Shown here piece by piece: positions 1 through 64,000 of a stretch of 64,000 bases of DNA. The stretch spans positions 32,001 to 96,000 of IMG/VR virus record IMGVR_UViG_3300022751_000016. The stretch is one strand, 5' to 3'. Position numbers and translations under genes: made by a program. The notes beneath the pieces were generated by a model, which was not told the origin of the DNA, searched no databases, and was given only the letters and a program-made list of their open reading frames with translations. The stretch's first letter is position 1. The number at the start of each line of letters is the position of its first letter. The DNA is from a virus.

Positions 1-167
1 GAAAATAGAACAATTGATAGCAGAACATAAACTACACAGAGAAGAGGTGTTACAAGAGCTAAATTTAACTTACGGTAAGGATGAAAGATTACTTGAAGAA
101 TATGCAATGAGAAACTTATTCATCAATCAGTTGGAAGAACTTTTGTAATTTTTTATTTGCTCGAAAA

Positions 168-1615
168 ATGAAAGAAATAAGTCTAGAAACAGTTAGAAAA
201 GCTAATCAAAAGATGATTGATAATGGTAAGATTGAAAAATACGATAAAGTTAAATCTTTAGTTGATATTCAGGAAGAATATATTAAATTTCTAGAACGTG
301 AAATTGGAAGTGTTTCAAGTATAGCTTCTACACATGGATGGATTTGTAATAAAGAAATTTTTGACGAGGGTTGTAAGTTAAGAGAAAAAATAAAAGAATT
401 AAACAGATGAATACGAATTTATATTATTTAATAGATTCTGATGAGAATTTAACGGATGCAGAAAAGAGAGAAATATATTTTGAAAATCTCCAAATTCTTG
501 AAGAGTTGAGAGAACTAGATGAAAATTAAAGAAGATAAGGTAATTATTAAACAGTTTAAATGCGGTTCTAGTGATTTTTGGGTAAATGACGCTCACTATA
601 ATTTAAACGCCTCAGAAGAGCTTATTTGGAGTGCTGGTGAATCAGATAAGCCTGAACTTAGAGAAGCACTTCTAAACTTCATTAAAAGAAATAAGAAGAA
701 ACACTCACCTAGACCGAATAACATCTTCGAAGTCGAGGAAAAGATTTACAGCACAGTAAATTACGGTAAGTTTAAAGGTTTAAGTACACAAATGATAGTT
801 GCTGAGGATAAACGCTACGCTAAATGGATTTATCAAAATTCTGCTGATAAAAAAGTTAAAGAAGAATTAAAAGAATTGTTAAAAATAAAGTAATCATGAA
901 AGAAAATATAAAATTTTACTTAACACAATATAAATTCGGCAGAAAATTATATGGAGGAACTTATTATTTAATTTATAATTGGCTTCCTATGAGTATATTT
1001 TGGTCTGACAGATTGATTACGAGTTGTGGAGGAAGAGCATTAGAAACAGAAGTTTATGAGCAGAAGTAATCTTCATAAGGATAAGGGTAAATTCAATAAC
1101 GGCTTACTAGAAGAAATACCTACAAAACTACTAAACTTTTTCACAAGACATAATAATGATTGGGGTGAATTTAGAAAAGCTAAGAAAGATTTACAAAATA
1201 AAATCGCGGAAAAAGAAATGAACAAAGAAGTAGAAACAGTTTTAACAGATAAAAAACTAATAGAGCTTTACAATCTAGGCTGGTTGGATTATATGGACGG
1301 TAAACTAGACATAAGCATGGCTTTAGTAAAACCATATTACATAGGAGCTAATCACGCTGAATTAGGAGACTTTCCAGAAGGATTTGATAGTTTTACAGAT
1401 GAGGAAATTTTAAGGATGGTTAAATGATAAATTTTAAACTTTTGCCGCAAGAAGAAATTAAAAGAGTAAAATATTTAGAGAAAATAAAATCAAAATACGG
1501 TTCTTACGGATTAATAACTTATTCATTCAAAGATACAGGAATAGGATGTGTAGTTAAAATTAAAAGTTCACATATTAAGAAGTGGAAAGACATTACAGAT
1601 TATGGGAGCTGGTAA
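168..1615 (+). other. Run of small hypothetical phage CDSs (168-410, 519-893, 1056-1427, 1424-1615, plus short ORFs below the track cut-off)
   Basis: Tightly packed + strand ORFs with overlapping stop/start codons. 519-893 ends in a YGKFKG..Y..W segment resembling the small DUF3820/ExoX C-terminal-like domain. Confidence 0.7.
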
Positions 1616-1624
1616 AAAAATAAA

Positions 1625-1656
1625 TTTGTTAGTTAAATATAAAAGTTGTATCTTTA
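1625..1656 (+). promoter_or_regulatory. Bacteroidota-type promoter
   Basis: TTTG (1625-1628), 20-nt spacer, TATCTTTA (1649-1656), a variant of -7 TAnnTTTG. Confidence 0.6.
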
Positions 1657-1660
1657 CGGC

Positions 1661-2041
1661 ATGATAAAAAAATATTCTAAAAAAGGGTTAGAGAAACGTA
1701 AATCTGAACGAGAGTGTTTATCAGAATTCTTTAAAAAACATATTGAAATTGCAAAAAATAAGTGCTGCACTAATTGTGGAGAAAAGCTTAAAGGAGATGT
1801 TTCTGAAGTTGCCCACAGGCTACCCAAAAACTTATTTAAATCAGTTATGTGCGATGATAATAACGTAACCTATCTTTGCTCTTGGAAAAGTAGTAACAAC
1901 TGCCACGGATTATATGACGGAAGTAATGAACAACTACAATCTTTGAATATTTTTTCAGTGGAAAAAGAAATAATAAAAGAACTTTTAGAAAAAGTAACAG
2001 AAAAATTTAATTATAAAACAACAGACAGATGGCTTCTATAG
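1661..2041 (+). CDS. HNH-like zinc-binding nuclease (NinG/HNH family)
   Basis: CxxC..EVAH..PK...N...LC...CH pattern. ATG 1661 preferred because the track's TTG at 1646 lies within the promoter. Confidence 0.6.
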   Translation: MIKKYSKKGLEKRKSERECLSEFFKKHIEIAKNKCCTNCGEKLKGDVSEVAHRLPKNLFKSVMCDDNNVTYLCSWKSSNNCHGLYDGSNEQLQSLNIFSVEKEIIKELLEKVTEKFNYKTTDRWLL

Positions 2042-3003
2042 AAGATACGCTTAAAAAATTAAATAAAGATAAAAAAGAAGAAGATAAAGTATCCATACTA
2101 GGGGATAATAAGATAGTTAGAACTACTACTTCAACAGGAAGCCCGTATTTAGATTATATAACAGGTGGTGGTTTTATGAATGGCGGGTATAATACAATCG
2201 TTGCTTCTGGTGGTGTAGGTAAAAGCTCAATTTCTTTATTAGCTTGTAAAGATACTATTGAGAGAAGAGGAAAAATAGCAGTTTATTTTGATGGTGAAAG
2301 AACTTTGAATGAAAGTTATTTCGAAAGAATGGGTATCCCCAAAGATAAATTTGTTCACAGAGTAGGGAGAAATTTAGAAAATATGTTGGATGAAGCAGAG
2401 TTATTTGCTCAATCAGAAGATGTTGGTATTATTATTATGGACTCTATTCCTATTTTTACAGCTGCTGCTATTGAAGCCAAGTCAGCAATTGAAAATTCTA
2501 TAGGAAATGCTGCAAAACGATATACGGGACGTATGCCAATTATAGAAGGGTATGCTTCATCAAGGGATATTTGCATTATTGGTCTAACAAGTTATAAATT
2601 AAACCCAGGAGCTATGGGAGACCCTAGAGTGCTTCCTGCCGGTGAGTGGCAGAAAACAATGTCTAATACTACTTTAGATATGACTAAAAAAGAACTAATA
2701 AAAGATAAAGATAAAAATGTAATTGGTCACTCTATTGAAGTCCGCGTTAAAAAATCTAAAAACAGTGCATATGATGGTTCAGAAGCCTATAAAATAAACT
2801 TCTATAATGATGGAGGATTTAATCAAATAGATGAATTTGCAAGAGTATTCATAGAAACAGAAATAGTAAAGCAAGGGGGCGCATGGATTAAGTTTCCTAA
2901 TGTAAACGCAGAAGAAGTAACTATACAAGGAGTAGATAAATTTATTGACCACCTAAAAGCGAACACAGAAGATTTTGAATTTCTTAAACAACAATTAGTA
3001 TGA
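2029..3003 (+). CDS. recA: RecA/UvsX-like recombinase
   Basis: STGSPYLD...GGG, Walker A GGVGKS, YFDGE, IIMDSI Walker B, VKKSK, and C-terminal KQGGAW. Confidence 0.92.
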   Translation: MASIEDTLKKLNKDKKEEDKVSILGDNKIVRTTTSTGSPYLDYITGGGFMNGGYNTIVASGGVGKSSISLLACKDTIERRGKIAVYFDGERTLNESYFERMGIPKDKFVHRVGRNLENMLDEAELFAQSEDVGIIIMDSIPIFTAAAIEAKSAIENSIGNAAKRYTGRMPIIEGYASSRDICIIGLTSYKLNPGAMGDPRVLPAGEWQKTMSNTTLDMTKKELIKDKDKNVIGHSIEVRVKKSKNSAYDGSEAYKINFYNDGGFNQIDEFARVFIETEIVKQGGAWIKFPNVNAEEVTIQGVDKFIDHLKANTEDFEFLKQQLV

Positions 3004-3428
3004 GACCATTAGAAGATATACTCACAGAATATGAAGAATTGAGAGGTTCTTTTAGAAACACTACTAAAAGTGGAAGCTTAACAAAGGACAGTCTTATTGA
3101 ATTTCAAGGAAGATTTATAGATTTGAAGGCAGATTTGAAGTATTGGAAAGTAAAATACACTCACGAATGGACTCGTCGCGACGATAAAGCAGCTACAGCG
3201 ATTAAATTTAGGATTGCTGTTGCTATGACAAGAGGGGAATATCCAACTGGAGATGAAGAAGTTAAATTACCTACGATTACAAATGCAGAAAAGTTAGCAA
3301 GTGGTAGTAAAGAATATAGAGAATTTGTTGAACAACGCGGTTTTTATAAAGAGTCTCTGACAAATTTAAGTGATACTAGGGAAGATATCAATAGTTATAT
3401 AAACGAAATTAAGGACAGATTAAAATAA
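3000..3428 (+). CDS. Helical protein, possible UvsY-like recombination mediator
   Basis: 142-aa coiled-coil protein translationally coupled to the recombinase; inferred from size and context only. Confidence 0.35.
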   Translation: MRPLEDILTEYEELRGSFRNTTKSGSLTKDSLIEFQGRFIDLKADLKYWKVKYTHEWTRRDDKAATAIKFRIAVAMTRGEYPTGDEEVKLPTITNAEKLASGSKEYREFVEQRGFYKESLTNLSDTREDINSYINEIKDRLK

Positions 3429-3434
3429 ATAATT

Positions 3435-3680
3435 ATGTGGCAAAAGTGTCCAGTATGTAACGGAACAGGAGAGTGTAATATCATTCATCCACCCTCATGT
3501 AAGACTTGTGATGGAAAAGGTATTATAAGCTCATTGACAGGAAAACCTCCGACAGGTTTAGGAAGCAAAGATTATCAAAATTTGGATGTAGTTGAAAAAT
3601 GTAAACACGAATCTATTGAAGAAATTCAAGGAGGACAGATAGAAAGATGCAGAACTTGCGGTAAAACTTGGGGAGGATAG
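3435..3680 (+). CDS. DnaJ-type zinc-finger protein
   Basis: CPVCNGTG and CKTCDGKG repeats (CxxCxGxG). Confidence 0.65.
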   Translation: MWQKCPVCNGTGECNIIHPPSCKTCDGKGIISSLTGKPPTGLGSKDYQNLDVVEKCKHESIEEIQGGQIERCRTCGKTWGG

Positions 3681-3792
3681 TGTATGATAACAGATAAAAT
3701 AGAGATAGAATTCAAAGGTATCTTAGAAGATAAGAATATAAAGATGAATATAGAAAACTCATCCTTCTTTTTGAAAAACTTAATAAGGCATA

Positions 3793-4227
3793 ATGGCAAT
3801 AAAAAAGACAGTTAAATCCAGAGTAGAAAAACTAAGAAATCATTTTACGTTAAGTGAAGCAGGATTTTGGAGCTTAATACGCTCTAATTTAAGAAATGCA
3901 AGTAGATGGTGGAAACCTATCGCTGAATGTAAAAAATTATCTAGGCGAGCTTATAAAGGTAAGAATAAATCTCAAAAATGGGAATATAAATGTAGTCATT
4001 GTCAAGAATGGTTTATGGAAAAAGAGATAGCTGTAGACCATAAGATTGAAGCAGGTTCTTTAACTTGTGGAGATGATTTAAAAGGATTTGTAGAAAGATT
4101 GTTCTGTGAAATTGAGGGTTTTCAGGTACTTTGTAATAAAAGAATAGACGGAAAAGAAAGTTGTCATAAGAAAAAGACAGACGAATATATGCAAAGTAAA
4201 AAATCCGCCAAAAAAGATTTAAAATAA
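3793..4227 (+). CDS. HNH endonuclease
   Basis: YKCSHC...VDH...QVLCN...CHKKKT. Confidence 0.75.
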   Translation: MAIKKTVKSRVEKLRNHFTLSEAGFWSLIRSNLRNASRWWKPIAECKKLSRRAYKGKNKSQKWEYKCSHCQEWFMEKEIAVDHKIEAGSLTCGDDLKGFVERLFCEIEGFQVLCNKRIDGKESCHKKKTDEYMQSKKSAKKDLK

Positions 4228-4286
4228 TAGGAATATTCAAAATAAATCCATATCTTTACAATTCAATATACTAAATCAGAATAAAT

Positions 4287-4970
4287 ATGATTAACTCACC
4301 TAAGAAAGAGAACAAGGAAAAAAGAGTATTAAAAACAGAGCCTAAACTTAAGGTAGATTTAAACGAAGAACAAAAAGAGTTTGTAAAATTATTTTATGAA
4401 TTTGATGTTTGTTTTTTACATGGAGATTTTGGTTCTGGTAAATCTTTGGCAGCAGTCCACACAGCATTGTCGGCATTCAGAAAGAAACAGTTTAATAACA
4501 TATGGATTACCAGACCTATGCTAAAAAATTCTCTAGCTGCCCTTCCTGGAACACTTGAAGAAAAAATGTCACCTTATACTTTTCCAATTACACAAAATAT
4601 GGAAGTATGTCAAGGTAAAGAAATGACAGATAAAATGTTAAAAGAAGGTATGGTTAAAATAATGCCTATTGAAGTTGCAAAAGGATGCTCTTTTATTGAC
4701 TCAGTAGTTATAATTGATGAATATGAAGATATGACTTATGCAGATTTTAGAACAATTTTAACTAGATTATCTAAGGGAAGTAAAATGATTTTCTGCGGTT
4801 CAAAAGAGCAAATTGATAAGCAGATAGGTAAAAATAGTTGTATTTATGACACTATGAGACTAGAAAACTCTGGATTAGTAGGCTATAAAACATTAACAGC
4901 AAATCACAGAAATCCTATTTTGACAAATATTATAGATTTTTTAGAAAAAGATTTGCACAACTCAAAATAA
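4287..4970 (+). CDS. phoH: PhoH-family ATPase
   Basis: GDFGSGKS, ITRP, LPGTLEEKMSPY, IIDEYED, ILTRL...SKMIFCGSKEQID, NHRNP. Confidence 0.93.
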   Translation: MINSPKKENKEKRVLKTEPKLKVDLNEEQKEFVKLFYEFDVCFLHGDFGSGKSLAAVHTALSAFRKKQFNNIWITRPMLKNSLAALPGTLEEKMSPYTFPITQNMEVCQGKEMTDKMLKEGMVKIMPIEVAKGCSFIDSVVIIDEYEDMTYADFRTILTRLSKGSKMIFCGSKEQIDKQIGKNSCIYDTMRLENSGLVGYKTLTANHRNPILTNIIDFLEKDLHNSK

Positions 4971-4983
4971 ATTATTATATTTG
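4952..4983 (+). promoter_or_regulatory. Bacteroidota-type promoter driving the non-coding region
   Basis: TTTG (4952-4955), N20, TATATTTG (4976-4983); perfect consensus. Confidence 0.75.
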
Positions 4984-4986
4984 CAT

Positions 4987-5340
4987 AAGAAAGATAGGTA
5001 AAAACACTTTTCGGCTTTTTGGTAATACGTGTGCTGTATTCTGGTAACAGGATTAAACCTTATAACAACGTGTGATGTGGATGAGTGACCACAAATCTTT
5101 CTTTTTTAACTTTTTCGCGCAAAAATAACAGTCATTTGAACTTAACACTAGGATAATGACAAGCGATTGGACAAAGTTAAGTGTCACGAATTGCCCTGTA
5201 ACAGCTAAATGTTGCCAGTTAGAGTAGGTCTGAGACTATTATGTGAAGCTCTAACATTTTTTATCGGTATCATCCCCTGTGATAGTATCTAAGGGCTAGT
5301 AGGAGTTGCATGTTAATACCGAGTGTGTAATCCTACTTAT
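4987..5340 (+). ncRNA. Putative structured ncRNA(s): three stem-closed modules with a kissing loop and a pseudoknot
   Basis: ORF-free, starts just after the promoter. Stems include AAGAAAGAT/ATCTTTCTT, GTCATT/AATGAC, GTTAGAG/CTCTAAC, TCGGTAT/ATACCGA and AGTAGGA/TCCTACT; each module ends at a U-rich tract. Confidence 0.55.
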
Positions 5341-5365
5341 TTTTATAAAATGTAATATCAAATAG

Positions 5366-6148
5366 ATGAAAACACAAGGACAAGGTTTTAACTATAAAGT
5401 AAACGGCGAAAATAAAACTAAAGAAGAGATTGATAATATGGACTTAAGTAATATGAATTGTACAGTTGATGGTTTATCTGTTCTATATTCTTTTCCCGAC
5501 CAAAATTATATTAGGCATTTTGTAGAAATTAAGGAGAAAATAAAACTACAAGAACTAAGAGATTATTTGATAACAGATAATATTATTTGTACAGACCTGA
5601 GCACAATATATGGTATAATGTCCGCAGAAACAGAAGATGAGTTAAAAGATATTCTTAAGAAGTTACCAGAGACAAATACGCGGCTAGAAAAAGAGATAAT
5701 CAGAACAAAAACTGAAGAAATTCTAGATGAAGTTGAAAAATACCAACAAGAAGTTAACGGAGGTATTTTAAAAGGAGAAGAGTTTCCATACGATTTTACA
5801 AATTTAAACTTTAATGTAATTACAAGTAGTAATATAGAAGAAAATGAGACAATAGAATATTTCCAAGGAATAAAAGAAACAGAAGGTAAATTAGACTATT
5901 CAGAAATAAATTTCAGGTTATTAGATTTAATGGCTAAAAGATTTATGGATAACAAGGTTAAATATCCTAAAGGTAACTCTAAAAAAGTATTAGATAAAAA
6001 TGAAATTCTTTGGGCGGCATTCAGACACATTAGAAAGATGATTCAACCTATTGAAAATGACCCAGAAACTTATGAAGACCATCTTTCTGCTGTTTTAACT
6101 AACATGAGTATTATTTTAGACCAATTAGATTTGGATAAGTCAAAATAA
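5366..6148 (+). CDS. Protein with C-terminal dATP/dGTP diphosphohydrolase-like (DUF5664) domain
   Basis: GIKETEGKLDYSEI...KVKYPKGN...AAFRHI...DHLSAVLTN pattern. Confidence 0.65.
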   Translation: MKTQGQGFNYKVNGENKTKEEIDNMDLSNMNCTVDGLSVLYSFPDQNYIRHFVEIKEKIKLQELRDYLITDNIICTDLSTIYGIMSAETEDELKDILKKLPETNTRLEKEIIRTKTEEILDEVEKYQQEVNGGILKGEEFPYDFTNLNFNVITSSNIEENETIEYFQGIKETEGKLDYSEINFRLLDLMAKRFMDNKVKYPKGNSKKVLDKNEILWAAFRHIRKMIQPIENDPETYEDHLSAVLTNMSIILDQLDLDKSK

Positions 6149-6161
6149 AGTTGTATATTTG
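6130..6161 (+). promoter_or_regulatory. Bacteroidota-type promoter
   Basis: TTTG-N20-TATATTTG. Confidence 0.7.
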
Positions 6162-6180
6162 TAGAAGATAAATAAGACGT

Positions 6181-6916
6181 ATGAAGAGAATCAGATTGAG
6201 TTTGACAGGAGTTGGGGAGGTTTTAAAAGAATCCGCGGAAAAGAAATTAGAAAAAGAAAGTTCAATTCCTAGATGTGATTCAGGACATACAAGAGAATTC
6301 TACGAAGACTTAAATATTCCAGAAAATAAAATTCCAAAAGAACTTATAGAAAGAGAGAAAAATCAAGATGTAGAGTTAGAAGACGATGATTTTGAAATGG
6401 TAACTTCTGACATTATAGTTTATGAAGACCAAATAAAGTTTATGGTTACAGATGATGAATTTACAACTATATTTTTAAATGACGGACTTAATTTAACAGT
6501 GTTAGAAACATCAGAAGAAATCGATTACTATATTGATTTTATGGAAAGGACATGGTTTGATAAATTAAAAGACTCTATTTCCTTCTTTATTCGCCGAATA
6601 AAAAATAAATTAACAAATAAAAATGGAAAACAAAATTAAGAGATTTTTAGAATTAAGTAAAGAGTTTACTGTAAAATCACATGAAGTATATGAAGGATTT
6701 GAAGAGACTTACGGAAATATAACAATAAATGGCGGAATTTGTTACACTAGTGTAGGATGTACTACAACAAATGGATATCAGACTCCAACAAAACTAGAAC
6801 AGTTTACAAAATCTCAACAAGAGAAGATTGAAAAAGCGCAAAGATACGAAGAATACTTAAAGTTGCAATCTGATTTATTAGAGTATTACACAGCAAAAGA
6901 AAAATTAAACAATTAA
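6181..6916 (+). other. Two hypothetical CDSs (6181-6639, 6623-6916)
   Basis: Overlapping ORFs downstream of a promoter. Confidence 0.7.
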
Positions 6917-6936
6917 ATATAAACAAGGAAAGCAAA

Positions 6937-7659
6937 ATGGCAACAAAGTATTTACAGATTAACTACCAAGACGGAAATATTTTTCAGTTCTCAAAGACTG
7001 AACAAGAAGGGTATGAACCGCACACAAACACAAAAGGAACAATTTCATACAGAAAGATTTATAATAAAGGTCTTTATGGAACATTAAAAGGAGTGACAAT
7101 TAGAGAAAGTGATTTTGGAAAAGAGATTTCAATTGCAGTTGTAGATAATGTAGGGGACAATGTTTACCTTAATTTACCTCTTTTTGATGCTAAGAAAAAT
7201 TTAGCAAGTTATGCAGAATCATTTATCACAGTACTTCCTCAATTAAAATTAGGAAACCCTTATAGATTTTATGCTTATAATATTAAAGAAGAAGGTCAAA
7301 AATATTCTAAAGTTGGTATTTCAGTAGCTCACGCAGATATTCAAGCAGAAACCGCAGATAAAGAAAATAAAATTACCAAGTTATCTTACACTTATACAAA
7401 AGATGGTAAAGAAGTAAAAGGAGACGTACCAGCAATTTTGTGGGAAGAAGATTATACAGGAGCAAGAACTATGAATGCAACAGCTAAAAATAAATATCTT
7501 TATGATGTTTTGATGGCAAATGTAGGAGAATCAACTCAACAACCAACTGCTAGTGTAGGCGCACCACGACCTAAAACCACTACAAAAACAGCTTCAGAAG
7601 CTTTTGAGCCAGCAACTAATTTAAATCAGAAAGAACCTACGGATTTACCCTTTGCTTAA
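6937..7659 (+). CDS. Probable single-stranded DNA-binding protein
   Basis: Beta-rich N-terminal region, low-complexity linker, C-terminal acidic DLPF tip typical of SSBs. Confidence 0.6.
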   Translation: MATKYLQINYQDGNIFQFSKTEQEGYEPHTNTKGTISYRKIYNKGLYGTLKGVTIRESDFGKEISIAVVDNVGDNVYLNLPLFDAKKNLASYAESFITVLPQLKLGNPYRFYAYNIKEEGQKYSKVGISVAHADIQAETADKENKITKLSYTYTKDGKEVKGDVPAILWEEDYTGARTMNATAKNKYLYDVLMANVGESTQQPTASVGAPRPKTTTKTASEAFEPATNLNQKEPTDLPFA

Positions 7660-7662
7660 GTA

Positions 7663-8562
7663 TTGATTATGAGGAAGTTACAACAGACAAGAATACACAA
7701 TCCACCCGAAGTATTAGGTAATTGTTTTCCTACCGTTATAGCTTGCTTCTTAGATTTAGATTCTCCTGATGATGTTATTCAAATTCAGGAGAAATACCAA
7801 GAAAAGGACTGGAATATTCAGTTATTTAATTGGTTAAAAGAAAGAGGCTGGGTTTGGAAAACTATTTCAGGTCATTTATATGACGATTCTTTTTACACAG
7901 TTACAGGTAAAGTAAGTAGAAATGGAGCAAGTCATATTTGTATTTATAGAAATGGAGAGTTATACCACGACCCAAATCCTTGTAATTCAGGTTTAATAAG
8001 TGAAGATGTTTTTGAAACTTTTACTAAAGAGTCTAAAATTTGCTTTAAATGTAATAAGATGAAGTTGCTTACAGACTATTATAAGCATAAACAAATGGGT
8101 GATGGTTTATTAGGTAAATGCAAATCTTGCACAAAAGAAGATACTAAAGCAAGAACTGCAATCAATACGTCAACACCAGAGGGTTTAGAAAAAGAAAGAG
8201 AGCGTCATAGAGATAAATATCACAGATTAGGTTATAAGGATGTTCATAAACCTACAGCCGAAGTAAGATACGAAAACACTGTGAGGCATAGATTAAAATA
8301 CCCTGAAAAACACAAGGCTAAAAATGCAACACAGACTTTAACTAGAACAGAAGGAAATCATTTACATCATTGGAGTTACAATCAACAGCATTGGAAAGAT
8401 TGTATTGAAATGGACGTTATTAATCACGCTAAATTACATAGGTTTATAGTGTATGATAATGATACATTTTATTACAACGATTTAGATGGAATACCTTTAG
8501 ATACGAAAGAAAAACACGAAAATTACATTAAACAACTAGGAATAGAAATTTATAAACAGTAA
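7663..8562 (+). CDS. Fusion: C39-peptidase-like phage domain + HNH-like zinc-finger endonuclease
   Basis: N-terminal GNC...IAC...H...HDPNP. C-terminal KICFKCN...YYKH...GKCKSC and HLHHWSY...HAKLH. Confidence 0.5.
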   Translation: MIMRKLQQTRIHNPPEVLGNCFPTVIACFLDLDSPDDVIQIQEKYQEKDWNIQLFNWLKERGWVWKTISGHLYDDSFYTVTGKVSRNGASHICIYRNGELYHDPNPCNSGLISEDVFETFTKESKICFKCNKMKLLTDYYKHKQMGDGLLGKCKSCTKEDTKARTAINTSTPEGLEKERERHRDKYHRLGYKDVHKPTAEVRYENTVRHRLKYPEKHKAKNATQTLTRTEGNHLHHWSYNQQHWKDCIEMDVINHAKLHRFIVYDNDTFYYNDLDGIPLDTKEKHENYIKQLGIEIYKQ

Positions 8563-8728
8563 AAACAATGTACCAAATAACAGAACAAGGACTTAGAGAA
8601 TTAGAAACTTACATTCAAGAAATTCCATTTAAATATGCAAACACTATACTGAAATTACTAGGAAATAGTGTTAGTAAGTTAGACGAACCCAAAACCAAAA
8701 CAGAAGAAAACCCAAAGAAATAAAGTCC

Positions 8729-9287
8729 ATGACAGAACAAAAAACAAACATAACAGAATACAGCTACCCAACAGAAACTAAAGTGGAAATTTTAGGAAGT
8801 GTATTACTAGCCTTACTAAATCTACTTAACGATGTACACACCAATGAAGGACGGATGGTATTATTAGCAGACTTACCAAATGAAAATGGAGAATTAGTAG
8901 AAGCCTCGCCAATTGAATTTTTTCAACAACAACCTAGAAGAGCTCTTACAGATTTAGGCGCGAGTGCTTTAGATTTAAAACTGTTCTTAGAAGAAGTACA
9001 CTTAAGAAATATTGAAAATAATATAGCTATAAAGAATGAAGAAATCGGGTCATTCAAAATTTAATTATCATACTACGTGGGCACAGGAAGTGAAGAATGA
9101 GCTTGGAGCTTCCTATGTCTCGTGGGAAAATAATAAAGGAAAGTACAGTCTAATTATAGGACTAGAAACCACAGACGGCGAAAAAAGAAAACTAAATATT
9201 CCTATTAATGGTACACCAATGGATACAACTCCTGAACATTATATGGAACTTATTAAAAAATTAAAGAATGCAGACAGAGAGATATAG
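8729..9287 (+). other. Two hypothetical CDSs (8729-9064, 9036-9287)
   Basis: ORF track and gene packing. Confidence 0.65.
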
Positions 9288-9446
9288 AATGTTATATGAG
9301 GCTTTATTAGAAGATGGAGATTTATTAACTTTATTTCCAGAGCTAAAAAGAAAAGACAGAGAAAATAATTGGGAGACAGATAAAAATAAATTCATTAAAC
9401 TACAAGAAGAGCAAGAAAAAGCTTTAAATATAAACGTTGAAGACTA

Positions 9447-10940
9447 ATGGGAGTTATTTTAAATAATAAGAAGATTATTGAGGGTGTTAATATTGTTGCT
9501 AACGCTGTTAAATATACTATGGGTGCAGAAGGAGGTCTTGCAATAATTGACAATATGCAACATGTTACAATAAGTAAAGATGGCGTGACGGTGTGCAAAG
9601 AAATACACTTAGAAGATGTAGTTGAAAATATGGGAGCTTCTCTTATGAAAGAGGCAGCTTTAAAAACTCTAAAAGAAGCAGGTGATGGTACTTCAACTAC
9701 TTGTGTATTGGCACAAGCCTTAATAAATAAGGGTAAGCAGCTTATTGAAAGCGGAGTTTCCCATGTTGAAATTAGAGAAGGAATTTTACAAGCTAAAAAT
9801 GATGTAATTGACCGACTAAATTCACATTCTAGGAGAACAAATAAGAAAGATGTTTATAGGGTTGCTAAAGTAGCTGCCAATGGAGACGAAGAAATTGCAA
9901 AACTTATAAAAAAAGCTTATGAATCTATCAGTTTAGACGGAATGATTGAGGTAATTAGCACAGCAAATAAGGAAACTACCTTGGAAGTTAATGAAGGTCT
10001 AAAGATAGATAAAGGTTATTTTTCAGACCACTTTATAACCGACACAGTTAAAAAAACGGCAGTACTTACAAATGTTAAAATTTTAGCTATTGATGGTAGT
10101 ATTCCAGAAGATTTTGTCAAGTTGTTAATGCCTGCAATTAAAGAATGTGAAAAAGATAATAGCAGTTTATTTATTATCTGTGATGAAATACATAATACCG
10201 CAGCAGGCTCTTTAATTAGAAATAAACTAAATAATACTCTAGCTTCATGTGTAATTAAAAATCCACTCTACGGAAAAGGAAAATTAGAATTATTACAAGA
10301 TGTAGAAGCTTATACTGGAGCTAAAATGTTAAAACTAGGAGTTAGCGAAGATTATACATTAGGGACTGCTGAAAGAATTGTTATAAATGAAAACGAGACG
10401 CTTATACAAAAAAATGAATCATCAGAATTTTTAGATGAGTATATAAAGTCTGTTAAATTACAGGAAAATAGTGAAAAAAGACTCTCTAATCTATCATCTA
10501 ATTTAGCTACACTTTTTATAGGTGGGGATAGCCCTTCAGAGATGTCTGAGAAGTATGACAGAGCAGAAGATTCAGTTTTAGCAGTTAAGTCTGCACTTAG
10601 TTCAGGAATTGTTGCAGGAGGAGGAAGTACTTTCGAATATATTTCAAAAGAGTTATCTTCAAATAATGTGGGGTACAGTATACTGTTAGACAGTATTAGA
10701 GCTCCATATAAACAAATTCTTAAAAATGCTGGAATAAAAGCTTCATTTTTTAAAACTATTCCTAAAATAAAAAAATATGGAGAAGTTTACAATGTAAAAA
10801 CTAGAAAAGTAGAAGAAATGGAATTAAATGGTATTCTTGATTCTACAAAGGTATTAAAAACAGCCTTGGAAAGTGCAGTATCAATAGCAATATTAATATT
10901 ATCTACAAAAATATCTATAACAACAGAAAAAAGCAAATGA
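9447..10940 (+). CDS. groEL: Chaperonin GroEL (Cpn60)
   Basis: AVKYTMGAEG, ISKDGVTVCKEI, ENMGASL, AGDGTSTT, AEDSVLAVKSA, GIVAGGG, GILDSTKV; no GGM tail. Confidence 0.95.
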   Translation: MGVILNNKKIIEGVNIVANAVKYTMGAEGGLAIIDNMQHVTISKDGVTVCKEIHLEDVVENMGASLMKEAALKTLKEAGDGTSTTCVLAQALINKGKQLIESGVSHVEIREGILQAKNDVIDRLNSHSRRTNKKDVYRVAKVAANGDEEIAKLIKKAYESISLDGMIEVISTANKETTLEVNEGLKIDKGYFSDHFITDTVKKTAVLTNVKILAIDGSIPEDFVKLLMPAIKECEKDNSSLFIICDEIHNTAAGSLIRNKLNNTLASCVIKNPLYGKGKLELLQDVEAYTGAKMLKLGVSEDYTLGTAERIVINENETLIQKNESSEFLDEYIKSVKLQENSEKRLSNLSSNLATLFIGGDSPSEMSEKYDRAEDSVLAVKSALSSGIVAGGGSTFEYISKELSSNNVGYSILLDSIRAPYKQILKNAGIKASFFKTIPKIKKYGEVYNVKTRKVEEMELNGILDSTKVLKTALESAVSIAILILSTKISITTEKSK

Positions 10941-11200
10941 AATTAGAATTTTTAGGAAATGAAATAGTGTTTGAACCTATTGAAAGCGTAAGCAGCGGCT
11001 TTGTTACAGGTGAAGAAAAGTTAAAACAAGGTAAAATACTTTACGTAGGTAAATCATCTAAATTAGGGTATAATGAGGGTGACTCAATAGTTTATGAAGA
11101 TGGACTTATGATTACAAAAAAGAATATTTTAGGGACGGATTACAGTATTATTTCGGAATTAGGTATAACTTGTAGAATTATTGAAGATGAAACAACATAA
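10937..11200 (+). CDS. groES: Co-chaperonin GroES (Cpn10)
   Basis: LEFLGNEIVFEP..SSGFV...QGKILYVG...GDSIVY pattern; 87 aa; coupled to groEL. Confidence 0.8.
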   Translation: MKLEFLGNEIVFEPIESVSSGFVTGEEKLKQGKILYVGKSSKLGYNEGDSIVYEDGLMITKKNILGTDYSIISELGITCRIIEDETT

Positions 11201-11900
11201 AATTTGGATTGCATTAGCTATTTGCGTAATGTTTGTGTATTTTTTAAGAACTTGCTCAAATAATAGCTTGCAAAGAACGGTGGGAAAGAATGAAGTACTA
11301 AAAGAAGCTGTTGAAAAAGTAAAAGACGGTACAGAAGTTAATGAGCTTAAACGGTTGCGAGAAAGAGATTCTATTATTAAGGAAAACTCGGCTAAAGAAA
11401 AGCAAATAAAACAGTTGAGGGATAAGATATCTGAGAGTGATTTTAAAATTGCAGACTTAAAAGTGCAAATAAGCAAAGATAAGCTTAAGATTAAGGATAT
11501 GAATTTATCTAGAATTGCAGATACTCTTAACTCTTTTTATGGTGGAAAAAACGCTATAGCAAATCAATCAGATATTTCAATTAAATCAGTTCTGCCTAAT
11601 CAAATAGTGGAAACTTATGTTGAAAATGAATTTAACAAGAATGTTGTCGCAGAAAAAGATAAACAGATAGTTGTTTTTGACAGTATTGTAGGAGCTAAAG
11701 ATAAGATTATTTACAGTAAAAGTATTCTCTTAGTTTCGGCGGAAAAAAGCGTAGAAGAACATAAAGAAGTGATTAAAGTACAAGAAGAATTTAGTCAAGG
11801 TATTGTAAAAGAAAATAGGAAAATTAAGACTAAGAGTGTTTTCAGTCAAATACTGGCAGTGGGAGTTGGAGCAATTGCAGGATTTTTAATAGCAAAGTAG
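11181..11900 (+). CDS. Membrane-anchored coiled-coil protein, spanin-like
   Basis: N-terminal hydrophobic segment ending LRTC (possible lipobox), long coiled coil, C-terminal hydrophobic helix. Confidence 0.45.
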   Translation: MKMKQHKIWIALAICVMFVYFLRTCSNNSLQRTVGKNEVLKEAVEKVKDGTEVNELKRLRERDSIIKENSAKEKQIKQLRDKISESDFKIADLKVQISKDKLKIKDMNLSRIADTLNSFYGGKNAIANQSDISIKSVLPNQIVETYVENEFNKNVVAEKDKQIVVFDSIVGAKDKIIYSKSILLVSAEKSVEEHKEVIKVQEEFSQGIVKENRKIKTKSVFSQILAVGVGAIAGFLIAK

Positions 11901-11923
11901 TATTATAATTATTTATTTTTTAG

Positions 11924-11952
11924 AGGAGGAGATGTAAATTTCCTCCTTTTTT
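11924..11952 (+). terminator. Rho-independent terminator
   Basis: AGGAGGAGAT-GTAA-ATTTCCTCCT followed by a T-tract. Confidence 0.8.
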
Positions 11953-11953
11953 A

Positions 11954-11985
11954 TTTGGTAGTTATTTAAAAAAGAGTTATATTTG
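11954..11985 (+). promoter_or_regulatory. Bacteroidota-type promoter
   Basis: TTTG-N20-TATATTTG immediately after the terminator. Confidence 0.75.
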
Positions 11986-12004
11986 TAGTGTAAAATAATA
12001 GACT

Positions 12005-14032
12005 ATGTTAGTACGATTAGAAAGTGTCAAAAATTCCGAGCAGGTTTTAGTAATTGACGAAATAGGTAGATTTTTAGGTGAAATTAATGAAGTTGAATTC
12101 TTTTTAGATTGTATATTAGATGATGAGGACATTTTAGAAGAGGATGATTATGTTTATTATAAAGTTGATAAGGAATGTTTAAATAAATTGTTATAATGGA
12201 AAAAGAATTTATACCATATGAAGAGGCATTAGCTTTAAAAGAATTAGGATTTGATGAACCTTGTTTTGGATTTTACTTCCCAAATACTACATTAATTCAA
12301 ATACATACAACAGGTTTTCCTAATGATAAAAAAGATTGTGTTCTAGCACCAACATTTTTTCAAACCTTTAGGTGGTTTAGAGAGAAGTATAGTTTAGATG
12401 GGTGGGTTGTGCCTTATCATTCATTAAAAGGTAAAAAATACTCTTATATAATTGAAGGTTCGGATTTTTACTTAGAGTACGACACTGAAGAATTAGACTT
12501 TGATACTTACGAAGAAGCAGAATTAGAATGTCTTAAAAAATTAATAGAAATCGCCAAAAAAGACGATAATTAAAAATATCGCGTTAAAAAACGATAGAAT
12601 GAAAAAGTTATGATAAGGTATATTTATAATAAAGAAAAACAAACAGTTGAACTTTTATCAGGAGGTTCTTTTGAAGAATTAGAAGATTTGATTAATAAGT
12701 TTAAAGACTGTTCTTTTATTATTTCGCGCGAAAAAGCTGAGAATAAAGGTGTATTAGTCGGAGGAGTCTATAAAACAGTAATATCAGGGATAGAACATAA
12801 TTAGCGTAGTATGACAACAGAGAGATTTAAAGAACTAGAAGACAGAAATAAAGATAATCCAATGCAATTATGTTTTGAAATCTTTAACGAAGAGAAATCC
12901 AGAATACCATTATCTCAGTTTGAACAGATGTTTACAGCTTGGTTACATTTATTTAAAGGCGGAGATATATATTCAGCAATAGAGTATTTTAAAAATAATA
13001 AAGTGAAATGATACAGTACTTAATAGAAGGTGACAAATACATTTTACACTATCAAGAATTGAAAGAGAAGTATATATTGCATATCGCGATGTCAGATGAA
13101 GAGTTTATGAAAAATTTACCATCAGCTCTACATTTAGCGTGTGTTATCTGTTTCTTGAAAGAGATTCCAACATATATTTGTTTGAGTGATAAGGGCGTTA
13201 TACATGAGTTAACACACTTAATTCAACACGGAACGGATGAGTTAATAGTTTTGAAAGATATTAGAAAAGTGTTTAAACAACAATTGAAATTAGCATGAAA
13301 ATAACAAAAACCAAAGAGATAATTACAGAAGAAGTTCAAATTAAGACAGGAACTTACTACTTCGAAGATGAAAATATAATAGCTTACAAATTTGTACTGC
13401 ATGAGCCAGAAGAAGATTATTCAGAATATGAGTTGGAAACCCTTCAAAGTTATGCTAATTTAAATAGTATTAAAATAAAAGAAGACGGAGCTTGGGATGA
13501 GAATGATTTACCTTATGTATTTAAACAATTTATTTTAGGTATTTCTGGAAAAGAGATTTTAAAAGAAGATTACTATAAGGAAAGACAACAGATATTAGAA
13601 AAGTTATGCAAGTAGGAGATAAAACAACAATGTATTTTGATTGCTTCGGAGTTACAAGTGAAGAAGATGTAATTGTAAGGAGTGTGGATAGAAATGGAAT
13701 AACTCTTCAAGACCAATATTTCAATGGAGAAGAGAATGAAGAATATTATTTGTTTTCTGTTGACACTGGAAAATGTTTAAACGAACCTAGGGCTGGATTC
13801 GGCGGGAAAAGAAGATTAAAAAAGTGAGATGAAAATAACAGAAAGAAGAATAGTGATTCAGAATTGGTATGAAACTGAATTATCTAAAACAGGTTGGGAC
13901 ACTTACGGCTGGATGTTTAAAGATGACTATCAAGGACTTCTTTTAGGTTGGAAAATTGTAGAAATACTTCAATCTGATAAATATGGAAATCTTGTTACAG
14001 GTATCGCCGAAAAAGAAACTAAGATAAAATGA
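12005..14032 (+). other. Array of small hypothetical CDSs (12005-12196, 12610-12804, 12811-13011, 13008-13298, 13295-13615, 13606-13827, 13829-14032)
   Basis: Coupled + strand ORFs. Confidence 0.7.
12196..12573 (+). CDS. Hypothetical protein, paralog of 33965-34351
   Basis: Shared FIPY.EALALKELGFDEPC, FR.FREKY and TYEEAEL.CL.KLI blocks. Confidence 0.8.
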   Translation: MEKEFIPYEEALALKELGFDEPCFGFYFPNTTLIQIHTTGFPNDKKDCVLAPTFFQTFRWFREKYSLDGWVVPYHSLKGKKYSYIIEGSDFYLEYDTEELDFDTYEEAELECLKKLIEIAKKDDN

Positions 14033-14541
14033 AATACGAAAAATTAGTAAGACTAGAAAATAATCTAAACTCAATAGAAGAGGTTTGTACTATATCTCAC
14101 CTACAAGATGTAAACACAGATTTAATTTTATCTTTGTGCGGTAAGAAAATAGGTTCGGGAGTTTATAGAGCAGTCTATGAATACAATTTTGACGATAGTT
14201 ATGTAATTAAAATAGAACCTAATAACACCGAATGCAATATAACTGAATACATGCTTTGGGATGAAATTAGAGGTTTGTGTGGAGATTTGGAATGGGTTAA
14301 AGATTGGTTCGCTCCCGTTTTATGGATGTCCCCAAATGGTAAAATCCTAGTTATGAAAAAGACGGAAGAAAAACCTAATAAGGAAAGACCTAAAGAAATT
14401 CCAGCATTTTTAACAGATTTAAAAAGAGATAATTTCGGTTGGATTGGTAACAAATTTGTTTGTCATGATTATGGATTTATTCATAAGTTTATAAAGTACG
14501 AAAATAAAATGCAAAAAATTAAAAAAGATTGCTGGTGGTAA
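14029..14541 (+). CDS. Small protein-kinase-like protein
   Basis: Gly loop KIGSGVYRAVY, VIK lysine, helix-C Glu (NITE), catalytic DLKRDN, Mg-binding HDYG. Confidence 0.75.
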   Translation: MKYEKLVRLENNLNSIEEVCTISHLQDVNTDLILSLCGKKIGSGVYRAVYEYNFDDSYVIKIEPNNTECNITEYMLWDEIRGLCGDLEWVKDWFAPVLWMSPNGKILVMKKTEEKPNKERPKEIPAFLTDLKRDNFGWIGNKFVCHDYGFIHKFIKYENKMQKIKKDCWW

Positions 14542-14736
14542 ATAAAGAAGTTGTAAAAAAAGCAGATATTAACTATCCTATGGAAGGAATCAATCACATA
14601 TTTAAGACCAATGAACAAAATAAGACAGGGATTAAAAAGTTTGGTAGGTTTAGATATATTAGTAATAAAGTCGAATCTGCAAAATAAACCTGACCACTTT
14701 ATTAAATAAAAGTAACTTTATCATAAAGCAAAAAAT

Positions 14737-15291
14737 ATGGCACTAGAAAGAACAGTTAAAATGAAAAACGTACAAGTTAAAGAAGAAAGTAAAAGACCTA
14801 AAACAGATTTCGAACCACCAAAAGGAGTCCGAAAAGAAGTTGACTATGATAGTAAAGCAGATACTCTTCTACACATTAAAAGAGTAGCACAACTATTAAC
14901 TGAAGCATCGGTTGAATTAATTAGACGTGCAAATATTCACGATAATTCAAAACTTGAGAGCCCTGAAAAAGAATTGTTTGATGAATTTACTCCTAAATTG
15001 AAAGATTGTACATTTGGCTCTGACGAATATAAAGGTTTTTTAAAAGGTTTAAGGGTTGCACTTGTCCATCACTACGAAAATAACAGTCATCATCCAGAAC
15101 ATTATGAAAATGGAGTAAACGGTTTTGACCTATTTGATTTAGTTGAAATGTTTTTTGATTGGAAAGCCGCAACAGAAAGGATGAAAGATGGAGATATTTA
15201 TAAATCAATTGCAATAAATAAAGAACGTTTTGATTTATCTGAACAAGTGGCAGATATTTTCACAAACACATCTAAAAGACTAAACTATTAA
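14737..15291 (+). CDS. HD-like metal-dependent hydrolase (DUF5662-like)
   Basis: TLLHIKRV...HDNSKL...HHYENNSHHPEHY...DLVEMFFDW. Confidence 0.7.
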   Translation: MALERTVKMKNVQVKEESKRPKTDFEPPKGVRKEVDYDSKADTLLHIKRVAQLLTEASVELIRRANIHDNSKLESPEKELFDEFTPKLKDCTFGSDEYKGFLKGLRVALVHHYENNSHHPEHYENGVNGFDLFDLVEMFFDWKAATERMKDGDIYKSIAINKERFDLSEQVADIFTNTSKRLNY

Positions 15292-15293
15292 TT

Positions 15294-17298
15294 ATGTGGA
15301 AAGAAATATTAGCACTTATTTTGGGGTTTGCAACTTTAGGTTTAGTGTTTACTTATGCGGAGAATTCTGCCGCCGAACAAAAGATTAAAAACATAGATAA
15401 ATTATATCGACTAAAAATGGATTTAGAAAATGTAAAGTCAATGCAAGAAACAGATAGTCTGATAAAAGATACTGAACGATTAATTGATTTAATGAATAAT
15501 ATAAAATAAAGTGGAGGACATAGACGGAATTCACCATATAAATATCTATTCCAAGGGTAAGACAGAGATAGGTAGATGGTTAAGTAACTTCGCTTATTCT
15601 CCTGTGCAAACTGAGCATGGTTGGTTTGATTCTTTAGAAGGTTATTGGTATTGGCACACTACTTTAAATGACAGGCTTAGAGAAGTTCATGGATTCGCTG
15701 CCAAAAAGCTCGGAAAAGAAAGCGAAAAATTAATAGAAATACTAGATGAGGTATTCAAAGAAAAAATCTGTAGAGCTTTAGATGCTAAATTAAAAACTCG
15801 TTCTAAGTGGGTGTCAGAACAATGTAGCTTACCGTTGAAACATTATTATGAGTATGGAAGTGGGGAGTCCGCCAAAAGAGTTGAAAAACAAGAGTATAAT
15901 TGGATAACAGAGCACATACAAAATAGAGTAAATCAATTAAGAGAATATTATAAATTATGAAATATAAATTAAAATATCTAATACCTTTTATTCCTATTAT
16001 TGGATTTGTAGTAGTACTGTGTGGGAACACTAACAGTTGGTTTAACAAAGATGAGTACGGTAATTTTGAATCTATTTTAGATGACCCTTATATATTTCTT
16101 TATAGCGCTTTTTGGCAAGGGGGGACTACAGCCTTAATTATAACAAAATGTTTAGGAATATGGTAGAACAAGTTAGAAATAGGAGACAGTTGTTTTTAGG
16201 TAAAAAAGTTTGGCATAAAGATGTCTATAACGGCAAAGAACAACTAGAAGTAGTTGGAATAAGATATAATGAAATAGAATTAAAAGGAGACTATTCTGGA
16301 GTAGGGCTAGATAACAGTTCGTGTTGGCTACCTTTAGATGGAGTCCTTGTAGATTCATTGGAAAATAAAGGTGCGGATTTATGACAGAAAATCAAAAACA
16401 ATTAAAAATAGCTTTTGTTAAATCCAATTACGGCGAGACAAAAGGATATAAAGTAATGGAAACGTGGAGTGGCTCTGGAGAGTATAAAGATGAAAATAAT
16501 CTAATAGATAACGTAGAGTTTGAAGCTGAATTACATTACTGCGGATTTTCAAGAGGAAGAAGTAGTTTAAACATAGCTTTGGCAGACCATAGAAAAAGAA
16601 TTATCTACTATTCAGGAATGAGTTTATTAGACGAAGCTTTAAAAGGCGGAATTGTTCAGGGAGATAAAATTACAGGAACATTCTGTTTTAAGAAACAGGG
16701 AACATCAATATTATTACAACAGATATGAGCATATTAAGTGGGTCAGGAATTAAAGAAAAAGAAACAGTAGGTCAAGAGTTCATTGAATGGGCTGAAAAAT
16801 ATTGGTTATTAGATAAGTTGGTAAAAATAGAAACACCTGATGAATTTGCAGGAGAAAAATGCGATTACGATTATATGCGTAATATTTTCATTGAAAAGAT
16901 AAACAAGATTATTAAAGATAGGTTATAAAATAGATATGACAGTGGAAGATTCAGCAGGGATGACGAATACATAATTGAAGAAGTAAAATCGCGGGTAAAA
17001 AATAATTAAACAAAAATAGAAAAAAATGACATTAGAACAAATCAAAAACAGACAAGAGAGAATTAATGACCAATTATTTGGATTATTAAAAAACACGGAA
17101 AGTGTAGTTTTAACAATTATAGGAGATATCCCTTCAGAAGAGCAAGATTTAAAGTCAGAAACACCCTCAGGACTACTACAAGAAATAAGCGCGTATCAAA
17201 ATAGGACAGAATATTTAATAGAGCAGATTAATCGTTATAATGAGCTTTTAACAAGCCGCACTTATACTCCAGTGGAAGCTGTTTGTCAAGCGAGATAA
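15294..17298 (+). other. Small hypothetical CDSs (15294-15509, 15957-16166, ~16160-16384, 16381-16728, 16725-16928, 17026-17298)
   Basis: ORF track and packing. Confidence 0.65.
15511..15960 (+). CDS. NADAR-like protein (T4 gp30.3-like)
   Basis: INIYSK...WLSNFA..P......FDSLEGYW...G..AKKLGK. Confidence 0.55.
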   Translation: MEDIDGIHHINIYSKGKTEIGRWLSNFAYSPVQTEHGWFDSLEGYWYWHTTLNDRLREVHGFAAKKLGKESEKLIEILDEVFKEKICRALDAKLKTRSKWVSEQCSLPLKHYYEYGSGESAKRVEKQEYNWITEHIQNRVNQLREYYKL

Positions 17299-17308
17299 TA
17301 AAGACACT

Positions 17309-17340
17309 TCCCTTCAGCCTTAAAAAAGTTGGAGGGATTT
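17309..17340 (+). terminator. Hairpin, possible terminator
   Basis: TCCCTTCAGC...GTTGGAGGGA followed by TTT. Confidence 0.45.
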
Positions 17341-17643
17341 AAATAATAAAAACTATGAAAATAAAATACCCAACATTAACTGAGATTAAATATGAAGATT
17401 TATCACAAGAACAGTTGATAGGGTTAAATAATTTATTAAAAATACAGCCGACTACTTCAAAAAGTACAATTATATACATTCCTAAAAATAGGTATTTAAT
17501 ATATTAGACGTTTTAAGGCAATATTTTTATATAAGTTATAACATTATACCAGAAAACTACAAACGTTTCTTAAAATGCCTAAAAAATAGTAAATTTTAAA
17601 TCATTGAATATATTTATAAACATAATTCGGCGGGAAAAGAAAA

Positions 17644-17810
17644 GTTACACAGAAAATAACCAATTTGCACATAAAACATATAATCACTATATTTACACTG
17701 TAGATTGAAAGTACGAACTCAGCCTACATAGAAAGCATTTAAAAAATAATTTGGAGAAAGTCTCTACATCTACTGTTCGTACCAGTGGTTGTTTAGACTT
17801 TTTCTGTTTT
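17644..17810 (+). promoter_or_regulatory. Promoter + kissing-hairpin leader (copy A)
   Basis: TTTG (17664)-N20-TATATTTA. Hairpin-1 loop GTACGAAC (17711-17718) is complementary to GTTCGTAC (17775-17782) at the apex of hairpin 2. U-tract, then ATG 17824. Confidence 0.7.
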
Positions 17811-17823
17811 ATATAAAATTATT

Positions 17824-18921
17824 ATGGCACAAATATTAAAAATTCAGGATTTAATAGGTACAACTTACAATAGATTTACTATATTAGAAGAAGGTGCAAG
17901 GCATGTTGAGCCTAACGGTAAAAGACAAAGAGTTATGATATGCGAGTGCTCTTGTGGAACTATTAAAAACATAATGTTAAAAGAGTTAAGAAAAGGCACT
18001 ACTAAATCTTGTGGCTGCCTAGCCGAAGAAATTAAAATAAATATTCAAGAAGGGGATATATTTACTCATTGGACAGTTTTAAATGAAACGGAAGGTTACT
18101 TTAGCAAAAATGGAGAGAAATCAGATAGAGCCTTTAACTGCATTTGTGTTTGTGGTAAAAAGAAGAGTGTAAATAGAAACTCTTTAACTACAGGTCAATC
18201 TAAAAGTTGTGGCTGCCAAGGAAGAGTTAAAAAAGAGAAAGAAGTAAAAATAAAAGCAATACCTGAAAATACAGATTTAGAGATATGGAAAGAGTCCTTT
18301 ACATTTCCAGATTATTATATAAGTAATTTAGGTAAAGCTTACTCCTATAAATCACAAGTTTATCTTAAAGACGCTGAATCGTTTAAAATACAAGATACTG
18401 ATGTATCAAAAATAAAAGAGCTATATAGAACTTTCTATGGTGCATATAATGAAAAATATACCAGTTTGTTTTATGAAGGAGAACCTTGCGCGGAAAACAT
18501 AAGAACAAGAGAGGCAAATACAGAAAGAGCTATTAAGCTAAAAGGGGTTTACAGCAGTATGTATAGTAGATGTTATAGAGTGGAAAATAAATCATACCCA
18601 ACTTACGGAGCTAAAGGAGTAAAAATTGAAGAGTCATTCGACACATTTAATAAATTTTTTGATTGGGCTATAAACAACGGGTATAAGGAAGGATTGGAAA
18701 TAGACAGGATAGAATCAGATAAAGGATATTGTTCTTCTAATTGTAGATTTATTACTAAAGAGGAAAATAATCTTAGAGGTAAGTTTATAAATTTGACCTT
18801 AGCTGATGTAAAATGGATTAGGTCTGATGAATTTACTTATGAGAAGGCACTTGATAAATTTACTTGTTCTAGAAAGGTGATATCGAATATTAGAAATTAT
18901 ATAACTTTTAAAGATATTTGA
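17824..18921 (+). CDS. Free-standing HNH homing endonuclease with repeated Cys-rich DNA-binding modules
   Basis: Two CxCxCG...L..G..KSCGC repeats, NUMOD4-like EIWKE...YYISNLG, C-terminal M..RCY...YG.KGV...EIDRI....GY...NCRFIT..EN. Confidence 0.85.
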   Translation: MAQILKIQDLIGTTYNRFTILEEGARHVEPNGKRQRVMICECSCGTIKNIMLKELRKGTTKSCGCLAEEIKINIQEGDIFTHWTVLNETEGYFSKNGEKSDRAFNCICVCGKKKSVNRNSLTTGQSKSCGCQGRVKKEKEVKIKAIPENTDLEIWKESFTFPDYYISNLGKAYSYKSQVYLKDAESFKIQDTDVSKIKELYRTFYGAYNEKYTSLFYEGEPCAENIRTREANTERAIKLKGVYSSMYSRCYRVENKSYPTYGAKGVKIEESFDTFNKFFDWAINNGYKEGLEIDRIESDKGYCSSNCRFITKEENNLRGKFINLTLADVKWIRSDEFTYEKALDKFTCSRKVISNIRNYITFKDI

Positions 18922-18929
18922 AAATGTTA

Positions 18930-19596
18930 TGAACGTCCTCGGGTGTGAGATGTCCATATATCAAGCCCCTATCAAAGTTACCCCTCTTTTTGTCCCATAC
19001 CCGCCTATTGTTTCAATCTTCTAAAATCTATTCTTAGAGGGCTTGAAAATGTTTTTCACTTTTGAGTTTTATTTTAGTTCTTTGTATAGTTGCTTATGTT
19101 GTTATCTAAGTATTTTTAACCGTTTCTTTTCTCTTTTAATTTCTTTTTGCGGGCGAATTGTGTAGAGTATTTAAATATATTCTCTATATAATATGATTGC
19201 GTGCGCACGTGATACATAAAAAATAATTAATATCCTATTTTTATTTTAATTATTTTGGTTATACATTTGTAAGGTCGAAAGAGGATAACAATCCAATAGA
19301 CAAACAAAGTTCTTATACACTTTCTTTTTTAATATGCAAGTAAAATTTAATTTATTTTTGCATTGAAGTAAAAAAGTTTATAGTATCTTTACACTATCGG
19401 AAACGAAGCAAGTTAATTGACATATTGAATAATAGTTTAATCCAGCCTAATAAAGGATTATAGCTTTTAACGCAGCTATTACAGCAAAGTCCCATTTAGT
19501 AATGGTTTGGTGCAACTCCATAAATACTAAATCCCTTGCAAATTTATGTTTGTAGCATCGAAGCAACAAGGGAACTAATTTAAAAACTTATTTATT
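18930..19596. other. Long non-coding region; candidate genome end / terminal-repeat start with early promoters
   Basis: Abrupt compositional shift to C/T-rich then T-rich sequence; palindrome CGTGCGCACG (19200-19209); promoter boxes TACATTTG (19262-19269) and TATCTTTA (19384-19391); followed by an array of small genes. Confidence 0.4.
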
Positions 19597-21748
19597 ATGT
19601 TAAACATACATTTAAAAATCGAGGCTAAAATAACTTGTTTTATCACATTGGCACAATTATCCGAGTTAACAAATAAAAAACAATCTGAAACATTAAAAAG
19701 TTTATATGTTACATTTAGCAAAGATTGTTTTCTATTACCTTATAAAGTACAAAAGCTATCTAAACGAGCAAGACGAAATTTAATTTAAAAATATATCTTA
19801 TGAAACTACCTAAACAAATAAGGCTTAACTATTGGTGGATTAATAGAAAGCCTATTTTATTACTTTCTTTTGGCTTTTTAGTCTTCTTTTTGGCGGCAAA
19901 TGTGTTACTTAATCTTATTGAATATCTTACTAATCTTTTAAATTAACTTATTATGAAAGCGCAAATAAAACTAATAAACAATAGTGGTTGTAGTCCTATC
20001 GAAGTATTTAATTCTGTAAAGGACTTAAAGACTTATTTAAACGAGTGCCTTTATTATGCCACTGAATTATATTTAAATATTGAATGTAATTACACGGATA
20101 ATTGGGAATATTCTAAAATTACAGACTTAAGAAGCTTATTAAGTGAAGCTAAATTTTATGATAGTGTTTTATGTGTTAATGTAGAATATTAGTAACAACC
20201 TTATAAAAACTAAATTATTATGAACTATCTACAAATGTTATCCGATAAAATAAATTCTTATAAAAGTTATAACCAAGCGGTAAAAACTAGAGTTTTAAAG
20301 CAATTAGAGAATAGAACGGAATTGACTGAACAGCAGTATAAAACTGTTATTAAAAACGTTCCTAAAGTAATGAAAGCAAATAAATTGTTTCTTACTAAGT
20401 ACAATAACGAGTATAAAAAGGTTTTAGGCGTTTCAGTTCATAGATATGCACCTGAATTAAACACTTTACAATACATTAGTGGAACAATTATAAAAGTTCC
20501 ACAACAAACAACGGTCGAGGACGCAATAAAATATTTAATTAATAACGGTAAAATTTAAACAATATGAAAACAATTGATACAACAACATTAACAAGTTTAG
20601 AACGTTCCATTTATGGAACTAACTTAATAAATAAATTAACAATTCAAAACCTTAGAAAAGTTTTACCACAATTAGAAACGTATAAAGGTAAAAAGATATG
20701 TTTGGCAAGTGGTAAGGCTGCAAAAAATTTCACAATAGAATTACTTAGTTACTCAGATAAGGAAGCAGGACAACATTTAAGAACGTTTATTAAATTTGAA
20801 CAATTTGCAAGGACTGAAAAGATAATCTTGTTTCAAGATGTTACGGTAAAAGATAAAAATTATCAGGGTGGCGGTTATGGTGTATCTTATTATCAAAATG
20901 AAATTGATTTAGGTTATTTAATTAACGGTGTACTAACTGAAATTACAACTATGTACGATATAGAACTTTCTTATAAGTTAGGAGTTGAATTTTGCGCAAA
21001 AAAAGTAAAAGAAACGAAAGACAAAATAGAACAGTTAAAAAATGAAGTTTCAAAGTTAGAACATTCTATATATCAATTTAAAGGCAGTTATTAAATTGCA
21101 TATTGCAATATACGATTTGGCGGGATAAAAAACTATAAAAGAAAAGTTTATGAAAACAGATTTAAACGGTTTACAACTAACTGTACTAAAACAGTATAGA
21201 CAACAATCAACTAATTTTAACGAGTCTTTAAATAGATATTATGACTTGTTTAAAGTTCAGTATTCAAATGGAAAAATAGGGTTACTTTGTCAAACAGAAA
21301 TAAATTATTAAATTATGAGAACTTTATATAATTATTCGAATTACGGTAATGATTTAAAATTAACTTATTCTGATGCTCAAAGCGTTGCATTATCGGGAGA
21401 TATGGAAAACAACGTTATTGAATTAATGGAAAAGAAATACGTTAAAAGACAATTAGATTTAATAAACCCCAAACAACTTGCAAAGGAATTAAATGACTAT
21501 GGAGCTTGGGACGATGACGAACTAAAAAACCACAAAGAAAACTTAAAAAGGTGGGTTTGGTTGTCGGGTTGTGATATTGTAGAAAATAAATAACAGTAAA
21601 GCCATGTTTAAGAGAATAGTAATGTATCAGGGCGAAGACTTTAATTATTTTGAAGCGGTTTTTGCGTGGGGTTCAATCTTTGCTTTTACTATGGAGCAAT
21701 TAATAATAGAACTACAAGAAAATAGAATAAGTTTAAATTAATAATTAA

Positions 21749-21819
21749 TGCCCTCGTTTGAGATAACAACCTTTAAAATAATACGAGGTTAAAAGGTTCA
21801 ATTCCTTTTGGGGGCGCAA
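21749..21819 (+). ncRNA. tRNA-like element (acceptor stem + T-arm, aberrant D and anticodon arms)
   Basis: TGCCCTC/GGGGGCG 7-bp stem, AAAGG-TTCAATT-CCTTT T-arm, AACCT/AGGTT arm with a 13-nt loop. Confidence 0.45.
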
Positions 21820-22395
21820 ACAATAAATAAAAAGTTATGGTACTAAGTAACGAGAATATAACAATAGGTACACTTACAGTCTTAAAACATTTAGGTATTA
21901 CAACCTATGAACAGTTAAAAGAGTTTAAGCCACCAAAGATAAACGAAATTATTTATTATAATCCTTTGGCGAGGGTTGAAAGAAGATATACAAAAAGAGT
22001 AGATAACGAAATAAAGGAACTTTTAAATTTATAATATTATGGAAGTATTTAATGTATTGGTTAAAGGGGTTGAGGTTAAAGATATAAACGATTGTAAAGC
22101 CTTTTTAAGTGAAGATAGTGCCACTAAATGGATAGAAAAAGTTTGTAAGTTCCAAAAATGGACTATTAAAAGCCGTTTGGGTTGGAATGATGATAATACT
22201 TTGGATGATAGACGAGTTGAGGATATGAAAGGAAATAGTTATTATTTTGTAATATATCGGCAGATTTTAGAATAATTTCGCCGAAAAAAGAGTATCAATA
22301 AGAAAAAATAAGTTAATAAACAAATAAAATATAAAGAAATTTAATTATATCTTTACAGTATCAAACAACAAGCGAAAGCGCAAAACTTTATCATT

Positions 22396-22821
22396 ATGAA
22401 ACTATCAGATTTAAGAACAGTAAAAGAATTAGCAGACAATTTAAACATAGACTTTAAAGAGTTAGCCGAAGGATTTATTTATAATAGTTCAGATTTTGAA
22501 ATTGATAATTATCGTTTTATATCTTCTAATGATATAGACGAGATACAACAAAATGAACTTAAAAACGACTTATATATCTTAGGTTGTTTTAATGCAGATT
22601 TTTTAGCAGACTATACAGACCTATCTTATAAAGCTATTAAAGCCTTACAAAAAGCCGAAGCATACGAGGAACTGGGGGAAATTATTGTTGATGATATTGA
22701 AGCAATTCAAGAAGGGTATAAGGGTGCGGACGGTTACGGACATCATTTTAATCATTATGATGGCAACGAGTGGGAATTTACTGTTGATGGTATAGATTAC
22801 TACTATTTTAGAACTAACTAA
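22396..22821 (+). CDS. Acidic early protein, possibly antirestriction / DNA-mimic-like
   Basis: Very Asp/Glu-rich, ends DGYGHHFNHYDGNE...YYFRTN; first gene after the promoter box at 22348. Function is inference. Confidence 0.35.
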   Translation: MKLSDLRTVKELADNLNIDFKELAEGFIYNSSDFEIDNYRFISSNDIDEIQQNELKNDLYILGCFNADFLADYTDLSYKAIKALQKAEAYEELGEIIVDDIEAIQEGYKGADGYGHHFNHYDGNEWEFTVDGIDYYYFRTN

Positions 22822-23798
22822 TTTCGGCAAAAAAGTATTAAAACTATAAAGCGACAAGCGCATGGGAACATTAACAGTTTATAGAGAATGGAACAGTTCT
22901 TACAATCAAACAACGATTTTAAGAGACGAAAACAACAAGGTAAAGGCTATCATAACCAGCAGCATAAAACAGCCTAAAATGAACCAAAAGATAGTAGTAA
23001 TCAACCGTAAAGAGTTTCTATTGAATTGGGAACTTGTGGCGGGAAAACAAATAAAACAGAAAGAAAATGAACACAGCAAAAGAAGTGATAGCGCAAAACA
23101 ACAAGATTATAGCAAAGTTTATGGGTGCAAAAGAAGGTAAGGGAGTAGGTAAAAGAAAAGCCTTAACAGGTGTACCAATTCCTTTATATCTCGATGAGAA
23201 AATATTAACTGATAAAAGCACTTGTTTTATTGACGAACTAAGGTATCATTCTGATTGGAATTGGTTAATGGAAGTAGTAGAGAAGATAGAGAGTCTAAAC
23301 ACGTCTTTTAGTATAGATGGTAATAAATGCTACTGCATAAACGATAGCTTCTGTAATGCTCAAAAAGAACCTACAAAAATAGAATCAGTTTATAAAGTGT
23401 GCATAGCCTTTATTAATTGGTACAACGAACCCCAACTAAAAATCGGCAAAAGAAAATTTAACAAAGATAACTAACAACAGATAAAAAGAAACAGTTATGA
23501 TACAAGTAAATAAAAATAAAGGTTTTCATCTAAAATTTAATAATGGATTAACAATATCTGTACAAATAGGTAACAGTAACTATTGTAATAACAGAAATAA
23601 CTACGATGTTGACGAAATGAAACAACCTATTACGACCTGCTTAAATGCTGAAATAGCTATATGGGACGAAAGTAACAAATGGTTTACGTTTGAAGGCGAC
23701 CAAGTAAAAGGGTGGGTTGAAGCCGATGAGGTAGGGATATGGATTGACAAGGTAAGACGAGCAAAAAATATTAAATCTATAAAGAGAATTAAAAGAAA

Positions 23799-23830
23799 TT
23801 TGGTAGAATAGAATAAAAGAACTATATTTG
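23799..23830 (+). promoter_or_regulatory. Bacteroidota-type promoter
   Basis: TTTG-N20-TATATTTG, upstream of the HTH-like ORF 23869-24099. Confidence 0.7.
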
Positions 23831-26800
23831 CCCTCAATTCAATGTTTAACGAAATAAAAGCCTTCTAAATGGGATTTATAGCAAAGAAAATAGATACAAA
23901 TAACATCTATTACAGCAAAGGAGCTAACAAAATAGCTGATTTAATAGGTTGTCACTACTCAACTATAACAAAACACTTTCAAAATAGCAGTTCAGATAAG
24001 GTTATTAAGGGGTATATAGTGAGTAAAACAATAGATTTAACCAATAAAGATAGAGGAAGTAGCACAAAATCAATATTTAACGCTATAAATAGCTTCTAAT
24101 TCGCGCAAAAAGAAATTAAAAACAGTAAAATACTATGGAAAATAACCTAAAACATAACGATATAGTAGATATATCAATAATAATATGTGATAAACTAATA
24201 GACTTAGGATTAATAGATATTGAAGACGATGATACACAAGATGAAATCACATATATACTAGCGGAATCATTAAAGGTAAAACTAGAATACTAAACAAACC
24301 CAATGAGAATGGGACTTCATTAGACTAAAAATATAATTAGCCTACACTAAACTAATTTTTAGACAAGCCTAAAAAGGTGAGGACAACCCACCCCAAACAA
24401 ATTCCACTAACAAAAAACAATTAAAAACACCCCAATATAAGCAAAAATTACCTTATCACTTGACTATGGTAGTGTTGAATATGGTTATTTTGTATGGTTG
24501 GGCTTAAAAGAAAACGTTATGAAAACTAAAGAAGAAATATTAAAAGATAGGTATGAGATAAACGGGTTTGTATTTAGCGCAGAAACGCCAAAAGAAACAG
24601 CCAATAAACTTATCGAGCTTATTAGTTCAAAAGAAAGAGTTATTTTAGATTATGGAAATATTGAGACTAAAGTATCTTGGAATGAAATTTATGATATAAC
24701 TGGTTATGTTAGTTATTCTAAAGGATTTTATGATTTAAAGTATCCTATATTGGTTTATAATAAACGTTCTTATGGTGGAGGTAGTATATTAACACATTGT
24801 ATTTTGTCTATTAAGAGTAGTAGAGGTAAGAGAGTTTTATTTAGTGTTTAACCGTTTTTTCTATTTCTTTTCGCGGCGAATCTATTAAACAATAATAAAA
24901 CCCACTACAATTAAATTTAAGAGTATTAATAAGGCTTTTAAGCCATTAAAAATAAAATTATGACAACTATATCCATTCCAAAAGAAAAAATGCTTGAATT
25001 GATTAAAAACGATACTTGTGGTTTTTATGATTATACTAATTATAATAGCCTCGACATAGATATTGTTTTTGACAGCACTACAACATTAAAAGAGTATGAT
25101 GGGGCAAGCAGATTAAACTTAACTTTTAAAGACTTATCTTCTTTACTGTTTGATAGAGTTGTTAAGGTTAGTGATGAGTTATTAATCACTGTTTCTTAAT
25201 TCTTTTTCCCGCCGACCTTTATTACATTAACAAATAACCAACACAATCAAATTTAAGCTTAGTTTTAACCCTTTTAAACAACTACTATGATAACAAATAT
25301 ATCTAAGGTTCAAAATGAACTTAACGCCCTTAAAGAGCAAGTAATTGGCATATACAAACATTCTACTATTGGGGTGTTTGAATTAGTACTAAGTATTGAC
25401 AAGCAAACAGAAACTATTGAAACTTGTTTTATTAGCCAATTTGGAGCAATACAAAGAGGTTTTTCAATTCCTTATCAACAAGGTAAGTTATTTTTATTCC
25501 CCGATAATCGTAATATGAATGATATGTTAAACAGTCCTTTTGAATGGGATGCTTTTATGAAACAGTTTTAATCTGTTTTTAACTCTTTTTTCGCGGATTT
25601 AATAAATAACAAACAAAAATAATAGTCATGGAAGTATCAAAGAAAAAATCATTTAAAATACAGTTATTTAAAGGTTGCCCATTATATGGTATTCTTAAAT
25701 TTGATAAAGAGACTAAAAGTTACTTAAAGTATTATGATGAGAAAGGAGAAATAACAGTTGATTTAGATAACTATAATAGTTTAATTATCAATTCTATTAT
25801 TAAACAAGCAGAGATTATTTGTCAAATGAAATATGGTATATTATGGAGCTATTAAGAGATTTTTTATTATGGTTGTTCTTATTTATGTATTTTCATTTAG
25901 TCAGGTTTTTTGAATTACGTGAAAACACAAATGTGATAAATTTGAAAGACTACTTTAAGTATGGCGGTGGGATTGTGTATATGATTATTACAACTCAAAT
26001 TATAATACTTCTATGTTTTTGGGTTTTAAAGTTCTTTTCTTAATCTCTTTTTCGCCCGAAATATTAACAATAAAATTAAAAAATATGGATTATTTTATTA
26101 CAGCTTGCATTGCATTTCTTATTGGACTATTTTTAAATACACGATTATTTAAAACTAAAAAACCTTTAAAAACATACGACCTAAAGAAAAAATATAAATT
26201 TGCTAAGAAGTTTGATTATTTTGTAATTAAAGAATATAATAACAAATTTGAGTTAGTATATTATAATAAACCTTACAGCGAAGATTTTGCAGAATAAATA
26301 CAAATGATATGGAACACTTATTAAATGCTTTACACGCTCTTACGTTGCTAGAAATGGAGAGAGATTTAACAAATGAAGAGACAAGATTTTATCTCTATTG
26401 TTACAATACATTAACTGAAAATAATATTAACATTCCTTTTGGAGTAGAAGTTTAACTGTTATGGAAATAATCACAAGTAAATTAGGCGAACAAGGTATTT
26501 TTGTATCAGGAAATAAGTATAACTATATAGAATGGGCTGAGTACAAAGGAAAAACCTTTAGGGTGGGTACAAAAGTAGATTGGTGTGACCCCGATGATAA
26601 CAATAGACGATATAGAGGTAAAATAAGGTGGCTTATCTTACTTGGTAATGGTAATGTAGAAATAGATTTTAATGATAAATTAGGTAGGGTTAGTTTAAAA
26701 GATTTAGACTTATGAAAATTAATCACGTCATGAAAAAACTACACTACAGAATAGAAATAAGAGATTGTAACGGCAAACCTTATAAAACAGATAAAGGAAG

Positions 26801-28331
26801 TAAAATACTAAGTTTTGATTTTACAGGTGAGGAAGAGGATGAAACTATTATTCATTTAATTTGTCAAAGAACTTTTGAAGATTATAAAGCAGTTTGTAAA
26901 GAGAATAGTCAGATTAATATAGAAGTTACTTATTTTAATGATATTAGTAAAACTTTCTGTTGTTTATATTCTTTTTACGGCGGCGAAAATAAATTTATAA
27001 AACACGATTAATTATGAAAACACTAATAAATTGCACGAAAATACAAAGTAGTAAAAACTTTGAAAATAAAGTATTGAAACTCTTTCCTAAAGACAGCTTA
27101 GACATTTATTTAGACCAAGTTTCAATGGAGAGAAATAGAGGCTTAGGTGGAGCTTATTTAAATAAGGTAGTATTTGTTATTAATGGAGAGTTTCTAACGC
27201 TTAAAATGGCTCACAATGACTCTCAGGGGTGGGATGAGTATGGAGACTGGGAAGAATACGATAGAAAATATCAAAGTTGGGCTAAATCTACTGTTTTATC
27301 TCTTTTAGCCGAAAATAAAGAAACTATTAACGACTTCTTTTTTGAAGCTAGTATTTAAACTATGATAAATTTGAACATAACAATAGGAGGCAATCTTTGC
27401 ATAGAGCTGAACAAAGGCGCGAAAGAAGAATTAAAAGAACTGATAGAAAATGGTAGAGACGAAAGAGATTTATTAACAACTCTATTGGATGATAGCGGTT
27501 ACATCGGCAATGACTGGTATTCACTTTATGATGTTGGTTTAACAGAGGCTCCAATAGTTGCTTATGGAAGTTGGAGTGAAGATGATGGAGAAAGTATGGA
27601 TTACGAGCAGATGTGGATTTATAATGATTATAATATTTCTTCTTATGCCGAAATCCTATTGAAAAAAGGAAAAGTAATATTTAAAAAGGTCTAATTATGA
27701 GTTATTTAATGGGATTACCTACAAAAAGACAAGCTGAAATTATACATATATTTCTAGGTGGAAGAAATGTAGAAAAAGATAGATTAACTAGAGATAAGAA
27801 TAGAAAAAAGCGTAAAAGTAAATGCAAATAATTACAGATTTCGGGCGAAAAAATATAAAGCCAAAGAAGACCTTTTACTACAGAGAAGAAAGATTTGCAA
27901 TATGCGAAGTACCAACTAAATTAAATGATATGACTTCACCAACAGTATTAAGAAGATTAGTTCATTTTAGTAGTGGTAAGGTTATTCCAATTCAGTTTCT
28001 AAGTGAAAAGACAGCTTTAAATTGTGTTCAAACGGCAGAAAAAAGATTAGATAAGATATTTAAGACAGTTGGTGAAGAGTATTTTTACAGTGAATTAAGT
28101 AAACAAGAAAAATTAAATTAATAATTATGATAAGATATAAAATAACACAGATTTTCAGTATGTTCCTAGTATTAACAATATTTTGTACTATGATAGTAGG
28201 CATAGCTTGGGTATTTGATAGTGCGCCTAATAACTTATACACTGTTTGGGAATTTTTAGGGAGTTGCTTAGCAGTTTCTTTTCTTTTTCACCTTTTATTC
28301 GGCGCGAAAATAACTTTTAAATAGTGTAATT

Positions 28332-28742
28332 ATGCCAACAAAACAAGAAACAATAGACAGTATCACACCTACAAGCCAATATTTAGGTAAGTACGTAAGA
28401 GAATTAATTACAGGTATATCGAGTGCAGAAACTAAAATGTGTCCTGAATACTTTAAGAAGGGCGATGTCATACTTTTGAAGTGTAGAGTCAAACCTAGGC
28501 CAGGAGTGATAATTAAAGTGACAGCAACTTTCGTGATTTGTATTCCATTAACAAGTACAGAAAACGAACATTGTATGTCAGAGTCAAAGAGTAGATTTTT
28601 CAGAACAGGCTGCTTTTGTAATTCTTATGAAATAGTTCCATTAGAAATGGCACAACAACACTTTCTAGGAGTTTATGACTCACCTAAATTATTAAATAAC
28701 GCAATTAAAGAACTAAGACAATTTATTAGTAAACATATTTAG
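28332..28742 (+). CDS. PemK/MazF-like fold protein
   Basis: KKGDVI....KPRPGVII......ICIPLTS signature. Confidence 0.55.
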   Translation: MPTKQETIDSITPTSQYLGKYVRELITGISSAETKMCPEYFKKGDVILLKCRVKPRPGVIIKVTATFVICIPLTSTENEHCMSESKSRFFRTGCFCNSYEIVPLEMAQQHFLGVYDSPKLLNNAIKELRQFISKHI

Positions 28743-29802
28743 ATTATGATAGATTTAAACATTTGCAAGAAAGGTGATATTTTAATATCAAAACACGGAG
28801 AAAAGTTAACTTACGTAAGAAAATTAAATCCTGAAATTGATTATTATGACCATGAAGTTTCATATAATAGTGAGCTGTTAGGAAATGGAACACGAACTAA
28901 TGATGGATTTGTAATGAGAAATGAAAAGTCAAGATTAGAGAGTGACCACGACATAGTAGAAATAATTCATATTTAATGAACAATAAACAACTAAAATGCA
29001 CAATTAATTTTCATCTAAAAATACTGCTAACATACCAACAAAGTTATAAAAAGACAGATGATATTTATATAGAAGCTTACAACTATTTAAAACAACATGA
29101 GCTTAACGACTCACAAAAAGAAATATTATATGAAAGATATATTGAAGATAGCAAGACAAGAGTATCCTAAAGGAACATTATTTTATTCGGCTACAGGCAA
29201 CTTAAAGTCCCCACTTAGAGTAAGTTCTTTACAGATTAGCGAAGTTTACAAAGGAACCATAATTAACACTGAGGGAGGAATTATCTATGATAATGGAACT
29301 TACGCAAAGAAAGTATAACATGGGAGGAGTAATATTACATTTGGCTATTGTAGCTGTTATGGGTTGGTTATTATATAACACTGAAACTTAGAAACTATGG
29401 GAAATCCGAAACTTTACGGGCAATATCAAGGAGATAGACATTTTATAGAAGTTACTCCAGAGAACGAAGATAAAATATTTTTAAAAACTAAAAATAAGAT
29501 GTCACATTTGACACCCAAAAAGAAAAAACGTAAAAAATGAAAACAAGAGATAGAGCTTTAACTTGGTATAACAGCATGGGCAGAACAAAAAGAGAAGAGC
29601 TGTCTATAGATTATTACGGTTCTACATTACTAGATGATGTTGAGATAATAGAGATGTATTTTGAAGAAGTACCACATAAAAATTTAGAAGAAACAGTTGC
29701 TTTTCTTAAACTTTTTGCCGAGAAATTTGTAGCTAATACAGACACAGCTTATAAGGATAGAGAAATTAGAGAGTGGATTAATGAAAATTTAATTAGTTAA
29801 TT

Positions 29803-30516
29803 ATGGAACAGTTTAAAAGAGCAAAGGTAATAATGTTACCAACAGAATCCTTTATACCAGGATCATTAATACAGCACTCAGATAATAAAAAATTACAATT
29901 AATTACAAATTCTAATTTTGATGAAGAAGATGCTAAACATTTAATTACAACTAAATGGAATACAGCTTTCAATATTTATATTATTTCAGATGATAAAATA
30001 AAAGAAGGTGATTATTTTATTAATGATGATGTTATTTTAAAATGTACTGGATTTAATCAACATTATATATTATCAGAAGATAAGTATGGATTAACATATT
30101 CACCAGCAGATTCTAATAAAATTATGGCTACAACAGATACTTCATTAGGATATTGGAAAGAAATAATGACTAAGGCAGGAGGAGATGAAGATACATTCTT
30201 CTCTTTACCTCAGCCTTCTCAACAATTCATTACTAAATATATTGAAGAATATAATAAAGGTAATATAATTACTGATGTGTTAGTTGAGTATGATATTACT
30301 TGGGTAGCTAATCATAATAATGGTTATCACTCTAAATCTTTAAAAATTAATCCTAAAGATAATACTATTAACATTAAATTAGAAGAAAAACATACTTACA
30401 CTAAAGAACAGCTAATCAAAGCTATGATTTGGGCGGAAAATAATGGAAAACATTATGTAGGTACAGATAAAGAAGGACAATTAGAACAGTTTAATGAGTA
30501 CATAAATAAACTTTAA
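29803..30516 (+). CDS. Hypothetical protein, variable phage family (paralog of 53487-54314)
   Basis: Shared IYIISDDKIKE/MYITSDEDIKE and KIMATTD/KIVLTTD blocks. Confidence 0.65.
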   Translation: MEQFKRAKVIMLPTESFIPGSLIQHSDNKKLQLITNSNFDEEDAKHLITTKWNTAFNIYIISDDKIKEGDYFINDDVILKCTGFNQHYILSEDKYGLTYSPADSNKIMATTDTSLGYWKEIMTKAGGDEDTFFSLPQPSQQFITKYIEEYNKGNIITDVLVEYDITWVANHNNGYHSKSLKINPKDNTINIKLEEKHTYTKEQLIKAMIWAENNGKHYVGTDKEGQLEQFNEYINKL

Positions 30517-31889
30517 CTATGGAAGGTTTTGTAGTTTTGTTTATCTTAGCAATGTTTTTCTTAGGTCTTTTTCTCCCGCAAAATTCAATCACTGATGAGG
30601 AAGTCGCCGCAAACAAAAAAGAATTAGATAAGCTAGAAAATACTTTAAAAAGTGTTGATAATCTATATAAAGAGTGGGATATTTTAACTGAAAAAAGAAA
30701 AATAGCTTTAAAAGAATATAAAGGTGATTGGAGCGATTATAACAATATCAATGAAGAAATAGATTCGATAAAACTTAGAATAAAATGGTTACTAAAATAA
30801 AACTGATGAATGAAATACTAAAACACATAGGACAACCTAGATATGCTATAATAGATGCAGGATTATTTGGAGTTAGAATAGTTTCAGGAATAGTAGTAGG
30901 ATTTAGATTTACAGAAGAAGAACCTATTTATGAAATTGCTTTTGGAAGAGATAAGTGGTGGTCTAGTATAATTACAGACAACACTGATGATATTATTTCA
31001 CATTTGAAATTAGGTAGCTTAGAAAGAATTAAAGAATCTCATAAGCTTTCTATTAAGTATGAAAGTAATGAGGATTATATTAACTATTTGGCGGGAAATA
31101 AAAAATAAAAGTTATGAAAATATTAGAATTAGACGGATATAAATATTCAAGAAAAGAGTTTGAAGGTTACAAGTTTAGAAGTATTTTTAAATTTAGAGTT
31201 AATAATGATTGGAGAGATGACAGTAATTTAAATATATACACAGATAATCCAAACAGAGAAAAAGTTACTAGAGTGATAACTTCAAAAGCAACAGATAAAG
31301 TCATTGAAGTTCTTTTAGAACATTGGACTACAAAAGAACAAGATGATTTAATTGCTCAGTTTATTGAAGAAACATTAAAAGATATTTAATTATGAAAAAC
31401 ACAGATGAAATAATATTTGGAGCAATAATTGTAATTATATTAATATTGATTTATGCTTACTGTGAATATCTTGAACGTAAATATGATTTATTAGAAGAAA
31501 AATGCGAAGATGGAAAAACTCATGACTGGAAATTTGAAAATAATAGTACTGGTAATACAGGCGATTTAGGCTTTGGAATTAAAGGTTTTTGGAATATTGA
31601 CACATATTATTGCACCCACTGTTATAAACGAAAAAGAATTGAAAAATAAATAATCATGCTAAAACTCCTAAAAATAAACAAAAACTTAGAAGCTCAAGTA
31701 ATTGATTTAGAGTTTTCTGATAATCAAAGTGCTACACTTTATAAGTTTGGCAAGGACTGGATTTCAAATACTAGTGAATTAATTACTAAAGAATCTTTAA
31801 GACCTATTAAAGAACAGTTGGTTAAATATGGAGTGGAGGCTGACTTAGATGAATTTATTAATCAGTCTTTTATCGCGTATTTTGAGGAT

Positions 31890-32028
31890 GTCTAACGGTC
31901 TTCGGCTTGCTCGTCGTTGTGGCGAGTGAGAAACAATATTAACAAATAATCAAAAAACTTTAAATTATGCCTAAAAATTCAAACACAGACTCGAAGCCAC
32001 AATGCGTGCAAGCCGATGTTAGCAGTAG
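31890..32028. mobile_element. attC-like imperfect palindromic recombination site
   Basis: GTCTAAC (31890-31896) ... GTTAGCA (32018-32024) enclosing TCGGCTTGC/GCAAGCCGA, TTGTGGC/GCCACAA and CGAGT/ACTCG arms; the upstream gene's stop codon lies inside the TAAC box. Confidence 0.6.
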
Positions 32029-32227
32029 TCTTTTTGTAAATACAGGAACATCAATGAAATTTATAACGCCTTTGGAAATGAGGTGGAAGCCAAAAGAAGA
32101 TATAACAACTTACGAACTAACGAAATGCCTACCTTACTTAATTCGATATAGTTCAGTTATGCCTTATGAAATTGATAAATCTGAAAATCATTTTCGTCAT
32201 TTTGAGATTATAGACCATAATAGGTAA
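31967..32227 (+). CDS. Cassette-borne hypothetical protein
   Basis: ORF starts inside the attC-like site; its body is bracketed by GTTAGCAGTAG (32018) and TTACTGCTAAC (32230-32240). Confidence 0.6.
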   Translation: MPKNSNTDSKPQCVQADVSSSLFVNTGTSMKFITPLEMRWKPKEDITTYELTKCLPYLIRYSSVMPYEIDKSENHFRHFEIIDHNR

Positions 32228-32291
32228 TATTACTGCTAACTATTATTTGTACAAATCATGTGTAAACACTAATAAACTTAATACTTAACAA

Positions 32292-33095
32292 ATGGAAATT
32301 CCTAAGCACCTTGAATTGTATCGGAGAGAATTAGTTTTAAAAAACTACTCTGAAAACACTATAAAAAATTATGTCTCGCAGGTTGATTTATTTTTAAGAT
32401 ATTATAATAAAGCATTTACCGAACCTTCAAAAATAAACGAAGCATCTATTAAAGATTGGCTACTACAGTTTAAAACAAGAAACTCAATGTGTCACAGTAT
32501 CTCGGCTTTAAAATTGTTTTATAAATTAGTAATAAAACAGCCAATGAAATTCAAATACATTGAGTATCCACGTTCTGAAAAGAAATTACCTAAGATTATT
32601 GAAAAAGAATTTTTATTAGAGCAGTTGGATAAAATAATCAATAGTAAACACAAAGCACTTCTTACTTTAACTTATTCTACAGGTATGAGAGTTTCAGAAG
32701 TAATTAATCTTTTGATTTCTGATATAGATAGTAAAAGAATGATTATTACAATTCGACAAAGTAAAGGAAGAAAAGACAGAATAGTTCCTCTTAGTCAAAA
32801 AGTGTTAGAATTACTTCGTGTTTATTTTATGGAATACAAGCCTAAGGAATACTTATTCAATGGGCAGTTTTCTAATCAATATAGTGAAACGAGCTGCAAT
32901 CAATTGGTTAAAAAATATATTGGAAAAGAATATCACATGCACTTACTTCGACATTCAAACGCAACGGCATTGCTAGAGGCAGGAACTGACCTCAGATATA
33001 TTCAAAAACATTTAGGACACAGTTCAAGTAAAACAACTGAAATATATTGTCATGTATCTACTGCAATGTTATCAAAATTAAATCTGCCAATATGA
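32292..33095 (+). CDS. Tyrosine recombinase, integron-integrase/XerD-like
   Basis: N-terminal SAM-like NYSENTIKNY; catalytic R (GMRVSE), K (GRKDRIVP), HxxR (HLLRHSNAT), H (LGHSS), Y (TTEIY). Confidence 0.92.
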   Translation: MEIPKHLELYRRELVLKNYSENTIKNYVSQVDLFLRYYNKAFTEPSKINEASIKDWLLQFKTRNSMCHSISALKLFYKLVIKQPMKFKYIEYPRSEKKLPKIIEKEFLLEQLDKIINSKHKALLTLTYSTGMRVSEVINLLISDIDSKRMIITIRQSKGRKDRIVPLSQKVLELLRVYFMEYKPKEYLFNGQFSNQYSETSCNQLVKKYIGKEYHMHLLRHSNATALLEAGTDLRYIQKHLGHSSSKTTEIYCHVSTAMLSKLNLPI

Positions 33096-33142
33096 ATACT
33101 GTTTTTTCGCGAAATTAGTTAGGAAAATTAAAATTTTCTTTT

Positions 33143-33150
33143 TACATTTG
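33143..33150 (+). promoter_or_regulatory. Promoter -7 box
   Basis: TACATTTG, 17 nt upstream of ATG 33168. Confidence 0.55.
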
Positions 33151-33167
33151 TCAAACAAAAATAAGAT

Positions 33168-35104
33168 ATGAACATTACAGCATCAATTGCCAGTAAAATC
33201 GGCGGGAAAGAAGAAGAAATAATCAATAAAAACACAGAAATTCAGTTTTACGTTAATGATAACATAAATATGTATCAATGGAGAGACAGTAGATTCGATT
33301 GGAGTAGTAATGTATGGGAAAATAAACAATGTCAAACAAGAGAAGAATTAATTGAAGCATTTAAAGAACATTTAAAATCAACAGTATTCACAGTTAAGAA
33401 ATATAAACTATAATTTATGAAAACACATACGATAGATTTAGAAGGATTAAGAGAGTGGCAACAAGAAGAAAAAGTAATTTTTGCAAGTAGTACAAAAGAA
33501 AACAAACAACTTTACTGTACCCTAAGAGGGAGTTATGAAGTTTGGCATGATAAAGAGAAGGTTTTAGAAACAATGCAACCGTTTACAGCAGTTGAAAAAT
33601 ATAATTCAATAGAAAAGAAGTAACATATGAAGTTTTTCAATAAAAAGAAATTAGAACCACAGGAAGAATTGTATTTATCAGTTGTTACAAAGATGGTGAA
33701 TCGAGAAGACTGTACAATCGAAGTGAACCCAGACGACCTTAGTTATTTATTGAGTTTAGAAAAGGAAAAATATTATATTTCTGTTGACAGTGTAGGTATT
33801 CAAATATCAAATCATGATTTTTTAATTTTGAGGAGATTTGAAGAAAATGTTTTAAATGCGGCAAAAAAAGTTATAAAAGAAGAGACTGTAAAACGTCGTG
33901 AGGCTAAAAAAGCAGAAATATTTCAAAATGAAGTTACATTGTTAAATAAGATAAAAGACAGTTTATGAGAGAATTATTCATTCCATATGACGAAGCATTA
34001 GCTTTAAAAGAATTAGGATTTGATGAACCTTGTTTATGCTATTATGAAGATGATAAATTAAGGATATTTGAACAGTCTGAGTATGATGAAATTTTAGCAT
34101 ATCGTGAAAGTGATTGTATTAAAGGTATTGCTAATTGTTTTGTACCACTTTACCAACAAGCTTTTAGATTTTTTAGAGAGAAATATAAATTATTTTCATC
34201 TTTTCATTGCCCCGAATATGATATAGATACTTATGAGTATAGGATTTATAAAATAGATAACTCCGAAATAACATCAAAAGAATTTAAAACTTACGAAGAA
34301 GCAGAATTAGCTTGTCTTAGAAAATTAATATTTAAAATATTTGGAAAATAATGACTTCCCATATTAATAAAATCGCGCAAAAAACAATAGAAGCAACAAA
34401 TTTAAAATGGAATGAAAAAACCAAAGAAATCTTATTAAAGAACAGAGGAAATTATACTTCAACTTTTTCTCTCGCATGCAAGATAAATAATGAGATAGTT
34501 AGAATACTAGAAAGTAAATAATATGGAAAAGGAATTTATATTATGTGCAGCATTAGATTATAATGGGACTATTATTTCGGCAGCAAGACATAAAGACTGT
34601 TATAAAATAATAGAAGAGTTATTTTTAAACCATTCAATGTGCGAAAGAAAAGACCAAGGATTTTTAACTAACACTAACAGATATGTTGACAGAAAAGAAG
34701 CTTGGAAAATCGCGAAAGAAAATAATCAAATAAAATACGGATTAGAAGTATCTGACAGAGGAGAAGACTCTGAACTAATAAGTGAAAATTTATATTAAAT
34801 GAAAAAAAGTAAATATGTAGAGAGTTACTTTATAAACGAATACGAATGTGGAATATTCTGTGTAACTTTTAACTTAACAGAAAGATGGATTGGTTATCAT
34901 GCTTATTGTGAGACTCAATATATTTTTGGTGAAGACGTAGAAGACGAAACTCAAGAAGAGTGGGAATCTAGAATTCAAGATATAGAGACGTTTCTACCTA
35001 AAGAGAAAAGCTATTTACCAACTGTTATTCAGAACAAAGACCAAGTACAATTTTACTACCTTCCTTTTGAATTAATTTCTAGAGATAAAAAAGTTAAGAA
35101 ATGA
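33168..35104 (+). other. Small hypothetical CDSs (33168-33413, 33417-33623, 33627-33968, 34523-34798, 34799-35104)
   Basis: ORF track and packing. Confidence 0.7.
33965..34351 (+). CDS. Hypothetical protein, paralog of 12196-12573
   Basis: 41-nt identical block 33995-34035 = 12226-12266; 22-nt identical block 34289-34310 = 12505-12526. Confidence 0.8.
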   Translation: MRELFIPYDEALALKELGFDEPCLCYYEDDKLRIFEQSEYDEILAYRESDCIKGIANCFVPLYQQAFRFFREKYKLFSSFHCPEYDIDTYEYRIYKIDNSEITSKEFKTYEEAELACLRKLIFKIFGK

Positions 35105-36096
35105 ACCTAAAAACATTAAAGAAATACGAACAAGATGGTCTAATATACAGCCAAGTCCACCCTAACCTACCATTAACAATTTATAACTACACAGACAAGG
35201 TTCAATGGGAAAATATTTGGGATGAAATAACTTTACAGTGTCGTGGACTTGTAGTTGACGGTAAAGGAGATATTGTAGCAAGACCATTCAAAAAGTTCTT
35301 TAATTTATCTGAAGGTAAGACAAATACAACAGACGATTATATTATTTATGAGAAATTAGATGGAAGCTTAGGAATTCTCTTCTGCTATAATGATGAATGG
35401 ATACTAGCTTCTCGCGGCTCTTTTACTTCTGAACAAGCAATTCGCGGAAAAGAAATATTAGACAAAGAGTGTGATTATAATCTGTTAGATAAAGAAAACA
35501 CATATTGTTTTGAAATAATTTACCCTGAAAATAAAATAGTTTTAGAATACAATGGACTAGAAACCTGTATTTTAACGGGAGTGTTTAATACAGCTACAGG
35601 AGAAGAGCAATCTTTAGATGGATGGGGAATGTCGCCAGTTGAGAGTTATAGCTTTAAAACACCTTTAAATGAGCTTCACAGTATTATAGAAGATAATCAA
35701 GAGGGGTATGTAGTTAGGTTTTCAAACGGCGAAAGAGGTAAAATAAAAGGAGCTGAATATTTAAGACTTCATAAGATGATGTCAGAGATGTCAACTACAG
35801 CAGTTTGGGATTGTCTAAGAAATGGTGATAGTATATTAAATTTGATTAAGGATTTTCCAGATGAGTTTTATAATACGGTCAGAGAATATGAACGATTCTT
35901 AAAAGGTGAATTTGATTATAAAGAAGAGTACATACTAATAACTTACGAAAGATTTAAAAATATAGAAGGTACAAAAGAATTTGCCTTAAGAGTTAAGGAG
36001 CACGTATTTAAACACTACTTCTTTTCTCTAAGAAACGGTAAGGATATTAAAGACCAAATTTGGAGAGCCACTAAACCGAAATATGCGCGACTATGA
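35101..36096 (+). CDS. RNA ligase, T4 Rnl1-like
   Basis: CRGLV...ARPFKKFFN, motif I EKLDGSLG, SRGSF, FEII, motif IV EGYVVRF, motif V KIK...Y..LH. Confidence 0.92.
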   Translation: MNLKTLKKYEQDGLIYSQVHPNLPLTIYNYTDKVQWENIWDEITLQCRGLVVDGKGDIVARPFKKFFNLSEGKTNTTDDYIIYEKLDGSLGILFCYNDEWILASRGSFTSEQAIRGKEILDKECDYNLLDKENTYCFEIIYPENKIVLEYNGLETCILTGVFNTATGEEQSLDGWGMSPVESYSFKTPLNELHSIIEDNQEGYVVRFSNGERGKIKGAEYLRLHKMMSEMSTTAVWDCLRNGDSILNLIKDFPDEFYNTVREYERFLKGEFDYKEEYILITYERFKNIEGTKEFALRVKEHVFKHYFFSLRNGKDIKDQIWRATKPKYARL

Positions 36097-36776
36097 ACAT
36101 TAAAATAACAAAAGAACAGCATGATTATCTTTGTGAATACAAATTTAAAGAGTATTTATTTGGTAGTCAATTACACGGTATAGCAACTAAGGATAGTGAT
36201 GAAGACTATATTAGAGTTATCCCTGATACTTTTTATTATAGATTTGATACATTAGCCGTCTATTTACCTAACATCCATTCTTGGCAACATGATTTAAATG
36301 AAAAGATGCAAGTTATTTGGATGACAGAAACTCAATTTTACAGAAATTTGTTTTCAGGTGATGGTAATATGATAGCTGATGTTGTACTATTAAGTGGAGA
36401 ATTTGAAAATCCTTTATTTTTATGTAGAACATACCGCATTATAAAAGGATTTATAGGTGTGGCAAAAAGAGATTTGAAACTTCATGGGAATGACAGAAAG
36501 AAAAAGTTTCATGCAATAAGAAGTATGATGATGGCTGAAAAATTAATGCAAAATATTTTACCTACCATTGAAGACATTCAATTCTATAAACAACATTATG
36601 ACAGTAATCCAGAGCCTTCAAAAGAGCAACTTGAGCACAAGGAACAAGAATTAAGATTTAAGTTGAACGAAATGCTAAATAAAGGAGAAGTATCAATGTA
36701 TCCTAAGTTTAAAGAAGAGAATCCATTGGTTCAAATTATGTGCGATACAAATAATATTACAGAGTTTAAATATTAG
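36093..36776 (+). CDS. Pol-beta-superfamily nucleotidyltransferase
   Basis: FGSQLHGIATKDSDEDY (GS...DxD) and a C-terminal KK..HA.R helix. Confidence 0.75.
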   Translation: MNIKITKEQHDYLCEYKFKEYLFGSQLHGIATKDSDEDYIRVIPDTFYYRFDTLAVYLPNIHSWQHDLNEKMQVIWMTETQFYRNLFSGDGNMIADVVLLSGEFENPLFLCRTYRIIKGFIGVAKRDLKLHGNDRKKKFHAIRSMMMAEKLMQNILPTIEDIQFYKQHYDSNPEPSKEQLEHKEQELRFKLNEMLNKGEVSMYPKFKEENPLVQIMCDTNNITEFKY

Positions 36777-36779
36777 AAT

Positions 36780-37388
36780 ATGAAAGTAAAAATATTAACA
36801 AGTTATCCTAAACAAACATTCAATGTTGATAATGTATTTTTCAGCAGTGATTTACACGAGGGGCACCAAGCAATGATAGATTTTGGACGTAATTTTAATA
36901 GTCTGGATGAAATGAATCTTCATATTGTTGATGAAATTAATAGAAAGGTAGGAGAAAAAGACTTACTTGTTGTGCTTGGTGATACGATGATGAGTGAAAA
37001 AGATTATAACGGATTTTTAAGGAAGTTAAATTGTAATAGTATTATCATGTTATATGGTAATCACTGTTCGCTTTCTAAAATGTTAAGTATAACCTCTGAT
37101 AAGTTATTATATCAAGGATATTATTTAGAACTTAGTGTTGATGGTCAAATTATTTGTTGTCAACACTATCCATCTTTTAATTGGAATTACCAAGACCAAA
37201 ATTCAATTTCTTTGCATGGACATTTACACGCTGATGAAAGTGATGTAGTAAAAGAAATTCATAAATATAAAAGCATGGATGTGGGAATTGATAATTATTA
37301 TAAAATGTTTAGAGAATATAATGTTTTCTCCTTCGCCGAAATAAAAGAAATATTAAAAGATAAATTAATTATAGGAAGACATGGCTAA
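36780..37388 (+). CDS. Calcineurin-like metallophosphoesterase
   Basis: SDLHEGH, LGD, GNH, QHYP, HGHLH, DVGID. Confidence 0.9.
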   Translation: MKVKILTSYPKQTFNVDNVFFSSDLHEGHQAMIDFGRNFNSLDEMNLHIVDEINRKVGEKDLLVVLGDTMMSEKDYNGFLRKLNCNSIIMLYGNHCSLSKMLSITSDKLLYQGYYLELSVDGQIICCQHYPSFNWNYQDQNSISLHGHLHADESDVVKEIHKYKSMDVGIDNYYKMFREYNVFSFAEIKEILKDKLIIGRHG

Positions 37389-37842
37389 AATATTAATATT
37401 AAGTGGGATATCAAATTCAGGTAAGAGTAGCTATGCTTCAAAATTAGTGCAACAACATCCACAAGCCTTTGTAATAGTGAACAGAGATAAATTAAGAGAG
37501 GCTCACTATGGTTATACAGAAGAAACAGTTAAATACTATTACACGCATGTAGACTTTAATTATATGGAGTCTCAAATCACTGCTGTACAAGATAAACTTA
37601 TTGATTTTTGGCTAAAAAGAGGTAAAGATGTAATTATTGATAATACAAATCTTAAAAAATCGTACATAGAAGAGTTTAAAAAATTTGGAGTACTAACAGA
37701 AGTAAAATTCTTTGACATAACTCTAAAAGAAGCTTTAACTAGAAATATGTCAAGAAATAGGAAGGTTGATGAAGAAGTTATTGAAAGACAATATAGTCAA
37801 TATATAAATTTAAGAAAAAATTTCGCGGAAATAGAAAAATAA
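37381..37842 (+). CDS. Polynucleotide 5'-kinase (T4 Pnkp kinase domain-like)
   Basis: LSGISNSGKSSYA, VNRDKLR, VIIDNTNL, RNMSR..KV.EEVI.RQY. Confidence 0.85.
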   Translation: MAKILILSGISNSGKSSYASKLVQQHPQAFVIVNRDKLREAHYGYTEETVKYYYTHVDFNYMESQITAVQDKLIDFWLKRGKDVIIDNTNLKKSYIEEFKKFGVLTEVKFFDITLKEALTRNMSRNRKVDEEVIERQYSQYINLRKNFAEIEK

Positions 37843-37869
37843 TCCCTACATTTACAAAAAATATAAGAT

Positions 37870-38637
37870 ATGATATTAGAAAGACCAATAATTTTCTTTG
37901 ATATTGAGTCAACAGGAGTTGAAACAGAGACTGCAAGGATAGTAGAATTAGCTTGTATAAAATACAATCCTGACGGCACAAAAGAAGAGAAAACAATTAA
38001 AGTAAATCCAACTATTCCAATTCCACTTGAAGCAAGTGAGGTTCATGGAATCACAGACGAAGAAGTAAAAGATTTACCTACTTTTAAACAGTATGCTCAA
38101 GCTATTAGAAATTGGTTTGAGGGTTCTGATTTAGCAGGGTTTAATTCAAATAATTATGATGTCCCTCTTCTTTCTGCGGAATTTGAGAGAGCAGGGCTAG
38201 AGGGTATTAATTGGAACCCTACTTTATTTGATGTATTAACTCTTTATAGGGACTTGTTTCCCAATACATTGTCAGCCGTATATGAAAGACTTACAGGAGA
38301 AGAGTTAGAAGGAGCACACGGAGCTGTAGCGGATATATTAGCTACTAAACAGATTGCAGATATAATTTTTCCTTTATTAGTTGAGAAGTCAGAAACTCCA
38401 ATTGAAACGCCTAGAGATGTAGATGAGTATTTGCAGGGTGACAAGAAAAGATTTGACTTAAGTGGTAAGATGTATATAGATGTTGATGGAATTGTAAAAT
38501 GGAATTTTTCTAAGAATAAGGATAAAGCAGTATTAGCTGATGCGGGATTTGTAAATTGGTTTATGCAGCAAGGATTTCCGCAAGAAAGTAAGAATAAGAT
38601 AAAAGAATTACAAAATAATAATAAAAAAGAATCGTAG
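37870..38637 (+). CDS. DEDDh 3'-5' exonuclease (DNA pol III epsilon-like)
   Basis: FFDIESTG, VHGITD, GFN...YDVPLL, AHGAVADI. Confidence 0.92.
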   Translation: MILERPIIFFDIESTGVETETARIVELACIKYNPDGTKEEKTIKVNPTIPIPLEASEVHGITDEEVKDLPTFKQYAQAIRNWFEGSDLAGFNSNNYDVPLLSAEFERAGLEGINWNPTLFDVLTLYRDLFPNTLSAVYERLTGEELEGAHGAVADILATKQIADIIFPLLVEKSETPIETPRDVDEYLQGDKKRFDLSGKMYIDVDGIVKWNFSKNKDKAVLADAGFVNWFMQQGFPQESKNKIKELQNNNKKES

Positions 38638-38639
38638 CT

Positions 38640-39584
38640 ATGAACAATATATACTGGAAGTTACAATCTGTAAATCAAACAGATGAATTAGAAATAGAAT
38701 CCAAAGAATACAACCTTTATAGAGAACACTATAAAAAGGATTATGCAACTAGAGAACTAATGTCAATGCAAGAAACTGTAGAACATTACAGAATTAATGC
38801 TTTTAAAAATCCACTATTCTCACGTATATTTTCTCTAACAGTCGCTATTGTAGAAGATGAAATAGTTAAAGTAATATATTACACTGGAAACGAAAAGGAC
38901 TTGATTCAAACATTCTTAAATACACTTAAAAAAGACCGTTTTAAAGACTTTACTGTCACTCACTTTGGTGCAGAGTATGTCCTGCCATATTTAGGCACTA
39001 GAATGGATAAAAATGGTGTTAAAACAACAATTCCTAGTGGACTTCAATATAAGGGATTGCGACCTTGGAACTTGCAAGGATTTTGTGTAAGAGATTATTA
39101 TTCAGGTGCAGGAAATTACAAAAACAATTTAAAAGAATTAGCTTGGATTTATGGACTAGATTCAAATTTTATTGAACCTGTAGATGAATTCACTTATTAT
39201 AAGTCAGGACAATTACAAGAACTTAAAGATTCAGCAGTTGATGAAATATACACTTTGGTGAATGTTCATAGGTCAATGGTGGGCGAAAATATAATTGAAG
39301 AATTTACATGTAATGAATTCTTAGTTGAAAATGTAGAAGAAGTTAAACCTGTGAATTTTCTATCCTTATTGTGGGAATGTCAAGCAATGACTCTAGAAAT
39401 CCGCGCAGGACTAGAAAAACAGTTAAAAAAGAAAAAATTAACTAAGAGAGATAGGGAAATTGTAAGAGAAATTATCTTAGGAGTCTATATTCAAAATGAT
39501 TTCATAAACGGAGCTCAGGATTCAAAAGCTACAATCGAGAAAAAAACAAAAGAAGTGGATAATTTTTTAGCAATAATAAAATAA
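38640..39584 (+). CDS. Degenerate PolB-type 3'-5' exonuclease-like protein
   Basis: P.FSRI.....E.DLI..F......RM..NG....L...G..PW; the usual acidic catalytic motifs appear lost. Confidence 0.45.
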   Translation: MNNIYWKLQSVNQTDELEIESKEYNLYREHYKKDYATRELMSMQETVEHYRINAFKNPLFSRIFSLTVAIVEDEIVKVIYYTGNEKDLIQTFLNTLKKDRFKDFTVTHFGAEYVLPYLGTRMDKNGVKTTIPSGLQYKGLRPWNLQGFCVRDYYSGAGNYKNNLKELAWIYGLDSNFIEPVDEFTYYKSGQLQELKDSAVDEIYTLVNVHRSMVGENIIEEFTCNEFLVENVEEVKPVNFLSLLWECQAMTLEIRAGLEKQLKKKKLTKRDREIVREIILGVYIQNDFINGAQDSKATIEKKTKEVDNFLAIIK

Positions 39585-39585
39585 T

Positions 39586-40299
39586 ATGTCAAAATCAAAA
39601 ATAAACTTACCCTCAAAATTAGATAAAAGCAATTGGTTCTATGAAGGAAATGAAGAGTTAATAAATCCACATTTAAATAAATTTTACATATCTTATTCCA
39701 CTGTTTCATCTTGGGAAGACTATAGAACAGATTTCATTAAACAGAAGTTAGCAGGGATTAAATTACCAGATTCTATTTATGGCTCGTTCGGGACATGGGT
39801 GGGGACTAGCTTAGAGCACGGGCAAATTCAAAGTAATAATTATGGATTCACTGGAGGAGAGAATATCAGCTTAATTGAACGTAAAGAAAATGCTCAATAT
39901 GAAAGAATGATTCTTATTGACATGGGAGAATGGTGTATCATAGGATTTATTGACGTATTTGAAGAAATCGCACCAAAAGTTGTAAATTGCAAGGATTTGA
40001 AGACAGGAGGAGCAGGGAAAGAGTCAGGCTATACTAAGAAAGAATATATTCAATTAGTTTTATATGCATATGCCTTAGTGTTAGAAGGATACAGTATAAA
40101 TGAAATTGGAGTTTGGTTTTGTAGAAGAACAGGAAGTCATATTAAACCACCCTTACACTTATCTACAGAACAGTTTTACATACCTTTAGAATACAATGAT
40201 GAAAGAGTTAAATACGCAATAGATAAAGTAACTAGAGTGGTTGGAGAAATTAGTGAGTTTTTCACTTGTTTTGAGAAATATTTCGCGGAAAAGAAATAA
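39586..40299 (+). CDS. PD-(D/E)XK nuclease (RecB/Cas4-like exonuclease)
   Basis: ISYSTV, FGT.V, GFIDV...DLKTG, QL.LYA. Confidence 0.8.
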   Translation: MSKSKINLPSKLDKSNWFYEGNEELINPHLNKFYISYSTVSSWEDYRTDFIKQKLAGIKLPDSIYGSFGTWVGTSLEHGQIQSNNYGFTGGENISLIERKENAQYERMILIDMGEWCIIGFIDVFEEIAPKVVNCKDLKTGGAGKESGYTKKEYIQLVLYAYALVLEGYSINEIGVWFCRRTGSHIKPPLHLSTEQFYIPLEYNDERVKYAIDKVTRVVGEISEFFTCFEKYFAEKK

Positions 40300-40434
40300 A
40301 AACAGAAAAAATGAAAGGAATTAAAATAACATACACAACAGATAGAGACTCTTGGACAGATGATGATAAGATTAAAACCTAAGATAGATTATCAAGAGGA
40401 AACACGTAACTGGCGGTGGTTTAATGTAGTTACT

Positions 40435-40466
40435 AAAGGAGAGGCGTAAAAAGTCTCTCTTTTTTG
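40435..40466 (+). terminator. Rho-independent terminator
   Basis: GAGAGGC...GTCTCTC plus T-tract; the next promoter box TATATTTG is at 40500-40507. Confidence 0.7.
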
Positions 40467-40533
40467 TTTAAAATATTTTTTTATTCGGAAAATTATACTT
40501 ATATTTGTCAAATAAATATTAAAACTAAAAATT

Positions 40534-41665
40534 ATGATATCATTATTCAAAAAACAAAAATCGGAAAAAGAAATTATAGAAGAAATTCATAATGAGTTCG
40601 ATACAGCACCTGACAGAATACTACAACAGGCTTTAAGAATTATTGAAGAGCAAACAAATGCTAAGATTGTTTTAGAAAGCGGTATAGAAAATAAAGCCGA
40701 AAGATTAAAGAAAATAGGTTTCATTAAGAATGGATTAGTTGCTAAAAAAGTAGAAATTGCAGAAAGAAATACAGCTAAAGATGAAGTGATTAATCTCACA
40801 AATAAAGAAGCTGAACTAGTTAAGTATTATAAAGATAATTATCCTTTCATTAAAACATTACCTATTTCTGAGTTAGATAGAATATGCGATAAATACGGAT
40901 TAATTTATGCTCCTGTACAAAATTATAAAATGCCAGTACCAGATAAAAACTTAGTAGAGATTGAAGATTCTCAAAGCTTAAAAAACTATGACAATTACGA
41001 AGGAGAAACTATACTAAGAGTCCCTCAAAATCAACAATGGAGGCATGATTTTCCTAGTGGTTTAGGTAGTATTTTGCACAAAGGTTTTGTCGTACCTAAT
41101 TCAGAAGTAGACACAAATTTTATAAGTGATGAGAGGATATTAACTCTAGCTAAAAAGTATGGAAATTATACAGGAAGTTATACAGGGTATCTTACCAAAC
41201 CCTACGGAGATGCCGAGATAAGTAAATTTAATAAAGAAGGTTTATTTATAGCTGCTCCTAAAAAACATTTTGATTTAAGTGGCTTAGAACATGATAAAAA
41301 GAGAGGATTTTTCACAATTACAAAAACAGTTGTTAAGTCTGACCCAATTGTATTCAGATACGTTAAGGGAAACATGGTTCAAGTTTTAACTAAATGGGGA
41401 TTAGAAGCAAACGATCCAGCGCTAGTCATAGAAATTTTAAATTAAATATATGAAAACAACATATAAAGTAATAGAAAATCCACCATACGACAGAGGTGCT
41501 CCAAGTACATTCTGGATTAGAAAAGAAACAGTGAGATTTGGAATATTTAAGTCTTATGAGACTATTGGTGATTATAAGTATGATGACACTTATGGAGAGC
41601 TTGGAGATTGTCCTTTCTTTAGTAGAACGGCGGCGAATAAAAGAGTGAAATTACTAAAACAATAA
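40534..41665 (+). other. Hypothetical CDSs (40534-41445, 41450-41665)
   Basis: ORF track. Confidence 0.75.
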
Positions 41666-41762
41666 TTATTATGAACTATAAAACGAAAAGAAATCTAATA
41701 ATCACTCTAGATGTATTATTATGGGCGGCATTATTATTTTTTGGATATAAATACTTTACAGG

Positions 41763-42848
41763 ATGTTAAAGAAAATTAAAGAGAAACGCATAGAACAGTT
41801 TAAAACTGATTTTCCAGGATTTAAGGTATCAGAAAAAACAGGTTCTATTTATTGTAGAATAGGAGTAGTTGAATCAACAAAGCAAACTAAACATACAGGA
41901 AGAGCTGTTACAAAAAATACGTTATCTAAAATAGGACAACTTCAAGAGTGGAAAGTTTCTGTGGCTCGTTATGTTTATTTATTAACGCCAGCAGGAAGGC
42001 TTATGGTGAGTAAAAGCGGAGGTAATTTTAAATCAGTTGGACTTAAACAAGTAAGATTAGAAAACCCAGAATTACAAAATACATTTTTTATAGGTAAGAA
42101 GTATGAATGGTTAAAAGATTATCCTAATTTATATCCTTATAGACTATTTCAAGGTTTTAATTCATTAGGAGAAGTTAAGAAGTTCTTAGGTTTTTCTTTT
42201 ATATCAGACGAAGAATTTACTAAACTTTTCACAGCAGATTGGTTTGATTTTTTAACTCCTATGATTTTAGCTAAAGACAAGAAAAATGTAGTTAGGTTGT
42301 ATAAGAATTTAGAAACAGATGATAAGGACTTACTTAATGACTACATTAATTTGTGCCAAGAGCATAATATGGAAATAGAAATTCCTGCGGGTAAAAACAG
42401 ATTGGAAGAGTTACATACTCAAGCAGTTTGGGAAGTTAATAAAAAAACTGCTGAAAATTATTCTAAAGAAAAGCGGTATGAAATAAAAGAAGAGTTTACT
42501 GAAGTTTGGAAAGAACGCGGACTAAAATTCAAAAGATTAGAAACTCCTTATGAAATGTACGCTCAAGGAATAAAACAGCAACACTGTATAGGCACTAATT
42601 ATGCTAAAACTTTAAATAGGTATGCGTTCTACAGTTTTGAAGATAATGGCGAAAATTACGAAATGCAAATCTATGAGAACGGTAGTATAGGTCAATTTTA
42701 CGGTAGAAAAAATAAACAAGTTCCAAATTTCCTTAGAGAGAAAGTCACAAAAGATGTAAATTTAAAATATTCATTAATAGACATACAACCAGATTTAAAA
42801 AACTATCCAATGCTAAAGGAAGTTGAAGAAAGTATTTGGGATTTCTAA
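41763..42848 (+). CDS. PcfJ-like domain protein
   Basis: DYI..C......L.ELH ... EM..QG..QQHCIG..Y ... QFYGRKN. Confidence 0.65.
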   Translation: MLKKIKEKRIEQFKTDFPGFKVSEKTGSIYCRIGVVESTKQTKHTGRAVTKNTLSKIGQLQEWKVSVARYVYLLTPAGRLMVSKSGGNFKSVGLKQVRLENPELQNTFFIGKKYEWLKDYPNLYPYRLFQGFNSLGEVKKFLGFSFISDEEFTKLFTADWFDFLTPMILAKDKKNVVRLYKNLETDDKDLLNDYINLCQEHNMEIEIPAGKNRLEELHTQAVWEVNKKTAENYSKEKRYEIKEEFTEVWKERGLKFKRLETPYEMYAQGIKQQHCIGTNYAKTLNRYAFYSFEDNGENYEMQIYENGSIGQFYGRKNKQVPNFLREKVTKDVNLKYSLIDIQPDLKNYPMLKEVEESIWDF

Positions 42849-42859
42849 ATTTAGTAATG

Positions 42860-43039
42860 GTTACAGAAAAAATAACCAATTTGGAAAATAGAATGATATT
42901 AAGTATATTTGCAGGACATAATAGAAATACAAGATTTAGACTCTCACCTCTAAAATCGTAAAGATAATAAGTATAAAAACTTAGGAAACTAACGGACAGG
43001 AAAGATGGGTGAGAGCTCTTTTCGTCCGTTTTTTGTTTT
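42860..43039 (+). promoter_or_regulatory. Promoter + kissing-hairpin leader (copy B)
   Basis: TTTG (42880)-N20-TATATTTG. Loop CTCTCACC (42941-42948) is complementary to loop GGTGAGAG (43008-43015) of hairpin AACGGAC/GTCCGTT, which is followed by a U-tract. Confidence 0.72.
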
Positions 43040-43700
43040 ATATGGATTCTATTTCTGCCAATTATACGTGACTTGATGTTAATATCATCGTATATCCTTC
43101 TAATTATTTTAGTCGGCGTCAAAGGGAAGAGTGAGCTATTTAATAGTTATCTACGCCTGAGTATAGGGGAGTTTTACGCATTTATGTATACCTTTATCCT
43201 GTTGGCAATTTAATTGTTGATAGAGGTCAGTTTCTCCCCACTTCACAAAGCAGATAGTTACTAAATTAAAAAGGATTTCAGAAATTCACTTCATGCGATG
43301 GAGTAAACAAAATAACTGAGGATTCTCAAAAGGAGTCTAACTCTGAGGGCTTGGGGGCTTGCCCTATATTTATCTTAATTAATTATATCGCAATTAGTAA
43401 ATTGTTTTCACTGCAAAGCTTTAGTATGTCGCCAAAACTATAGTTCGGCGGGAAAATATATAGATAAGTAAAAGCTTATAAAAATGGCGACAGAATATAC
43501 TACTTGCAGTGGATAGGTAATTAACAGTTTTGAATGTATTACTTAGTAGTTTATGTTGTGGCGGATTTATAGATGAAGATAGGAACGTATAAAACTGAAA
43601 GTATTAATTCCGCGCCACAAAAGAATATAAGTAAACAATCACAAACTGTAAAAAAACATTATATGAATTAGCGGGTATTTTAAGGGAAACTATGTTAAAT
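43040..43700. other. Long non-coding structured region (large ncRNA or replication-origin candidate)
   Basis: No convincing ORF; two long interrupted inverted repeats at 43409-43511 and 43524-43649. Confidence 0.45.
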
Positions 43701-43735
43701 TTTAAAATTTCTCTTGTTTAATCATAAATAAGGTG

Positions 43736-43743
43736 TATATTTG
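43736..43743 (+). promoter_or_regulatory. Promoter -7 box
   Basis: TATATTTG upstream of ATG 43767. Confidence 0.6.
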
Positions 43744-43766
43744 TAAAGAATTAAAAAAGTAAAATT

Positions 43767-46700
43767 ATGAAAATAGTAAATATATTGATTGCTTTTATAG
43801 TAACTGCTTCAATTTGCGCAATAGTAGATTTAATTATAAACTATGTAATGGCAAATACCGTTGAGTGGAAAGTCTTAAGTGAGCAATTGTGGAAAATACT
43901 AATAAGTATAGGTAGAATAAGTTTAGGCTATTTTTACGGAAGTATAATTTTTAAAGAGATTTTAAAACAGTTAGAGAACTGATTATGAGTAACACAAAAA
44001 ACATTAATGTAATCACTATAAATAGTCCATTCTACTTCTTATTTGCAATAGGAACAGCAATGATAGGATATAATATTCATGACAGCATATTTTGGTCTTT
44101 TATTGACTTCTTTTTCGCGCCGTTAGTTTGGATTAAGTGGTTAATAATGCACCAAGTAAATTTATCAATAATAAAAGAGACGTTTAATTTTTTCTTAAAA
44201 TAAAATTATGAAATACTATTATTTAGCAGTCACTATAATTATAGTATCTGTATTAGCATCATTATGTTATTCGGACTATTTAAAATCGAGCAAAACAGAG
44301 AGAGAGAGAACAGGAAATAAAAAAGTTAGAATTATTAATTAAACTGAAAGAACAAAACAATGAATAAATCTTTTAAAAATAAAAGTCAAATAGCGTTAGA
44401 CGATAAACACTTCTTAATTCCAGACTCAGATTCAGGAATCATCCTTGTATTCCACGAAATTCGCCAAAGAAAAAAGAAAGACAGTGAAGAACTAGAAGAC
44501 TACGAATTCACTGACCGTTGGTATTTCACAAGAATCGTACAAAGTCTAAGAAAATACACAGAATTAACAGAGAACAGTTGTAAGACTATTGATGAAATTC
44601 TAGAAAAAGTGAAGTATAATACAGAACTTTTAGATAGGTTAGATGTTGAATTTAAACAGTTTTAATTTATGTCTGCACCACATATACATGCAATATCCTC
44701 AGCTAAAAAGTTTGGAGGTGTTATGGAAGATTATATGAATATACATGCTAAGATGGATTGTTCTAAAGCTTACTTTCCAGATAATAGGCATAGAGTGCTA
44801 ACACATACAATGTTTTGGGTTAAAGAAGTGATGATTCCTTTGTTTGGAGAAATAATAACAAATTCTGATAATAAAATAGTAAGTGTAAAAGATGTTTGTG
44901 AACAACACATTTTAGAAGACTATAGACAGAAATTTATACCAACTCCACAGGATTTTATTGAAAATATGGAATTTAAAACTTGGATGCAAAATGGGAGAGG
45001 TGTGCCAAGTTCCTCAAAATTATTATATAAACAAAAAGATTATAAACAATTAATAGAGAATTAAAAATGAGTGTACTAGAAGGAATTAAAGAAAAAATAG
45101 AAGCTATTAAAAAGCAAAAAGAAGAATTAACTTCACAGTTAAAAAAAGATTTTGCACCAATGTTACAACCGTTGTTTGAAAAATCAAATGGTAAAATTAC
45201 ATCTATTGGATGGACTCAATATACACCATATTTTATGGATGGAGACGAGTGTGTATTTTCTACAAATTTTGATATAGATTATGGATTAAGAATCAATGGA
45301 GAGACTCTAGAAGAAAGCGAAAATGTTTTTGGAAGTTCTTTATATGCTTTGAAAAAATATGGTACAGATGACTATGAATCTTGGATTAGTAAATATCCAG
45401 AGGACAAAATAAAAGAAGAAACGAGGGAATCGGATTTGGCTTTATATTCACTTATAACTGAATTTCAGGAACTTCTAATCTCTATTGAAGATGAATTTTA
45501 CAGAGATTTATTTGGAGACCACGTAGAAGTAACTGTAAAAGCAGATGGGACAGTAGAAACAGAAGAATATGACCACGATTAATTATGAAAATACTATACG
45601 ACAAATATAAGTTCAAGTCAGTGAAATATGACGGAGGAATAGAAGGAATTATTGTGGGTTTTTGCGACAATAATTTGATTGCCACATGTGAAGAAGGTTG
45701 TAACCCCTCATATTCATTTCGCCGCCTAGATAAAAACACATTCATTGACGAAAAATATCGTGACACTAAGTACAGATACTTCTATGTAACTGAATCAACA
45801 ATGCTTAAACAACACCCAAAGATTAAATGAAACTAACTCCTTACCAAGCACACCACCAAAAAAATCCTGAAAAAGAAACAAGAGTAGAATATTTTACTTT
45901 AAAAAAAGTAAGTAAGGAAACTGGAATTTCAATTTCGATTTTAAATAAGAGAGGTTGGAAATTAGGGTTGAAAGGGAAATGCTTGGGAAAAGGGAGTACT
46001 ATGTATTATACAAAAACTCAAATAAATAAGATGCTGGCTTACGTCAAAACTCCTAAATCCATAGATTCCTGCAAAATAACTATAATAGAATTATATCAGA
46101 AAAATCAAATAGGAAGGGATATTGCTAAGTACATGAAAATAAGTGTAAAAACTACCTATGATTGTATTAGAGAGTATAATGAAACAGGCTGTGTGACAGT
46201 AGAAAGTAAAATAAATAAATTATATGAATGACACAATGGCTCTGCTAGACACAGTAATTACACTTCAAATGTCGGCAGAGAATTTAGATAGGCTACAACG
46301 AACACCATTCAACAAACAAAAAATAAAAACATTAATAAAACAACTGTTAAAAGAAGTTGACCCAATAGTACAAAAGAATTACAATAAGATTTTCGGTATA
46401 GATGCGGAAACAACACTTTCAATTATTTCAGAATATGAGAGACATGTTAAATACTTGGCTCCTCTGGATATCCCTGATAAGATAGCAAATTGTCAATTCA
46501 CAGAAGCGTGGAATAAGGATAGAAAGACAATTGAAAGTACCATGCATAGGATTATTAATAAGCCCTCACAAAAATAGTTGAATATTTCCTTTTTTATTAC
46601 GTTTATTTGGTCTATCTTTGTCGGACAATAGAGCGAGAGCGTAAAATTAGAATTATGATAACACACAAATACTTCATAGCTTGCATAAAAATAGCAGGTG

Positions 46701-47597
46701 TAGATTATTACAAATTAATGAGAGAAACTTTTTTCTGTGGATTTTATTTGTGGCAAAAAGAATTTAAAGAAGAGTACTCAACAGTAGAAGAGATAAGAAC
46801 AGAAATAGAGAGATTGGAGAATGATTAAAAAGCGTAACACATGAAAAACATAACAACATTTTTACTCGGAGGACTAGTATTTATATCCTTCGCAGCGGCA
46901 ACAACAAATATAATGACTGTTAAGCCTGCAACTCCTAAACAAACATTAGTTAAAGATTTCTGGGGTGCATACGGAATTGAAAAAGAAATGCAAAAGTATA
47001 TCACTTTACAAGTAAAAGGCGGATTTATAGTGAAAGGGTTTACTCTAGACTCAGAAGAGAATGGTTATCAAAGAGGATTAGTAGTAATGGAAAAATATTA
47101 AAAGTGGAAAATAAAAACTTAAACAAGAGACCCTTTAATTCAGAATCCGAAGCTCGTGCAGAACTAGAACGTATACTAACAACTCAGCACAAGCCATGGT
47201 CAAAAAATGATGTAAAACCTTGTCGATATTATCACGATAAAGAATTAGATAAATGGTTTTTAACAAGCAATATAACAATAGTAGAATACCCTAAAAAATA
47301 AACAATTAAATATAAAACAACATGAACAGAAAAGAGTTATTATCAGCGAATTTAAGTGAAGAGAAAAATGTAACAACAGTAGTTACTAACACATTAGCAA
47401 AAGATGCTAAATTTATTAAGAAAGCTAAAAGAGATTTAGAAGACCAAATCGAAGATGCAGAAGAAAAACTAGAGGAAAGACTATCTTCTAACACGCCTTT
47501 AGATAAATCTGTAGTAGAAGTACTTTATGATAGTTTAATAGGATTAAAAGCTACTTTAGCTTTATATGAAAAATTTGAGAAAGAAGTATTAGCCTAA
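43767..47597 (+). other. Array of hypothetical CDSs including membrane proteins (43767, 43985), His-rich DUF6915-like 44669-45064, acidic 45067-45582 and HTH-like 45827-46231
   Basis: ORF track. 44669 has HIHAISSAKKFGG...RHRVLTH...EQHILED; promoter box TATCTTTG at 46613-46620. Confidence 0.65.
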
Positions 47598-47601
47598 CAC
47601 T

Positions 47602-48378
47602 ATGAGTAGAAGAAAAACTCCATTATTAAGTATACCTTCCTTGGCAGAAATGCAACAGGGAGGAGTATATAAATTTACAAACTCTATTAATGATTTTACC
47701 TATATTGGGAGTTGTAAAAAGTTCTCAGATAGATTAGCGGGGCATATTTGCGATTCTAAACGAGGCAAAGCAAATAGATATTTAATAGAGTTTGTAAATG
47801 ATTTTGGATGGGAAACTATTTCTTTTGAAATATTGGAAGTAGTTGAAGATTTCTCTTTATTAAAAACGCGGGAGAATCATTGGATAGGACTTTTTGATTT
47901 TAATTTATTATGGAATTGTGCACCAAAAGCAGACACTTTAGTAGGGACTAAGATGCCTTTGACACATAAAATTAAGAGTTCTGAAAGAATGAAAGGTAAT
48001 ACACTTAGCGTAGGTTATGTTCACTCTAAGGAGAAGGGTATAAAATGCGCAAAGTATTGGGAAGAGCACCCAAAAGAGAAGGAAGAAATGATTTCTAAAA
48101 ATAAAGAATCGCAGTCTAAGGTAGATAGGAGTTCTTGGGAAAAAGGAAAGATTATAGAAGTTTATTATGAAAAAGTCTTGATTGATACAGTAGAGGGATT
48201 AAAAAATGTAGAGACAAAATACAATTTAGGACATACCTATGCGAGTAAAATGTTACAAGGTAAGAAACCACCATTGAGGGGTTACTTTTTAAAAACAATA
48301 GGTTCTTATTTTATATCTGATAAAGTCTATATCAGAAGATATTTAAATGGAAAAGAAATAATAGAAAATAAATTATGA
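47602..48378 (+). CDS. GIY-YIG homing endonuclease with NUMOD3-like repeats
   Basis: GVYKFTN....TYIGS....RL..H, E ILE, REN.WI, N; followed by GTKMP..HK.K.SE.MKG repeats. Confidence 0.85.
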   Translation: MSRRKTPLLSIPSLAEMQQGGVYKFTNSINDFTYIGSCKKFSDRLAGHICDSKRGKANRYLIEFVNDFGWETISFEILEVVEDFSLLKTRENHWIGLFDFNLLWNCAPKADTLVGTKMPLTHKIKSSERMKGNTLSVGYVHSKEKGIKCAKYWEEHPKEKEEMISKNKESQSKVDRSSWEKGKIIEVYYEKVLIDTVEGLKNVETKYNLGHTYASKMLQGKKPPLRGYFLKTIGSYFISDKVYIRRYLNGKEIIENKL

Positions 48379-49724
48379 AATCAATACATTTTGTTACACC
48401 AACTTTACTTTCTCATTTGGATTTATTTTCTATGGGAGGTTCTGAAAAAGCTGAAGATACTAGTAAAATAGGAAGATACAATTCAGGACTATGTTATTCT
48501 ATGGCATTATCTTTAAGGAATAATATAGACATGTCTGTACGAGTGTTTGATACAGAATATGAGTCGGAAGGTCACGATAGAGCAAGGGAAACTTTATACA
48601 CTATTGACACCTACACTGAAATTTGTGAACAAACAGATAAAGAAAAAGAATTAATACAACTTAGTAAATCAGTTTCAAAACAATCTTTTTTCTCAGTTCA
48701 CTGTGATGATTACGGTGGTGGAGATTTCCCAGAAGAGATTATTCCAACAGGATTCTCAGTTAAAATGGGAATAGGATGGGATTTGTGGATGGTCTTGAGA
48801 GAAATCTTCTCTAATATGATTGATGAGAATGGAAATTACTATGAAGACACTTGTCCTGAAATTAAGTACGGAACAGTTTTTACATTAAGATTTGAAGATA
48901 GTTCAGAATTTGCAGAAATATGGAACAATCGTCATTTGTATATTAATGAAAAGCCACCTTTATACATCATTTCCGATACAGTTGAAGTATTAGAAAATGA
49001 AGAGGGATTTTTAAGAATTTACAAGCAAAACATATTAGTTTATAAAGATGAGAAAGTTCCAAGTAAGTTTGCGTATAATCTTAAATTCGGCGAAATAGAC
49101 GAAAAAAGAATTTTATCTAATATTTGGAGTGTTTCCAGTGATATTGTATATGCCATAAAAAATACAAAAAATGAAAATTACTTAAGAGAGATTATAACTG
49201 TTGATTTTGAAGATAAATTTCTTTCAGATAAAAGTGTCTATGGAACAGCTTCTGATTTAGCTCATAGCATAGCTTGTGAAATCTATAATAAATTCGGAGA
49301 AGTTAAAACATATCCTTGGTTGCTGAATTCTATTAAGGAAAGAAGTGATTGTGGAATTGGTGAGAAAAGAATCCAAAGCATAGGAGATAGTGTTTATAGT
49401 TATTCAAATACAGTAACTGTAACTTCTATTCCAGAGCCTTTTGCCGAACCATCTATTGAAGTTGAGGGAGAAGTATTTATAGACCCTTTTTCCGCGGAAA
49501 TAAAAAAACATTATAACTTTGAATTAGATGTAGAAGTTAGAAAAGCTAAATTACGTGGGAATAAGGTTATAGCAGATAAGTTTGAAAAGTGTCTGATTGT
49601 AGACGAAAGTTTTGATGTAGAAAAATACTTTGGAGAGTTCATAATTCAATATTTAGATTTAACTGTTGAAGGAAATGTAATTAAGAATTTAGGAGAGTAT
49701 ATTTGTAATTTATTGAAGAAATGA
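48375..49724 (+). CDS. GHKL/HATPase-like ATPase with permuted motif order
   Basis: G-box-like SEK....KIGRYNSGL precedes N-box-like W..WMVLREIFSNMIDE. Confidence 0.55.
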   Translation: MKSIHFVTPTLLSHLDLFSMGGSEKAEDTSKIGRYNSGLCYSMALSLRNNIDMSVRVFDTEYESEGHDRARETLYTIDTYTEICEQTDKEKELIQLSKSVSKQSFFSVHCDDYGGGDFPEEIIPTGFSVKMGIGWDLWMVLREIFSNMIDENGNYYEDTCPEIKYGTVFTLRFEDSSEFAEIWNNRHLYINEKPPLYIISDTVEVLENEEGFLRIYKQNILVYKDEKVPSKFAYNLKFGEIDEKRILSNIWSVSSDIVYAIKNTKNENYLREIITVDFEDKFLSDKSVYGTASDLAHSIACEIYNKFGEVKTYPWLLNSIKERSDCGIGEKRIQSIGDSVYSYSNTVTVTSIPEPFAEPSIEVEGEVFIDPFSAEIKKHYNFELDVEVRKAKLRGNKVIADKFEKCLIVDESFDVEKYFGEFIIQYLDLTVEGNVIKNLGEYICNLLKK

Positions 49725-50220
49725 AAAAAGAACTGTTTATAGAATGCGAATGTCACGGAGAGATTATTAAGCTAGATAAGTTTGATGACGAAGAAGAAAT
49801 CTATTTAACTATATACAAATATTATTTTCCTAAATCTTCTTTTTGGCGCAGAATAAAAGCCGCGATAAGAGTATTAAAAGGAGAAGGAGTAAGAACAGCA
49901 GATATAGTATTAAGTAAAGAGAGTTTTAATAAAATTAAGAAGTTTAAATGAGCTTATGAAACAGAAGATAACAAAACTTTTAGGTACTATACACTGCGAT
50001 GAGTTAGATAAACTAACATTGGAAGAGGTAGTAGAAGTACTCACTAGAGTAATGCAACCTAATAGTAAATTAGATTATGACTATGATGGAACTTTCTATG
50101 TACAACTTAGTAGAGAAGAGACAGACGATGAATATAATCATAGAATTAATGCCGAAAATGTCGCGAAAGAAAGATTAAAACAGAAAGAATTAGAAACATT
50201 AAGACAGTTAAAAGAGAAGT

Positions 50221-50604
50221 ATGAAGGAACAAATAAATAATCTAGTAAAAGATGTCCACACTAAAAATGTAGAAGCTGGATGGTGGAATGACCCTGAAAC
50301 AGGGGAAAGCCTACTAAACCATAAATTCACTCCTTATGTAATAGGAACTAAGTTAATGTTAACCGTAACAGAACTTGCAGAAGCAACAGAGGGTTATAGA
50401 AAAGATTTAATGGATGATAAACTTCCTCACAGAAAAATGATTGATGTAGAATTAGCAGATGCTGTTATTAGAATATTAGATTTAGCTGGAGCTGTCGGTT
50501 GTAATGACTTGGGCGATATTATTGAGGAAAAGAGGGAAATGAATAGAACAAGACCTGACCATCAAGTAGTTAACAGATTGAAAGTTGGCGGAAAAAAGTT
50601 CTAA
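50221..50604 (+). CDS. MazG-like NTP pyrophosphohydrolase
   Basis: KLML.VTELAEATEGYRK...VELADAVIRILDLAG...EK...N..R. Confidence 0.85.
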   Translation: MKEQINNLVKDVHTKNVEAGWWNDPETGESLLNHKFTPYVIGTKLMLTVTELAEATEGYRKDLMDDKLPHRKMIDVELADAVIRILDLAGAVGCNDLGDIIEEKREMNRTRPDHQVVNRLKVGGKKF

Positions 50605-50710
50605 AAATGAAACTAAAACTCATTGGTTTAATAGGGGTAGTTCCTTATTTATTTTTAGGATTAATTTGTTGGGGAGTTTTTAGAATAATTAACTATTTAA
50701 TTAGAATATT

Positions 50711-51220
50711 TTGGTAATAGATAGAGTATGGGCAATGCCAAGTAAGAATACATTTGATATAAAACCTATCAAAGAGTTAATAGAGAGGTATAATGCAGAC
50801 ATAAATAAACTAAGTGTAGACCCCTTTGCCAATAAAAATAGAATAGCAAACGTTACAAATGATTTAGACCCTCAATATGATACCACTTACAATATAGATG
50901 CTATAGATTTCTTAAAATTGTTTAAAGATAGTTCGGTCGATTTAATTCTTTTCGACCCGCCATATTCTCCAAGACAAGTTTCAGAGTCTTACAAGAAATT
51001 AGGAATGTCTGTTAATATGCAAACTACACAATCTAGTTTTTGGGGAAATCTTAAAAAAGAAGTTGGTAGAGTAACTAAGAAAGATGGAGTTGTCATATCA
51101 TTTGGTTGGAATTCAGGCGGAATGGGTAAATCAAACGGTTTTGAAATTATTGAAATATTATTAGTACCTCACGGCGGAAACCACAATGATACTATAGTAA
51201 CAGTAGAAAGAAAATTATAA
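50711..51220 (+). CDS. Small DNA adenine/N4-cytosine methyltransferase
   Basis: VDPFA, DA.DFL, FDPPYS catalytic motif. Confidence 0.8.
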   Translation: MVIDRVWAMPSKNTFDIKPIKELIERYNADINKLSVDPFANKNRIANVTNDLDPQYDTTYNIDAIDFLKLFKDSSVDLILFDPPYSPRQVSESYKKLGMSVNMQTTQSSFWGNLKKEVGRVTKKDGVVISFGWNSGGMGKSNGFEIIEILLVPHGGNHNDTIVTVERKL

Positions 51221-51618
51221 TTATGGTAAAAGGAAAAATCACTTTCGACATGTCAGACCCAGATGACAGAAAAGCTTATTTAAGATGTTTTAAATCATTA
51301 GATATGGCTTTAGTACTTTGGAAATTTTCGCGGCAAACAAAGAAAGAAATAGAACAAGAGTTTGAAAATAACACTATGGCAAATGAAGATGCTTATAGTG
51401 GTGCTCAACAAGTTTTTAATAAATTTAATGAGTTGTTGGATGAATATGGGATAAATATTGAGGAACTTGTAGATTAAAAAGCATGAAAAAAATTTCTAGA
51501 GTGGAAGTAATTGACCACAGTAAAGATGGTGAAGGAAGGGCTTATATTAAACGAGGTAATTTTGAAGTGGAGATACAAGTTCAAGATGATGGTAAAACTT
51601 TGAAAATTTTTTTGTCAG

Positions 51619-52206
51619 ATGGAGAACATTAACTTTGAGCTATATAAAAAGTATCAGTTAGAAGCATCTGATTTATTCTATCTTTTCGCCGCAAAACAAG
51701 TTAAAAAAGAGGTATTGGAGCATATACCACAAGATGTTTTAAAGCGTTTAGAGATATCATATCTAATAAAAAGTATAAAGGGTTCAGCAAAAGAAAATCC
51801 TCTCCATAAACTAAGAATAACAGATAAAGGAAAAAAACTACTAGTTGAGCCAATTGGAGGTGAAGATGAAGACAAGCTTTTTATGTGGTTAGCTAATTAC
51901 TACACGGAAAGAGGTAAGGAGATAGGAAATCCCAATAGAGTGAAGAAGCTTTTATTATGGTTCAAACAAGAAACAGGTATAGAGAAGAATGCGTTAGTAA
52001 AACTTTTTATGCATTTTTTAAATGATGATTATGTTAATGAAGAGTCTCGAGTATTGGAGTTTACACTGTTTTATCCTAAGAAATTTACAACAGACAAAGG
52101 AAAATCTATAGCTTATGAAGCAAAACCTGATATTTTTGACTCTTGGCTCTACAAACACTACCTTAAATATAAAGAGGAATTAGACCCCATATTAGAAATA
52201 GAATAA
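51619..52206 (+). CDS. Hypothetical replication-associated protein (wHTH-like)
   Basis: LRITDKGKKLL wing-like motif; directly upstream of the helicase. Confidence 0.35.
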   Translation: MENINFELYKKYQLEASDLFYLFAAKQVKKEVLEHIPQDVLKRLEISYLIKSIKGSAKENPLHKLRITDKGKKLLVEPIGGEDEDKLFMWLANYYTERGKEIGNPNRVKKLLLWFKQETGIEKNALVKLFMHFLNDDYVNEESRVLEFTLFYPKKFTTDKGKSIAYEAKPDIFDSWLYKHYLKYKEELDPILEIE

Positions 52207-52221
52207 CATATAAAACTTACA

Positions 52222-53343
52222 ATGCAAATACAGAAATTTAAAGACCTAACAGAACAAGCTTTTACAGAAATAAAAAAGTACCAGACAGGACAAAAAGGTA
52301 TAGTAAAAACAGGACTTCCGTATTTCGACGATTTGTTTCCAGTTGTAAATGGTTCAGTTATTGTGTATTCTGCGGGTTCTGGAATAGGTAAGAGTTTTCA
52401 GTTAGCTAAAATGACGGATAACATTTTAAATAAGGAGTTGAATCCTACGTGTGATGATTTTGTGGTTTTACATATTTCATTAGAAATGCGAGTCATGTCT
52501 CTGATTTTAAGAGGATTATCCAAAAATATTAAAGCTAAAACAAAAAAACAGATTCTTTTAGAAGAGTTTACAGAAGAAGAAAAAGAGCTTGCTAATAAAT
52601 ATTTCATTTCCCTGCAAGATGATAGAGTGAGTATTTCGCAAGTACCTACTACACCTAAAAAATTTTATGAAGGGTGTAAACAATATTTAGAAGATAACAA
52701 ACACCGAGCATCAGCTATCATAACTGTTGACCATTTAGCTCTCGTACAAGGGGATAATGGAGAACCAAAAAATAGTGTTATTGAACACTTTATTGAAAAG
52801 ATTGTAGACTTAAAAATGCAATATGAGAATGCTATATTTATACTCTTATCTCAAACTAATTCAGAAATGGCTAAAAGGGCGGCAGATAAGAATATAATGT
52901 CACAACCTACTGCCAGTGATATCTATTATTCACAGTTTACTTTTCAGGTTGCAGATTATGTAGCTATTATGATTAGTCCAATGAAACTCGGAATAAAGGA
53001 GTATTCAAAGATTGACCCTGAACGTTATCCTAATTTAAGTAAATACTTTTTAGAGGAAGATAAGAATGGTCGTGTTTCATTAGAGACGTATTCTGTTAAT
53101 TATGTACACTTACTAAAATGTCGCGAGGCGGAAGGTTTATATTTAGATATCTATGCAGAGGAGATGTATATACCAAACGCAGAAAAAGAACGAGAAGCAA
53201 GAAAAAAAGAAAACAAACCTAAATTCTCCACCTCAATACCAGTTTTTAACACCACTATAGAAATAGAAAAAATGCCTCCTGTAACTTTGAAAAGTTTAAA
53301 CGATGCTTTTGACATACCGAAAACTAAAGATGAGCCATTCTAA
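52222..53343 (+). CDS. dnaB: DnaB-like (SF4) replicative helicase
   Basis: TG...FD, Walker A AGSGIGKS, ISLEM, VDHL.L, LSQTN, QVADYV, LKCR. Confidence 0.85.
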   Translation: MQIQKFKDLTEQAFTEIKKYQTGQKGIVKTGLPYFDDLFPVVNGSVIVYSAGSGIGKSFQLAKMTDNILNKELNPTCDDFVVLHISLEMRVMSLILRGLSKNIKAKTKKQILLEEFTEEEKELANKYFISLQDDRVSISQVPTTPKKFYEGCKQYLEDNKHRASAIITVDHLALVQGDNGEPKNSVIEHFIEKIVDLKMQYENAIFILLSQTNSEMAKRAADKNIMSQPTASDIYYSQFTFQVADYVAIMISPMKLGIKEYSKIDPERYPNLSKYFLEEDKNGRVSLETYSVNYVHLLKCREAEGLYLDIYAEEMYIPNAEKEREARKKENKPKFSTSIPVFNTTIEIEKMPPVTLKSLNDAFDIPKTKDEPF

Positions 53344-53356
53344 ACCTACTAATATG

Positions 53357-53388
53357 TTCCCATTTGTTAATTCAGGTGGGAATTTTTT
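53357..53388 (+). terminator. Rho-independent terminator
   Basis: TTCCCATTTG...CAGGTGGGAA followed by T6. Confidence 0.7.
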
Positions 53389-53429
53389 CTGCGAAAATAA
53401 GTGCAACGAGAAAATATTTGCAGAAAAGT

Positions 53430-53460
53430 TTTGTATAGTGGAAAATTAATGTTACATTTG
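53430..53460 (+). promoter_or_regulatory. Bacteroidota-type promoter
   Basis: TTTG-N19-TACATTTG. Confidence 0.7.
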
Positions 53461-53486
53461 CCTTATAAATAATTAAAACATAGTGC

Positions 53487-56400
53487 ATGAAAAATATACA
53501 TTTATTAAAAACTGATAAACCAAGTAGGTTATTTATAATAGATAAAAGTAAAATGTTTAAATCAGAAGCTCCTTATTTATCTTTTTCGACTGTAGGTGGT
53601 AGAGTACATAAGGTAGAAGGTTCAGAACTGTATCAACCTCAAAATATGTATATCACGTCTGATGAGGATATTAAAGAGCCTTGTTGGTGCGTAAATACAA
53701 TAAAAAATACATGGACTAAAGACATAATATACTATCAAGGAGCAATGCCAGCTTATCATTTTGTGGGATTTAAGAAGATAGTATTAACAACAGATGAAGA
53801 TTTAATTAAGGATGGAATTCAGAAAATTGAAGATGAATTTTTAGAATGGTTTGTTAAAAATAGCGATTGTGAATTTGTAGATGTTGAAAAAATGTTACAA
53901 ACTAGACATGGAATAGATTGGTATGATTTGCCAAATCAAAAAGAAGGTAGAGAAGTTGATGGTATTTACCGTATAACTTACAAATTAAATATTCCTAAGA
54001 AAGACGAATGGATATCACCTATGCAAAAGTTTAAAAAGAAAAACATCATAGATACTTGGCTTGAAAAGAACGGCAACCCAGAAATAGAGAAGCAAGTTGA
54101 ACTACAAGCAGCATCTCTTCTATTTACCAGATTACCAAAAGTATCCACTGTTCGTGACGGATTTGTTGAAGGAGCAACTTGGATGGCTGAGAGGACGTAT
54201 TCGGAAGAGGAAGTTGTTAATTTGTTAGTGAAATGTTCAGAATGGCAATTACCACAAGCAGAAGAAGATATAGTGAAAATTAAGGAGTGGTTTGAAAATA
54301 ATAAAAAGAATTAACTTATGAAATATTTTATAGGACTATATTTAGTAATATTAGGAATGCATGGAATGATTCTAGTTATGTTTACAATGGTACTTAATTT
54401 AAGCATAGAAGAATTTATATTAAACTTAAAAGTTTCTTTACTTACTAGTTTATTTTTAACAATTCTATTATTTTTTCCTAGAAGTAAAAATTAAAAATAT
54501 TATTATGTACAGAATGAAACACATACCAACAGGATTGTATTATCAACCTCACAAACACAGAGGAAGTCATTTATCTAAAACAGGAAAAGTTTATCAAAAT
54601 AATACGAATGGTATTGAGTCTGGAAATTACGGTTTAAAACACTTTTCTGTTTGGTGTGAAAAAGGTAGTAGAATACATAAACAAACTGAGTCTATTTTAG
54701 ATTGGCAAGAGGCTAGTTATCACAGAAATCAATTGAAAGCAGATACTAGATTTGAAGATTGGATAAGAGAAGAAATTTAAAAATAAAATATGAGAAATAT
54801 TAAAGAATTATTGCAAATAATGTTAGACAATCAACAACTATTTGATGATGGTTTGTGCTTGTGGACTAAAATGTTATTTTTGAAAAGTAAAATTACACTG
54901 GATGAACAGATATTACTAAGAAAGTACATAAATAAAAATTCACCAAGCCCATTTTCAAGCTTAGACGCTATGATACATGCACCCTTATCCGCCTACTATT
55001 GGAAGAGAGATAGTATAAAACCACGCATAAAATGGATTGAAAAACATATAAAATGTAATTCTTAATGATATGGACGATATACAAATAATTCGGCTAAAAA
55101 AGTACAGAACAAGAAAACTATTCTCTATACTAGGAATAACATGGAACGGATATGATTTCTATATTACAGGAAAGTTCTTAGGATATGTAACAGTGATTGA
55201 AGAAAAGTTTAAATCTAGAGCAACATACTTAAATGAATATGATTATAGAATGTATTGGAGTGATTTTAAATTTTATTGGAAAGTAATTGAAATTGAAGAA
55301 TAATATGTGGAAAGCAATAATAAATTACATAAATAGCAAGTCTTATAGATGTAAACATAATTGGGAATTAATAAATGAGGTACACGTATACGAATCTTCA
55401 GATAGTAAGTTTCCTCACACTACAAAGATGACTTACATGTGTTATAAATGTGGTAATCATAAAACTATAAAAATATAATGTACAAATATTTAGTAACAAC
55501 AGAATTATGCACTCCTTGGTGGCTTAAACTTCTTAGATTTTTCCGTATAAAAAGTAAAAGACAAGAGTTTGAATTAGTCTTTGAAATTCCTTGGTTTGAC
55601 GTAGGAACAATCTTATTAACAAGTAGTGGTAAAGTATTAGTAATAAAAGAAATATAATATGAAAGAATATAAATTAAAAACATGGTATCCATCTTTACCA
55701 ACAGAATGGATTTTTGATGATAAAAAATTTGAATTTCCAATAATTGTAGTGGAGAGAGAAAATGCAGAAAAGTTTATTAGAGATAATAAAAAGATGTACA
55801 CTTTGAAAGATATGGTTAGGATTGCGAATCATTGGGCTTATATTAAATCAGTTACTCCAGAAGTGGCGAAAAAAGTTATAGACAAATGGAAACAGTAAAA
55901 AAATTAAAGCGGAGCGCATGAAGTTAGTAATCAACCCAGCAGAATTCGAGCATTTAGAAAATAAGTCTCACCGTAATCACAATTATTACAAAGATAAAAA
56001 CGGCATAGAAATATTAGAAATCTGTCACGAAGAATGGCATTTTTATGAATATAGGTTAATAGAAGGAGACGCTTGGACTTTCTTAGGTTCATCAGTTTAT
56101 TCTATAAGCGCAAAAGATTATGAAGTAGAGATAGATTTTAAACAGTTTTATACTTAACACTATGATAAATACGGTAGATAAATACAAAGATAGTTTGTAC
56201 ATTAGGTTTAATGAAAGTGGCGATATTTACAAGGGAATAACCAAAGTACCACACTATAAAACTTGGATAAAGTTATTAAATCATCTTAAGAAAAGAGGGT
56301 TCGCTATAAAAACGGCAAACTATTTTATTAGGAAAAATTGGGGATTAACATACCATAAAATAGCTATAAAAAATAATGTTGCCATATATGTAGAGTGTAT

Positions 56401-59400
56401 GGAGTCTCAAATACAAATTAAATTTGGAGATGTGAAAAATCTTTGGGACGATGAGCATAATTTCTGGTCTCTAACAGATAGAAGAAGTGAGCAATTGATT
56501 TACTTAGAAGCTAAGAGGGTAGAATTAGAGGTGAGTAAGCTATTGTCTTTATTTCCGAAAGATAAAATTAAGATAGAATCTACAAAAGAATTATCATCAA
56601 CAGAAAAAATTCTCAAAGATAAAAAAGAAAGTAGCCATAACAGAGATAAATCTAAGTTAGATGAATTAGGTTTGGACGGAATAGTGTATCAAATGAGTGA
56701 GTACGACCTTAATCAAAACTCAAATGACAGAGATAAGAAAAGGATTAATTGCGGAGAACTAAAATATTTTTACGATTATGATAAAAGGCTCAAATGTGGA
56801 AGAGTTTATCATCAGTTGAATAATAGATGGTATGTTTTAGCAGGTGGAGAGGTAGATTATGTTTCATCTTTTGATTTGTTTGACTATAGTAGTGAACCGC
56901 GCCGAAAACAATTAAAAACAGAAGAAAAAATAAATCGCTTGGAATCAGAGTTAAGAAAATATGAATCTAAGAAAAATTATCTACGATGCATGTCTATAAA
57001 TAAGCAAATAGATAAATTAAAATCAAATGAAAAACTTTACTATGTTTGGAGCTTAAAATGGGGTAAATGGTGGGGAGCAAATAATTCAGGATATACTTCA
57101 GATAAAAGAATGGCAGGAGTATATTTAGAGAGTAATATTTTAAGAAATCAGTCTTACTATAATGATGGAGTAAGTACAAAAGCAATTTTAGCATGACAAT
57201 AATTATTATTTACGCGATTATAGCATTAACTTGCATACTATATTTTAAGAAATATATTTTCACAGATAGTGGATTTTTCTTAAGTTTCATTACAGGACTT
57301 TTCTTCCCTGCGGCATTCTTTGTATCAATAGTTTTAATTTCAATTCATTTTTTAATAAGTTTAGTATATGAAAGATAGTAAATTAATATTTGACAAAAAA
57401 GGAGAATTTGCAATAAATTTTTCTTGGGAAAATGGTGATGATGCACATTGGATTGATTTTTCAGGTGTGGAGGTTTGTTCAGATTATATGGATGAGAATA
57501 ATCCTGAATTCATCACTTTTGATACAGGTTATGGTATATCAAGTGATTGTTTTGAATTTAAAGATGTGAAAGAAGAAGATTTATTTTTTACAGGTTTTAT
57601 AAAATGGGATGGTTGTATGGAAATACATGATTTAAACTACCATTTCTGTCATAACAATGATATTTTAAAAAGAGTTACTGATTTAATATATAAGTCGGGT
57701 AAAGAAATAATGATAAATAAAGCTGATTTTTATGAAAGATAATATTATTTTATGTTTGTGGATAGCTTATACTATCGGGTTTGGTTTATTTGGAGTGTAT
57801 ATTGACCAAAAGGCTGATGCTGTAGAAATGTTCGGTTTAAGCTGTCTTTTTGGTCAAATCTTATTGGGAATATATTTACTTTTAATTCTATTATTGAATA
57901 CAATGGTGGGTAAAATAAATTATAGATTTAAAATACCTCCACCTAAAAGGTTTAAAAACAAGGTAACACCTATTTACAAATTAAATGTTTATGAAGGAAC
58001 TAAAAACTGTTTCTCTATTAGTAAATATCAATTAGAGTGGGTAGATATCGACTTTTTAAATTATAGATTTTCATTAATTCCGTTTAGTGCTTTATTCCAG
58101 CGTTACAAATACGTTCCTGTAGACTTCTTCTATGAATTCGAAATGGATTTAGATGGTGTGACAGATATTGGTTTATTGTGGGAAAGTGAATACAGTAAAG
58201 AGTTGGAACTTAAATCGGCGGCACAAAAAGAAAAAGACAGAGTAAATAAACTTAATAAAGTGTTTTTAGAGAATTATGAACAATAACAACTTAGAGGTTT
58301 TTATAAAAGAATGGTTTCCTAAAACAGAAGAATGGAATAATATATCCAAGTTCATTTTAGAATCAGGGATACAAATAACAGATGATGTGAATCCTAAATG
58401 GTTAACAGGGTATACTAATATTGGTAAAAGTAGTAAGCCACATCATAAAGATGAATATACACGCTACATGGAAGAAGGCATGTTTATGCTTCACGATGTA
58501 GTTCATCAAATATTTACTTTAGATACCGAATGTTCAGAAGAGCAGTACGTTAAAAGACAAATTTATGGAGAATTATTCACTTTTTATTTAACAGAGTACG
58601 TTATTCCTAGCAGTTATGGTTTAGGAGATAAAAGAAAAGAATATATTGTTTATAATAGAGACTGTTATAATTTATTGGATTGGGTAGTATCAGAAAAACC
58701 TCGTGTTAAATACAATATTATAGATTGGATGTGGGAAGTTTTTATAGAAGATACAGATTTAAAATATATTAATAGGTTAGAAGAAGTTTATCTAGATAAA
58801 TATCGAAAAATGTTTAAAGAAGACTTGGAGAACTCAAGAAAAAATTATAAATTTGTACCTAATGGAATAAAGAATTATTGTATGGTTGGAGAGTCAAGTC
58901 AAAATCATATAGATTTCTTCTCTGCTGTTAAAAATGGCGCGATAAAAAATATAAAAAGAGATTTTAATTTAGAACTTCCTAATGAGTGGATTTAAATTAA
59001 AGATAAAAATAAAACAGAATGGAAATAACAGAGCAATATTCATTTAATGAAGGAGAATACACAGATTACTCTCCTTACGAATGTGTCCAGTATATGATTG
59101 AACAAGATATGCCTAAAGAACATATTGTAGGGTGTAAACTAGAAATTTTAAAACTGGAACAATGTATACCATTAGGTAAAATTAAAGAAATTGTCTATGA
59201 TAATTATGATGACCGTTTTGATGAGCAAGACTATCTGAGTGATAAACTAGAAAACATCTGGAAACAGTTTGAAGAGATAAAAATGTTCTATGCCTCAGAT
59301 GAATATTACACAGTTACTGAGGAAGATTATAATGAAGTGATTAAAGATTTGTAGGTTATGGGATTTAACAATGATAAAGCATGTCAACAAATATCTGACC

Positions 59401-60642
59401 ACATAATATCAAAATATAATAAAATTGAAGTAAAAGCAGGAAAGTGTAAATGGAATTTCAGATGCTCATTTAACAGTGTTCACTACGCCAAGAAAAATAA
59501 ACATAAGAAAATAGCTATGTGTGTTTACATGGACGCAGATTATCCTATCATACACTTTGTAAATTACAAGAATAAAAAGTTTGTAGATAATACTTTAGGA
59601 GAATGGTCTAGCAGATATGATTACTATTTTATTCGATGGATAGAACAAGAAGACATGTGGGATGTAAATAACATTTTTCGGGCTTTTAGAAGAGAACTTA
59701 GAAATAATTTGAGTTGGTGGGTAAAATTAACGAGTGATTATGATGCGTAAAAAATGAGAATTCTAAAAATAACAACACTACCTCCAGCTAAAGAAGCATG
59801 GATAGATCGAGATATGATAATGCTACATGCCTGTTTTCAACTGTTAGCTGATTTTGTAGAGAAAGAAGATGGACTGAACCACTGTAATTATGAAGCTCAT
59901 AAAAAGGATATTGATGAATGTAAGGCTTTATATGATTGGTGGAAAAATGTTTATAGGATAGATATGGATTATACAATCCCTCAAGAGTATTTAGAGAGGC
60001 TGGTAAAAATCAGGTATTTTTTATGGACTTAATATTTTGGCGAAAAAATAAATAACAGAAGAATGAAATTAATAGGCTACATAGATTACAGAGAGATATT
60101 TGAAATAGTTAAGAAAAATCACCTCAAAGAGTACCCAACAGTAGAAGAGTATATTGAAAATATGGAGGGAGTGTACCACGTAGAGGATAAGAATGCTAGA
60201 GAGATGTATGAAGCTTTCAAAATTGATTTCTCAGAGTACGACACACCAAGTTCAACAGATGACTTTGATGATTCTGTTATATTAGACTATCTTAAAAAAG
60301 ACCGTTTATTTTTAGAGTTTTCTATTGGCGGAAATGACTCTAATGAAAGTGGAGATAATTATTGGGGGTATGGGCATCAATTCACTATTAGTTTAGATGA
60401 TGAGTTATTTATTGACTATAATTTTGAGAATTATTCATAAAATCGCGCGAAAAAAGATGAAAAAACAGAAATATATTCATTACAATAACAAAAAATCCTA
60501 CCTAGTCACAGATAAGTGTTTGATACAAGTGGACGATGAATGGAAGGAAGCTGTTTTATATAAGGAGGAGTTTGGCAGTCAATTATTTTGCCGAGAAGAA
60601 AAGGAGTTTTTAGAAAAATTTAAATTGGCTGAACATGAATAA
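53487..60642 (+). other. Array of about 20 hypothetical CDSs; the last (60457-60642) is DUF1653-like
   Basis: Coupled + strand ORFs. 60457 ORF has Y.HY....Y.V....W..AVLY......FCRE..EF..KF. Confidence 0.7.
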
Positions 60643-60731
60643 AGAAGAACTAGAAAGTCAAATTTCATGGATGGAGGAAGACTTAGAAAATTTAAAAGAA
60701 CAATTGAGGAAATTATTAGAGGAGTAGAGAT

Positions 60732-62756
60732 ATGGATTTAGATAATATTTACTGTGGTGATTTGGAATCTGATAATTTAGCAGAGGATGTTACTAAAATA
60801 CACGTACTAAGTATTGCTTGGAAAAGTGATGGAGTGTGGAAAATAAAATCTACACCTAACTATGATGATATGCGAAAATTATTATCTGACCCTACAAAAG
60901 TTATTGCAATACATAATGGAATTAGATTCGATGGTAGAGTTTTAGAGCAGATACTTGGTATAGAGATAAAAGCAACTATTATTGATACACTAGCTTTAGC
61001 TTGGTACATAGATTGTGCTAGAGGTAAGGAAGGTAAAAAGTATGGTTTAGCGTACTACGGGGAAGATACTTTTAATACTCCAAAGCCAAAGATTGATGAT
61101 TGGGAGAATCTAACCTATGAAGAGTATAAATTTCGTTGTGAGGAGGATACCAAAATAACCTATCAACTTTGGGAGTATCTACTCTTAAAATTAAGAGCTG
61201 TTTATGACAACGACGAAGATATTGTCAGAGTTATAAAATACCTTAATTTTATCATGCTTTGCGCCAGAAAACAAGAAGAACAAAAGATTCAAGTTGATTT
61301 AGAAAAATTAGAAAGTAATTTAAAATATTTTGAGGCATTAAAAGAAGAAAAAATTAAACAGCTTATTGAGGCAATGCCTAAAATTCCTAACAAAATAACA
61401 AAAAACAGACCTAGTACTTATCATAAAAAAGATGGTTCTCTTTCTAAAGCTGCCGAAGAGTGGGAAAATATGCTAACTTCTTGTAACTTACCAAAAGATT
61501 ATAGTGGAAGTATAGATGTCATAAAATCTTATGAATTAGGAAACCCAAACTCAGTGAAACAAAAAAAAGATTGGTTGTATAGCTTAGGTTGGATTCCTCA
61601 AACATTTGTGCACAATAGAGACAAGCAGACAGGAGATGTAAAGAAAGTGGAACAAATACTTACAGAAGAGAAAATGCTTTGCCCAAGCGTCTTAAAACTA
61701 GTTGAAAAAGAACCTGCAATTGAATTGCTAGATGGACTTTCAGTTCTTACCCATAGAATTGGAATATTTAAGGGATTGCAGAAAGCAGTTGATAAAAATG
61801 GATTTGTTATACAAGGTTTAATGCAGTTGGCGGTAAGTCTTCGCTGGCAACACGCCCTGATTGTAAACTATCCTCGCGTTACAGGTAAAGGAGACATCAG
61901 GGATGGTAAATGGATTAGGGAGTGTCTAATAGCTGGGAAAGGTTATAAATTTGTACAGAGTGACCTTAGTGGAATTGAATCAAGGACATCCGACCACTAC
62001 ACGTTCAATCTGAATAGAGAACTAATCGAAGAAACGCAGAGACCATTTTTTGACCCACACACAAAAATTTCTGTTGTTAGTAACTTAATGACGGAAGATG
62101 AAGAAATATGGTTTAAGTGGAAGAAGGAGAATAAAGAGAGGAAAGAAAAGGGGATAGAAGAGGACTTACCTCCTGAAGCTTTTGGGACACCCTCAGATAA
62201 TTTTTACATACTCCAAGATTTAGATAAGGATGAAAGTAAGAAGTTAATGAACAGATTAAAAGAGGCTAGGAGTAAAGGAAAGACTTGTAACTACGCATCA
62301 CTCTACTTAGTTGGCAGTCAGACACTTGCTAGAAATTTAAACATTTCTAAGAAAGAAGCACAAGGACTAATAGATGCATATTGGAAAATTCATTGGGCAG
62401 TAAAAAAAGCTACGGAAAGTTTTGACATAAAAAAAGTAGGGGATGAGCTCTGGATATTAAATCCTATATCGAGATTCAGACATAATTTGCGTTTTGAAAA
62501 GGACTCCTTCTCGGTTGTAAACCAGTCGAGTGCAGTTTATTGCTTTAACATGTGGCTATATAACATAACTAGACTTGGAGCTTTTCCCATATTGCAGACC
62601 CATGATGACGAATTACTAAGATGTAAGGAAGAAGAAGTTGATAAGTACGTAGCTATAACCAATAAGGCAATGGAAAACTTGAATAAGCAGTTAAAGTTAA
62701 ATGTAGAATTAGCTTGTGAGGTACAAGTTGGTGATAACTTTGCAGAGACACACTAA
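60732..62756 (+). CDS. polA: Family A DNA polymerase with 3'-5' exonuclease domain
   Basis: Exo motifs DLE, HNG..FD, DTL, RC.ED; polymerase motif A SDLSGIESR, motif B RSKGKTCNYASLY, motif C THDD. Confidence 0.95.
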   Translation: MDLDNIYCGDLESDNLAEDVTKIHVLSIAWKSDGVWKIKSTPNYDDMRKLLSDPTKVIAIHNGIRFDGRVLEQILGIEIKATIIDTLALAWYIDCARGKEGKKYGLAYYGEDTFNTPKPKIDDWENLTYEEYKFRCEEDTKITYQLWEYLLLKLRAVYDNDEDIVRVIKYLNFIMLCARKQEEQKIQVDLEKLESNLKYFEALKEEKIKQLIEAMPKIPNKITKNRPSTYHKKDGSLSKAAEEWENMLTSCNLPKDYSGSIDVIKSYELGNPNSVKQKKDWLYSLGWIPQTFVHNRDKQTGDVKKVEQILTEEKMLCPSVLKLVEKEPAIELLDGLSVLTHRIGIFKGLQKAVDKNGFVIQGLMQLAVSLRWQHALIVNYPRVTGKGDIRDGKWIRECLIAGKGYKFVQSDLSGIESRTSDHYTFNLNRELIEETQRPFFDPHTKISVVSNLMTEDEEIWFKWKKENKERKEKGIEEDLPPEAFGTPSDNFYILQDLDKDESKKLMNRLKEARSKGKTCNYASLYLVGSQTLARNLNISKKEAQGLIDAYWKIHWAVKKATESFDIKKVGDELWILNPISRFRHNLRFEKDSFSVVNQSSAVYCFNMWLYNITRLGAFPILQTHDDELLRCKEEEVDKYVAITNKAMENLNKQLKLNVELACEVQVGDNFAETH

Positions 62757-62780
62757 AAAGTTAAGAAAATCTTAAATGAT

Positions 62781-62925
62781 TAGGAAGTGTAAAAATAAAG
62801 TTGTATATTAGCGTTTTAAATTTCTTGGCGGAGATTTTAATAGCAAAATTTTAAAATAAAAAACATAAATAAGAGACACCTGTATGATGCTACCGCCATA
62901 GCTGATTATAGGTGTTCTCGTTTAT
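62781..62925 (+). promoter_or_regulatory. Promoter + kissing-hairpin leader (copy C)
   Basis: -7 variant TATATTAG (62804-62811). Loop TGGCGG (62826-62831) is complementary to loop CCGCCA (62893-62898) of the long hairpin GAGACACCTGTA/TATAGGTGTTCTC. ATG at 62935. Confidence 0.65.
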
Positions 62926-62934
62926 AAAAATAAA

Positions 62935-63978
62935 ATGGAAATAACAAACCAACAAAAACAAGTATTACTAAGCGGTCTTTTAGGAGATGGAAGTATTAAA
63001 AGGTCACATGTGTCTTACAACTGTATGTATGAAGAATATATGCAATTTAAAAGAAGTTTACTAGGAAATTTAGCCAAATCAGAGGTTATTGAATCGGATA
63101 ATTTAGGTTACAAAAAAGGTTCTAAAATTTACACTTTTTCTGGTAAATTTAATTCATATGCAGATTCTCTAGTTAATAAAGATTTATCTGAAATGATTCA
63201 AGACTTAGATGAATTGGGACTGGCTCTCTGGGTTATGGATGATGGCTCACTTCACAAGAAGAATTATTTCTACAATATCAACACACATTCGTTTCCAAAA
63301 GAAGTTCAGGAAAAAGTATTAATTCCCGCCTTAAATAAATTTGGAATATATCCTAAAACAATGGTTGAAAATAAACCTGATGGAAGACAGTTTCATTATT
63401 TGTATATTTCAAAATGGAATGGTGCAATGATTATTTCTCGAATACTTAGAAACTATGCTGTAAATTGTTATAAATACAAACTCATACCTAAAGAAATTGA
63501 AGACGCTTACTTTAAACTAGATTTAGAAGTTTTCAATGCACTACCAACAGAGTATGCAAAAACAAGTTATTTATTAAAACAGAACGGAGTTCGACAAATG
63601 AGTGATTTACTAATGAATAATACAAAAGGTAAAGAGTACACTTACGAAGAATTAGACGAGTTATGGAATAAAACTTTTCCAAAAACAGATTGTGTCTTTT
63701 CTATATATGATTTTAAGAAAACAAAAGAAGGTGAGGATGAAAATGTCTTAATACCACAAGTTAATTTTTTAGATGAAAATCCTATTGTTAAGGGGTCTTT
63801 TAAATTGTCTTTTAACACTTGGAAATATGGTGAAACTTTTTATTCTATCGAGGGAAGGTCACTTACTTGGAAAACGCTTCTAGATATTATAGATAAACAT
63901 GGAGATGGACATCACATATTTTTAGAATTAATTGAAATTAAGAATAACAACGAAGTGTTTGTATTTTTAGGCAGTTAG
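62935..63978 (+). CDS. Free-standing LAGLIDADG homing endonuclease with C-terminal extension
   Basis: VLLSGLLGDGSI and GLALWVMDDGS motifs, INTHSF, YKLIP. Confidence 0.88.
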   Translation: MEITNQQKQVLLSGLLGDGSIKRSHVSYNCMYEEYMQFKRSLLGNLAKSEVIESDNLGYKKGSKIYTFSGKFNSYADSLVNKDLSEMIQDLDELGLALWVMDDGSLHKKNYFYNINTHSFPKEVQEKVLIPALNKFGIYPKTMVENKPDGRQFHYLYISKWNGAMIISRILRNYAVNCYKYKLIPKEIEDAYFKLDLEVFNALPTEYAKTSYLLKQNGVRQMSDLLMNNTKGKEYTYEELDELWNKTFPKTDCVFSIYDFKKTKEGEDENVLIPQVNFLDENPIVKGSFKLSFNTWKYGETFYSIEGRSLTWKTLLDIIDKHGDGHHIFLELIEIKNNNEVFVFLGS

Positions 63979-64000
63979 TATAAAGAGTCCTCTTAACCGA

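Follow-up and report, generated by a model that had tools for sequence, protein, structure and literature searches.

The phage DNA analysed here carries a short mirror-symmetric DNA signal, made up of a T-run, 4-7 G/C letters and an A-run, which is spaced about every 1.5-2 kb through the early genes, both between and inside them. With a probability of about 0.38, the element is a multi-copy, operator-like putative binding site for a candidate DNA-binding regulator. The window, meaning the whole stretch analysed, comprises 64,000 nt of one strand, read 5' to 3' (IMGVR_UViG_3300022751_000016:32001-96000). The source genome is that of an uncultured, 142-kb phage of flavobacterial type. Nine related IMG/VR contigs with 49-86% protein identity were used for comparison, together with Cellulophaga phage phi4:1.

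The strict pattern was defined as T{2,}[CG]{4,8}A{2,}, with variants carrying a core of at least 5 letters or T3/A3 flanks, and was counted against 300 dinucleotide shuffles and 300 synonymous-codon shuffles of the window. It occurs 41 times, against 11.4±3.5 in the dinucleotide shuffles and 24.6±3.4 in the synonymous-codon shuffles, so that the comparison with a codon-preserving background, suggested in the initial annotation, yields an excess. The form with the longer core occurs 31 times (3.3±1.8 in dinucleotide and 13.7 in synonymous-codon shuffles) and the T3/A3-flanked form 20 times (1.8±1.3 and 9.8), and all three counts lie above every one of the 300 shuffles of both kinds. In a separate word test of the window, TTSSSSSAA was found 12 times against 2.6±1.6 expected, and the opposite-polarity A..S..T pattern was not enriched (AASSSSSTT, 3 against 2.6). 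The enrichment is common to 9 of the 9 related contigs and is absent from phi4:1, despite its matching composition and layout. At all 26 of the 26 coordinates first quoted for the motif, a CG-rich core is preceded by T and followed by an A-run; the left flank, described at the time as TT(T), is no more than a single T or 'AT' in 6 of the 26.

True sites cluster at a total length of 13-15 bp, with a T-run equal in length to the A-run. The core varies in length from 4 to 7, and each of its positions holds C or G at about 50:50. Palindromic cores are about twice as frequent as chance, and as a class the motif is self-complementary. In full, the element is a dyad of about 45 bp, namely TCTGTTTTTAAWTCTTTTT, then 4-7 G/C letters, then AAAAAGAWTTAAAAACAGA, so that the G/C core is flanked by a T-rich arm on the left and by an A-rich arm with a terminal CAG on the right. 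Most copies are reduced to the centre alone, or to the centre with a single arm. An arm-plus-core alignment of about 30 nt (A2) holds both forward and reversed copies. Model R1 matched the window 21 times at E<=0.1 (14 on the + strand and 7 on the - strand) and the relatives (197 kb) 73 times, at least 6 of their sites being matched on both strands around one core; in phi4:1 (146 kb) there was 1 match, without the core. Copies in window coordinates are given below, with R1 scores in bits.

5096..5124, - strand: element in the ORF-free gap 4980-5360, outside the training set (15.3 bits)
6232..6259, + strand: extended element in ORF 6181-6639, core CCGCGG, arm rightward (20.8 bits); example 6231 of the initial annotation
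11734..11748, unstranded: central motif only, mid-ORF
12722..12735, unstranded: central motif only, perfect palindrome, in ORF 12610-12804
13798..13824, + strand: element with its core 22 nt before the ATG at 13829; 13-mer repeated at 17626 and 43444
19128..19155, - strand: leftward-arm intergenic element, core GCGGGCG
22276..22289, unstranded: central motif, intergenic, immediately past the stop codon at 22275
23036..23065, + strand: element with its core 23 nt before the ATG at 23067
24099..24126, + strand: element beginning with the stop codon at 24099; its core precedes the ATG at 24135 by 28 nt
24854..24880, - strand: leftward-arm element past the stop codon at 24851; first described as the clear case 24870
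25188..25214, - strand: leftward-arm element, core CCCGCCG, before and across the stop codon at 25199
25568..25597, - strand: best extended copy, core CGCGG, arm leftward (21.4 bits, E 5.7e-5), immediately past the stop codon at 25571; repeat family D3
26031..26059, - strand: leftward-arm element past the stop codon at 26043 (17.0 bits); family D2
28298..28310, unstranded: central motif whose core precedes the ATG at 28332 by 25 nt
31087..31098, unstranded: central motif whose core precedes the ATG at 31114 by 18 nt
33102..33114, unstranded: central motif (palindrome) just past the tyrosine recombinase gene
35440..35468, + strand: element in the RNA ligase gene, codons ATT CGC GGA AAA GAA; not kept in L015 or L018
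37821..37831, unstranded: central motif whose core precedes the ATG at 37870 by 41 nt
38575..38583, unstranded: in-ORF site 59 nt before the exonuclease gene; rare Pro codon CCG kept in 3 of 3 close genomes
40281..40310, + strand: element over the closing codons of gene 39586-40299, a 23-aa ORF following after 23 nt; kept in L004 with a different core, missing in L005
40480..40508, + strand: weak copy TTCGGAAAA in a host-type promoter spacer, 11 nt before a TAnnTTTG box; three promoters of relatives have identical geometry
49487..49500, unstranded: perfect 12-bp palindrome in a 449-aa gene that is conserved; 4 of 5 orthologs (54-63% aa identity) retain it via the rare codons TCC/GCC GCG
51684..51713, + strand: in-ORF element matched by R1, outside the training set; aligned G/C run kept in 4 relatives, cores differing
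60036..60065, + strand: intergenic element whose core precedes the ATG at 60063 by 20 nt
60444..60472, + strand: element about 10 nt before the ATG at 60458

In the region of 37821..37831, homology with the relatives begins at 37869.

The arm occurs in forward and reverse orientation at about 60:40, and about 40% of the arm-bearing copies point away from genes. No hairpin, of RNA or of DNA, is predicted: among 20 strong copies, most folding z-scores are above zero, so the arms are alike yet non-complementary, which is the pattern of a protein site and not of a hairpin. Intrinsic (Rho-independent) terminators were rejected, as the T-run precedes the core and folding is no better than in shuffles; a terminator scan gave results at chance. 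N4-type hairpin promoters (5-7-bp stem, 3-nt loop) were also rejected, with at most 3-5 weak T:A pairs to be formed. The A..S..T polarity, which could pair equally well, is not enriched.

The sequence on either side of the core is skewed. T minus A lies between +0.05 and +0.09 over the 20 nt upstream and between -0.22 and -0.25 over the 40 nt downstream, the background being -0.10, and the flip from T to A spans about ±40 nt around the core. The flanking strand skew of the initial annotation, synonymous positions included, is real on average and holds at third codon positions and at mid-gene sites. It had been worded as G+T upstream and A+C downstream; the change from T-rich to A-rich stands, but C is depleted downstream rather than enriched (0.078 against 0.117 in the background), and upstream G is 0.149 against 0.182. 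The A/C-rich tracts at 24870 and 25205, offered as examples of the skew, are a separate two-copy box (family D5).

At orthologous positions, 45% of pairs keep the G/C run of a site, whereas other G/C runs are kept in 21%; in pairs with differing local amino acids the figures are 39% and 20%. At orthologous sites, the position and the G/C richness are kept through rare codons, which are conserved while adjacent synonymous positions vary, and the core sequence changes. Rare codons are indeed imposed at the in-ORF sites (TCC GCG, CCG, GCC), as had been noticed at the outset. Judged by these sequence comparisons, the T-run/GC-core/A-run element is real and under selection in the phage and its relatives. 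It is very improbable that it is a by-product, without function, of composition, codon usage, duplicated intergenic cassettes and gene boundaries, where T-rich gene ends meet A-rich leaders. Such an origin would suit the leftward-arm copies between 19 and 28 kb, some of which belong to repeat families, the A-rich sequence that is general ahead of starts, and the weak form of the same flank skew found around other G/C runs. However, it is already largely refuted by the shuffle, polarity, phi4:1 and conservation controls: the counts beat all shuffles of both kinds, the mirror polarity stays at chance, phi4:1 lacks the pattern at equal composition and layout, the skew holds at mid-gene sites, and rare codons and positions are conserved in orthologs of 50-60% identity.

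The shape of the footprint raises the matter of DNA-metabolic initiation, which we regard as a rather doubtful explanation. A G/C island in 30%-GC DNA would provide a stable 4-7-nt primer-template hybrid or a nicking point, and outward synthesis or single-strand exposure would write the mirror T-rich/A-rich footprint by mutation or selection; because the site is a dyad, it could be used on both strands. The degenerate core, in which G/C content and length alone matter, speaks for this, as do the orientation independence of the element, the symmetric ±40 nt flip that includes synonymous sites, and the loss of C from the 3' flank of each strand. A Prim-Pol or Toprim_2 primase was not detected in the phage genome, though a DnaB-like helicase and Pol A are encoded, which also fits. 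It is likewise conceivable, if rather doubtful, that the phage signal is read by its physical properties and not by its sequence, as a G/C clamp between a T-tract and an A-tract; if true, the clamp would mark repeated opening, priming or nicking of both strands, proceeding outward and leaving a mirror footprint over the genes.

The distribution of the sites argues against initiation. Counting cores of at least 5, there are 0.44 sites/kb in the early/replication block of the + strand (genome 29-105 kb) and 0.10/kb among the structural genes. This 4-5-fold contrast, which is repeated in relative G1, is at odds with a structural half that likewise needs replication and packaging. The spacing of strong sites is Poisson-like (CV 1.0), the 8-kb stretch at 52-60 kb of the window is free of strict sites, and there is a sharp preference for promoter spacers and for the 20-30 nt before start codons. 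Several broad claims of the initial annotation are not confirmed by these figures. The motif is far from evenly spread over the genome, strict sites come at about 1 per 1.6 kb rather than every few hundred bp, and no regular lattice is formed. Its notion of dispersed, selected DNA-level sites with a symmetric footprint survives apart from the lattice, given the self-complementary class, the two-orientation arm, the lack of a hairpin and the kept positions. A process acting over the whole genome, such as packaging, condensation or general lagging-strand priming, is not borne out by sites that are scarce in the structural half and tied to gene starts and promoters.

Programmed nicks of the T5 type, which had also been proposed, are not supported either. 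The nick words of T5-like, tf-like and phiKMV-like phages are fixed, asymmetric, confined to one strand and present at 4-14 per genome; the T5 word is R/GCGCRGG, and the localised nick sites are without known function (PMC3517423). The elements resemble them as short, scattered words containing G/C, and the T5 word is similar to some cores. However, the core here is degenerate and centred on a dyad, RGCGCRGG has 0 matches in the window, and in place of a one-strand word there is a self-complementary class with arms on both strands. Known nick sites, as fixed one-strand words, thereby count against DNA-metabolic initiation as well.

With respect to genes, 34% of the sites are intergenic, against 12% of random positions, and 46% of the strong sites are mid-gene, which agrees with the first description of the motif as lying both between and inside ORFs. 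The core ends 20-30 nt upstream of a start codon at 14% of the sites, against 2%. Host-type Bacteroidota promoters follow the pattern TTG-N19-TAnnTTTG (-33 and -7 boxes). A few sites fall in the spacers of such promoters and several copies lie in the leaders downstream of them; in four promoters the core is exactly 11 nt before the -7 box, and no more than 3-4 sites stand at that distance. Most sites lack a fixed relation to -7 boxes, and identity with the host-type promoter was rejected.

These distances bring in a phage-specific middle-type promoter, used by the host RNA polymerase with a phage factor, which we consider improbable. The T-run and G/C core would stand in for the -33 element, a TA-box (TAAAAAC or TAnnTTTG) would lie 8-11 nt downstream of the core, transcription would start near CAGAAG, and reversed copies would yield antisense RNAs against early genes. 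Many copies have 8-11 nt between core and TA-box (exactly 11 nt in four host-type promoters), CAGAAG comes after both the host -7 box and the element arm, and the 20-30 nt peak from core to ATG matches the 19-28 nt from the host -7 box to the ATG. The stretches at 24-40 kb and 44-53 kb are rich in sites and lack host-type promoters. T4 middle promoters, with a MotA box at -30 and a -10 element, are fixed in sequence and oriented to genes, and their density range covers that of the element, which counts for such a promoter; alike are the box near a -10-type element, the many early copies and the frequent location inside the preceding gene. The box-to--10 distance in T4 is 11-13 bp. Here most copies lack a canonical -7 box and about 40% are reversed. 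In addition, a G/C-degenerate element is unlike any sigma-read box, forward copies would leave leaders of only about 2-10 nt, no sigma factor was detected among the phage proteins, nor a T7-type polymerase in a search that likewise missed its control, and the promoters of the late block are built by another logic, AACCAATTTT with a -7 box.

The same peak before the ATG would suit an element acting in the mRNA, which is quite improbable. In a host group without Shine-Dalgarno pairing, the succession of U-rich, G/C and A-rich RNA could make up a leader free of structure, or an intercistronic signal, some 25 nt ahead of the start. Ribosomes (S1) might land there, translation might be controlled there by an operator, or an RNase might cut there. 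The mostly positive z-scores, meaning less structure than in shuffles, are in keeping with this, as are the copies in leaders downstream of host-type promoters and the A-rich -14 to -3 that is a general property of the start codons of this phage. Yet on the transcribed strand the arm is found either way round and some sites are two-armed, the T-run is as long as the A-run although the start codon borders the A-rich side alone, nearly half of the sites are mid-gene and remote from starts, and promoter spacers, which precede the transcript, hold some of the copies.

The operator-like reading is favoured by the enrichment in one polarity, the dyad form, the two-orientation arms without a hairpin, the restriction to the early block, the association with promoters and starts, the presence throughout the relatives and the kept positions with changing cores taken together. 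From these features of the sequence we infer protein binding, and control of transcription by that binding. The motif forms the centre of a dispersed, orientation-independent, dyad-symmetric element of double-stranded DNA. The putative factor, which is probably phage-encoded, would bind as a dimer or a larger oligomer. Recognition would rest on the geometry of the T-tract and the A-tract, on the G/C-rich centre and on a few bases of the arm at intervals of about one helical turn. The factor may influence how the early/middle gene block is expressed: initiation would be controlled by the sites in promoter spacers or just upstream of start codons, and those at gene ends and inside genes would be roadblocks or extra loading sites. 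Against an operator, a core without base preference and of varying length (4-7 letters) is uncommon among sites of regulators that recognise sequence, the flip extends further to either side (about 40 nt) than a 14-bp operator requires, and the share of mid-gene sites is high. Among the phage proteins there were no matches to the sigma-70 r2/r4, ParB, KorB, E2F or HU families, and HTH matches were confined to one GIY-YIG homing endonuclease. The top Pfam/PHROG families of the 144 window proteins include no regulators, and most small proteins are without any family.

Multi-copy operators are known from other systems. In the Cluster A mycobacteriophages (L5, Bxb1), the immunity repressor binds stoperators, a 13-bp word that is fixed and asymmetric; dozens are dispersed over both genome arms, mostly at gene boundaries and in a single orientation relative to transcription, and true operators stand at promoters in addition. 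The elements resemble them in having many dispersed copies at gene boundaries and promoters, at 0.4-0.5/kb, but form a degenerate-core dyad in both orientations and mainly in one gene block, and the repressor is known there, whereas no regulator family was detected here. The KorB OB sites of IncP plasmids (TTTAGCSGCTAAA) and the Noc and ParB sites (NBS, parS) are 13-16-bp palindromes of fixed sequence, present in many copies at varied distances from promoters, with proteins that act at a distance. The mode of action proposed above for the element follows that of stoperators and KorB OB sites; for stoperators, the proposed action is at initiation and as elongation blocks. Identity with KorB, Noc or ParB sites was tried and dropped: such sites depend on a protein of the ParB family, and PF02195 and PF08535 gave no match in the genome at E<=1, with the positive controls matched. 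The polarity is shared, with a T-rich left arm, a G/C centre and an A-rich right arm, but the core here varies in sequence and length. HIP1 of cyanobacteria and the USS/DUS uptake sequences are fixed words spread over whole bacterial chromosomes, USS having AT-rich flanks. Unlike them, the element has a degenerate core and is found in a phage genome, mostly in a single gene block; like them, it is present in high copy inside and between genes, and its orthologous positions are kept despite the codon cost.

The element, a run of T followed by a core of G/C bases and a run of A, is a real, selected and clade-specific DNA element, and it is neither genome-wide nor periodic. All 26 positions quoted by the initial annotation have a CG-rich core preceded by T and followed by a run of A, and the window contains 41 matches to the strict pattern T{2,}[CG]{4,8}A{2,}. 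This compares with 11.4±3.5 occurrences in dinucleotide shuffles and 24.6±3.4 in synonymous-codon shuffles, the latter leaving intergenic copies unchanged. With cores of at least 5 the count is 31 (against 3.3±1.8 and 13.7±2.0, respectively), and with flanks of T3+ and A3+ it is 20 (against 1.8±1.3 and 9.8±1.7). Each of the three counts lies above every one of the 300 dinucleotide and 300 synonymous-codon shuffles. The remaining flank polarities provide an internal control: cores of at least 5 are framed T..A 31 times, A..A 7 times, A..T 3 times and T..T 4 times, an excess of T..A that appears despite A being the commonest base. In a separate word test, TTSSSSSAA was found 12 times against 2.6±1.6 expected, and its mirror word AASSSSSTT 3 times against 2.6. 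An unbiased 6-mer scan of the early/replication block returned TCGCCG, TCGGCG, GCCGAA, CGCCGA, CGGCGG and TTCGGC as top words. The window covers bases 32001-96000 of an IMG/VR phage genome 142,450 bp long and is about 30% G+C, with an A- and G-rich coding strand and CpG depleted to an o/e of 0.68. Literature searches turned up no relevant description of such a motif in flavobacterial phages.

The phage belongs to a clade of large uncultured flavobacterial-type phages. Its closest relatives in GenBank are the Cellulophaga phages phi4:1 and phi17:2, with a DnaB identity of 40%, and a search of bacterial genomes for prophage relatives found none. The features needed here are the following:

Genome 29-105 kb, + strand: about 178 small genes (the + block)
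Structural block, - strand: large structural genes
Window 24897-24948 and 25233-25284: the two copies of a conserved A/C-rich box (…ACCNACNACAATNAAATTTAAG…)
Window 32292-33095: tyrosine recombinase, 267 aa (Phage_integrase, 4e-36, and an N-terminal SAM-like domain)
Window 48375-49724: 449-aa protein, conserved in at least six related contigs
Window 50735-51217: 161-aa ORF with weak matches to N6-adenine (D12-class) DNA methyltransferases
Window 52222-53343: DnaB-like helicase
Window 60732-62756: Pol A
L006:1450-2334 (a locus at genome ~128 kb, structural block), - strand: GIY-YIG homing endonuclease with two C-terminal HTH (NUMOD/IENR-like) repeats

Besides the helicase and Pol A, the + block encodes RecA/UvsX, a GroEL-like chaperonin, PhoH, RNA ligase and exonucleases, and additionally homing endonucleases and the tyrosine recombinase. 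The recombinase gene lies midway through the early block, in a phage that otherwise resembles the large lytic type, and further GIY-YIG, HNH and LAGLIDADG genes are present in the window. GATC is nearly missing from the + block, the GATC-containing 7- and 8-mers all being at near-zero expectation, and a DNA methyltransferase is listed by PHROGs among the window proteins.

The distribution of the element departs from the genome-wide lattice, with a copy every few hundred bp, that had been proposed for it. Cores of at least 5 number 33 in the 75.6 kb of the + block versus 7 in the 66.7 kb of the structural block, and in the relative G1 the two blocks differ in the same way. Strong sites lie 1.8 kb apart on average with a CV of 1.0, which rules out regular spacing, and the stretch from 52 to 60 kb of the window holds no strict site. 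About 100 sites are kept per genome. When 119 strong sites from nine loci were compared with random positions, 34% were intergenic (12% random), 68% lay within 200 nt upstream of a start (41% random), and 14% had the core end 20-30 nt ahead of the start codon (2% random), with 46% in mid-gene (63% random). Five consecutive small genes at 24.8-27.0 kb each have a leftward-arm copy after the stop codon, the arm being the longer flank of the best copies.

Enrichment recurs in 9 of 9 related contigs, at 49-86% protein identity; phi4:1, alike in composition and gene layout, shows none. At the end of the gene at 39586-40299, the window and the relative L004 both have a site with different cores, with a corresponding difference in the protein's C-terminal residues; the ortholog in the relative L005 has no site there. 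Of 5 orthologs of the 449-aa gene, 4 preserve the palindrome at 49487 through TCC or GCC plus GCG (4-10% of Ser or Ala codons), which bears out the earlier remark that copies inside genes impose rare codons, and the neighbouring synonymous positions vary. Of 38 orthologous site pairs, 45% retain the G/C run, versus 21% for 162 G/C runs taken as controls; at places with differing local amino acids the values are 39% versus 20%. Since a single site can enter comparisons with more than one relative, the pairs are not wholly independent of each other. The 449-aa protein has no sequence match in Pfam or PDB, and it contains an ExxxNxxDE-like stretch which, judged only by eye, resembles GHKL ATPases. 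Gene content is mosaic around the conserved genes, with homology breaks near the element at 37869, 40283 and 40310, and in L005 an insertion of about 1.1 kb (5164-6311) separates two genes that are direct neighbours in the window, at 39583.

Structurally, true sites have a total length of 13-15 bp, and short sites, 8-10 bp long, are background-like. In centre-aligned sites C and G are about equally common at each core position, so that G/C content alone is kept, and palindromic cores occur at about twice the chance frequency. In the best copies the longer arm lies beside the centre, and forward and reverse-complemented copies share a consensus of TTT, core and AAAAAGAAWTTAAAAACAGA. Searched with a sequence-only model built on this consensus, the window yields 21 copies at E<=0.1, of which 14 are on the + and 7 on the - strand; 197 kb of relatives yield 73, and the 146 kb of phi4:1 a single match without a core. 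Several sites of the relatives are matched on both strands about one core, giving a dyad of about 45 bp, one copy of which is at L014:7879-7923; the dyads TTTGCCGGCAAA are those of another phage genome. The exact long form is present in 19 IMG/VR contigs, with several copies only in contigs of this clade.

The arms are alike and not complementary. A hairpin on the core, in RNA or DNA, was considered and rejected, as neither the minimum free energy nor the count of enclosing pairs differs from that at random positions, and folding z-scores for 20 strong copies are mostly >0, with folds no stabler than shuffles. Pairing tests for kissing loops likewise gave a negative result for this motif. The A..S..T polarity, as pairable as T..S..A, is not enriched. 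Together, these properties point to a duplex-DNA signal and not a hairpin. The element matches no tRNA gene or known RNA family, and a role as an RNA leader element is very improbable, being contradicted by the two orientations and by copies within promoter spacers.

The flanks do show a real strand-skew flip, but from T to A rather than from G+T to A+C as initially described. Against a background value of -0.10, T minus A is about +0.09 immediately upstream and about -0.25 across some 40 nt downstream; the flip is still present at third codon positions and the skew is also seen around mid-gene sites. C is depleted downstream, not enriched, and a mirror-image C loss is visible around the element in the window. 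The A+C-rich impression at 24870 and 25205 arises from the two ACCNACNACAATNAAATTTAAG boxes, which lie about 30 nt downstream of two leftward-arm elements.

With about 100 copies kept, rare codons forced and synonymous sites biased 40 nt either side, a central process must be served. The most likely reading, at a probability of roughly 0.4, is a candidate operator-like binding site, as judged from sequence. The element would be a site for a dsDNA-binding factor acting on early/middle gene expression, which would jointly fit its self-complementary class, its arms in either orientation, the lack of predicted nucleic-acid structure, the early-block restriction, the association with promoters and gene starts, and the selected positions. 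The closest analogues of such a putative operator are multi-copy operators such as stoperators and KorB OB sites. An operator network would point to a global early-gene regulator hidden among the unannotated small proteins. Searches of the phage proteins for a sigma factor, ParB, KorB, an E2F-type winged helix and HU/IHF found none, and one for a T7-type RNA polymerase gave no match (its PF00940 search having no positive control). HTH_3 and sigma r4 matches at 128 kb were discarded as a regulator, being part of the GIY-YIG homing endonuclease with its NUMOD-like repeats.

The operator reading does not fit comfortably with a degenerate core of variable length, a flank bias of ±40 nt and no regulator found. 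The core and flank bias are better explained by a physical role, in which a G/C clamp would mark where strands are opened, primed or nicked outward. The lack of a recognisable primase (Prim-Pol and Toprim_2 have no domain match in the whole genome; Prim-Pol is annotated in phi4:1) slightly favours such a priming or nicking site, yet the restriction to one block and the start-codon link count against it, and we regard it as rather unlikely. If correct, the element would represent a new type of DNA initiation site, degenerate in sequence and relevant because the phage has no recognisable primase. Under either reading, the element offers a concrete probe sequence for experiments, and it is a simple diagnostic for clade recognition.

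Relative to host-type promoters (TTG-N19-TAnnTTTG), the element clusters at about -60, at -21 (within the spacer) and at +31 to +49. A fixed relation to the host -7 box is absent except for a small class, four promoters, with the core exactly 11 nt ahead of it. A phage-specific promoter would account for a core-to-ATG distance equal to that from -7 box to ATG, for a TA-box 8-11 nt past the core, and for CAGAAG being common to the arm and host-type promoters, but about 40% of copies are oriented the wrong way, and we regard this reading as unlikely. CAGAAG is also found after host-type -7 boxes and so may indicate where transcription starts. The + blocks of the clade contain AAACAG and AACAGA at about twice their frequency in phi4:1; AAACAG was dismissed as a general ribosome-binding signal, having no positional peak ahead of starts. 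Upstream of the late genes, in the - strand block outside the window, a host-type -7 box (TAnnTTTG) is preceded by a recurring AACCAATTTT box replacing the usual TTTG, an arrangement that may represent a separate late-promoter class.

Follow-up and report, generated by a model that had tools for sequence, protein, structure and literature searches.

A leader RNA of two hairpins, whose apical loops are exact reverse complements of each other, is found at five loci of a 142,450-bp virus record. Three of these (copies A, B and C) are in the window, i.e., the whole stretch of 64,000 nt that was analysed, which is a part of the record; the two further copies (D and E) are outside it. The leader represents a new RNA family within a kind of element that is already known, namely structured leaders or attenuators that contain a kissing loop. 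Comparison of the copies with orthologous leaders from other phages indicates that the loop-loop pairing is a selected, strand-specific RNA feature. The predicted contact is an intramolecular kissing (pseudoknot) helix, and the complementarity between the apical loops is maintained by compensatory changes.

Structure and distribution of the leader in the genome

Copy A is on the plus strand. Its promoter (positions 17645–17695) was read from the sequence as the 22-nt upstream element TTACACAGAAAATAACCAATTT with a -33 TTTG (17664–17667) and a -7 box TATATTTA (17688–17695), and it matches the promoter regular expression. Hairpin 1 (17699–17728) begins at approximately the predicted 5' end of the transcript and has a 10-nt loop that contains GUACGAAC (17711–17718), both in the minimum free energy (MFE) structure of RNAfold and in constrained folds. 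The A-rich linker that follows (17729–17751) is unpaired or weakly AU-paired in the folds. Hairpin 2 (17752–17806) is long and imperfect, contains G-U pairs, and has a delta G of about -21 kcal/mol. Its apical part is called as terminator-like, and its apical loop contains GUUCGUAC (17775–17782), the complement of loop 1. The two segments, read directly from the sequence, are GTACGAAC at 17711–17718 and GTTCGTAC at 17775–17782, and the computed energy of the loop-loop duplex is -9.5 kcal/mol. A U/A-rich tail (17807–17823) extends from hairpin 2 to the start codon of the HNH homing endonuclease gene (17824–18921, plus strand). The gene encodes 365 aa (phrog_374 HNH endonuclease, E = 1e-48), and homologues of the protein are annotated as HNH endonuclease.

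Copy B, also on the plus strand, has the promoter TTACAGAAAAAATAACCAATTTG ... TATATTTG (42861–42911). It conforms to the promoter pattern, and its upstream element and -7 box are near-identical in contig G001, an 18 kb contig from IMG/VR. Hairpin 1 (42933–42957) has the 8-nt loop CUCUCACC (42941–42948) in the folds and is conserved in G001. Hairpin 2 (42992–43039) has the loop GGUGAGAG (43008–43015) and ends in a U tract (43030–43039), as seen in both the folds and the terminator scan. Direct reading gives CTCTCACC at 42941–42948 and GGTGAGAG at 43008–43015. The DNA behind copy B on the same strand (43040–43766) is free of ORFs and is outside the conserved unit.

Copy C, plus strand as well, differs in its promoter: a -7-like box TATATTAG (62804–62811) and a TTAG at 62780 can be read from the sequence, but this is a weak match and the promoter regular expression finds none. 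Its loop segments are TGGCGG (62826–62831) and CCGCCA (62893–62898) by direct reading. Hairpin 1 (62811–62844, with a core at 62818–62837) carries UGGCGG at 62826–62831; in the MFE structure from RNAfold, two of the six loop bases are paired inside the hairpin. Hairpin 2 (62873–62919) has the 6-nt loop CCGCCA (62893–62898), a delta G of about -21 kcal/mol and a weak U run behind it. The downstream gene (62935–63978, plus strand) encodes a LAGLIDADG homing endonuclease (Pfam LAGLIDADG_2, E = 1e-9; phrog_11023). The ATG is 15 nt past the core of hairpin 2 in copy C and 17 nt in copy A.

In the RNAfold models of copies A, B and C, each complementary segment is in or at the apical loop of hairpin 1 and of the long hairpin 2. 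The z-scores of the folds relative to shuffled sequences are -3.5 for A, -1.7 for B and -3.45 for C. The initial annotation had described these three loci, with loops that are reverse complements within each copy and differ in sequence between copies, and direct reading together with RNAfold confirms the coordinates and the loops. All three copies are real, but the number for the genome is five. Copy D (L005:7535-7707), beyond the window, has the loops CTGCGAA and TTCGCAG and precedes an ORF of 41 aa. This ORF resembles the N-terminal zinc finger of HNH / endonuclease VII-like nucleases and represents a truncated nuclease gene. Copy E (L009:8860-9040) lies before the window and has the loops GTGGAAAG and CTTTCCAC, verified on the sequence. 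It is followed by a gene of 300 aa and then by a Dam-type methyltransferase gene; the nearest Atlas clusters to the 300-aa protein are phage helix-turn-helix (HTH) proteins, and it is not a nuclease.

The number of copies agrees with a strict scan of both strands of the whole genome that required a delta G of hairpin 2 of -15 kcal/mol or lower, at least three G/C in the match and a linker of 10–40 nt. Exactly the copies A to E were found, all on the coding strand, compared with one decoy hit. These criteria replaced a loose scan for complementary loops in any two weak hairpins because decoys were as frequent there as real matches; the loose scan was no richer than a parallel-complement decoy, and AT-rich 6-mers were common in both. 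In the 142 kb, the 8-mers of copies A and B are unique, as are their reverse complements, and the partners are 64 and 67 nt apart. When terminator-like hairpins are ranked by the match of their apical loop to the 100 nt upstream, copies D, A and B are at the top and copy E is seventh. A first terminator finder, which made 266 calls, was too lenient and was dropped.

The promoters of copies A and B consist of a -33 TTTG and a -7 TAnnTTT(G/A) box, which is the Bacteroidota type, and share the 22-nt upstream element TTACA(C/G)A(G/A)AAA(A/G)TAA(C/T)(C/T)AATTT. Both strands of the genome carry this element, at about nine promoters in total and mostly without a leader; it is therefore a general promoter of the phage and not leader-specific. 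The host-type promoter that the initial annotation had assigned to all three loci thus holds for A and B and is weaker in C. A search of IMG/VR with the upstream-element pattern gave one true relative only, G001. Matches to the same pattern in 118 metagenome stretches were nearly all due to chance; the one stretch that matched, L075, is identical to G001. In all orthologues the -7 box is 3–9 nt 5' of hairpin 1, and hairpin 1 begins within a few nt of the predicted start site (~+1). The promoter regular expression found no canonical promoter between the HNH gene behind copy A and the next gene.

Two other parts of the proposed architecture need adjustment. An A-rich linker is present, but it measures 13–31 nt, depending on the extent to which the AU-rich base of hairpin 2 is counted, instead of the approximately 25–35 nt given before. 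A U-rich run at the end of hairpin 2, described for all three loci, immediately follows a GC-containing stem in copies A, B, D and E, with A and B called by the terminator scan. It is weaker in C, and also weak in leaders G2e and L142.

Loop codes in orthologous leaders

Contig G001 contains a homologue of unit B with the same loops, CTCTCAC and GTGAGAG. The arms of its hairpin 2 differ from those of copy B at many positions, and the hairpin is still predicted. The gene neighbourhood is different: the PcfJ-like gene that precedes copy B is directly followed by other genes in G001. The two units remain conserved from the promoter as far as the U tract behind hairpin 2, and the DNA that follows is unalignable. 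Since conservation ends just past this U tract, the conserved unit is the promoter plus two hairpins. Copy B was also considered as the head of a large structured non-coding RNA. The region behind it (approximately 720 nt) has a GC content of 0.315 compared with 0.308 for the genome, shows no nucleotide or six-frame similarity to the equivalent 770 nt or so of G001, and does not fold better than shuffled sequences (z = -0.84 and -1.49). With no conservation in G001, no protein remnant, average GC and insignificant z-scores, this candidate was rejected.

Homologues of the copy A HNH protein were searched in metagenome assemblies and the contigs were fetched. The leaders of these orthologues have the same architecture and recognisably related stems with other loop pairs. 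The codes that keep the pairing are GGUCAAGC, GUGCGG, GUGCAG, CGUGCAGG, GGACG and CCGCCAAG. Loops 1 and 2 are, respectively, GGTCAAGC and GCTTGACC in L234, GTGCGG and CCGCAC in L137, GTGCAG and CTGCAC in L138 and L235, CGTGCAGG and CCTGCACG in L139, GGACG and CGTCC in L140/141, and CCGCCAAG and CTTGGCGG in L142/143, L146 and L239. The same pattern is seen in a second nuclease family, of HNH / endonuclease VII-like proteins with zinc-finger repeats, to which the truncated ORF of copy D belongs. The codes of this family are UUCGGACG, GGUCUGAA and GCUCUGAC, with the loops TTCGGACG / CGTCCGAA in G002, GGTCTGAA / TTCAGACC in L242 and GCTCTGAC / GTCAGAGC in G003. An orphan leader in G004, with ORF-poor DNA behind it, has the loops GTGATAAC / GTTATCAC. 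Four elements in G002 (G2_a to G2_d) were rejected as kissing leaders; they are a different element with long nested hairpins. No close relatives of the HNH, LAGLIDADG and HTH proteins were found in single-protein scans of viral contigs, and the cultured-phage collection likewise gave none.

Altogether there are 14 codes in 18 leaders, and the complementarity is kept. With the stem of hairpin 1 in common, copy A and L234 are different at four of the eight positions in the loop; all four changes are compensated in loop 2. Between L137 and L138 the difference is one A-U to G-C exchange. In a register-free matrix that covers 11 of the 14 codes, cognate loops have 5–8 nt of complementarity (mean 7.1), compared with 2.9 nt for non-cognate loops. 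Among 200,000 random permutations, no derangement reached the observed sum (78 observed, 46 at most). MAFFT failed to register the loops when all nine HNH leaders were aligned, and column counts were limited to the four closest leaders, with the others treated register-free. In the alignment of these four, 92.5% of the cells pair. Pairing is complete (100%) in the kissing helix, where one pair is compensatory; compensatory changes also affect three of the four pairs in the apical stem of hairpin 2 and two pairs in the lower stem. When the partners are slid by 1–3 columns, pairing falls to 32–48%. With so few sequences the four-sequence alignment is supporting evidence only. The covariation within one genome that had been proposed for a loop-loop pseudoknot is thus borne out by paralogues and orthologues alike, and homologous leaders do preserve the loop complementarity. 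The codes are also orthogonal, as had been claimed, in that they are mutually non-complementary within the genome; by their sequences, this may prevent cross-talk.

In 14 of 16 leaders, the fold of the sense strand is more stable than that of the antisense strand (mean difference 5.7 kcal/mol; Wilcoxon p = 0.0008), and the stems contain G-U pairs. The strand asymmetry and the G-U pairs point to an RNA rather than a DNA palindrome. Computed energies of the loop duplexes are -6 to -13.5 kcal/mol. The loop-to-loop distance is 61–71 bp in 10 of the 15 leaders measured and 43–57 or 74 bp in the other five. No scaling of linker length with stem lengths was found, although a rigid coaxial kissing complex would predict it. 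Hairpin 1 is marginal in L142 and L146, where the 5' partner may be single-stranded.

These data bear on two explanations that do not involve RNA pairing. Many complements of 6–7 nt are present in the loose scan, about as many as in the decoys, and this could suggest that the loops of unrelated hairpins in AT-rich DNA match by chance. The comparative data refute such an origin: five copies versus one decoy were found in the strict scan, the 8-mers are unique, the orthologues covary, and the permutations do not overlap the observed value. Alternatively, the units could act as DNA, with short inverted repeats inside palindromes that serve as protein-binding or recombination sites of a mobile nuclease cassette. 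An inverted repeat keeps its complementarity by definition, the loops are 61–71 bp apart in 10 of 15 leaders, and the units behave as cassettes in that they are found in differing gene neighbourhoods. But 14 different sequences would not have a single protein reader, and the orphans and the HTH gene also carry the unit. The G-U pairs and strand-asymmetric folds, the location of all copies on the transcribed strand directly behind a promoter, and the compensatory changes in two separate segments of 6–8 bp, which need selection for pairing and not two protein sites, make a DNA-level role very improbable.

Fourteen of the 18 leaders precede nucleases or nuclease remnants: nine belong to the copy A HNH family, four (including copy D) to the endonuclease VII-like HNH family and one to LAGLIDADG. 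Of the others, copy E precedes the HTH gene and three are orphans with unconserved, ORF-free DNA behind them. Hairpin 2 ends 4–19 nt before the start codon in 15 of the 18 leaders. The initial annotation had proposed a class common to unrelated nuclease families. This is true of the HNH, endonuclease VII-like HNH and LAGLIDADG families, but the class is not exclusive to nucleases, given copy E and the three orphans. The association with nucleases is strong, and it is neither exclusive nor obligatory. A GIY-YIG gene in the window (47602–48378) has no leader and follows the preceding ORF by 4 nt. A second GIY-YIG gene lies outside the window on the minus strand; all that it has is the promoter element and a single short terminator-like hairpin. 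The HNH orthologues in L144/145, L240/241, L147, L148 and L243 have a plain promoter or none and are without a leader. Leader and nuclease gene are found together in differing neighbourhoods across phages, as expected for mobile cassettes.

Comparison with known RNA families

The motif had not been recognised in the initial annotation, and the comparison with Rfam agrees. Rfam 15 has no family that matches at the gathering threshold, either in the window or in the rest of the genome. A permissive search of the leaders and their orthologues gave sub-threshold noise only, e.g., S15-Flavobacteria at 25 bits (46.5 needed) and TEG147 at 34 bits (56 needed). No leader of this kind turned up in full-text literature searches that combined kissing loops in phages with either terminators, leaders or homing endonucleases. 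The nearest analogues share neither its sequence nor its architecture, and none of them has a 5' hairpin that kisses the loop of a leader terminator with a copy-specific code.

In the antisense-RNA-mediated transcription attenuation of plasmids pT181 and pIP501 and in the ColE1 RNA I-RNA II kissing system, hairpin loops of 6–8 nt that are complementary over their full length nucleate the contact between the RNAs, adjacent to the terminator of a leader, and replicons differ in loop sequence. The partners there are on opposite strands and act in trans, whereas both loops of the leader are on one sense transcript. The complementarity must therefore be kept by compensatory mutation, unlike in the plasmid antisense systems. 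A contact in cis is found in the cobalamin riboswitch, where a loop of the upstream domain (L5) kisses the loop of the expression-platform hairpin (L13). In contrast, the leader has no ligand-binding aptamer, its hairpin 1 is a simple AU-rich stem-loop, and there is no Rfam match. The two complementary loops of phi29 pRNA covary between related phages, but there the pairing is intermolecular and 4 nt in length, forms a ring on the packaging motor and is encoded by one gene per genome; the leaders do not match that family in Rfam. In phage T4, a hairpin at the translation start, immediately upstream of the I-TevI gene, limits expression of the homing endonuclease. That system has one hairpin, which occludes the RBS and is bypassed by a late promoter, whereas the leader has two hairpins, a predicted loop-loop contact and a tail rich in U, and its host group lacks Shine-Dalgarno pairing; Bacteroidota hosts do not have Shine-Dalgarno-based initiation. 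To our knowledge, very little has been reported on the control of free-standing homing endonucleases outside the T4-like phages, and we know of nothing for Bacteroidota phages.

In the c4 RNA of P1/P7, the specificity between related phages resides in a few loop bases. A related system is the immunity leader of satellite phage P4, which has the CI RNA with seqA/seqB/seqC. The P4 CI RNA pairs with complementary sequences of its own transcript, and this leads to premature termination (PMC4825925). Both resemble the leader in that a sense-encoded, promoter-proximal leader element is complementary to the same transcript. They differ from it in several respects: there is no covariance-model match (C4 is in Rfam); the partner here is the apical loop of a terminator-like hairpin approximately 65 nt away; the leader has no processing signal and is present in several orthogonal copies per genome; and the phage looks lytic and of Bacteroidota type, with homing endonucleases as the genes proposed to be controlled. 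In IsrK of the Gifsy-1 prophage, a promoter-proximal terminator gives, for the same promoter, both a short RNA and a read-through mRNA, and the short form pairs with the long one (PMC4825925). The promoter-proximal terminator and the short and long isoforms, all of them predicted for the leader, are points of likeness. However, IsrK is a single locus that uses alternative secondary structures and not complementary loops, and no homology to it was found.

Possible functions of the leader

The preferred reading is that of a promoter-proximal attenuator leader in which hairpin 2 is the predicted intrinsic terminator, with a probability of about 0.5. A leader RNA of approximately 100–130 nt would be transcribed from the Bacteroidota-type TTTG / TAnnTTTG promoter. 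Its weak, AU-rich 5' hairpin would show a GC-rich loop sequence of 5–8 nt, and the A-rich linker would be followed by the long imperfect hairpin and a U-rich run 4–19 nt before the start codon. Loop 1 would then kiss the apical loop of hairpin 2, its exact Watson-Crick complement, and so tie the 5' hairpin to the terminator-like tip. Most transcripts, whether local or reading in from upstream, would end at hairpin 2 as a kissing-locked small RNA. Read-through alone would express the downstream gene, usually a homing endonuclease that is potentially harmful to the phage, and these selfish genes would be kept low. The kissing helix may set or stabilise the decision by way of terminator folding or efficiency, or of the stability of the terminated RNA. 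As each copy has its own code, paralogous leaders in one cell would pair only with themselves.

The end of conservation just behind the U tract in unit B and G001 supports an attenuator, as it fits an RNA that ends there. The U-rich tails and the terminator-like calls of hairpin 2 point the same way. An antiterminator helix that competes with the terminator stem was not found; the complementarity between the 5' segment and hairpin 2 stops at the borders of the loops, which leaves no nested alternative helix or antiterminator and only a loop-loop (pseudoknot) contact. We know of no established effect of a kissing contact at the apical loop on intrinsic termination. Several considerations go against an attenuator: some members have weak U runs, linker length is independent of stem lengths, hairpin 1 is marginal in L142 and L146, an efficient terminator between promoter and gene in a co-directional array would be polar on downstream genes, and the orphan unit B is conserved without a conserved downstream gene, which fits a small RNA equally well or better.

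A free-standing small RNA gene would release a terminated leader that acts in trans on its own nascent or read-through copies by reciprocal pairing of the loops, or dimerises, and so provides a private, dose-dependent feedback. Unit B, conserved from promoter to U tract with unalignable DNA behind it and with a neighbourhood that differs from that in G001, is consistent with such a gene, as are G004, which is another orphan, the orthogonality of the codes and the fact that mutually complementary loops can pair between molecules too; IsrK and P4 CI are precedents (PMC4825925). However, hairpin 2 is 4–19 nt from the start codon in 15 of 18 leaders, as expected of a 5' UTR, and an A-rich linker of 13–31 nt permits an intramolecular contact that should outcompete pairing in trans; a small RNA gene is accordingly considered unlikely. 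The leader could also function with no termination at all, as a kissing-locked 5'-UTR module that shields the 5' end of the mRNA from decay and perhaps offers its A-rich linker and AU-rich tail to the ribosome (S1) as a landing site, the host being one without Shine-Dalgarno pairing. Hairpins at the 5' terminus are stabilisers of bacterial mRNAs, and hairpin 1 is located at about +1 in all orthologues. The U runs of several members are weak, the AU-rich sequence from hairpin 2 to the ATG is unpaired, and a module of this kind avoids the polarity problem of a terminator in an operon. Yet conservation is also seen in orphan units that lack a gene, a canonical U tract immediately follows a GC-containing stem in four of the genome's five copies, and orthologous nucleases manage without a leader, all of which render a purely protective module quite improbable.

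A more far-reaching reading is that the leaders are naturally orthogonal, self-addressed riboregulators. Each selfish nuclease cassette would have a private code, and the short RNA released at hairpin 2 would switch termination by a feedback, in cis or in trans, that is confined to the cassette of origin. This proposal is speculative and probably not correct. If it were true, several mobile genes per phage could be dosed independently without a protein regulator, and the code, free to drift by compensatory change, would constitute a natural library of programmable RNA-RNA switches.

In large Bacteroidota-type phages, the leader travels as a compact RNA motif, present in multiple copies, with nuclease cassettes from three unrelated families. 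The many codes and the clean compensatory changes give the predicted tertiary contact unusually good support for one that is known from sequence alone. If the leader only forms a stabilising fold, it would still add a new, curated family of RNAs and serve to mark nuclease cassettes in metagenomic phages. If it controls termination or RNA fate, it would represent a new regulatory principle for mobile genes and a source of orthogonal kissing-loop pairs for RNA engineering.

Setting of the homing endonuclease genes

The LAGLIDADG nuclease cassette, including its leader, is free-standing and lies outside any intron. The family-A DNA polymerase gene (window positions 60732–62756) is complete and ends 179 nt upstream of the LAGLIDADG gene. 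The kissing leader, which consists of a promoter and two hairpins with mutually complementary apical loops, is absent from both GIY-YIG homing endonuclease genes (window 47602–48378, and 128.1–129.1 kb of the genome on the minus strand). The gene at 128.1–129.1 kb has the conserved promoter element and one short terminator-like hairpin, 18 nt 5' of the ATG.

A 22-nt element, TTACA(C/G)A(G/A)AAA(A/G)TAA(C/T)(C/T)AATTT, overlaps the -33 box at approximately nine promoters on both strands throughout the genome, e.g., at window positions 17645–17666 and 42861–42882. It may act as an UP-like element or be bound by a phage regulator. Directly 5' of the promoter in copy A, which precedes the HNH gene, and in its orthologues, a short GC core leads into a run of A residues (TTCGGCGGGAAAA, TGCCGGAAAA, GCGCCGGAAAAAA, TTCGGCGAAA). 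Sites of this type are at window positions 17627–17640 and 43446–43458, and in metagenome contigs that carry the HNH homologue and leader (L139, 9811–9822; L140, 4796–4808; L235, 1317–1328). Runs similar to TATACCCCC, or their G-rich complements, are found repeatedly directly 5' of HNH cassettes in several phages, both with the kissing leader (contigs L142, 2800–2850, and L234, 582–625) and without it (L144, 320–420, and L148, 1310–1420). These runs could be nuclease target or junction sequences.

Other structured non-coding sequences

At window positions 4952–5365, a canonical promoter precedes an ORF-free leader of about 375 nt. In the last terminator-like hairpin of this leader, the loop sequence ATACCGA (5316–5322) is complementary to TCGGTAT upstream (5264–5270). 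The principle is similar to that of the kissing leaders, but TCGGTAT does not lie in a clear hairpin loop. For the gene that follows (5366–6148), the only match is weak and endolysin-like.

The related 143-kb phage G002 has approximately nine intergenic elements of 75–130 nt between small ORFs at one end (~135.3–143.2 kb, L232/L233, minus strand), and one is also found in the related contig G001 (L136, 17798–17870). The G002 elements have conserved ends, AACG ... CTGTTAT(A/G), followed by a T run, and fold into long nested hairpins whose loop is large and A-rich. None is present in the genome analyzed here. They represent a distinct, undescribed element.

Leader copies and their downstream genes

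Copy E is ahead of the window start (L009, 8860–9943; genome 28860–29943) and has loops GTGGAAAG and CTTTCCAC. It is the sole copy in front of a non-nuclease gene, which encodes a 300-aa helix-turn-helix protein; the next gene encodes a Dam-type methyltransferase. Behind the orphan copy B is the largest gap without an ORF in the window (43040–43766). This gap displays no significant structure and no conservation in G001, which has a copy B homologue; it may be what is left of a nuclease gene that has decayed. Copy D is past the window end (L005, 7535–7833; genome 103535–103833), with loops CTGCGAA and TTCGCAG. The truncated 41-aa ORF behind it corresponds to the N-terminal zinc finger of an HNH/endonuclease VII-like nuclease. 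With the nuclease ORF cut down to its zinc finger, the copy D leader has therefore survived longer than its nuclease gene.

Follow-up and report, generated by a model that had tools for sequence, protein, structure and literature searches.

A putative one-cassette member of an integron-like gene-capture platform in Bacteroidota phages

Integrons are defined by their integrase, IntI, and recombination of folded attC sites is ascribed to an insertion in this enzyme, which structural and genetic work has tied to recognition of the folded site (PDB 2a3v; PMC7790495). If a plain Xer-like recombinase could sustain a functional cassette platform, the definition of integrons, the means of detecting them and views on their evolution would all change. 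The locus analyzed here lies in 64,000 nucleotides of viral DNA (positions 32,001 to 96,000 of IMG/VR record IMGVR_UViG_3300022751_000016; hereafter, the window) and raises the question of whether phages carry such a platform: an attC-like palindrome and a small ORF adjoin the gene of a 267-aa tyrosine recombinase from which the insertion is absent. The original prediction, made from sequence alone, was of a non-canonical cassette-capture system with which an apparently lytic phage acquires accessory genes. We conclude that the locus is likely a minimal, one-cassette member of an integron-like gene-capture platform in Bacteroidota phages, with recombination inferred from comparisons and not demonstrated.

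Hairpin site, cassette and recombinase in the window

Every element that had been predicted is present, as follows (window coordinates).

31656..31895, + strand: ORF of the phage backbone, 79 aa, not assigned to any known family; its stop codon is the TAA of the TAAC core with which the hairpin begins
31893..32021, + strand: attC-like hairpin site, 129 nt, imperfect, TAACG...TGTTA
31897..32240, + strand: sole gene cassette, inferred to move as a unit that comprises the hairpin site, the ORF and the right-end repeat, with TAAC last
31967..32227, + strand: cassette ORF, 86 aa, function unknown, with its ATG in the hairpin loop
32018..32032, + strand: left cassette-end repeat GTTAGCAGTAGTCTT, in which six variable bases separate GTTA from G T
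32226..32240, + strand: right cassette-end repeat AATATTACTGCTAAC; inverted complement of 32018-32032
32237..32291, + strand: attI-like site; TAAC, then a conserved 51 nt, TATTATTTGTACAAATCATGTGTAAACACTAATAAACTTAATACTTAACAA, up to the recombinase ATG
32292..33095, + strand: short Xer-like tyrosine recombinase, 267 aa, with SAM-like core-binding and catalytic domains

The individual claims about the sequence held: a palindrome running from GTCTAAC (from 31890) to GTTAGCA (up to 32024) with the stop of the upstream ORF in its TAAC, a recombinase start 51 nt after the core (ATG at 32292), a cassette ORF that begins inside the site, and a recombinase without the IntI I2 insertion. The inverted cores placed at 32018 and 32230-40 also held, and are longer than claimed, at 15 nt each.

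The hairpin is closed by a 5-bp helix of TAACG (31893-97) with TGTTA (32017-21), beyond which a 4-nt bulge, GTCT (31898-901), occurs on the 5' arm only. Its interior consists of an interrupted stem of ~22 bp, in which, for example, TCGGCTTGCTCG (31902-13) pairs with CGTGCAAGCCGA (32005-16), and an AT-rich loop that holds the ATG of the cassette ORF. When folded as DNA, the + strand of the site reaches -22.9 kcal/mol (z = -3.3 versus shuffles) and the - strand -17.7 (z = -1.5). This is the sole strong TAAC...GTTA palindrome in the 142-kb genome, with a duplex energy of -39.7 compared to -16.9 for the runner-up. At a cutoff of -12 kcal/mol, 8 such palindromes were counted in the real genome versus 15-25 in shuffled genomes; only counts were compared, the energies in the shuffled genomes not being given.

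A covariance model (R1) built solely from the sites of 59 relatives, with the window's own site left out, matched the site at 72.6 bits (E 7e-13, + strand), compared to 17.6 bits for the next match. The search missed the site with default filters and recovered it only with filters off. The window hairpin is real and belongs to the family of hairpin sites found in these relatives. It also satisfies the definition of an attC site (an imperfect hairpin of ~57-141 nt with an ...AAC inverse core, a GTT... core and conserved structure) on the basis of its 129-nt length, the covariation among its relatives and its R1 score. The window, and indeed the whole genome, has one hairpin site, and the recombinase lies 271 nt away, so the locus is not a CALIN (at least two attC sites without an integrase).

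The right arm of the hairpin encodes the first ~18 codons of the cassette ORF, and a further internal ATG occurs at 32051. No Pfam, NCBIfam or PHROG match indicated a function for this ORF and a protein atlas was uninformative; homologues of its body and, separately, of its leader exist among relatives. The two cassette-end repeats form 13 Watson-Crick pairs, one T.G and one mismatch over 15 positions. A shufflon or invertible segment between the repeats at 32018 and 32240 was considered and rejected: no ORF lies on the - strand between them, and they conform to the bracket rule that holds across the family (described below). The attI-like site contains two TGTA(A/C)A(A/C)AC-like direct repeats. 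A sigma-70 scan, made without a Bacteroidota promoter model, returned promoter-like matches at chance level, and a scan of the locus yielded no terminator-like sites. Neither ARAGORN nor Rfam, at gathering or E-value thresholds, revealed a tRNA or RNA gene that could serve as an att core.

The recombinase has a complete catalytic set (R133, K158, H217, R220, H243 and Y252) and is the only PF00589 gene, and hence the only tyrosine recombinase, in the genome; the lytic lifestyle that had been proposed for the phage is not shown. We compared the protein to models of IntI and of XerC/D, as the original prediction had proposed. Its top scores were to XerA (NCBIfam; 178.2 bits versus a cutoff of 220), XerC (159.8 versus 335) and XerD (157.4 versus 330), all below the curated cutoffs. 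The integron-integrase model TIGR02249 matched in two pieces at 143.5 bits versus a cutoff of 265, and PRK15417 at 89.8 versus 435. The alignment to Vibrio IntI4 (PDB 2a3v) is likewise split, with residues 14-176 and 210-257 of the query aligned to 13-178 and 260-307 of the chain. Thirty-three recombinase residues therefore face 81 in IntI4, and the IntI insertion (the I2 helix region before the HxxR box) is absent. The Xer structures PDB 4a8e and 5hxy, in contrast, align co-linearly, at 105 and 103 bits, and the protein is co-linear with XerA. The enzyme is not an integron integrase by the IntI-family criterion. Nor does it fit a XerC/XerD/XerA dimer resolvase, given scores below cutoff and a phage cassette array as its context, with the caveat that a dif-type site was not systematically sought. 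No arm-binding domain was found in the 267 aa, so it also fails the criterion for a heterobivalent integrase of the lambda Int type. Close relatives of the recombinase are named XerD in the source databases.

Hairpin arrays beside related recombinases

The relatives were examined in 80 viral (phage) loci carrying recombinase homologues. Hairpins occur there in rows up to ~15 long with the recombinase at their end: the counts were 166 upstream and 3 downstream of the recombinase gene (0.58 and 0.008 per kb, respectively), a 70-fold enrichment, and 47 of 59 loci have a hairpin at most 1.5 kb upstream. The same kind of recombinase thus occurs with different, often many, cassettes between the same kind of cores, the outcome for which the original prediction had called.

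The family shares a characteristic anatomy, which is shown by the comparison of sites: a 5-bp TAACG/TGTTA helix, an invariant G.T, a bulge of 3-4 nt on one arm and a stem of ~20 bp. In 109 of 186 sites the closing helix gives way to a bulge of 3-4 nt on one side only, and further into the stem there is a 1x1 mismatch or 1-nt bulge; G.T is invariant at two positions. These bulge, mismatch and G.T positions mark asymmetry and are not the classical G/T extrahelical pair. Compensatory changes affect 19 of 24 consensus pairs among the 59 relatives' sites. In a fixed-register test requiring at least 8 of 9 positions to pair, 76% of true arm pairs passed versus 7.8% of mismatched partners. The arms within one array are mostly unrelated in sequence.

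One strand is consistently favored. In 202 of 232 sites the better fold is that of the + strand (p = 3e-31), which has 471 G.T pairs versus 203. The ORF lies on the folding strand, directed toward attI and the recombinase, in 131 of 132 phage cassettes, and its ATG falls inside the hairpin, in the loop, in 39 of 129. Phage cassettes consequently do not meet the integron criterion that ORFs point away from attI and oppose the folded strand. Cargo is of the phage accessory kind; it includes DNA methyltransferases, Mom, YopX, ThyA, ADP-ribosyltransferase and GNAT acetyltransferases, and consists mostly of unknowns.

The arrays also obey a bracket rule, in which the right flank of each hairpin complements the left flank of the next. 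Complementarity at 9 or more of 12 positions was found in 60 of 138 adjacent pairs versus 32 of 5000 random pairs; the two flanks of one and the same hairpin score as random. The repeat is 15 nt long with a T.G at position 11 in 52 of 61 cases, and the window cassette follows the rule, T.G included. Asymmetric arms, absence of the IntI insertion and an ORF start within the site had been listed as non-canonical; all three are present and are standard in a large family rather than peculiar to the window.

When 46 relatives were stacked at the TAAC that precedes the recombinase gene, sequence was conserved to its right and variable to its left, and the distance from AAC to the recombinase ATG was 51-52 nt in 32 of the 46; the 51 nt of the window thus correspond to the family mode. 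Because conserved sequence stops at the TAAC and everything to its left differs between relatives, the finding named in advance as a refutation, an invariant gene neighborhood, was not obtained. The criterion for attI, a site beside the integrase gene with cassettes inserted between G and TT, is met by the conserved 51-52 nt and by the L022/L044 and Freya_9/Freya_10 comparisons described below, on evidence that is comparative and not experimental.

Could the hairpins instead act at the RNA level within a polycistronic transcript, for example as RNase III sites, stabilizers or start-codon controls, with the recombinase doing an unrelated job? In favor of this explanation, the better-folding strand is the mRNA strand in the phages, nearly all ORFs lie on it and some start within the hairpin, as the window ORF does in its loop. 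However, the same hairpins occur beside homologous short recombinases on Bacteroidota chromosomes, and there the favored strand, and with it the match to the hairpin model, is antisense to the ORFs, which is the classical cassette orientation; the strand bias is therefore not an mRNA effect. The RNA explanation also fails to account for the unique 15-nt inverted repeat around every ORF, the excess of hairpins before recombinase genes, the conservation of an attI-like junction at TAAC and the insertion of a single unit between otherwise identical phages (Freya_9 and Freya_10), and neither an Rfam family nor a terminator-like site was found. We consider it very unlikely as the sole explanation. 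An additional RNA role for the phage hairpins remains possible and is not excluded, since the favored strand is also the mRNA strand and the ATG of some cassettes lies in the loop.

A second alternative is that the recombinase is an ordinary integration or dimer-resolution enzyme acting at attP/attB or a lox- or dif-like site, with the palindrome and cores incidental or part of attP. It is the sole tyrosine recombinase of its genome, a conserved site lies directly upstream of its gene and its close relatives carry the XerD label; Xer-type enzymes can integrate phages at dif. Against this, the enzyme lacks an arm-binding domain, the conserved site is only half a site whose left half differs cassette by cassette, and hairpin arrays are tied to the recombinase gene across the 80 loci. 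Moreover, no tRNA or host-like sequence is present at the site, and the genome is rated complete by CheckV with phage genes on both flanks of the locus. This alternative is highly improbable, although integration or resolution as a second function is not excluded.

Cassette differences between relatives and a proposed mechanism

The limits of the cassette were defined in relatives (L022 versus L044; Freya_1, Freya_9 and Freya_10) and not in the window genome, which has one cassette and for which no recombination event was observed. One 1027-nt cassette (93% identical) lies four cassettes from the recombinase in locus L022 and adjoins attI in L044, and homology stops at TAAC on both sides. Two cultured Polaribacter phages, Freya_9 and Freya_10, show 100% identity over 3793 + 903 nt, and their sole difference is a hairpin-plus-ORF unit of ~304 nt present in Freya_10 beside the recombinase gene, at the junction of ...CCAAC and ACCCCTATAAC. 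Freya_1 lacks the entire 4.9-kb array at the same point, and other isolates have subsets of it. These cassette boundaries and differences are shown directly by the alignments; the crossover within TAAC cannot be placed to the base. A homologue of the window cassette, bearing the same end repeats, occurs in a different context in a further locus (L082). Only 3 homologous cassette pairs were found among 129, too few to settle the mobile unit from homologous ORFs, so it was settled from L022 versus L044 and the Freya phages, from which we infer that it consists of a hairpin plus its downstream ORF. The predicted capture of accessory genes is thereby supported by relatives, with recombination itself inferred.

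Hairpins that are ~90% identical, with the same loop ATG and 18-codon leader, are joined in frame to three different ORF bodies, which supports the prediction that the att site supplies the start codon. A simple one-crossover model does not account for these joints, which need de novo cassette genesis or exchange also at the GTTA end.

A third alternative is that cassettes are shuffled by homologous or illegitimate recombination between repeated hairpins with no dedicated enzyme, as has been proposed for the promoter-stem-loop "mobile regulatory cassettes" of T4-type phages. Nearly identical hairpin families do flank different ORFs, and phage mosaicism occurs on both sides of the recombinase. 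Yet attI and the hairpins have only TAAC in common and the junctions fall exactly there, the arms of one array are mostly unrelated, and a bracket rule with a conserved T.G position points to a defined cleavage site. We judge the probability of this explanation to be very low.

The preferred reading, an integron-like platform, envisages the following mechanism. The 267-aa recombinase would recombine folded hairpin sites (TAACG, bulge, stem, loop, stem, TGTTA) with the attI-like site before its own gene, and crossover would occur inside TAAC, between TAA and C on the + strand, equivalent to between G and TTA on the - strand. A cassette would comprise one hairpin site and the ORF after it. In the circular form, the 15-nt end repeats would lengthen the hairpin stem, with the consequence that a unique inverted repeat surrounds each ORF after insertion. 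New cassettes would enter beside the recombinase gene. The + strand selected for folding would be the "bottom" strand when read outward from attI, so that the geometry of recombinase, attI and attC matches that of classical integrons; the predicted minus-strand order of intI, attI-like GTT, cassette and attC held in this respect and is required by the data. Relative to the classical arrangement the cassette ORFs are inverted, pointing toward attI and co-directional with phage genes, and the hairpin can supply an ATG and short leader to the cassette ORF.

That the recombinase is the catalyst, that single-stranded DNA is the substrate and that the window cassette is still mobile are inferences. 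Several observations count against the preferred reading. Among them, the recombinase is without the insertion that work on IntI ties to folded attC recognition, a 3-4-nt bulge takes the place of the two extrahelical bases of classical sites, and in the Freya phages, the cleanest natural experiment, the recombinase shares only 35% identity with that of the window.

A search with region 31000-34000 of the window (blastn) gave no match in a cultured phage collection. The upstream ORF (31656-31895) had no relatives in viral contigs, and neither this search nor one with the RNA ligase recovered a closely related phage that shares the backbone but has no cassette at the site. The RNA-ligase search did recover one distant syntenic relative (G001), with which the window genome shares an RNA-repair cluster; it has the same one-hairpin, one-cassette layout with a different cassette. 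The flank downstream of the recombinase also varies among relatives, and it is possible that the whole module moves or that these phages are highly mosaic.

Implications and comparison with known systems

A bolder reading, which we favor by a narrow margin, is that Bacteroidota and their phages carry a second integron lineage, with a short Xer-like recombinase, cassettes carried by folded single-stranded DNA hairpins and no IntI insertion. In phages this platform would have been turned round, with inverted ORFs and site-supplied starts, to trade accessory and anti-defense genes with one another. In that case, integron-type gene capture would not require the IntI insertion, and surveys based on IntI would greatly underestimate how widespread integron-like systems are. 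Such surveys find almost no complete integrons in Bacteroidetes (PMC9024848), a near-absence for which a short-recombinase system could account. It would also supply a mechanism for the attC clusters of virulent phages (PMC9892861), and would amount to dedicated, site-specific swapping of small accessory genes (methyltransferases, Mom, ADP-ribosyltransferases and many unknowns) between phages that are otherwise identical, with a bearing on the evolution of host range and counter-defense. The existence of cultured Polaribacter phages with single-cassette differences makes the proposal directly testable. No description of such a system was found in the open-access literature searched, a scope that leaves out most subscription journals.

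CALINs, or attC clusters without an integrase, have been reported from virulent phages, among them Polaribacter phage P12002L (Qi et al. 2023, PMC9892861). Both studies find attC-like hairpin arrays in phages, flavobacterial ones among them, with methyltransferases in the cargo. In that work the sites were found with an IntI-trained model and tested with bacterial IntI1, the arrays were viewed as fragments of bacterial integrons and no phage-encoded recombinase was proposed. In the arrays described here, by contrast, a dedicated short recombinase, accompanied by an attI-like site of its own, occupies the end.

In sequence the recombinase best matches archaeal XerA and bacterial XerC/XerD, whose two-domain architecture it shares. 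It differs from them in scoring below their cutoffs, in having no dif-like site that we could see (none was systematically sought) and in residing at a cassette array instead of a chromosome terminus. Simple Xer-type recombinases without the IntI insertion also serve CTX-phi and pdif systems. The attP of CTX-phi is a hairpin formed from one strand and acted on by XerC/D, enzymes that lack the insertion. The pdif modules of Acinetobacter plasmids are discrete gene modules, bounded by inverted sites, that move in a Xer-dependent manner (PMC7399989). Those systems borrow host XerC/D and use 28-bp dif-like sites, whereas here the enzyme is encoded by the element, the sites are hairpins of 80-135 nt with TAAC/GTTA cores and the cassettes are stacked in arrays at one attI-like site.

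Classical integrons (IntI1; Vibrio cholerae IntI4, PDB 2a3v) have several features in common with the present system. In both, a tyrosine recombinase gene abuts a conserved attI-like site, and small, promoterless-looking ORFs form arrays between imperfect hairpins of 80-135 nt with AAC/GTT cores. Crossover is placed between G and TT, the start of a cassette complements its own inverse core, one strand is favored for folding, new cassettes enter beside attI and, as with Vibrio repeats, hairpin families may be homogeneous across different ORFs. Unlike classical integrons, the system described here has a recombinase that lacks the IntI insertion and falls below the integron-integrase cutoff. Its sites have a one-sided 3-4-nt bulge and invariant G.T pairs in place of the classical extrahelical bases, and the complementarity of its cassette ends is 15 nt long. 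Lastly, its phage cassette ORFs lie on the folding strand, point toward attI and can begin within the site, and the platform is borne by phage genomes.

The locus and its hairpin site

The window covers bases 32001-96000 of an IMG/VR virus record 142,450 bp in length, with 100% completeness by CheckV and a whole-genome G+C content of ~31%. All large ORFs of the window lie on the + strand, and the locus is laid out as follows:

31656-31895, + strand: upstream ORF, 79 aa, whose TAA stop is the TAA of the TAAC core
31893-32021, + strand: hairpin site, as matched by R1, a covariance model of relatives' sites; palindrome limits GTCTAAC (31890) to GTTAGCA (32024)
31967-32227, + strand: cassette ORF, 86 aa, starting inside the hairpin loop
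32018-32032 and 32226-32240: 15-nt inverted repeat bracketing the 86-aa ORF (13 Watson-Crick pairs, one T.G, one mismatch)
32292-33095, + strand: recombinase ORF, 267 aa, with its ATG 51 nt past TAAC

The original prediction had described a palindrome ending in GTCTAAC...GTTAGCA, an upstream stop codon within the TAAC box, a cassette ORF beginning inside the site, inverted cores around this ORF, and a recombinase start 51 nt farther on. Each of these claims held, and the inverted cores proved to be longer, at 15 nt.

Folded as single-stranded DNA, the window site reaches -22.9 kcal/mol on the + strand (z = -3.3) versus -17.7 on the - strand (z = -1.5). A genome-wide scan for TAAC...GTTA with complementary arms scored it at -39.7 kcal/mol, the runner-up reaching -16.9; with a cut-off of -12 kcal/mol, the real genome yielded 8 matches versus 15-25 per shuffled genome (shuffled energies were not printed). 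R1, built from 59 relatives' sites with the window excluded, matched positions 31893-32021 on the + strand (72.6 bits, E 7e-13), while everything else scored ≤17.6 bits. The window's site is thus a member of the relatives' hairpin family.

The recombinase, the sole PF00589 gene in the genome, has SAM-like core-binding and Phage_integrase catalytic domains (Pfam). Residues R133, K158, H217, R220, H243 and Y252 are invariant across nine relatives, down to 46% identity. A comparison of IntI and Xer profiles, proposed by the original prediction, gave the NCBIfam Xer models higher scores (XerA 178 bits, XerC 160, XerD 157) than the integron-integrase model, which matched in two pieces at 143.5 bits; every score fell under its cut-off. 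Among solved structures, archaeal XerA (4a8e, 5hxy) comes closest, with an alignment that runs the full length. With Vibrio IntI4 (2a3v), the alignment covers query residues 14-176 (chain 13-178) and 210-257 (chain 260-307), leaving 33 residues between the blocks in the phage protein versus 81 in IntI4; the IntI-specific insertion is therefore absent, as had been predicted. The family exceeds 7000 proteins at E ≤ 1e-30, those with names being XerD. Among cultured phages we found no close homologue: the best, from phages of Polaribacter and Cellulophaga, reach 35% identity. Membership in the Xer resolvases and in the lambda-type integrases was considered and rejected.

Downstream of the recombinase, an RNA ligase and its neighbours (window 35101-37388; locus L183, 7001-9290) show ~50-70% amino acid conservation. 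Only a single further viral contig in the collection conserves this neighbourhood.

Hairpin arrays and cassettes in viral relatives

Scanning viral contigs yielded 80 loci whose recombinases are 47-91% identical to the window's. The ~52 nt from TAAC to the recombinase ATG are conserved (TAAC|TAYTATATGTAAAAA..ATCTGTAAACACYAATAAA.TTAAYACYTAAG..ATG), forming an attI-like site, and the sequence to the left of this TAAC differed at every locus compared. There, rows of AAC...GTT hairpins occur at intervals of 200-600 nt, reaching ~15 per 5 kb, in two size classes (~80-90 and 120-135 nt). Relatives with different or multiple cassettes, which the original prediction had suggested seeking, thus exist as hairpin arrays upstream of the same recombinase: 166 hairpins lie upstream of recombinase genes (0.58 per kb) versus 3 downstream (0.008 per kb), and at 47 of 59 loci a hairpin lies no more than 1.5 kb upstream.

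In their common anatomy, the hairpins are closed by a helix of 5 bp (TAACG/TGTTA), in which pair five is always G.T. The 5' arm, but not the 3' arm, bears a bulge of 3-4 nt; the stem, ~20 bp in length, is interrupted once, and the loop is variable and AT-rich. Arm sequences diverge yet pairing is maintained: RNAalifold recovered 24 pairs from 59 sites, 19 of them with compensatory changes. In a fold-free, fixed-register test, at least 8 of 9 positions were paired in 76% of true arm pairs versus 7.8% of arms taken from different sites.

Several relatives (L007 versus L002, L006 and L013) have in common the gene 3' of the recombinase (MSQLKKLQ...). At L007 (5804-5860) the match to this gene extends for only 25 nt before giving way to unrelated sequence; there is therefore a recurrent breakpoint 3' of the recombinase gene as well. 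A decayed copy of the window-type hairpin at locus L094 (2891-3060) retains the loop, ATG and right arm and has lost the left arm and GTTA core; it appears to be a fossil cassette boundary.

Successive hairpins are related through their flanks. When the 12 nt to the right of one hairpin's GTT were compared with the 12 nt to the left of the next hairpin's AAC, requiring ≥9 complementary positions, 60 of 138 adjacent pairs passed versus 32 of 5000 random pairs; flanks belonging to one and the same hairpin were complementary only at the random level. Every ORF thus stands within an inverted repeat found around no other ORF (the bracket rule), 15 nt long (GTTA N6 G T N3 and N3 A T N6 TAAC), with T.G at position 11 in 52 of 61 cases. 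The window's cassette conforms, T.G included. Such repeats are the pattern expected if cassettes were formerly circles bearing a longer hairpin, which would have been cut within TAAC/GTTA.

The original prediction that the att site supplies the start codon is supported. Hairpins ~90% identical to the window's 31893-32021 occur at three viral loci (L089, 2076-2202; L092, 2712-2838; L093, 2929-3054), with the same 18-codon leader (MPKNSNTD.KPQCVQ.DV) reading in frame into two further ORF bodies, so that one loop ATG and leader precede three bodies including the window's; divergence begins at or soon past GTTA. A fourth locus, L082, carries a homologous hairpin and ORF (74% amino acid identity) in another context, with the loop ATG, conserved leader and end repeats of the window. 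A single crossover point does not account for one hairpin being shared by several ORFs; homogeneous hairpin families, like Vibrio repeats, or some exchange at the GTTA end too, are possible alternatives. Stop codons, for their part, fall at two fixed positions of the right-end repeat, namely the TAA of TAAC (23/129) and a TAG 12 nt upstream (21/129), the latter within a ..TAGTATT.. motif (cassettes in L002-L081). The recombination site therefore gives stops besides starts.

The 129 cassette ORFs have a median length of 97 aa and few Pfam matches, namely DNA methyltransferases (four N6_N4, one D12), Mom, YopX, thymidylate synthase, an ART-PolyVal ADP-ribosyltransferase, GNAT acetyltransferases and a dual-specificity phosphatase. 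Profile and protein-atlas searches recognised no family for the window's 86-aa protein.

Strand preference and bacterial relatives

Of 232 sites, 202 folded better as the + strand (Wilcoxon p = 3e-31); G.T pairs numbered 471 in + strand folds versus 203 in those of the - strand. Taken alone, the phage data would permit this bias to be an effect of RNA structure, since the folding strand is also the mRNA strand for 131 of 132 cassette ORFs. Bacterial relatives counter this explanation. R1 matched hairpin rows (up to 97 bits) beside short recombinases 41-45% identical to the window's on Bacteroidota chromosomes (Arundinibacter roseus, Flavobacterium sp., F. psychrophilum DSM 3660, Aequorivita and Bacteroidales MAGs), including these arrays on bacterial genome contigs:

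L150, 8659-12270: hairpin array
L151, 7183-9085: hairpin array
L139, 7821-11221: hairpin array
L172, 8532-12399: hairpin array
L174, 7450-8024: hairpin array
L112, 1618-4089: hairpin array

The bacterial arrays, for which the evidence comprises only seven loci, also follow the bracket rule. Their ORFs are antisense to the favoured hairpin strand; the strand bias therefore belongs to the DNA site. Read outward from attI, it is the bottom strand that folds preferentially, as in classical integrons. In the phage version, cassette ORFs are inverted relative to this classical orientation. Recombinase orientation varies among the bacterial loci, L112 having the classical divergent layout and the others being co-directional.

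Inferred cassette mobility and comparison with known systems

Comparative evidence, without a demonstration of catalysis, indicates that the mobile unit is a hairpin plus the ORF following it. One unit of 1027 nt (93% identical) is found both at viral locus L022, four cassettes from the recombinase, and at L044, directly against attI, with homology stopping at TAAC on either side. Among cultured Polaribacter phages, Freya_9 and Freya_10 differ by one extra unit of ~304 nt (hairpin plus 81-aa ORF), flanked by 3793 and 903 nt of 100% identity. Its insertion point, ...CCAAC|ACCCCTATAAC, lies immediately upstream of the integrase gene. At this point Freya_1 lacks the entire 4.9-kb array, and further Freya isolates have subsets of it. 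The Freya_9/Freya_10 pair is the cleanest natural case, but its recombinase is just 35% identical to the window's. Danklef_1-5 (MT732458-62, ~38012-40580), Polaribacter phages whose host is another strain, share with Freya_10 38% of its cassette block (97% identity), which in them occupies a different genome position, and cassettes may thus be exchanged across distinct phage lineages.

We found no close relative of the window's phage with an empty site, and the phage itself has a single cassette. The 88-kb phage contig G001, which has a syntenic RNA-repair gene cluster in common with it, encodes two homologous short recombinases (41306-42118 and 65028-65786 of G001:C1; loci L184/L185). As in the window, one hairpin and one cassette precede the first of these recombinases, the cassette itself being different; the second recombinase is accompanied by four or more hairpins in an array.

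Integrase-less attC clusters (CALINs) have been described in virulent phages, one a Polaribacter phage (Qi et al. 2023, PMC9892861); that study showed such sites to be substrates of bacterial IntI1 and proposed no phage recombinase. Complete integrons are almost absent from Bacteroidetes in IntegronFinder surveys (PMC9024848). The full-text literature searched, which leaves most subscription journals outside its coverage, held no description of the phage platform. Our evidence for cassette recombination is comparative, and activity of the recombinase is inferred, not shown. By comparison, we infer that the locus operates like an integron, failing two of the defining tests of integrons: the IntI insertion and the orientation of cassette ORFs.
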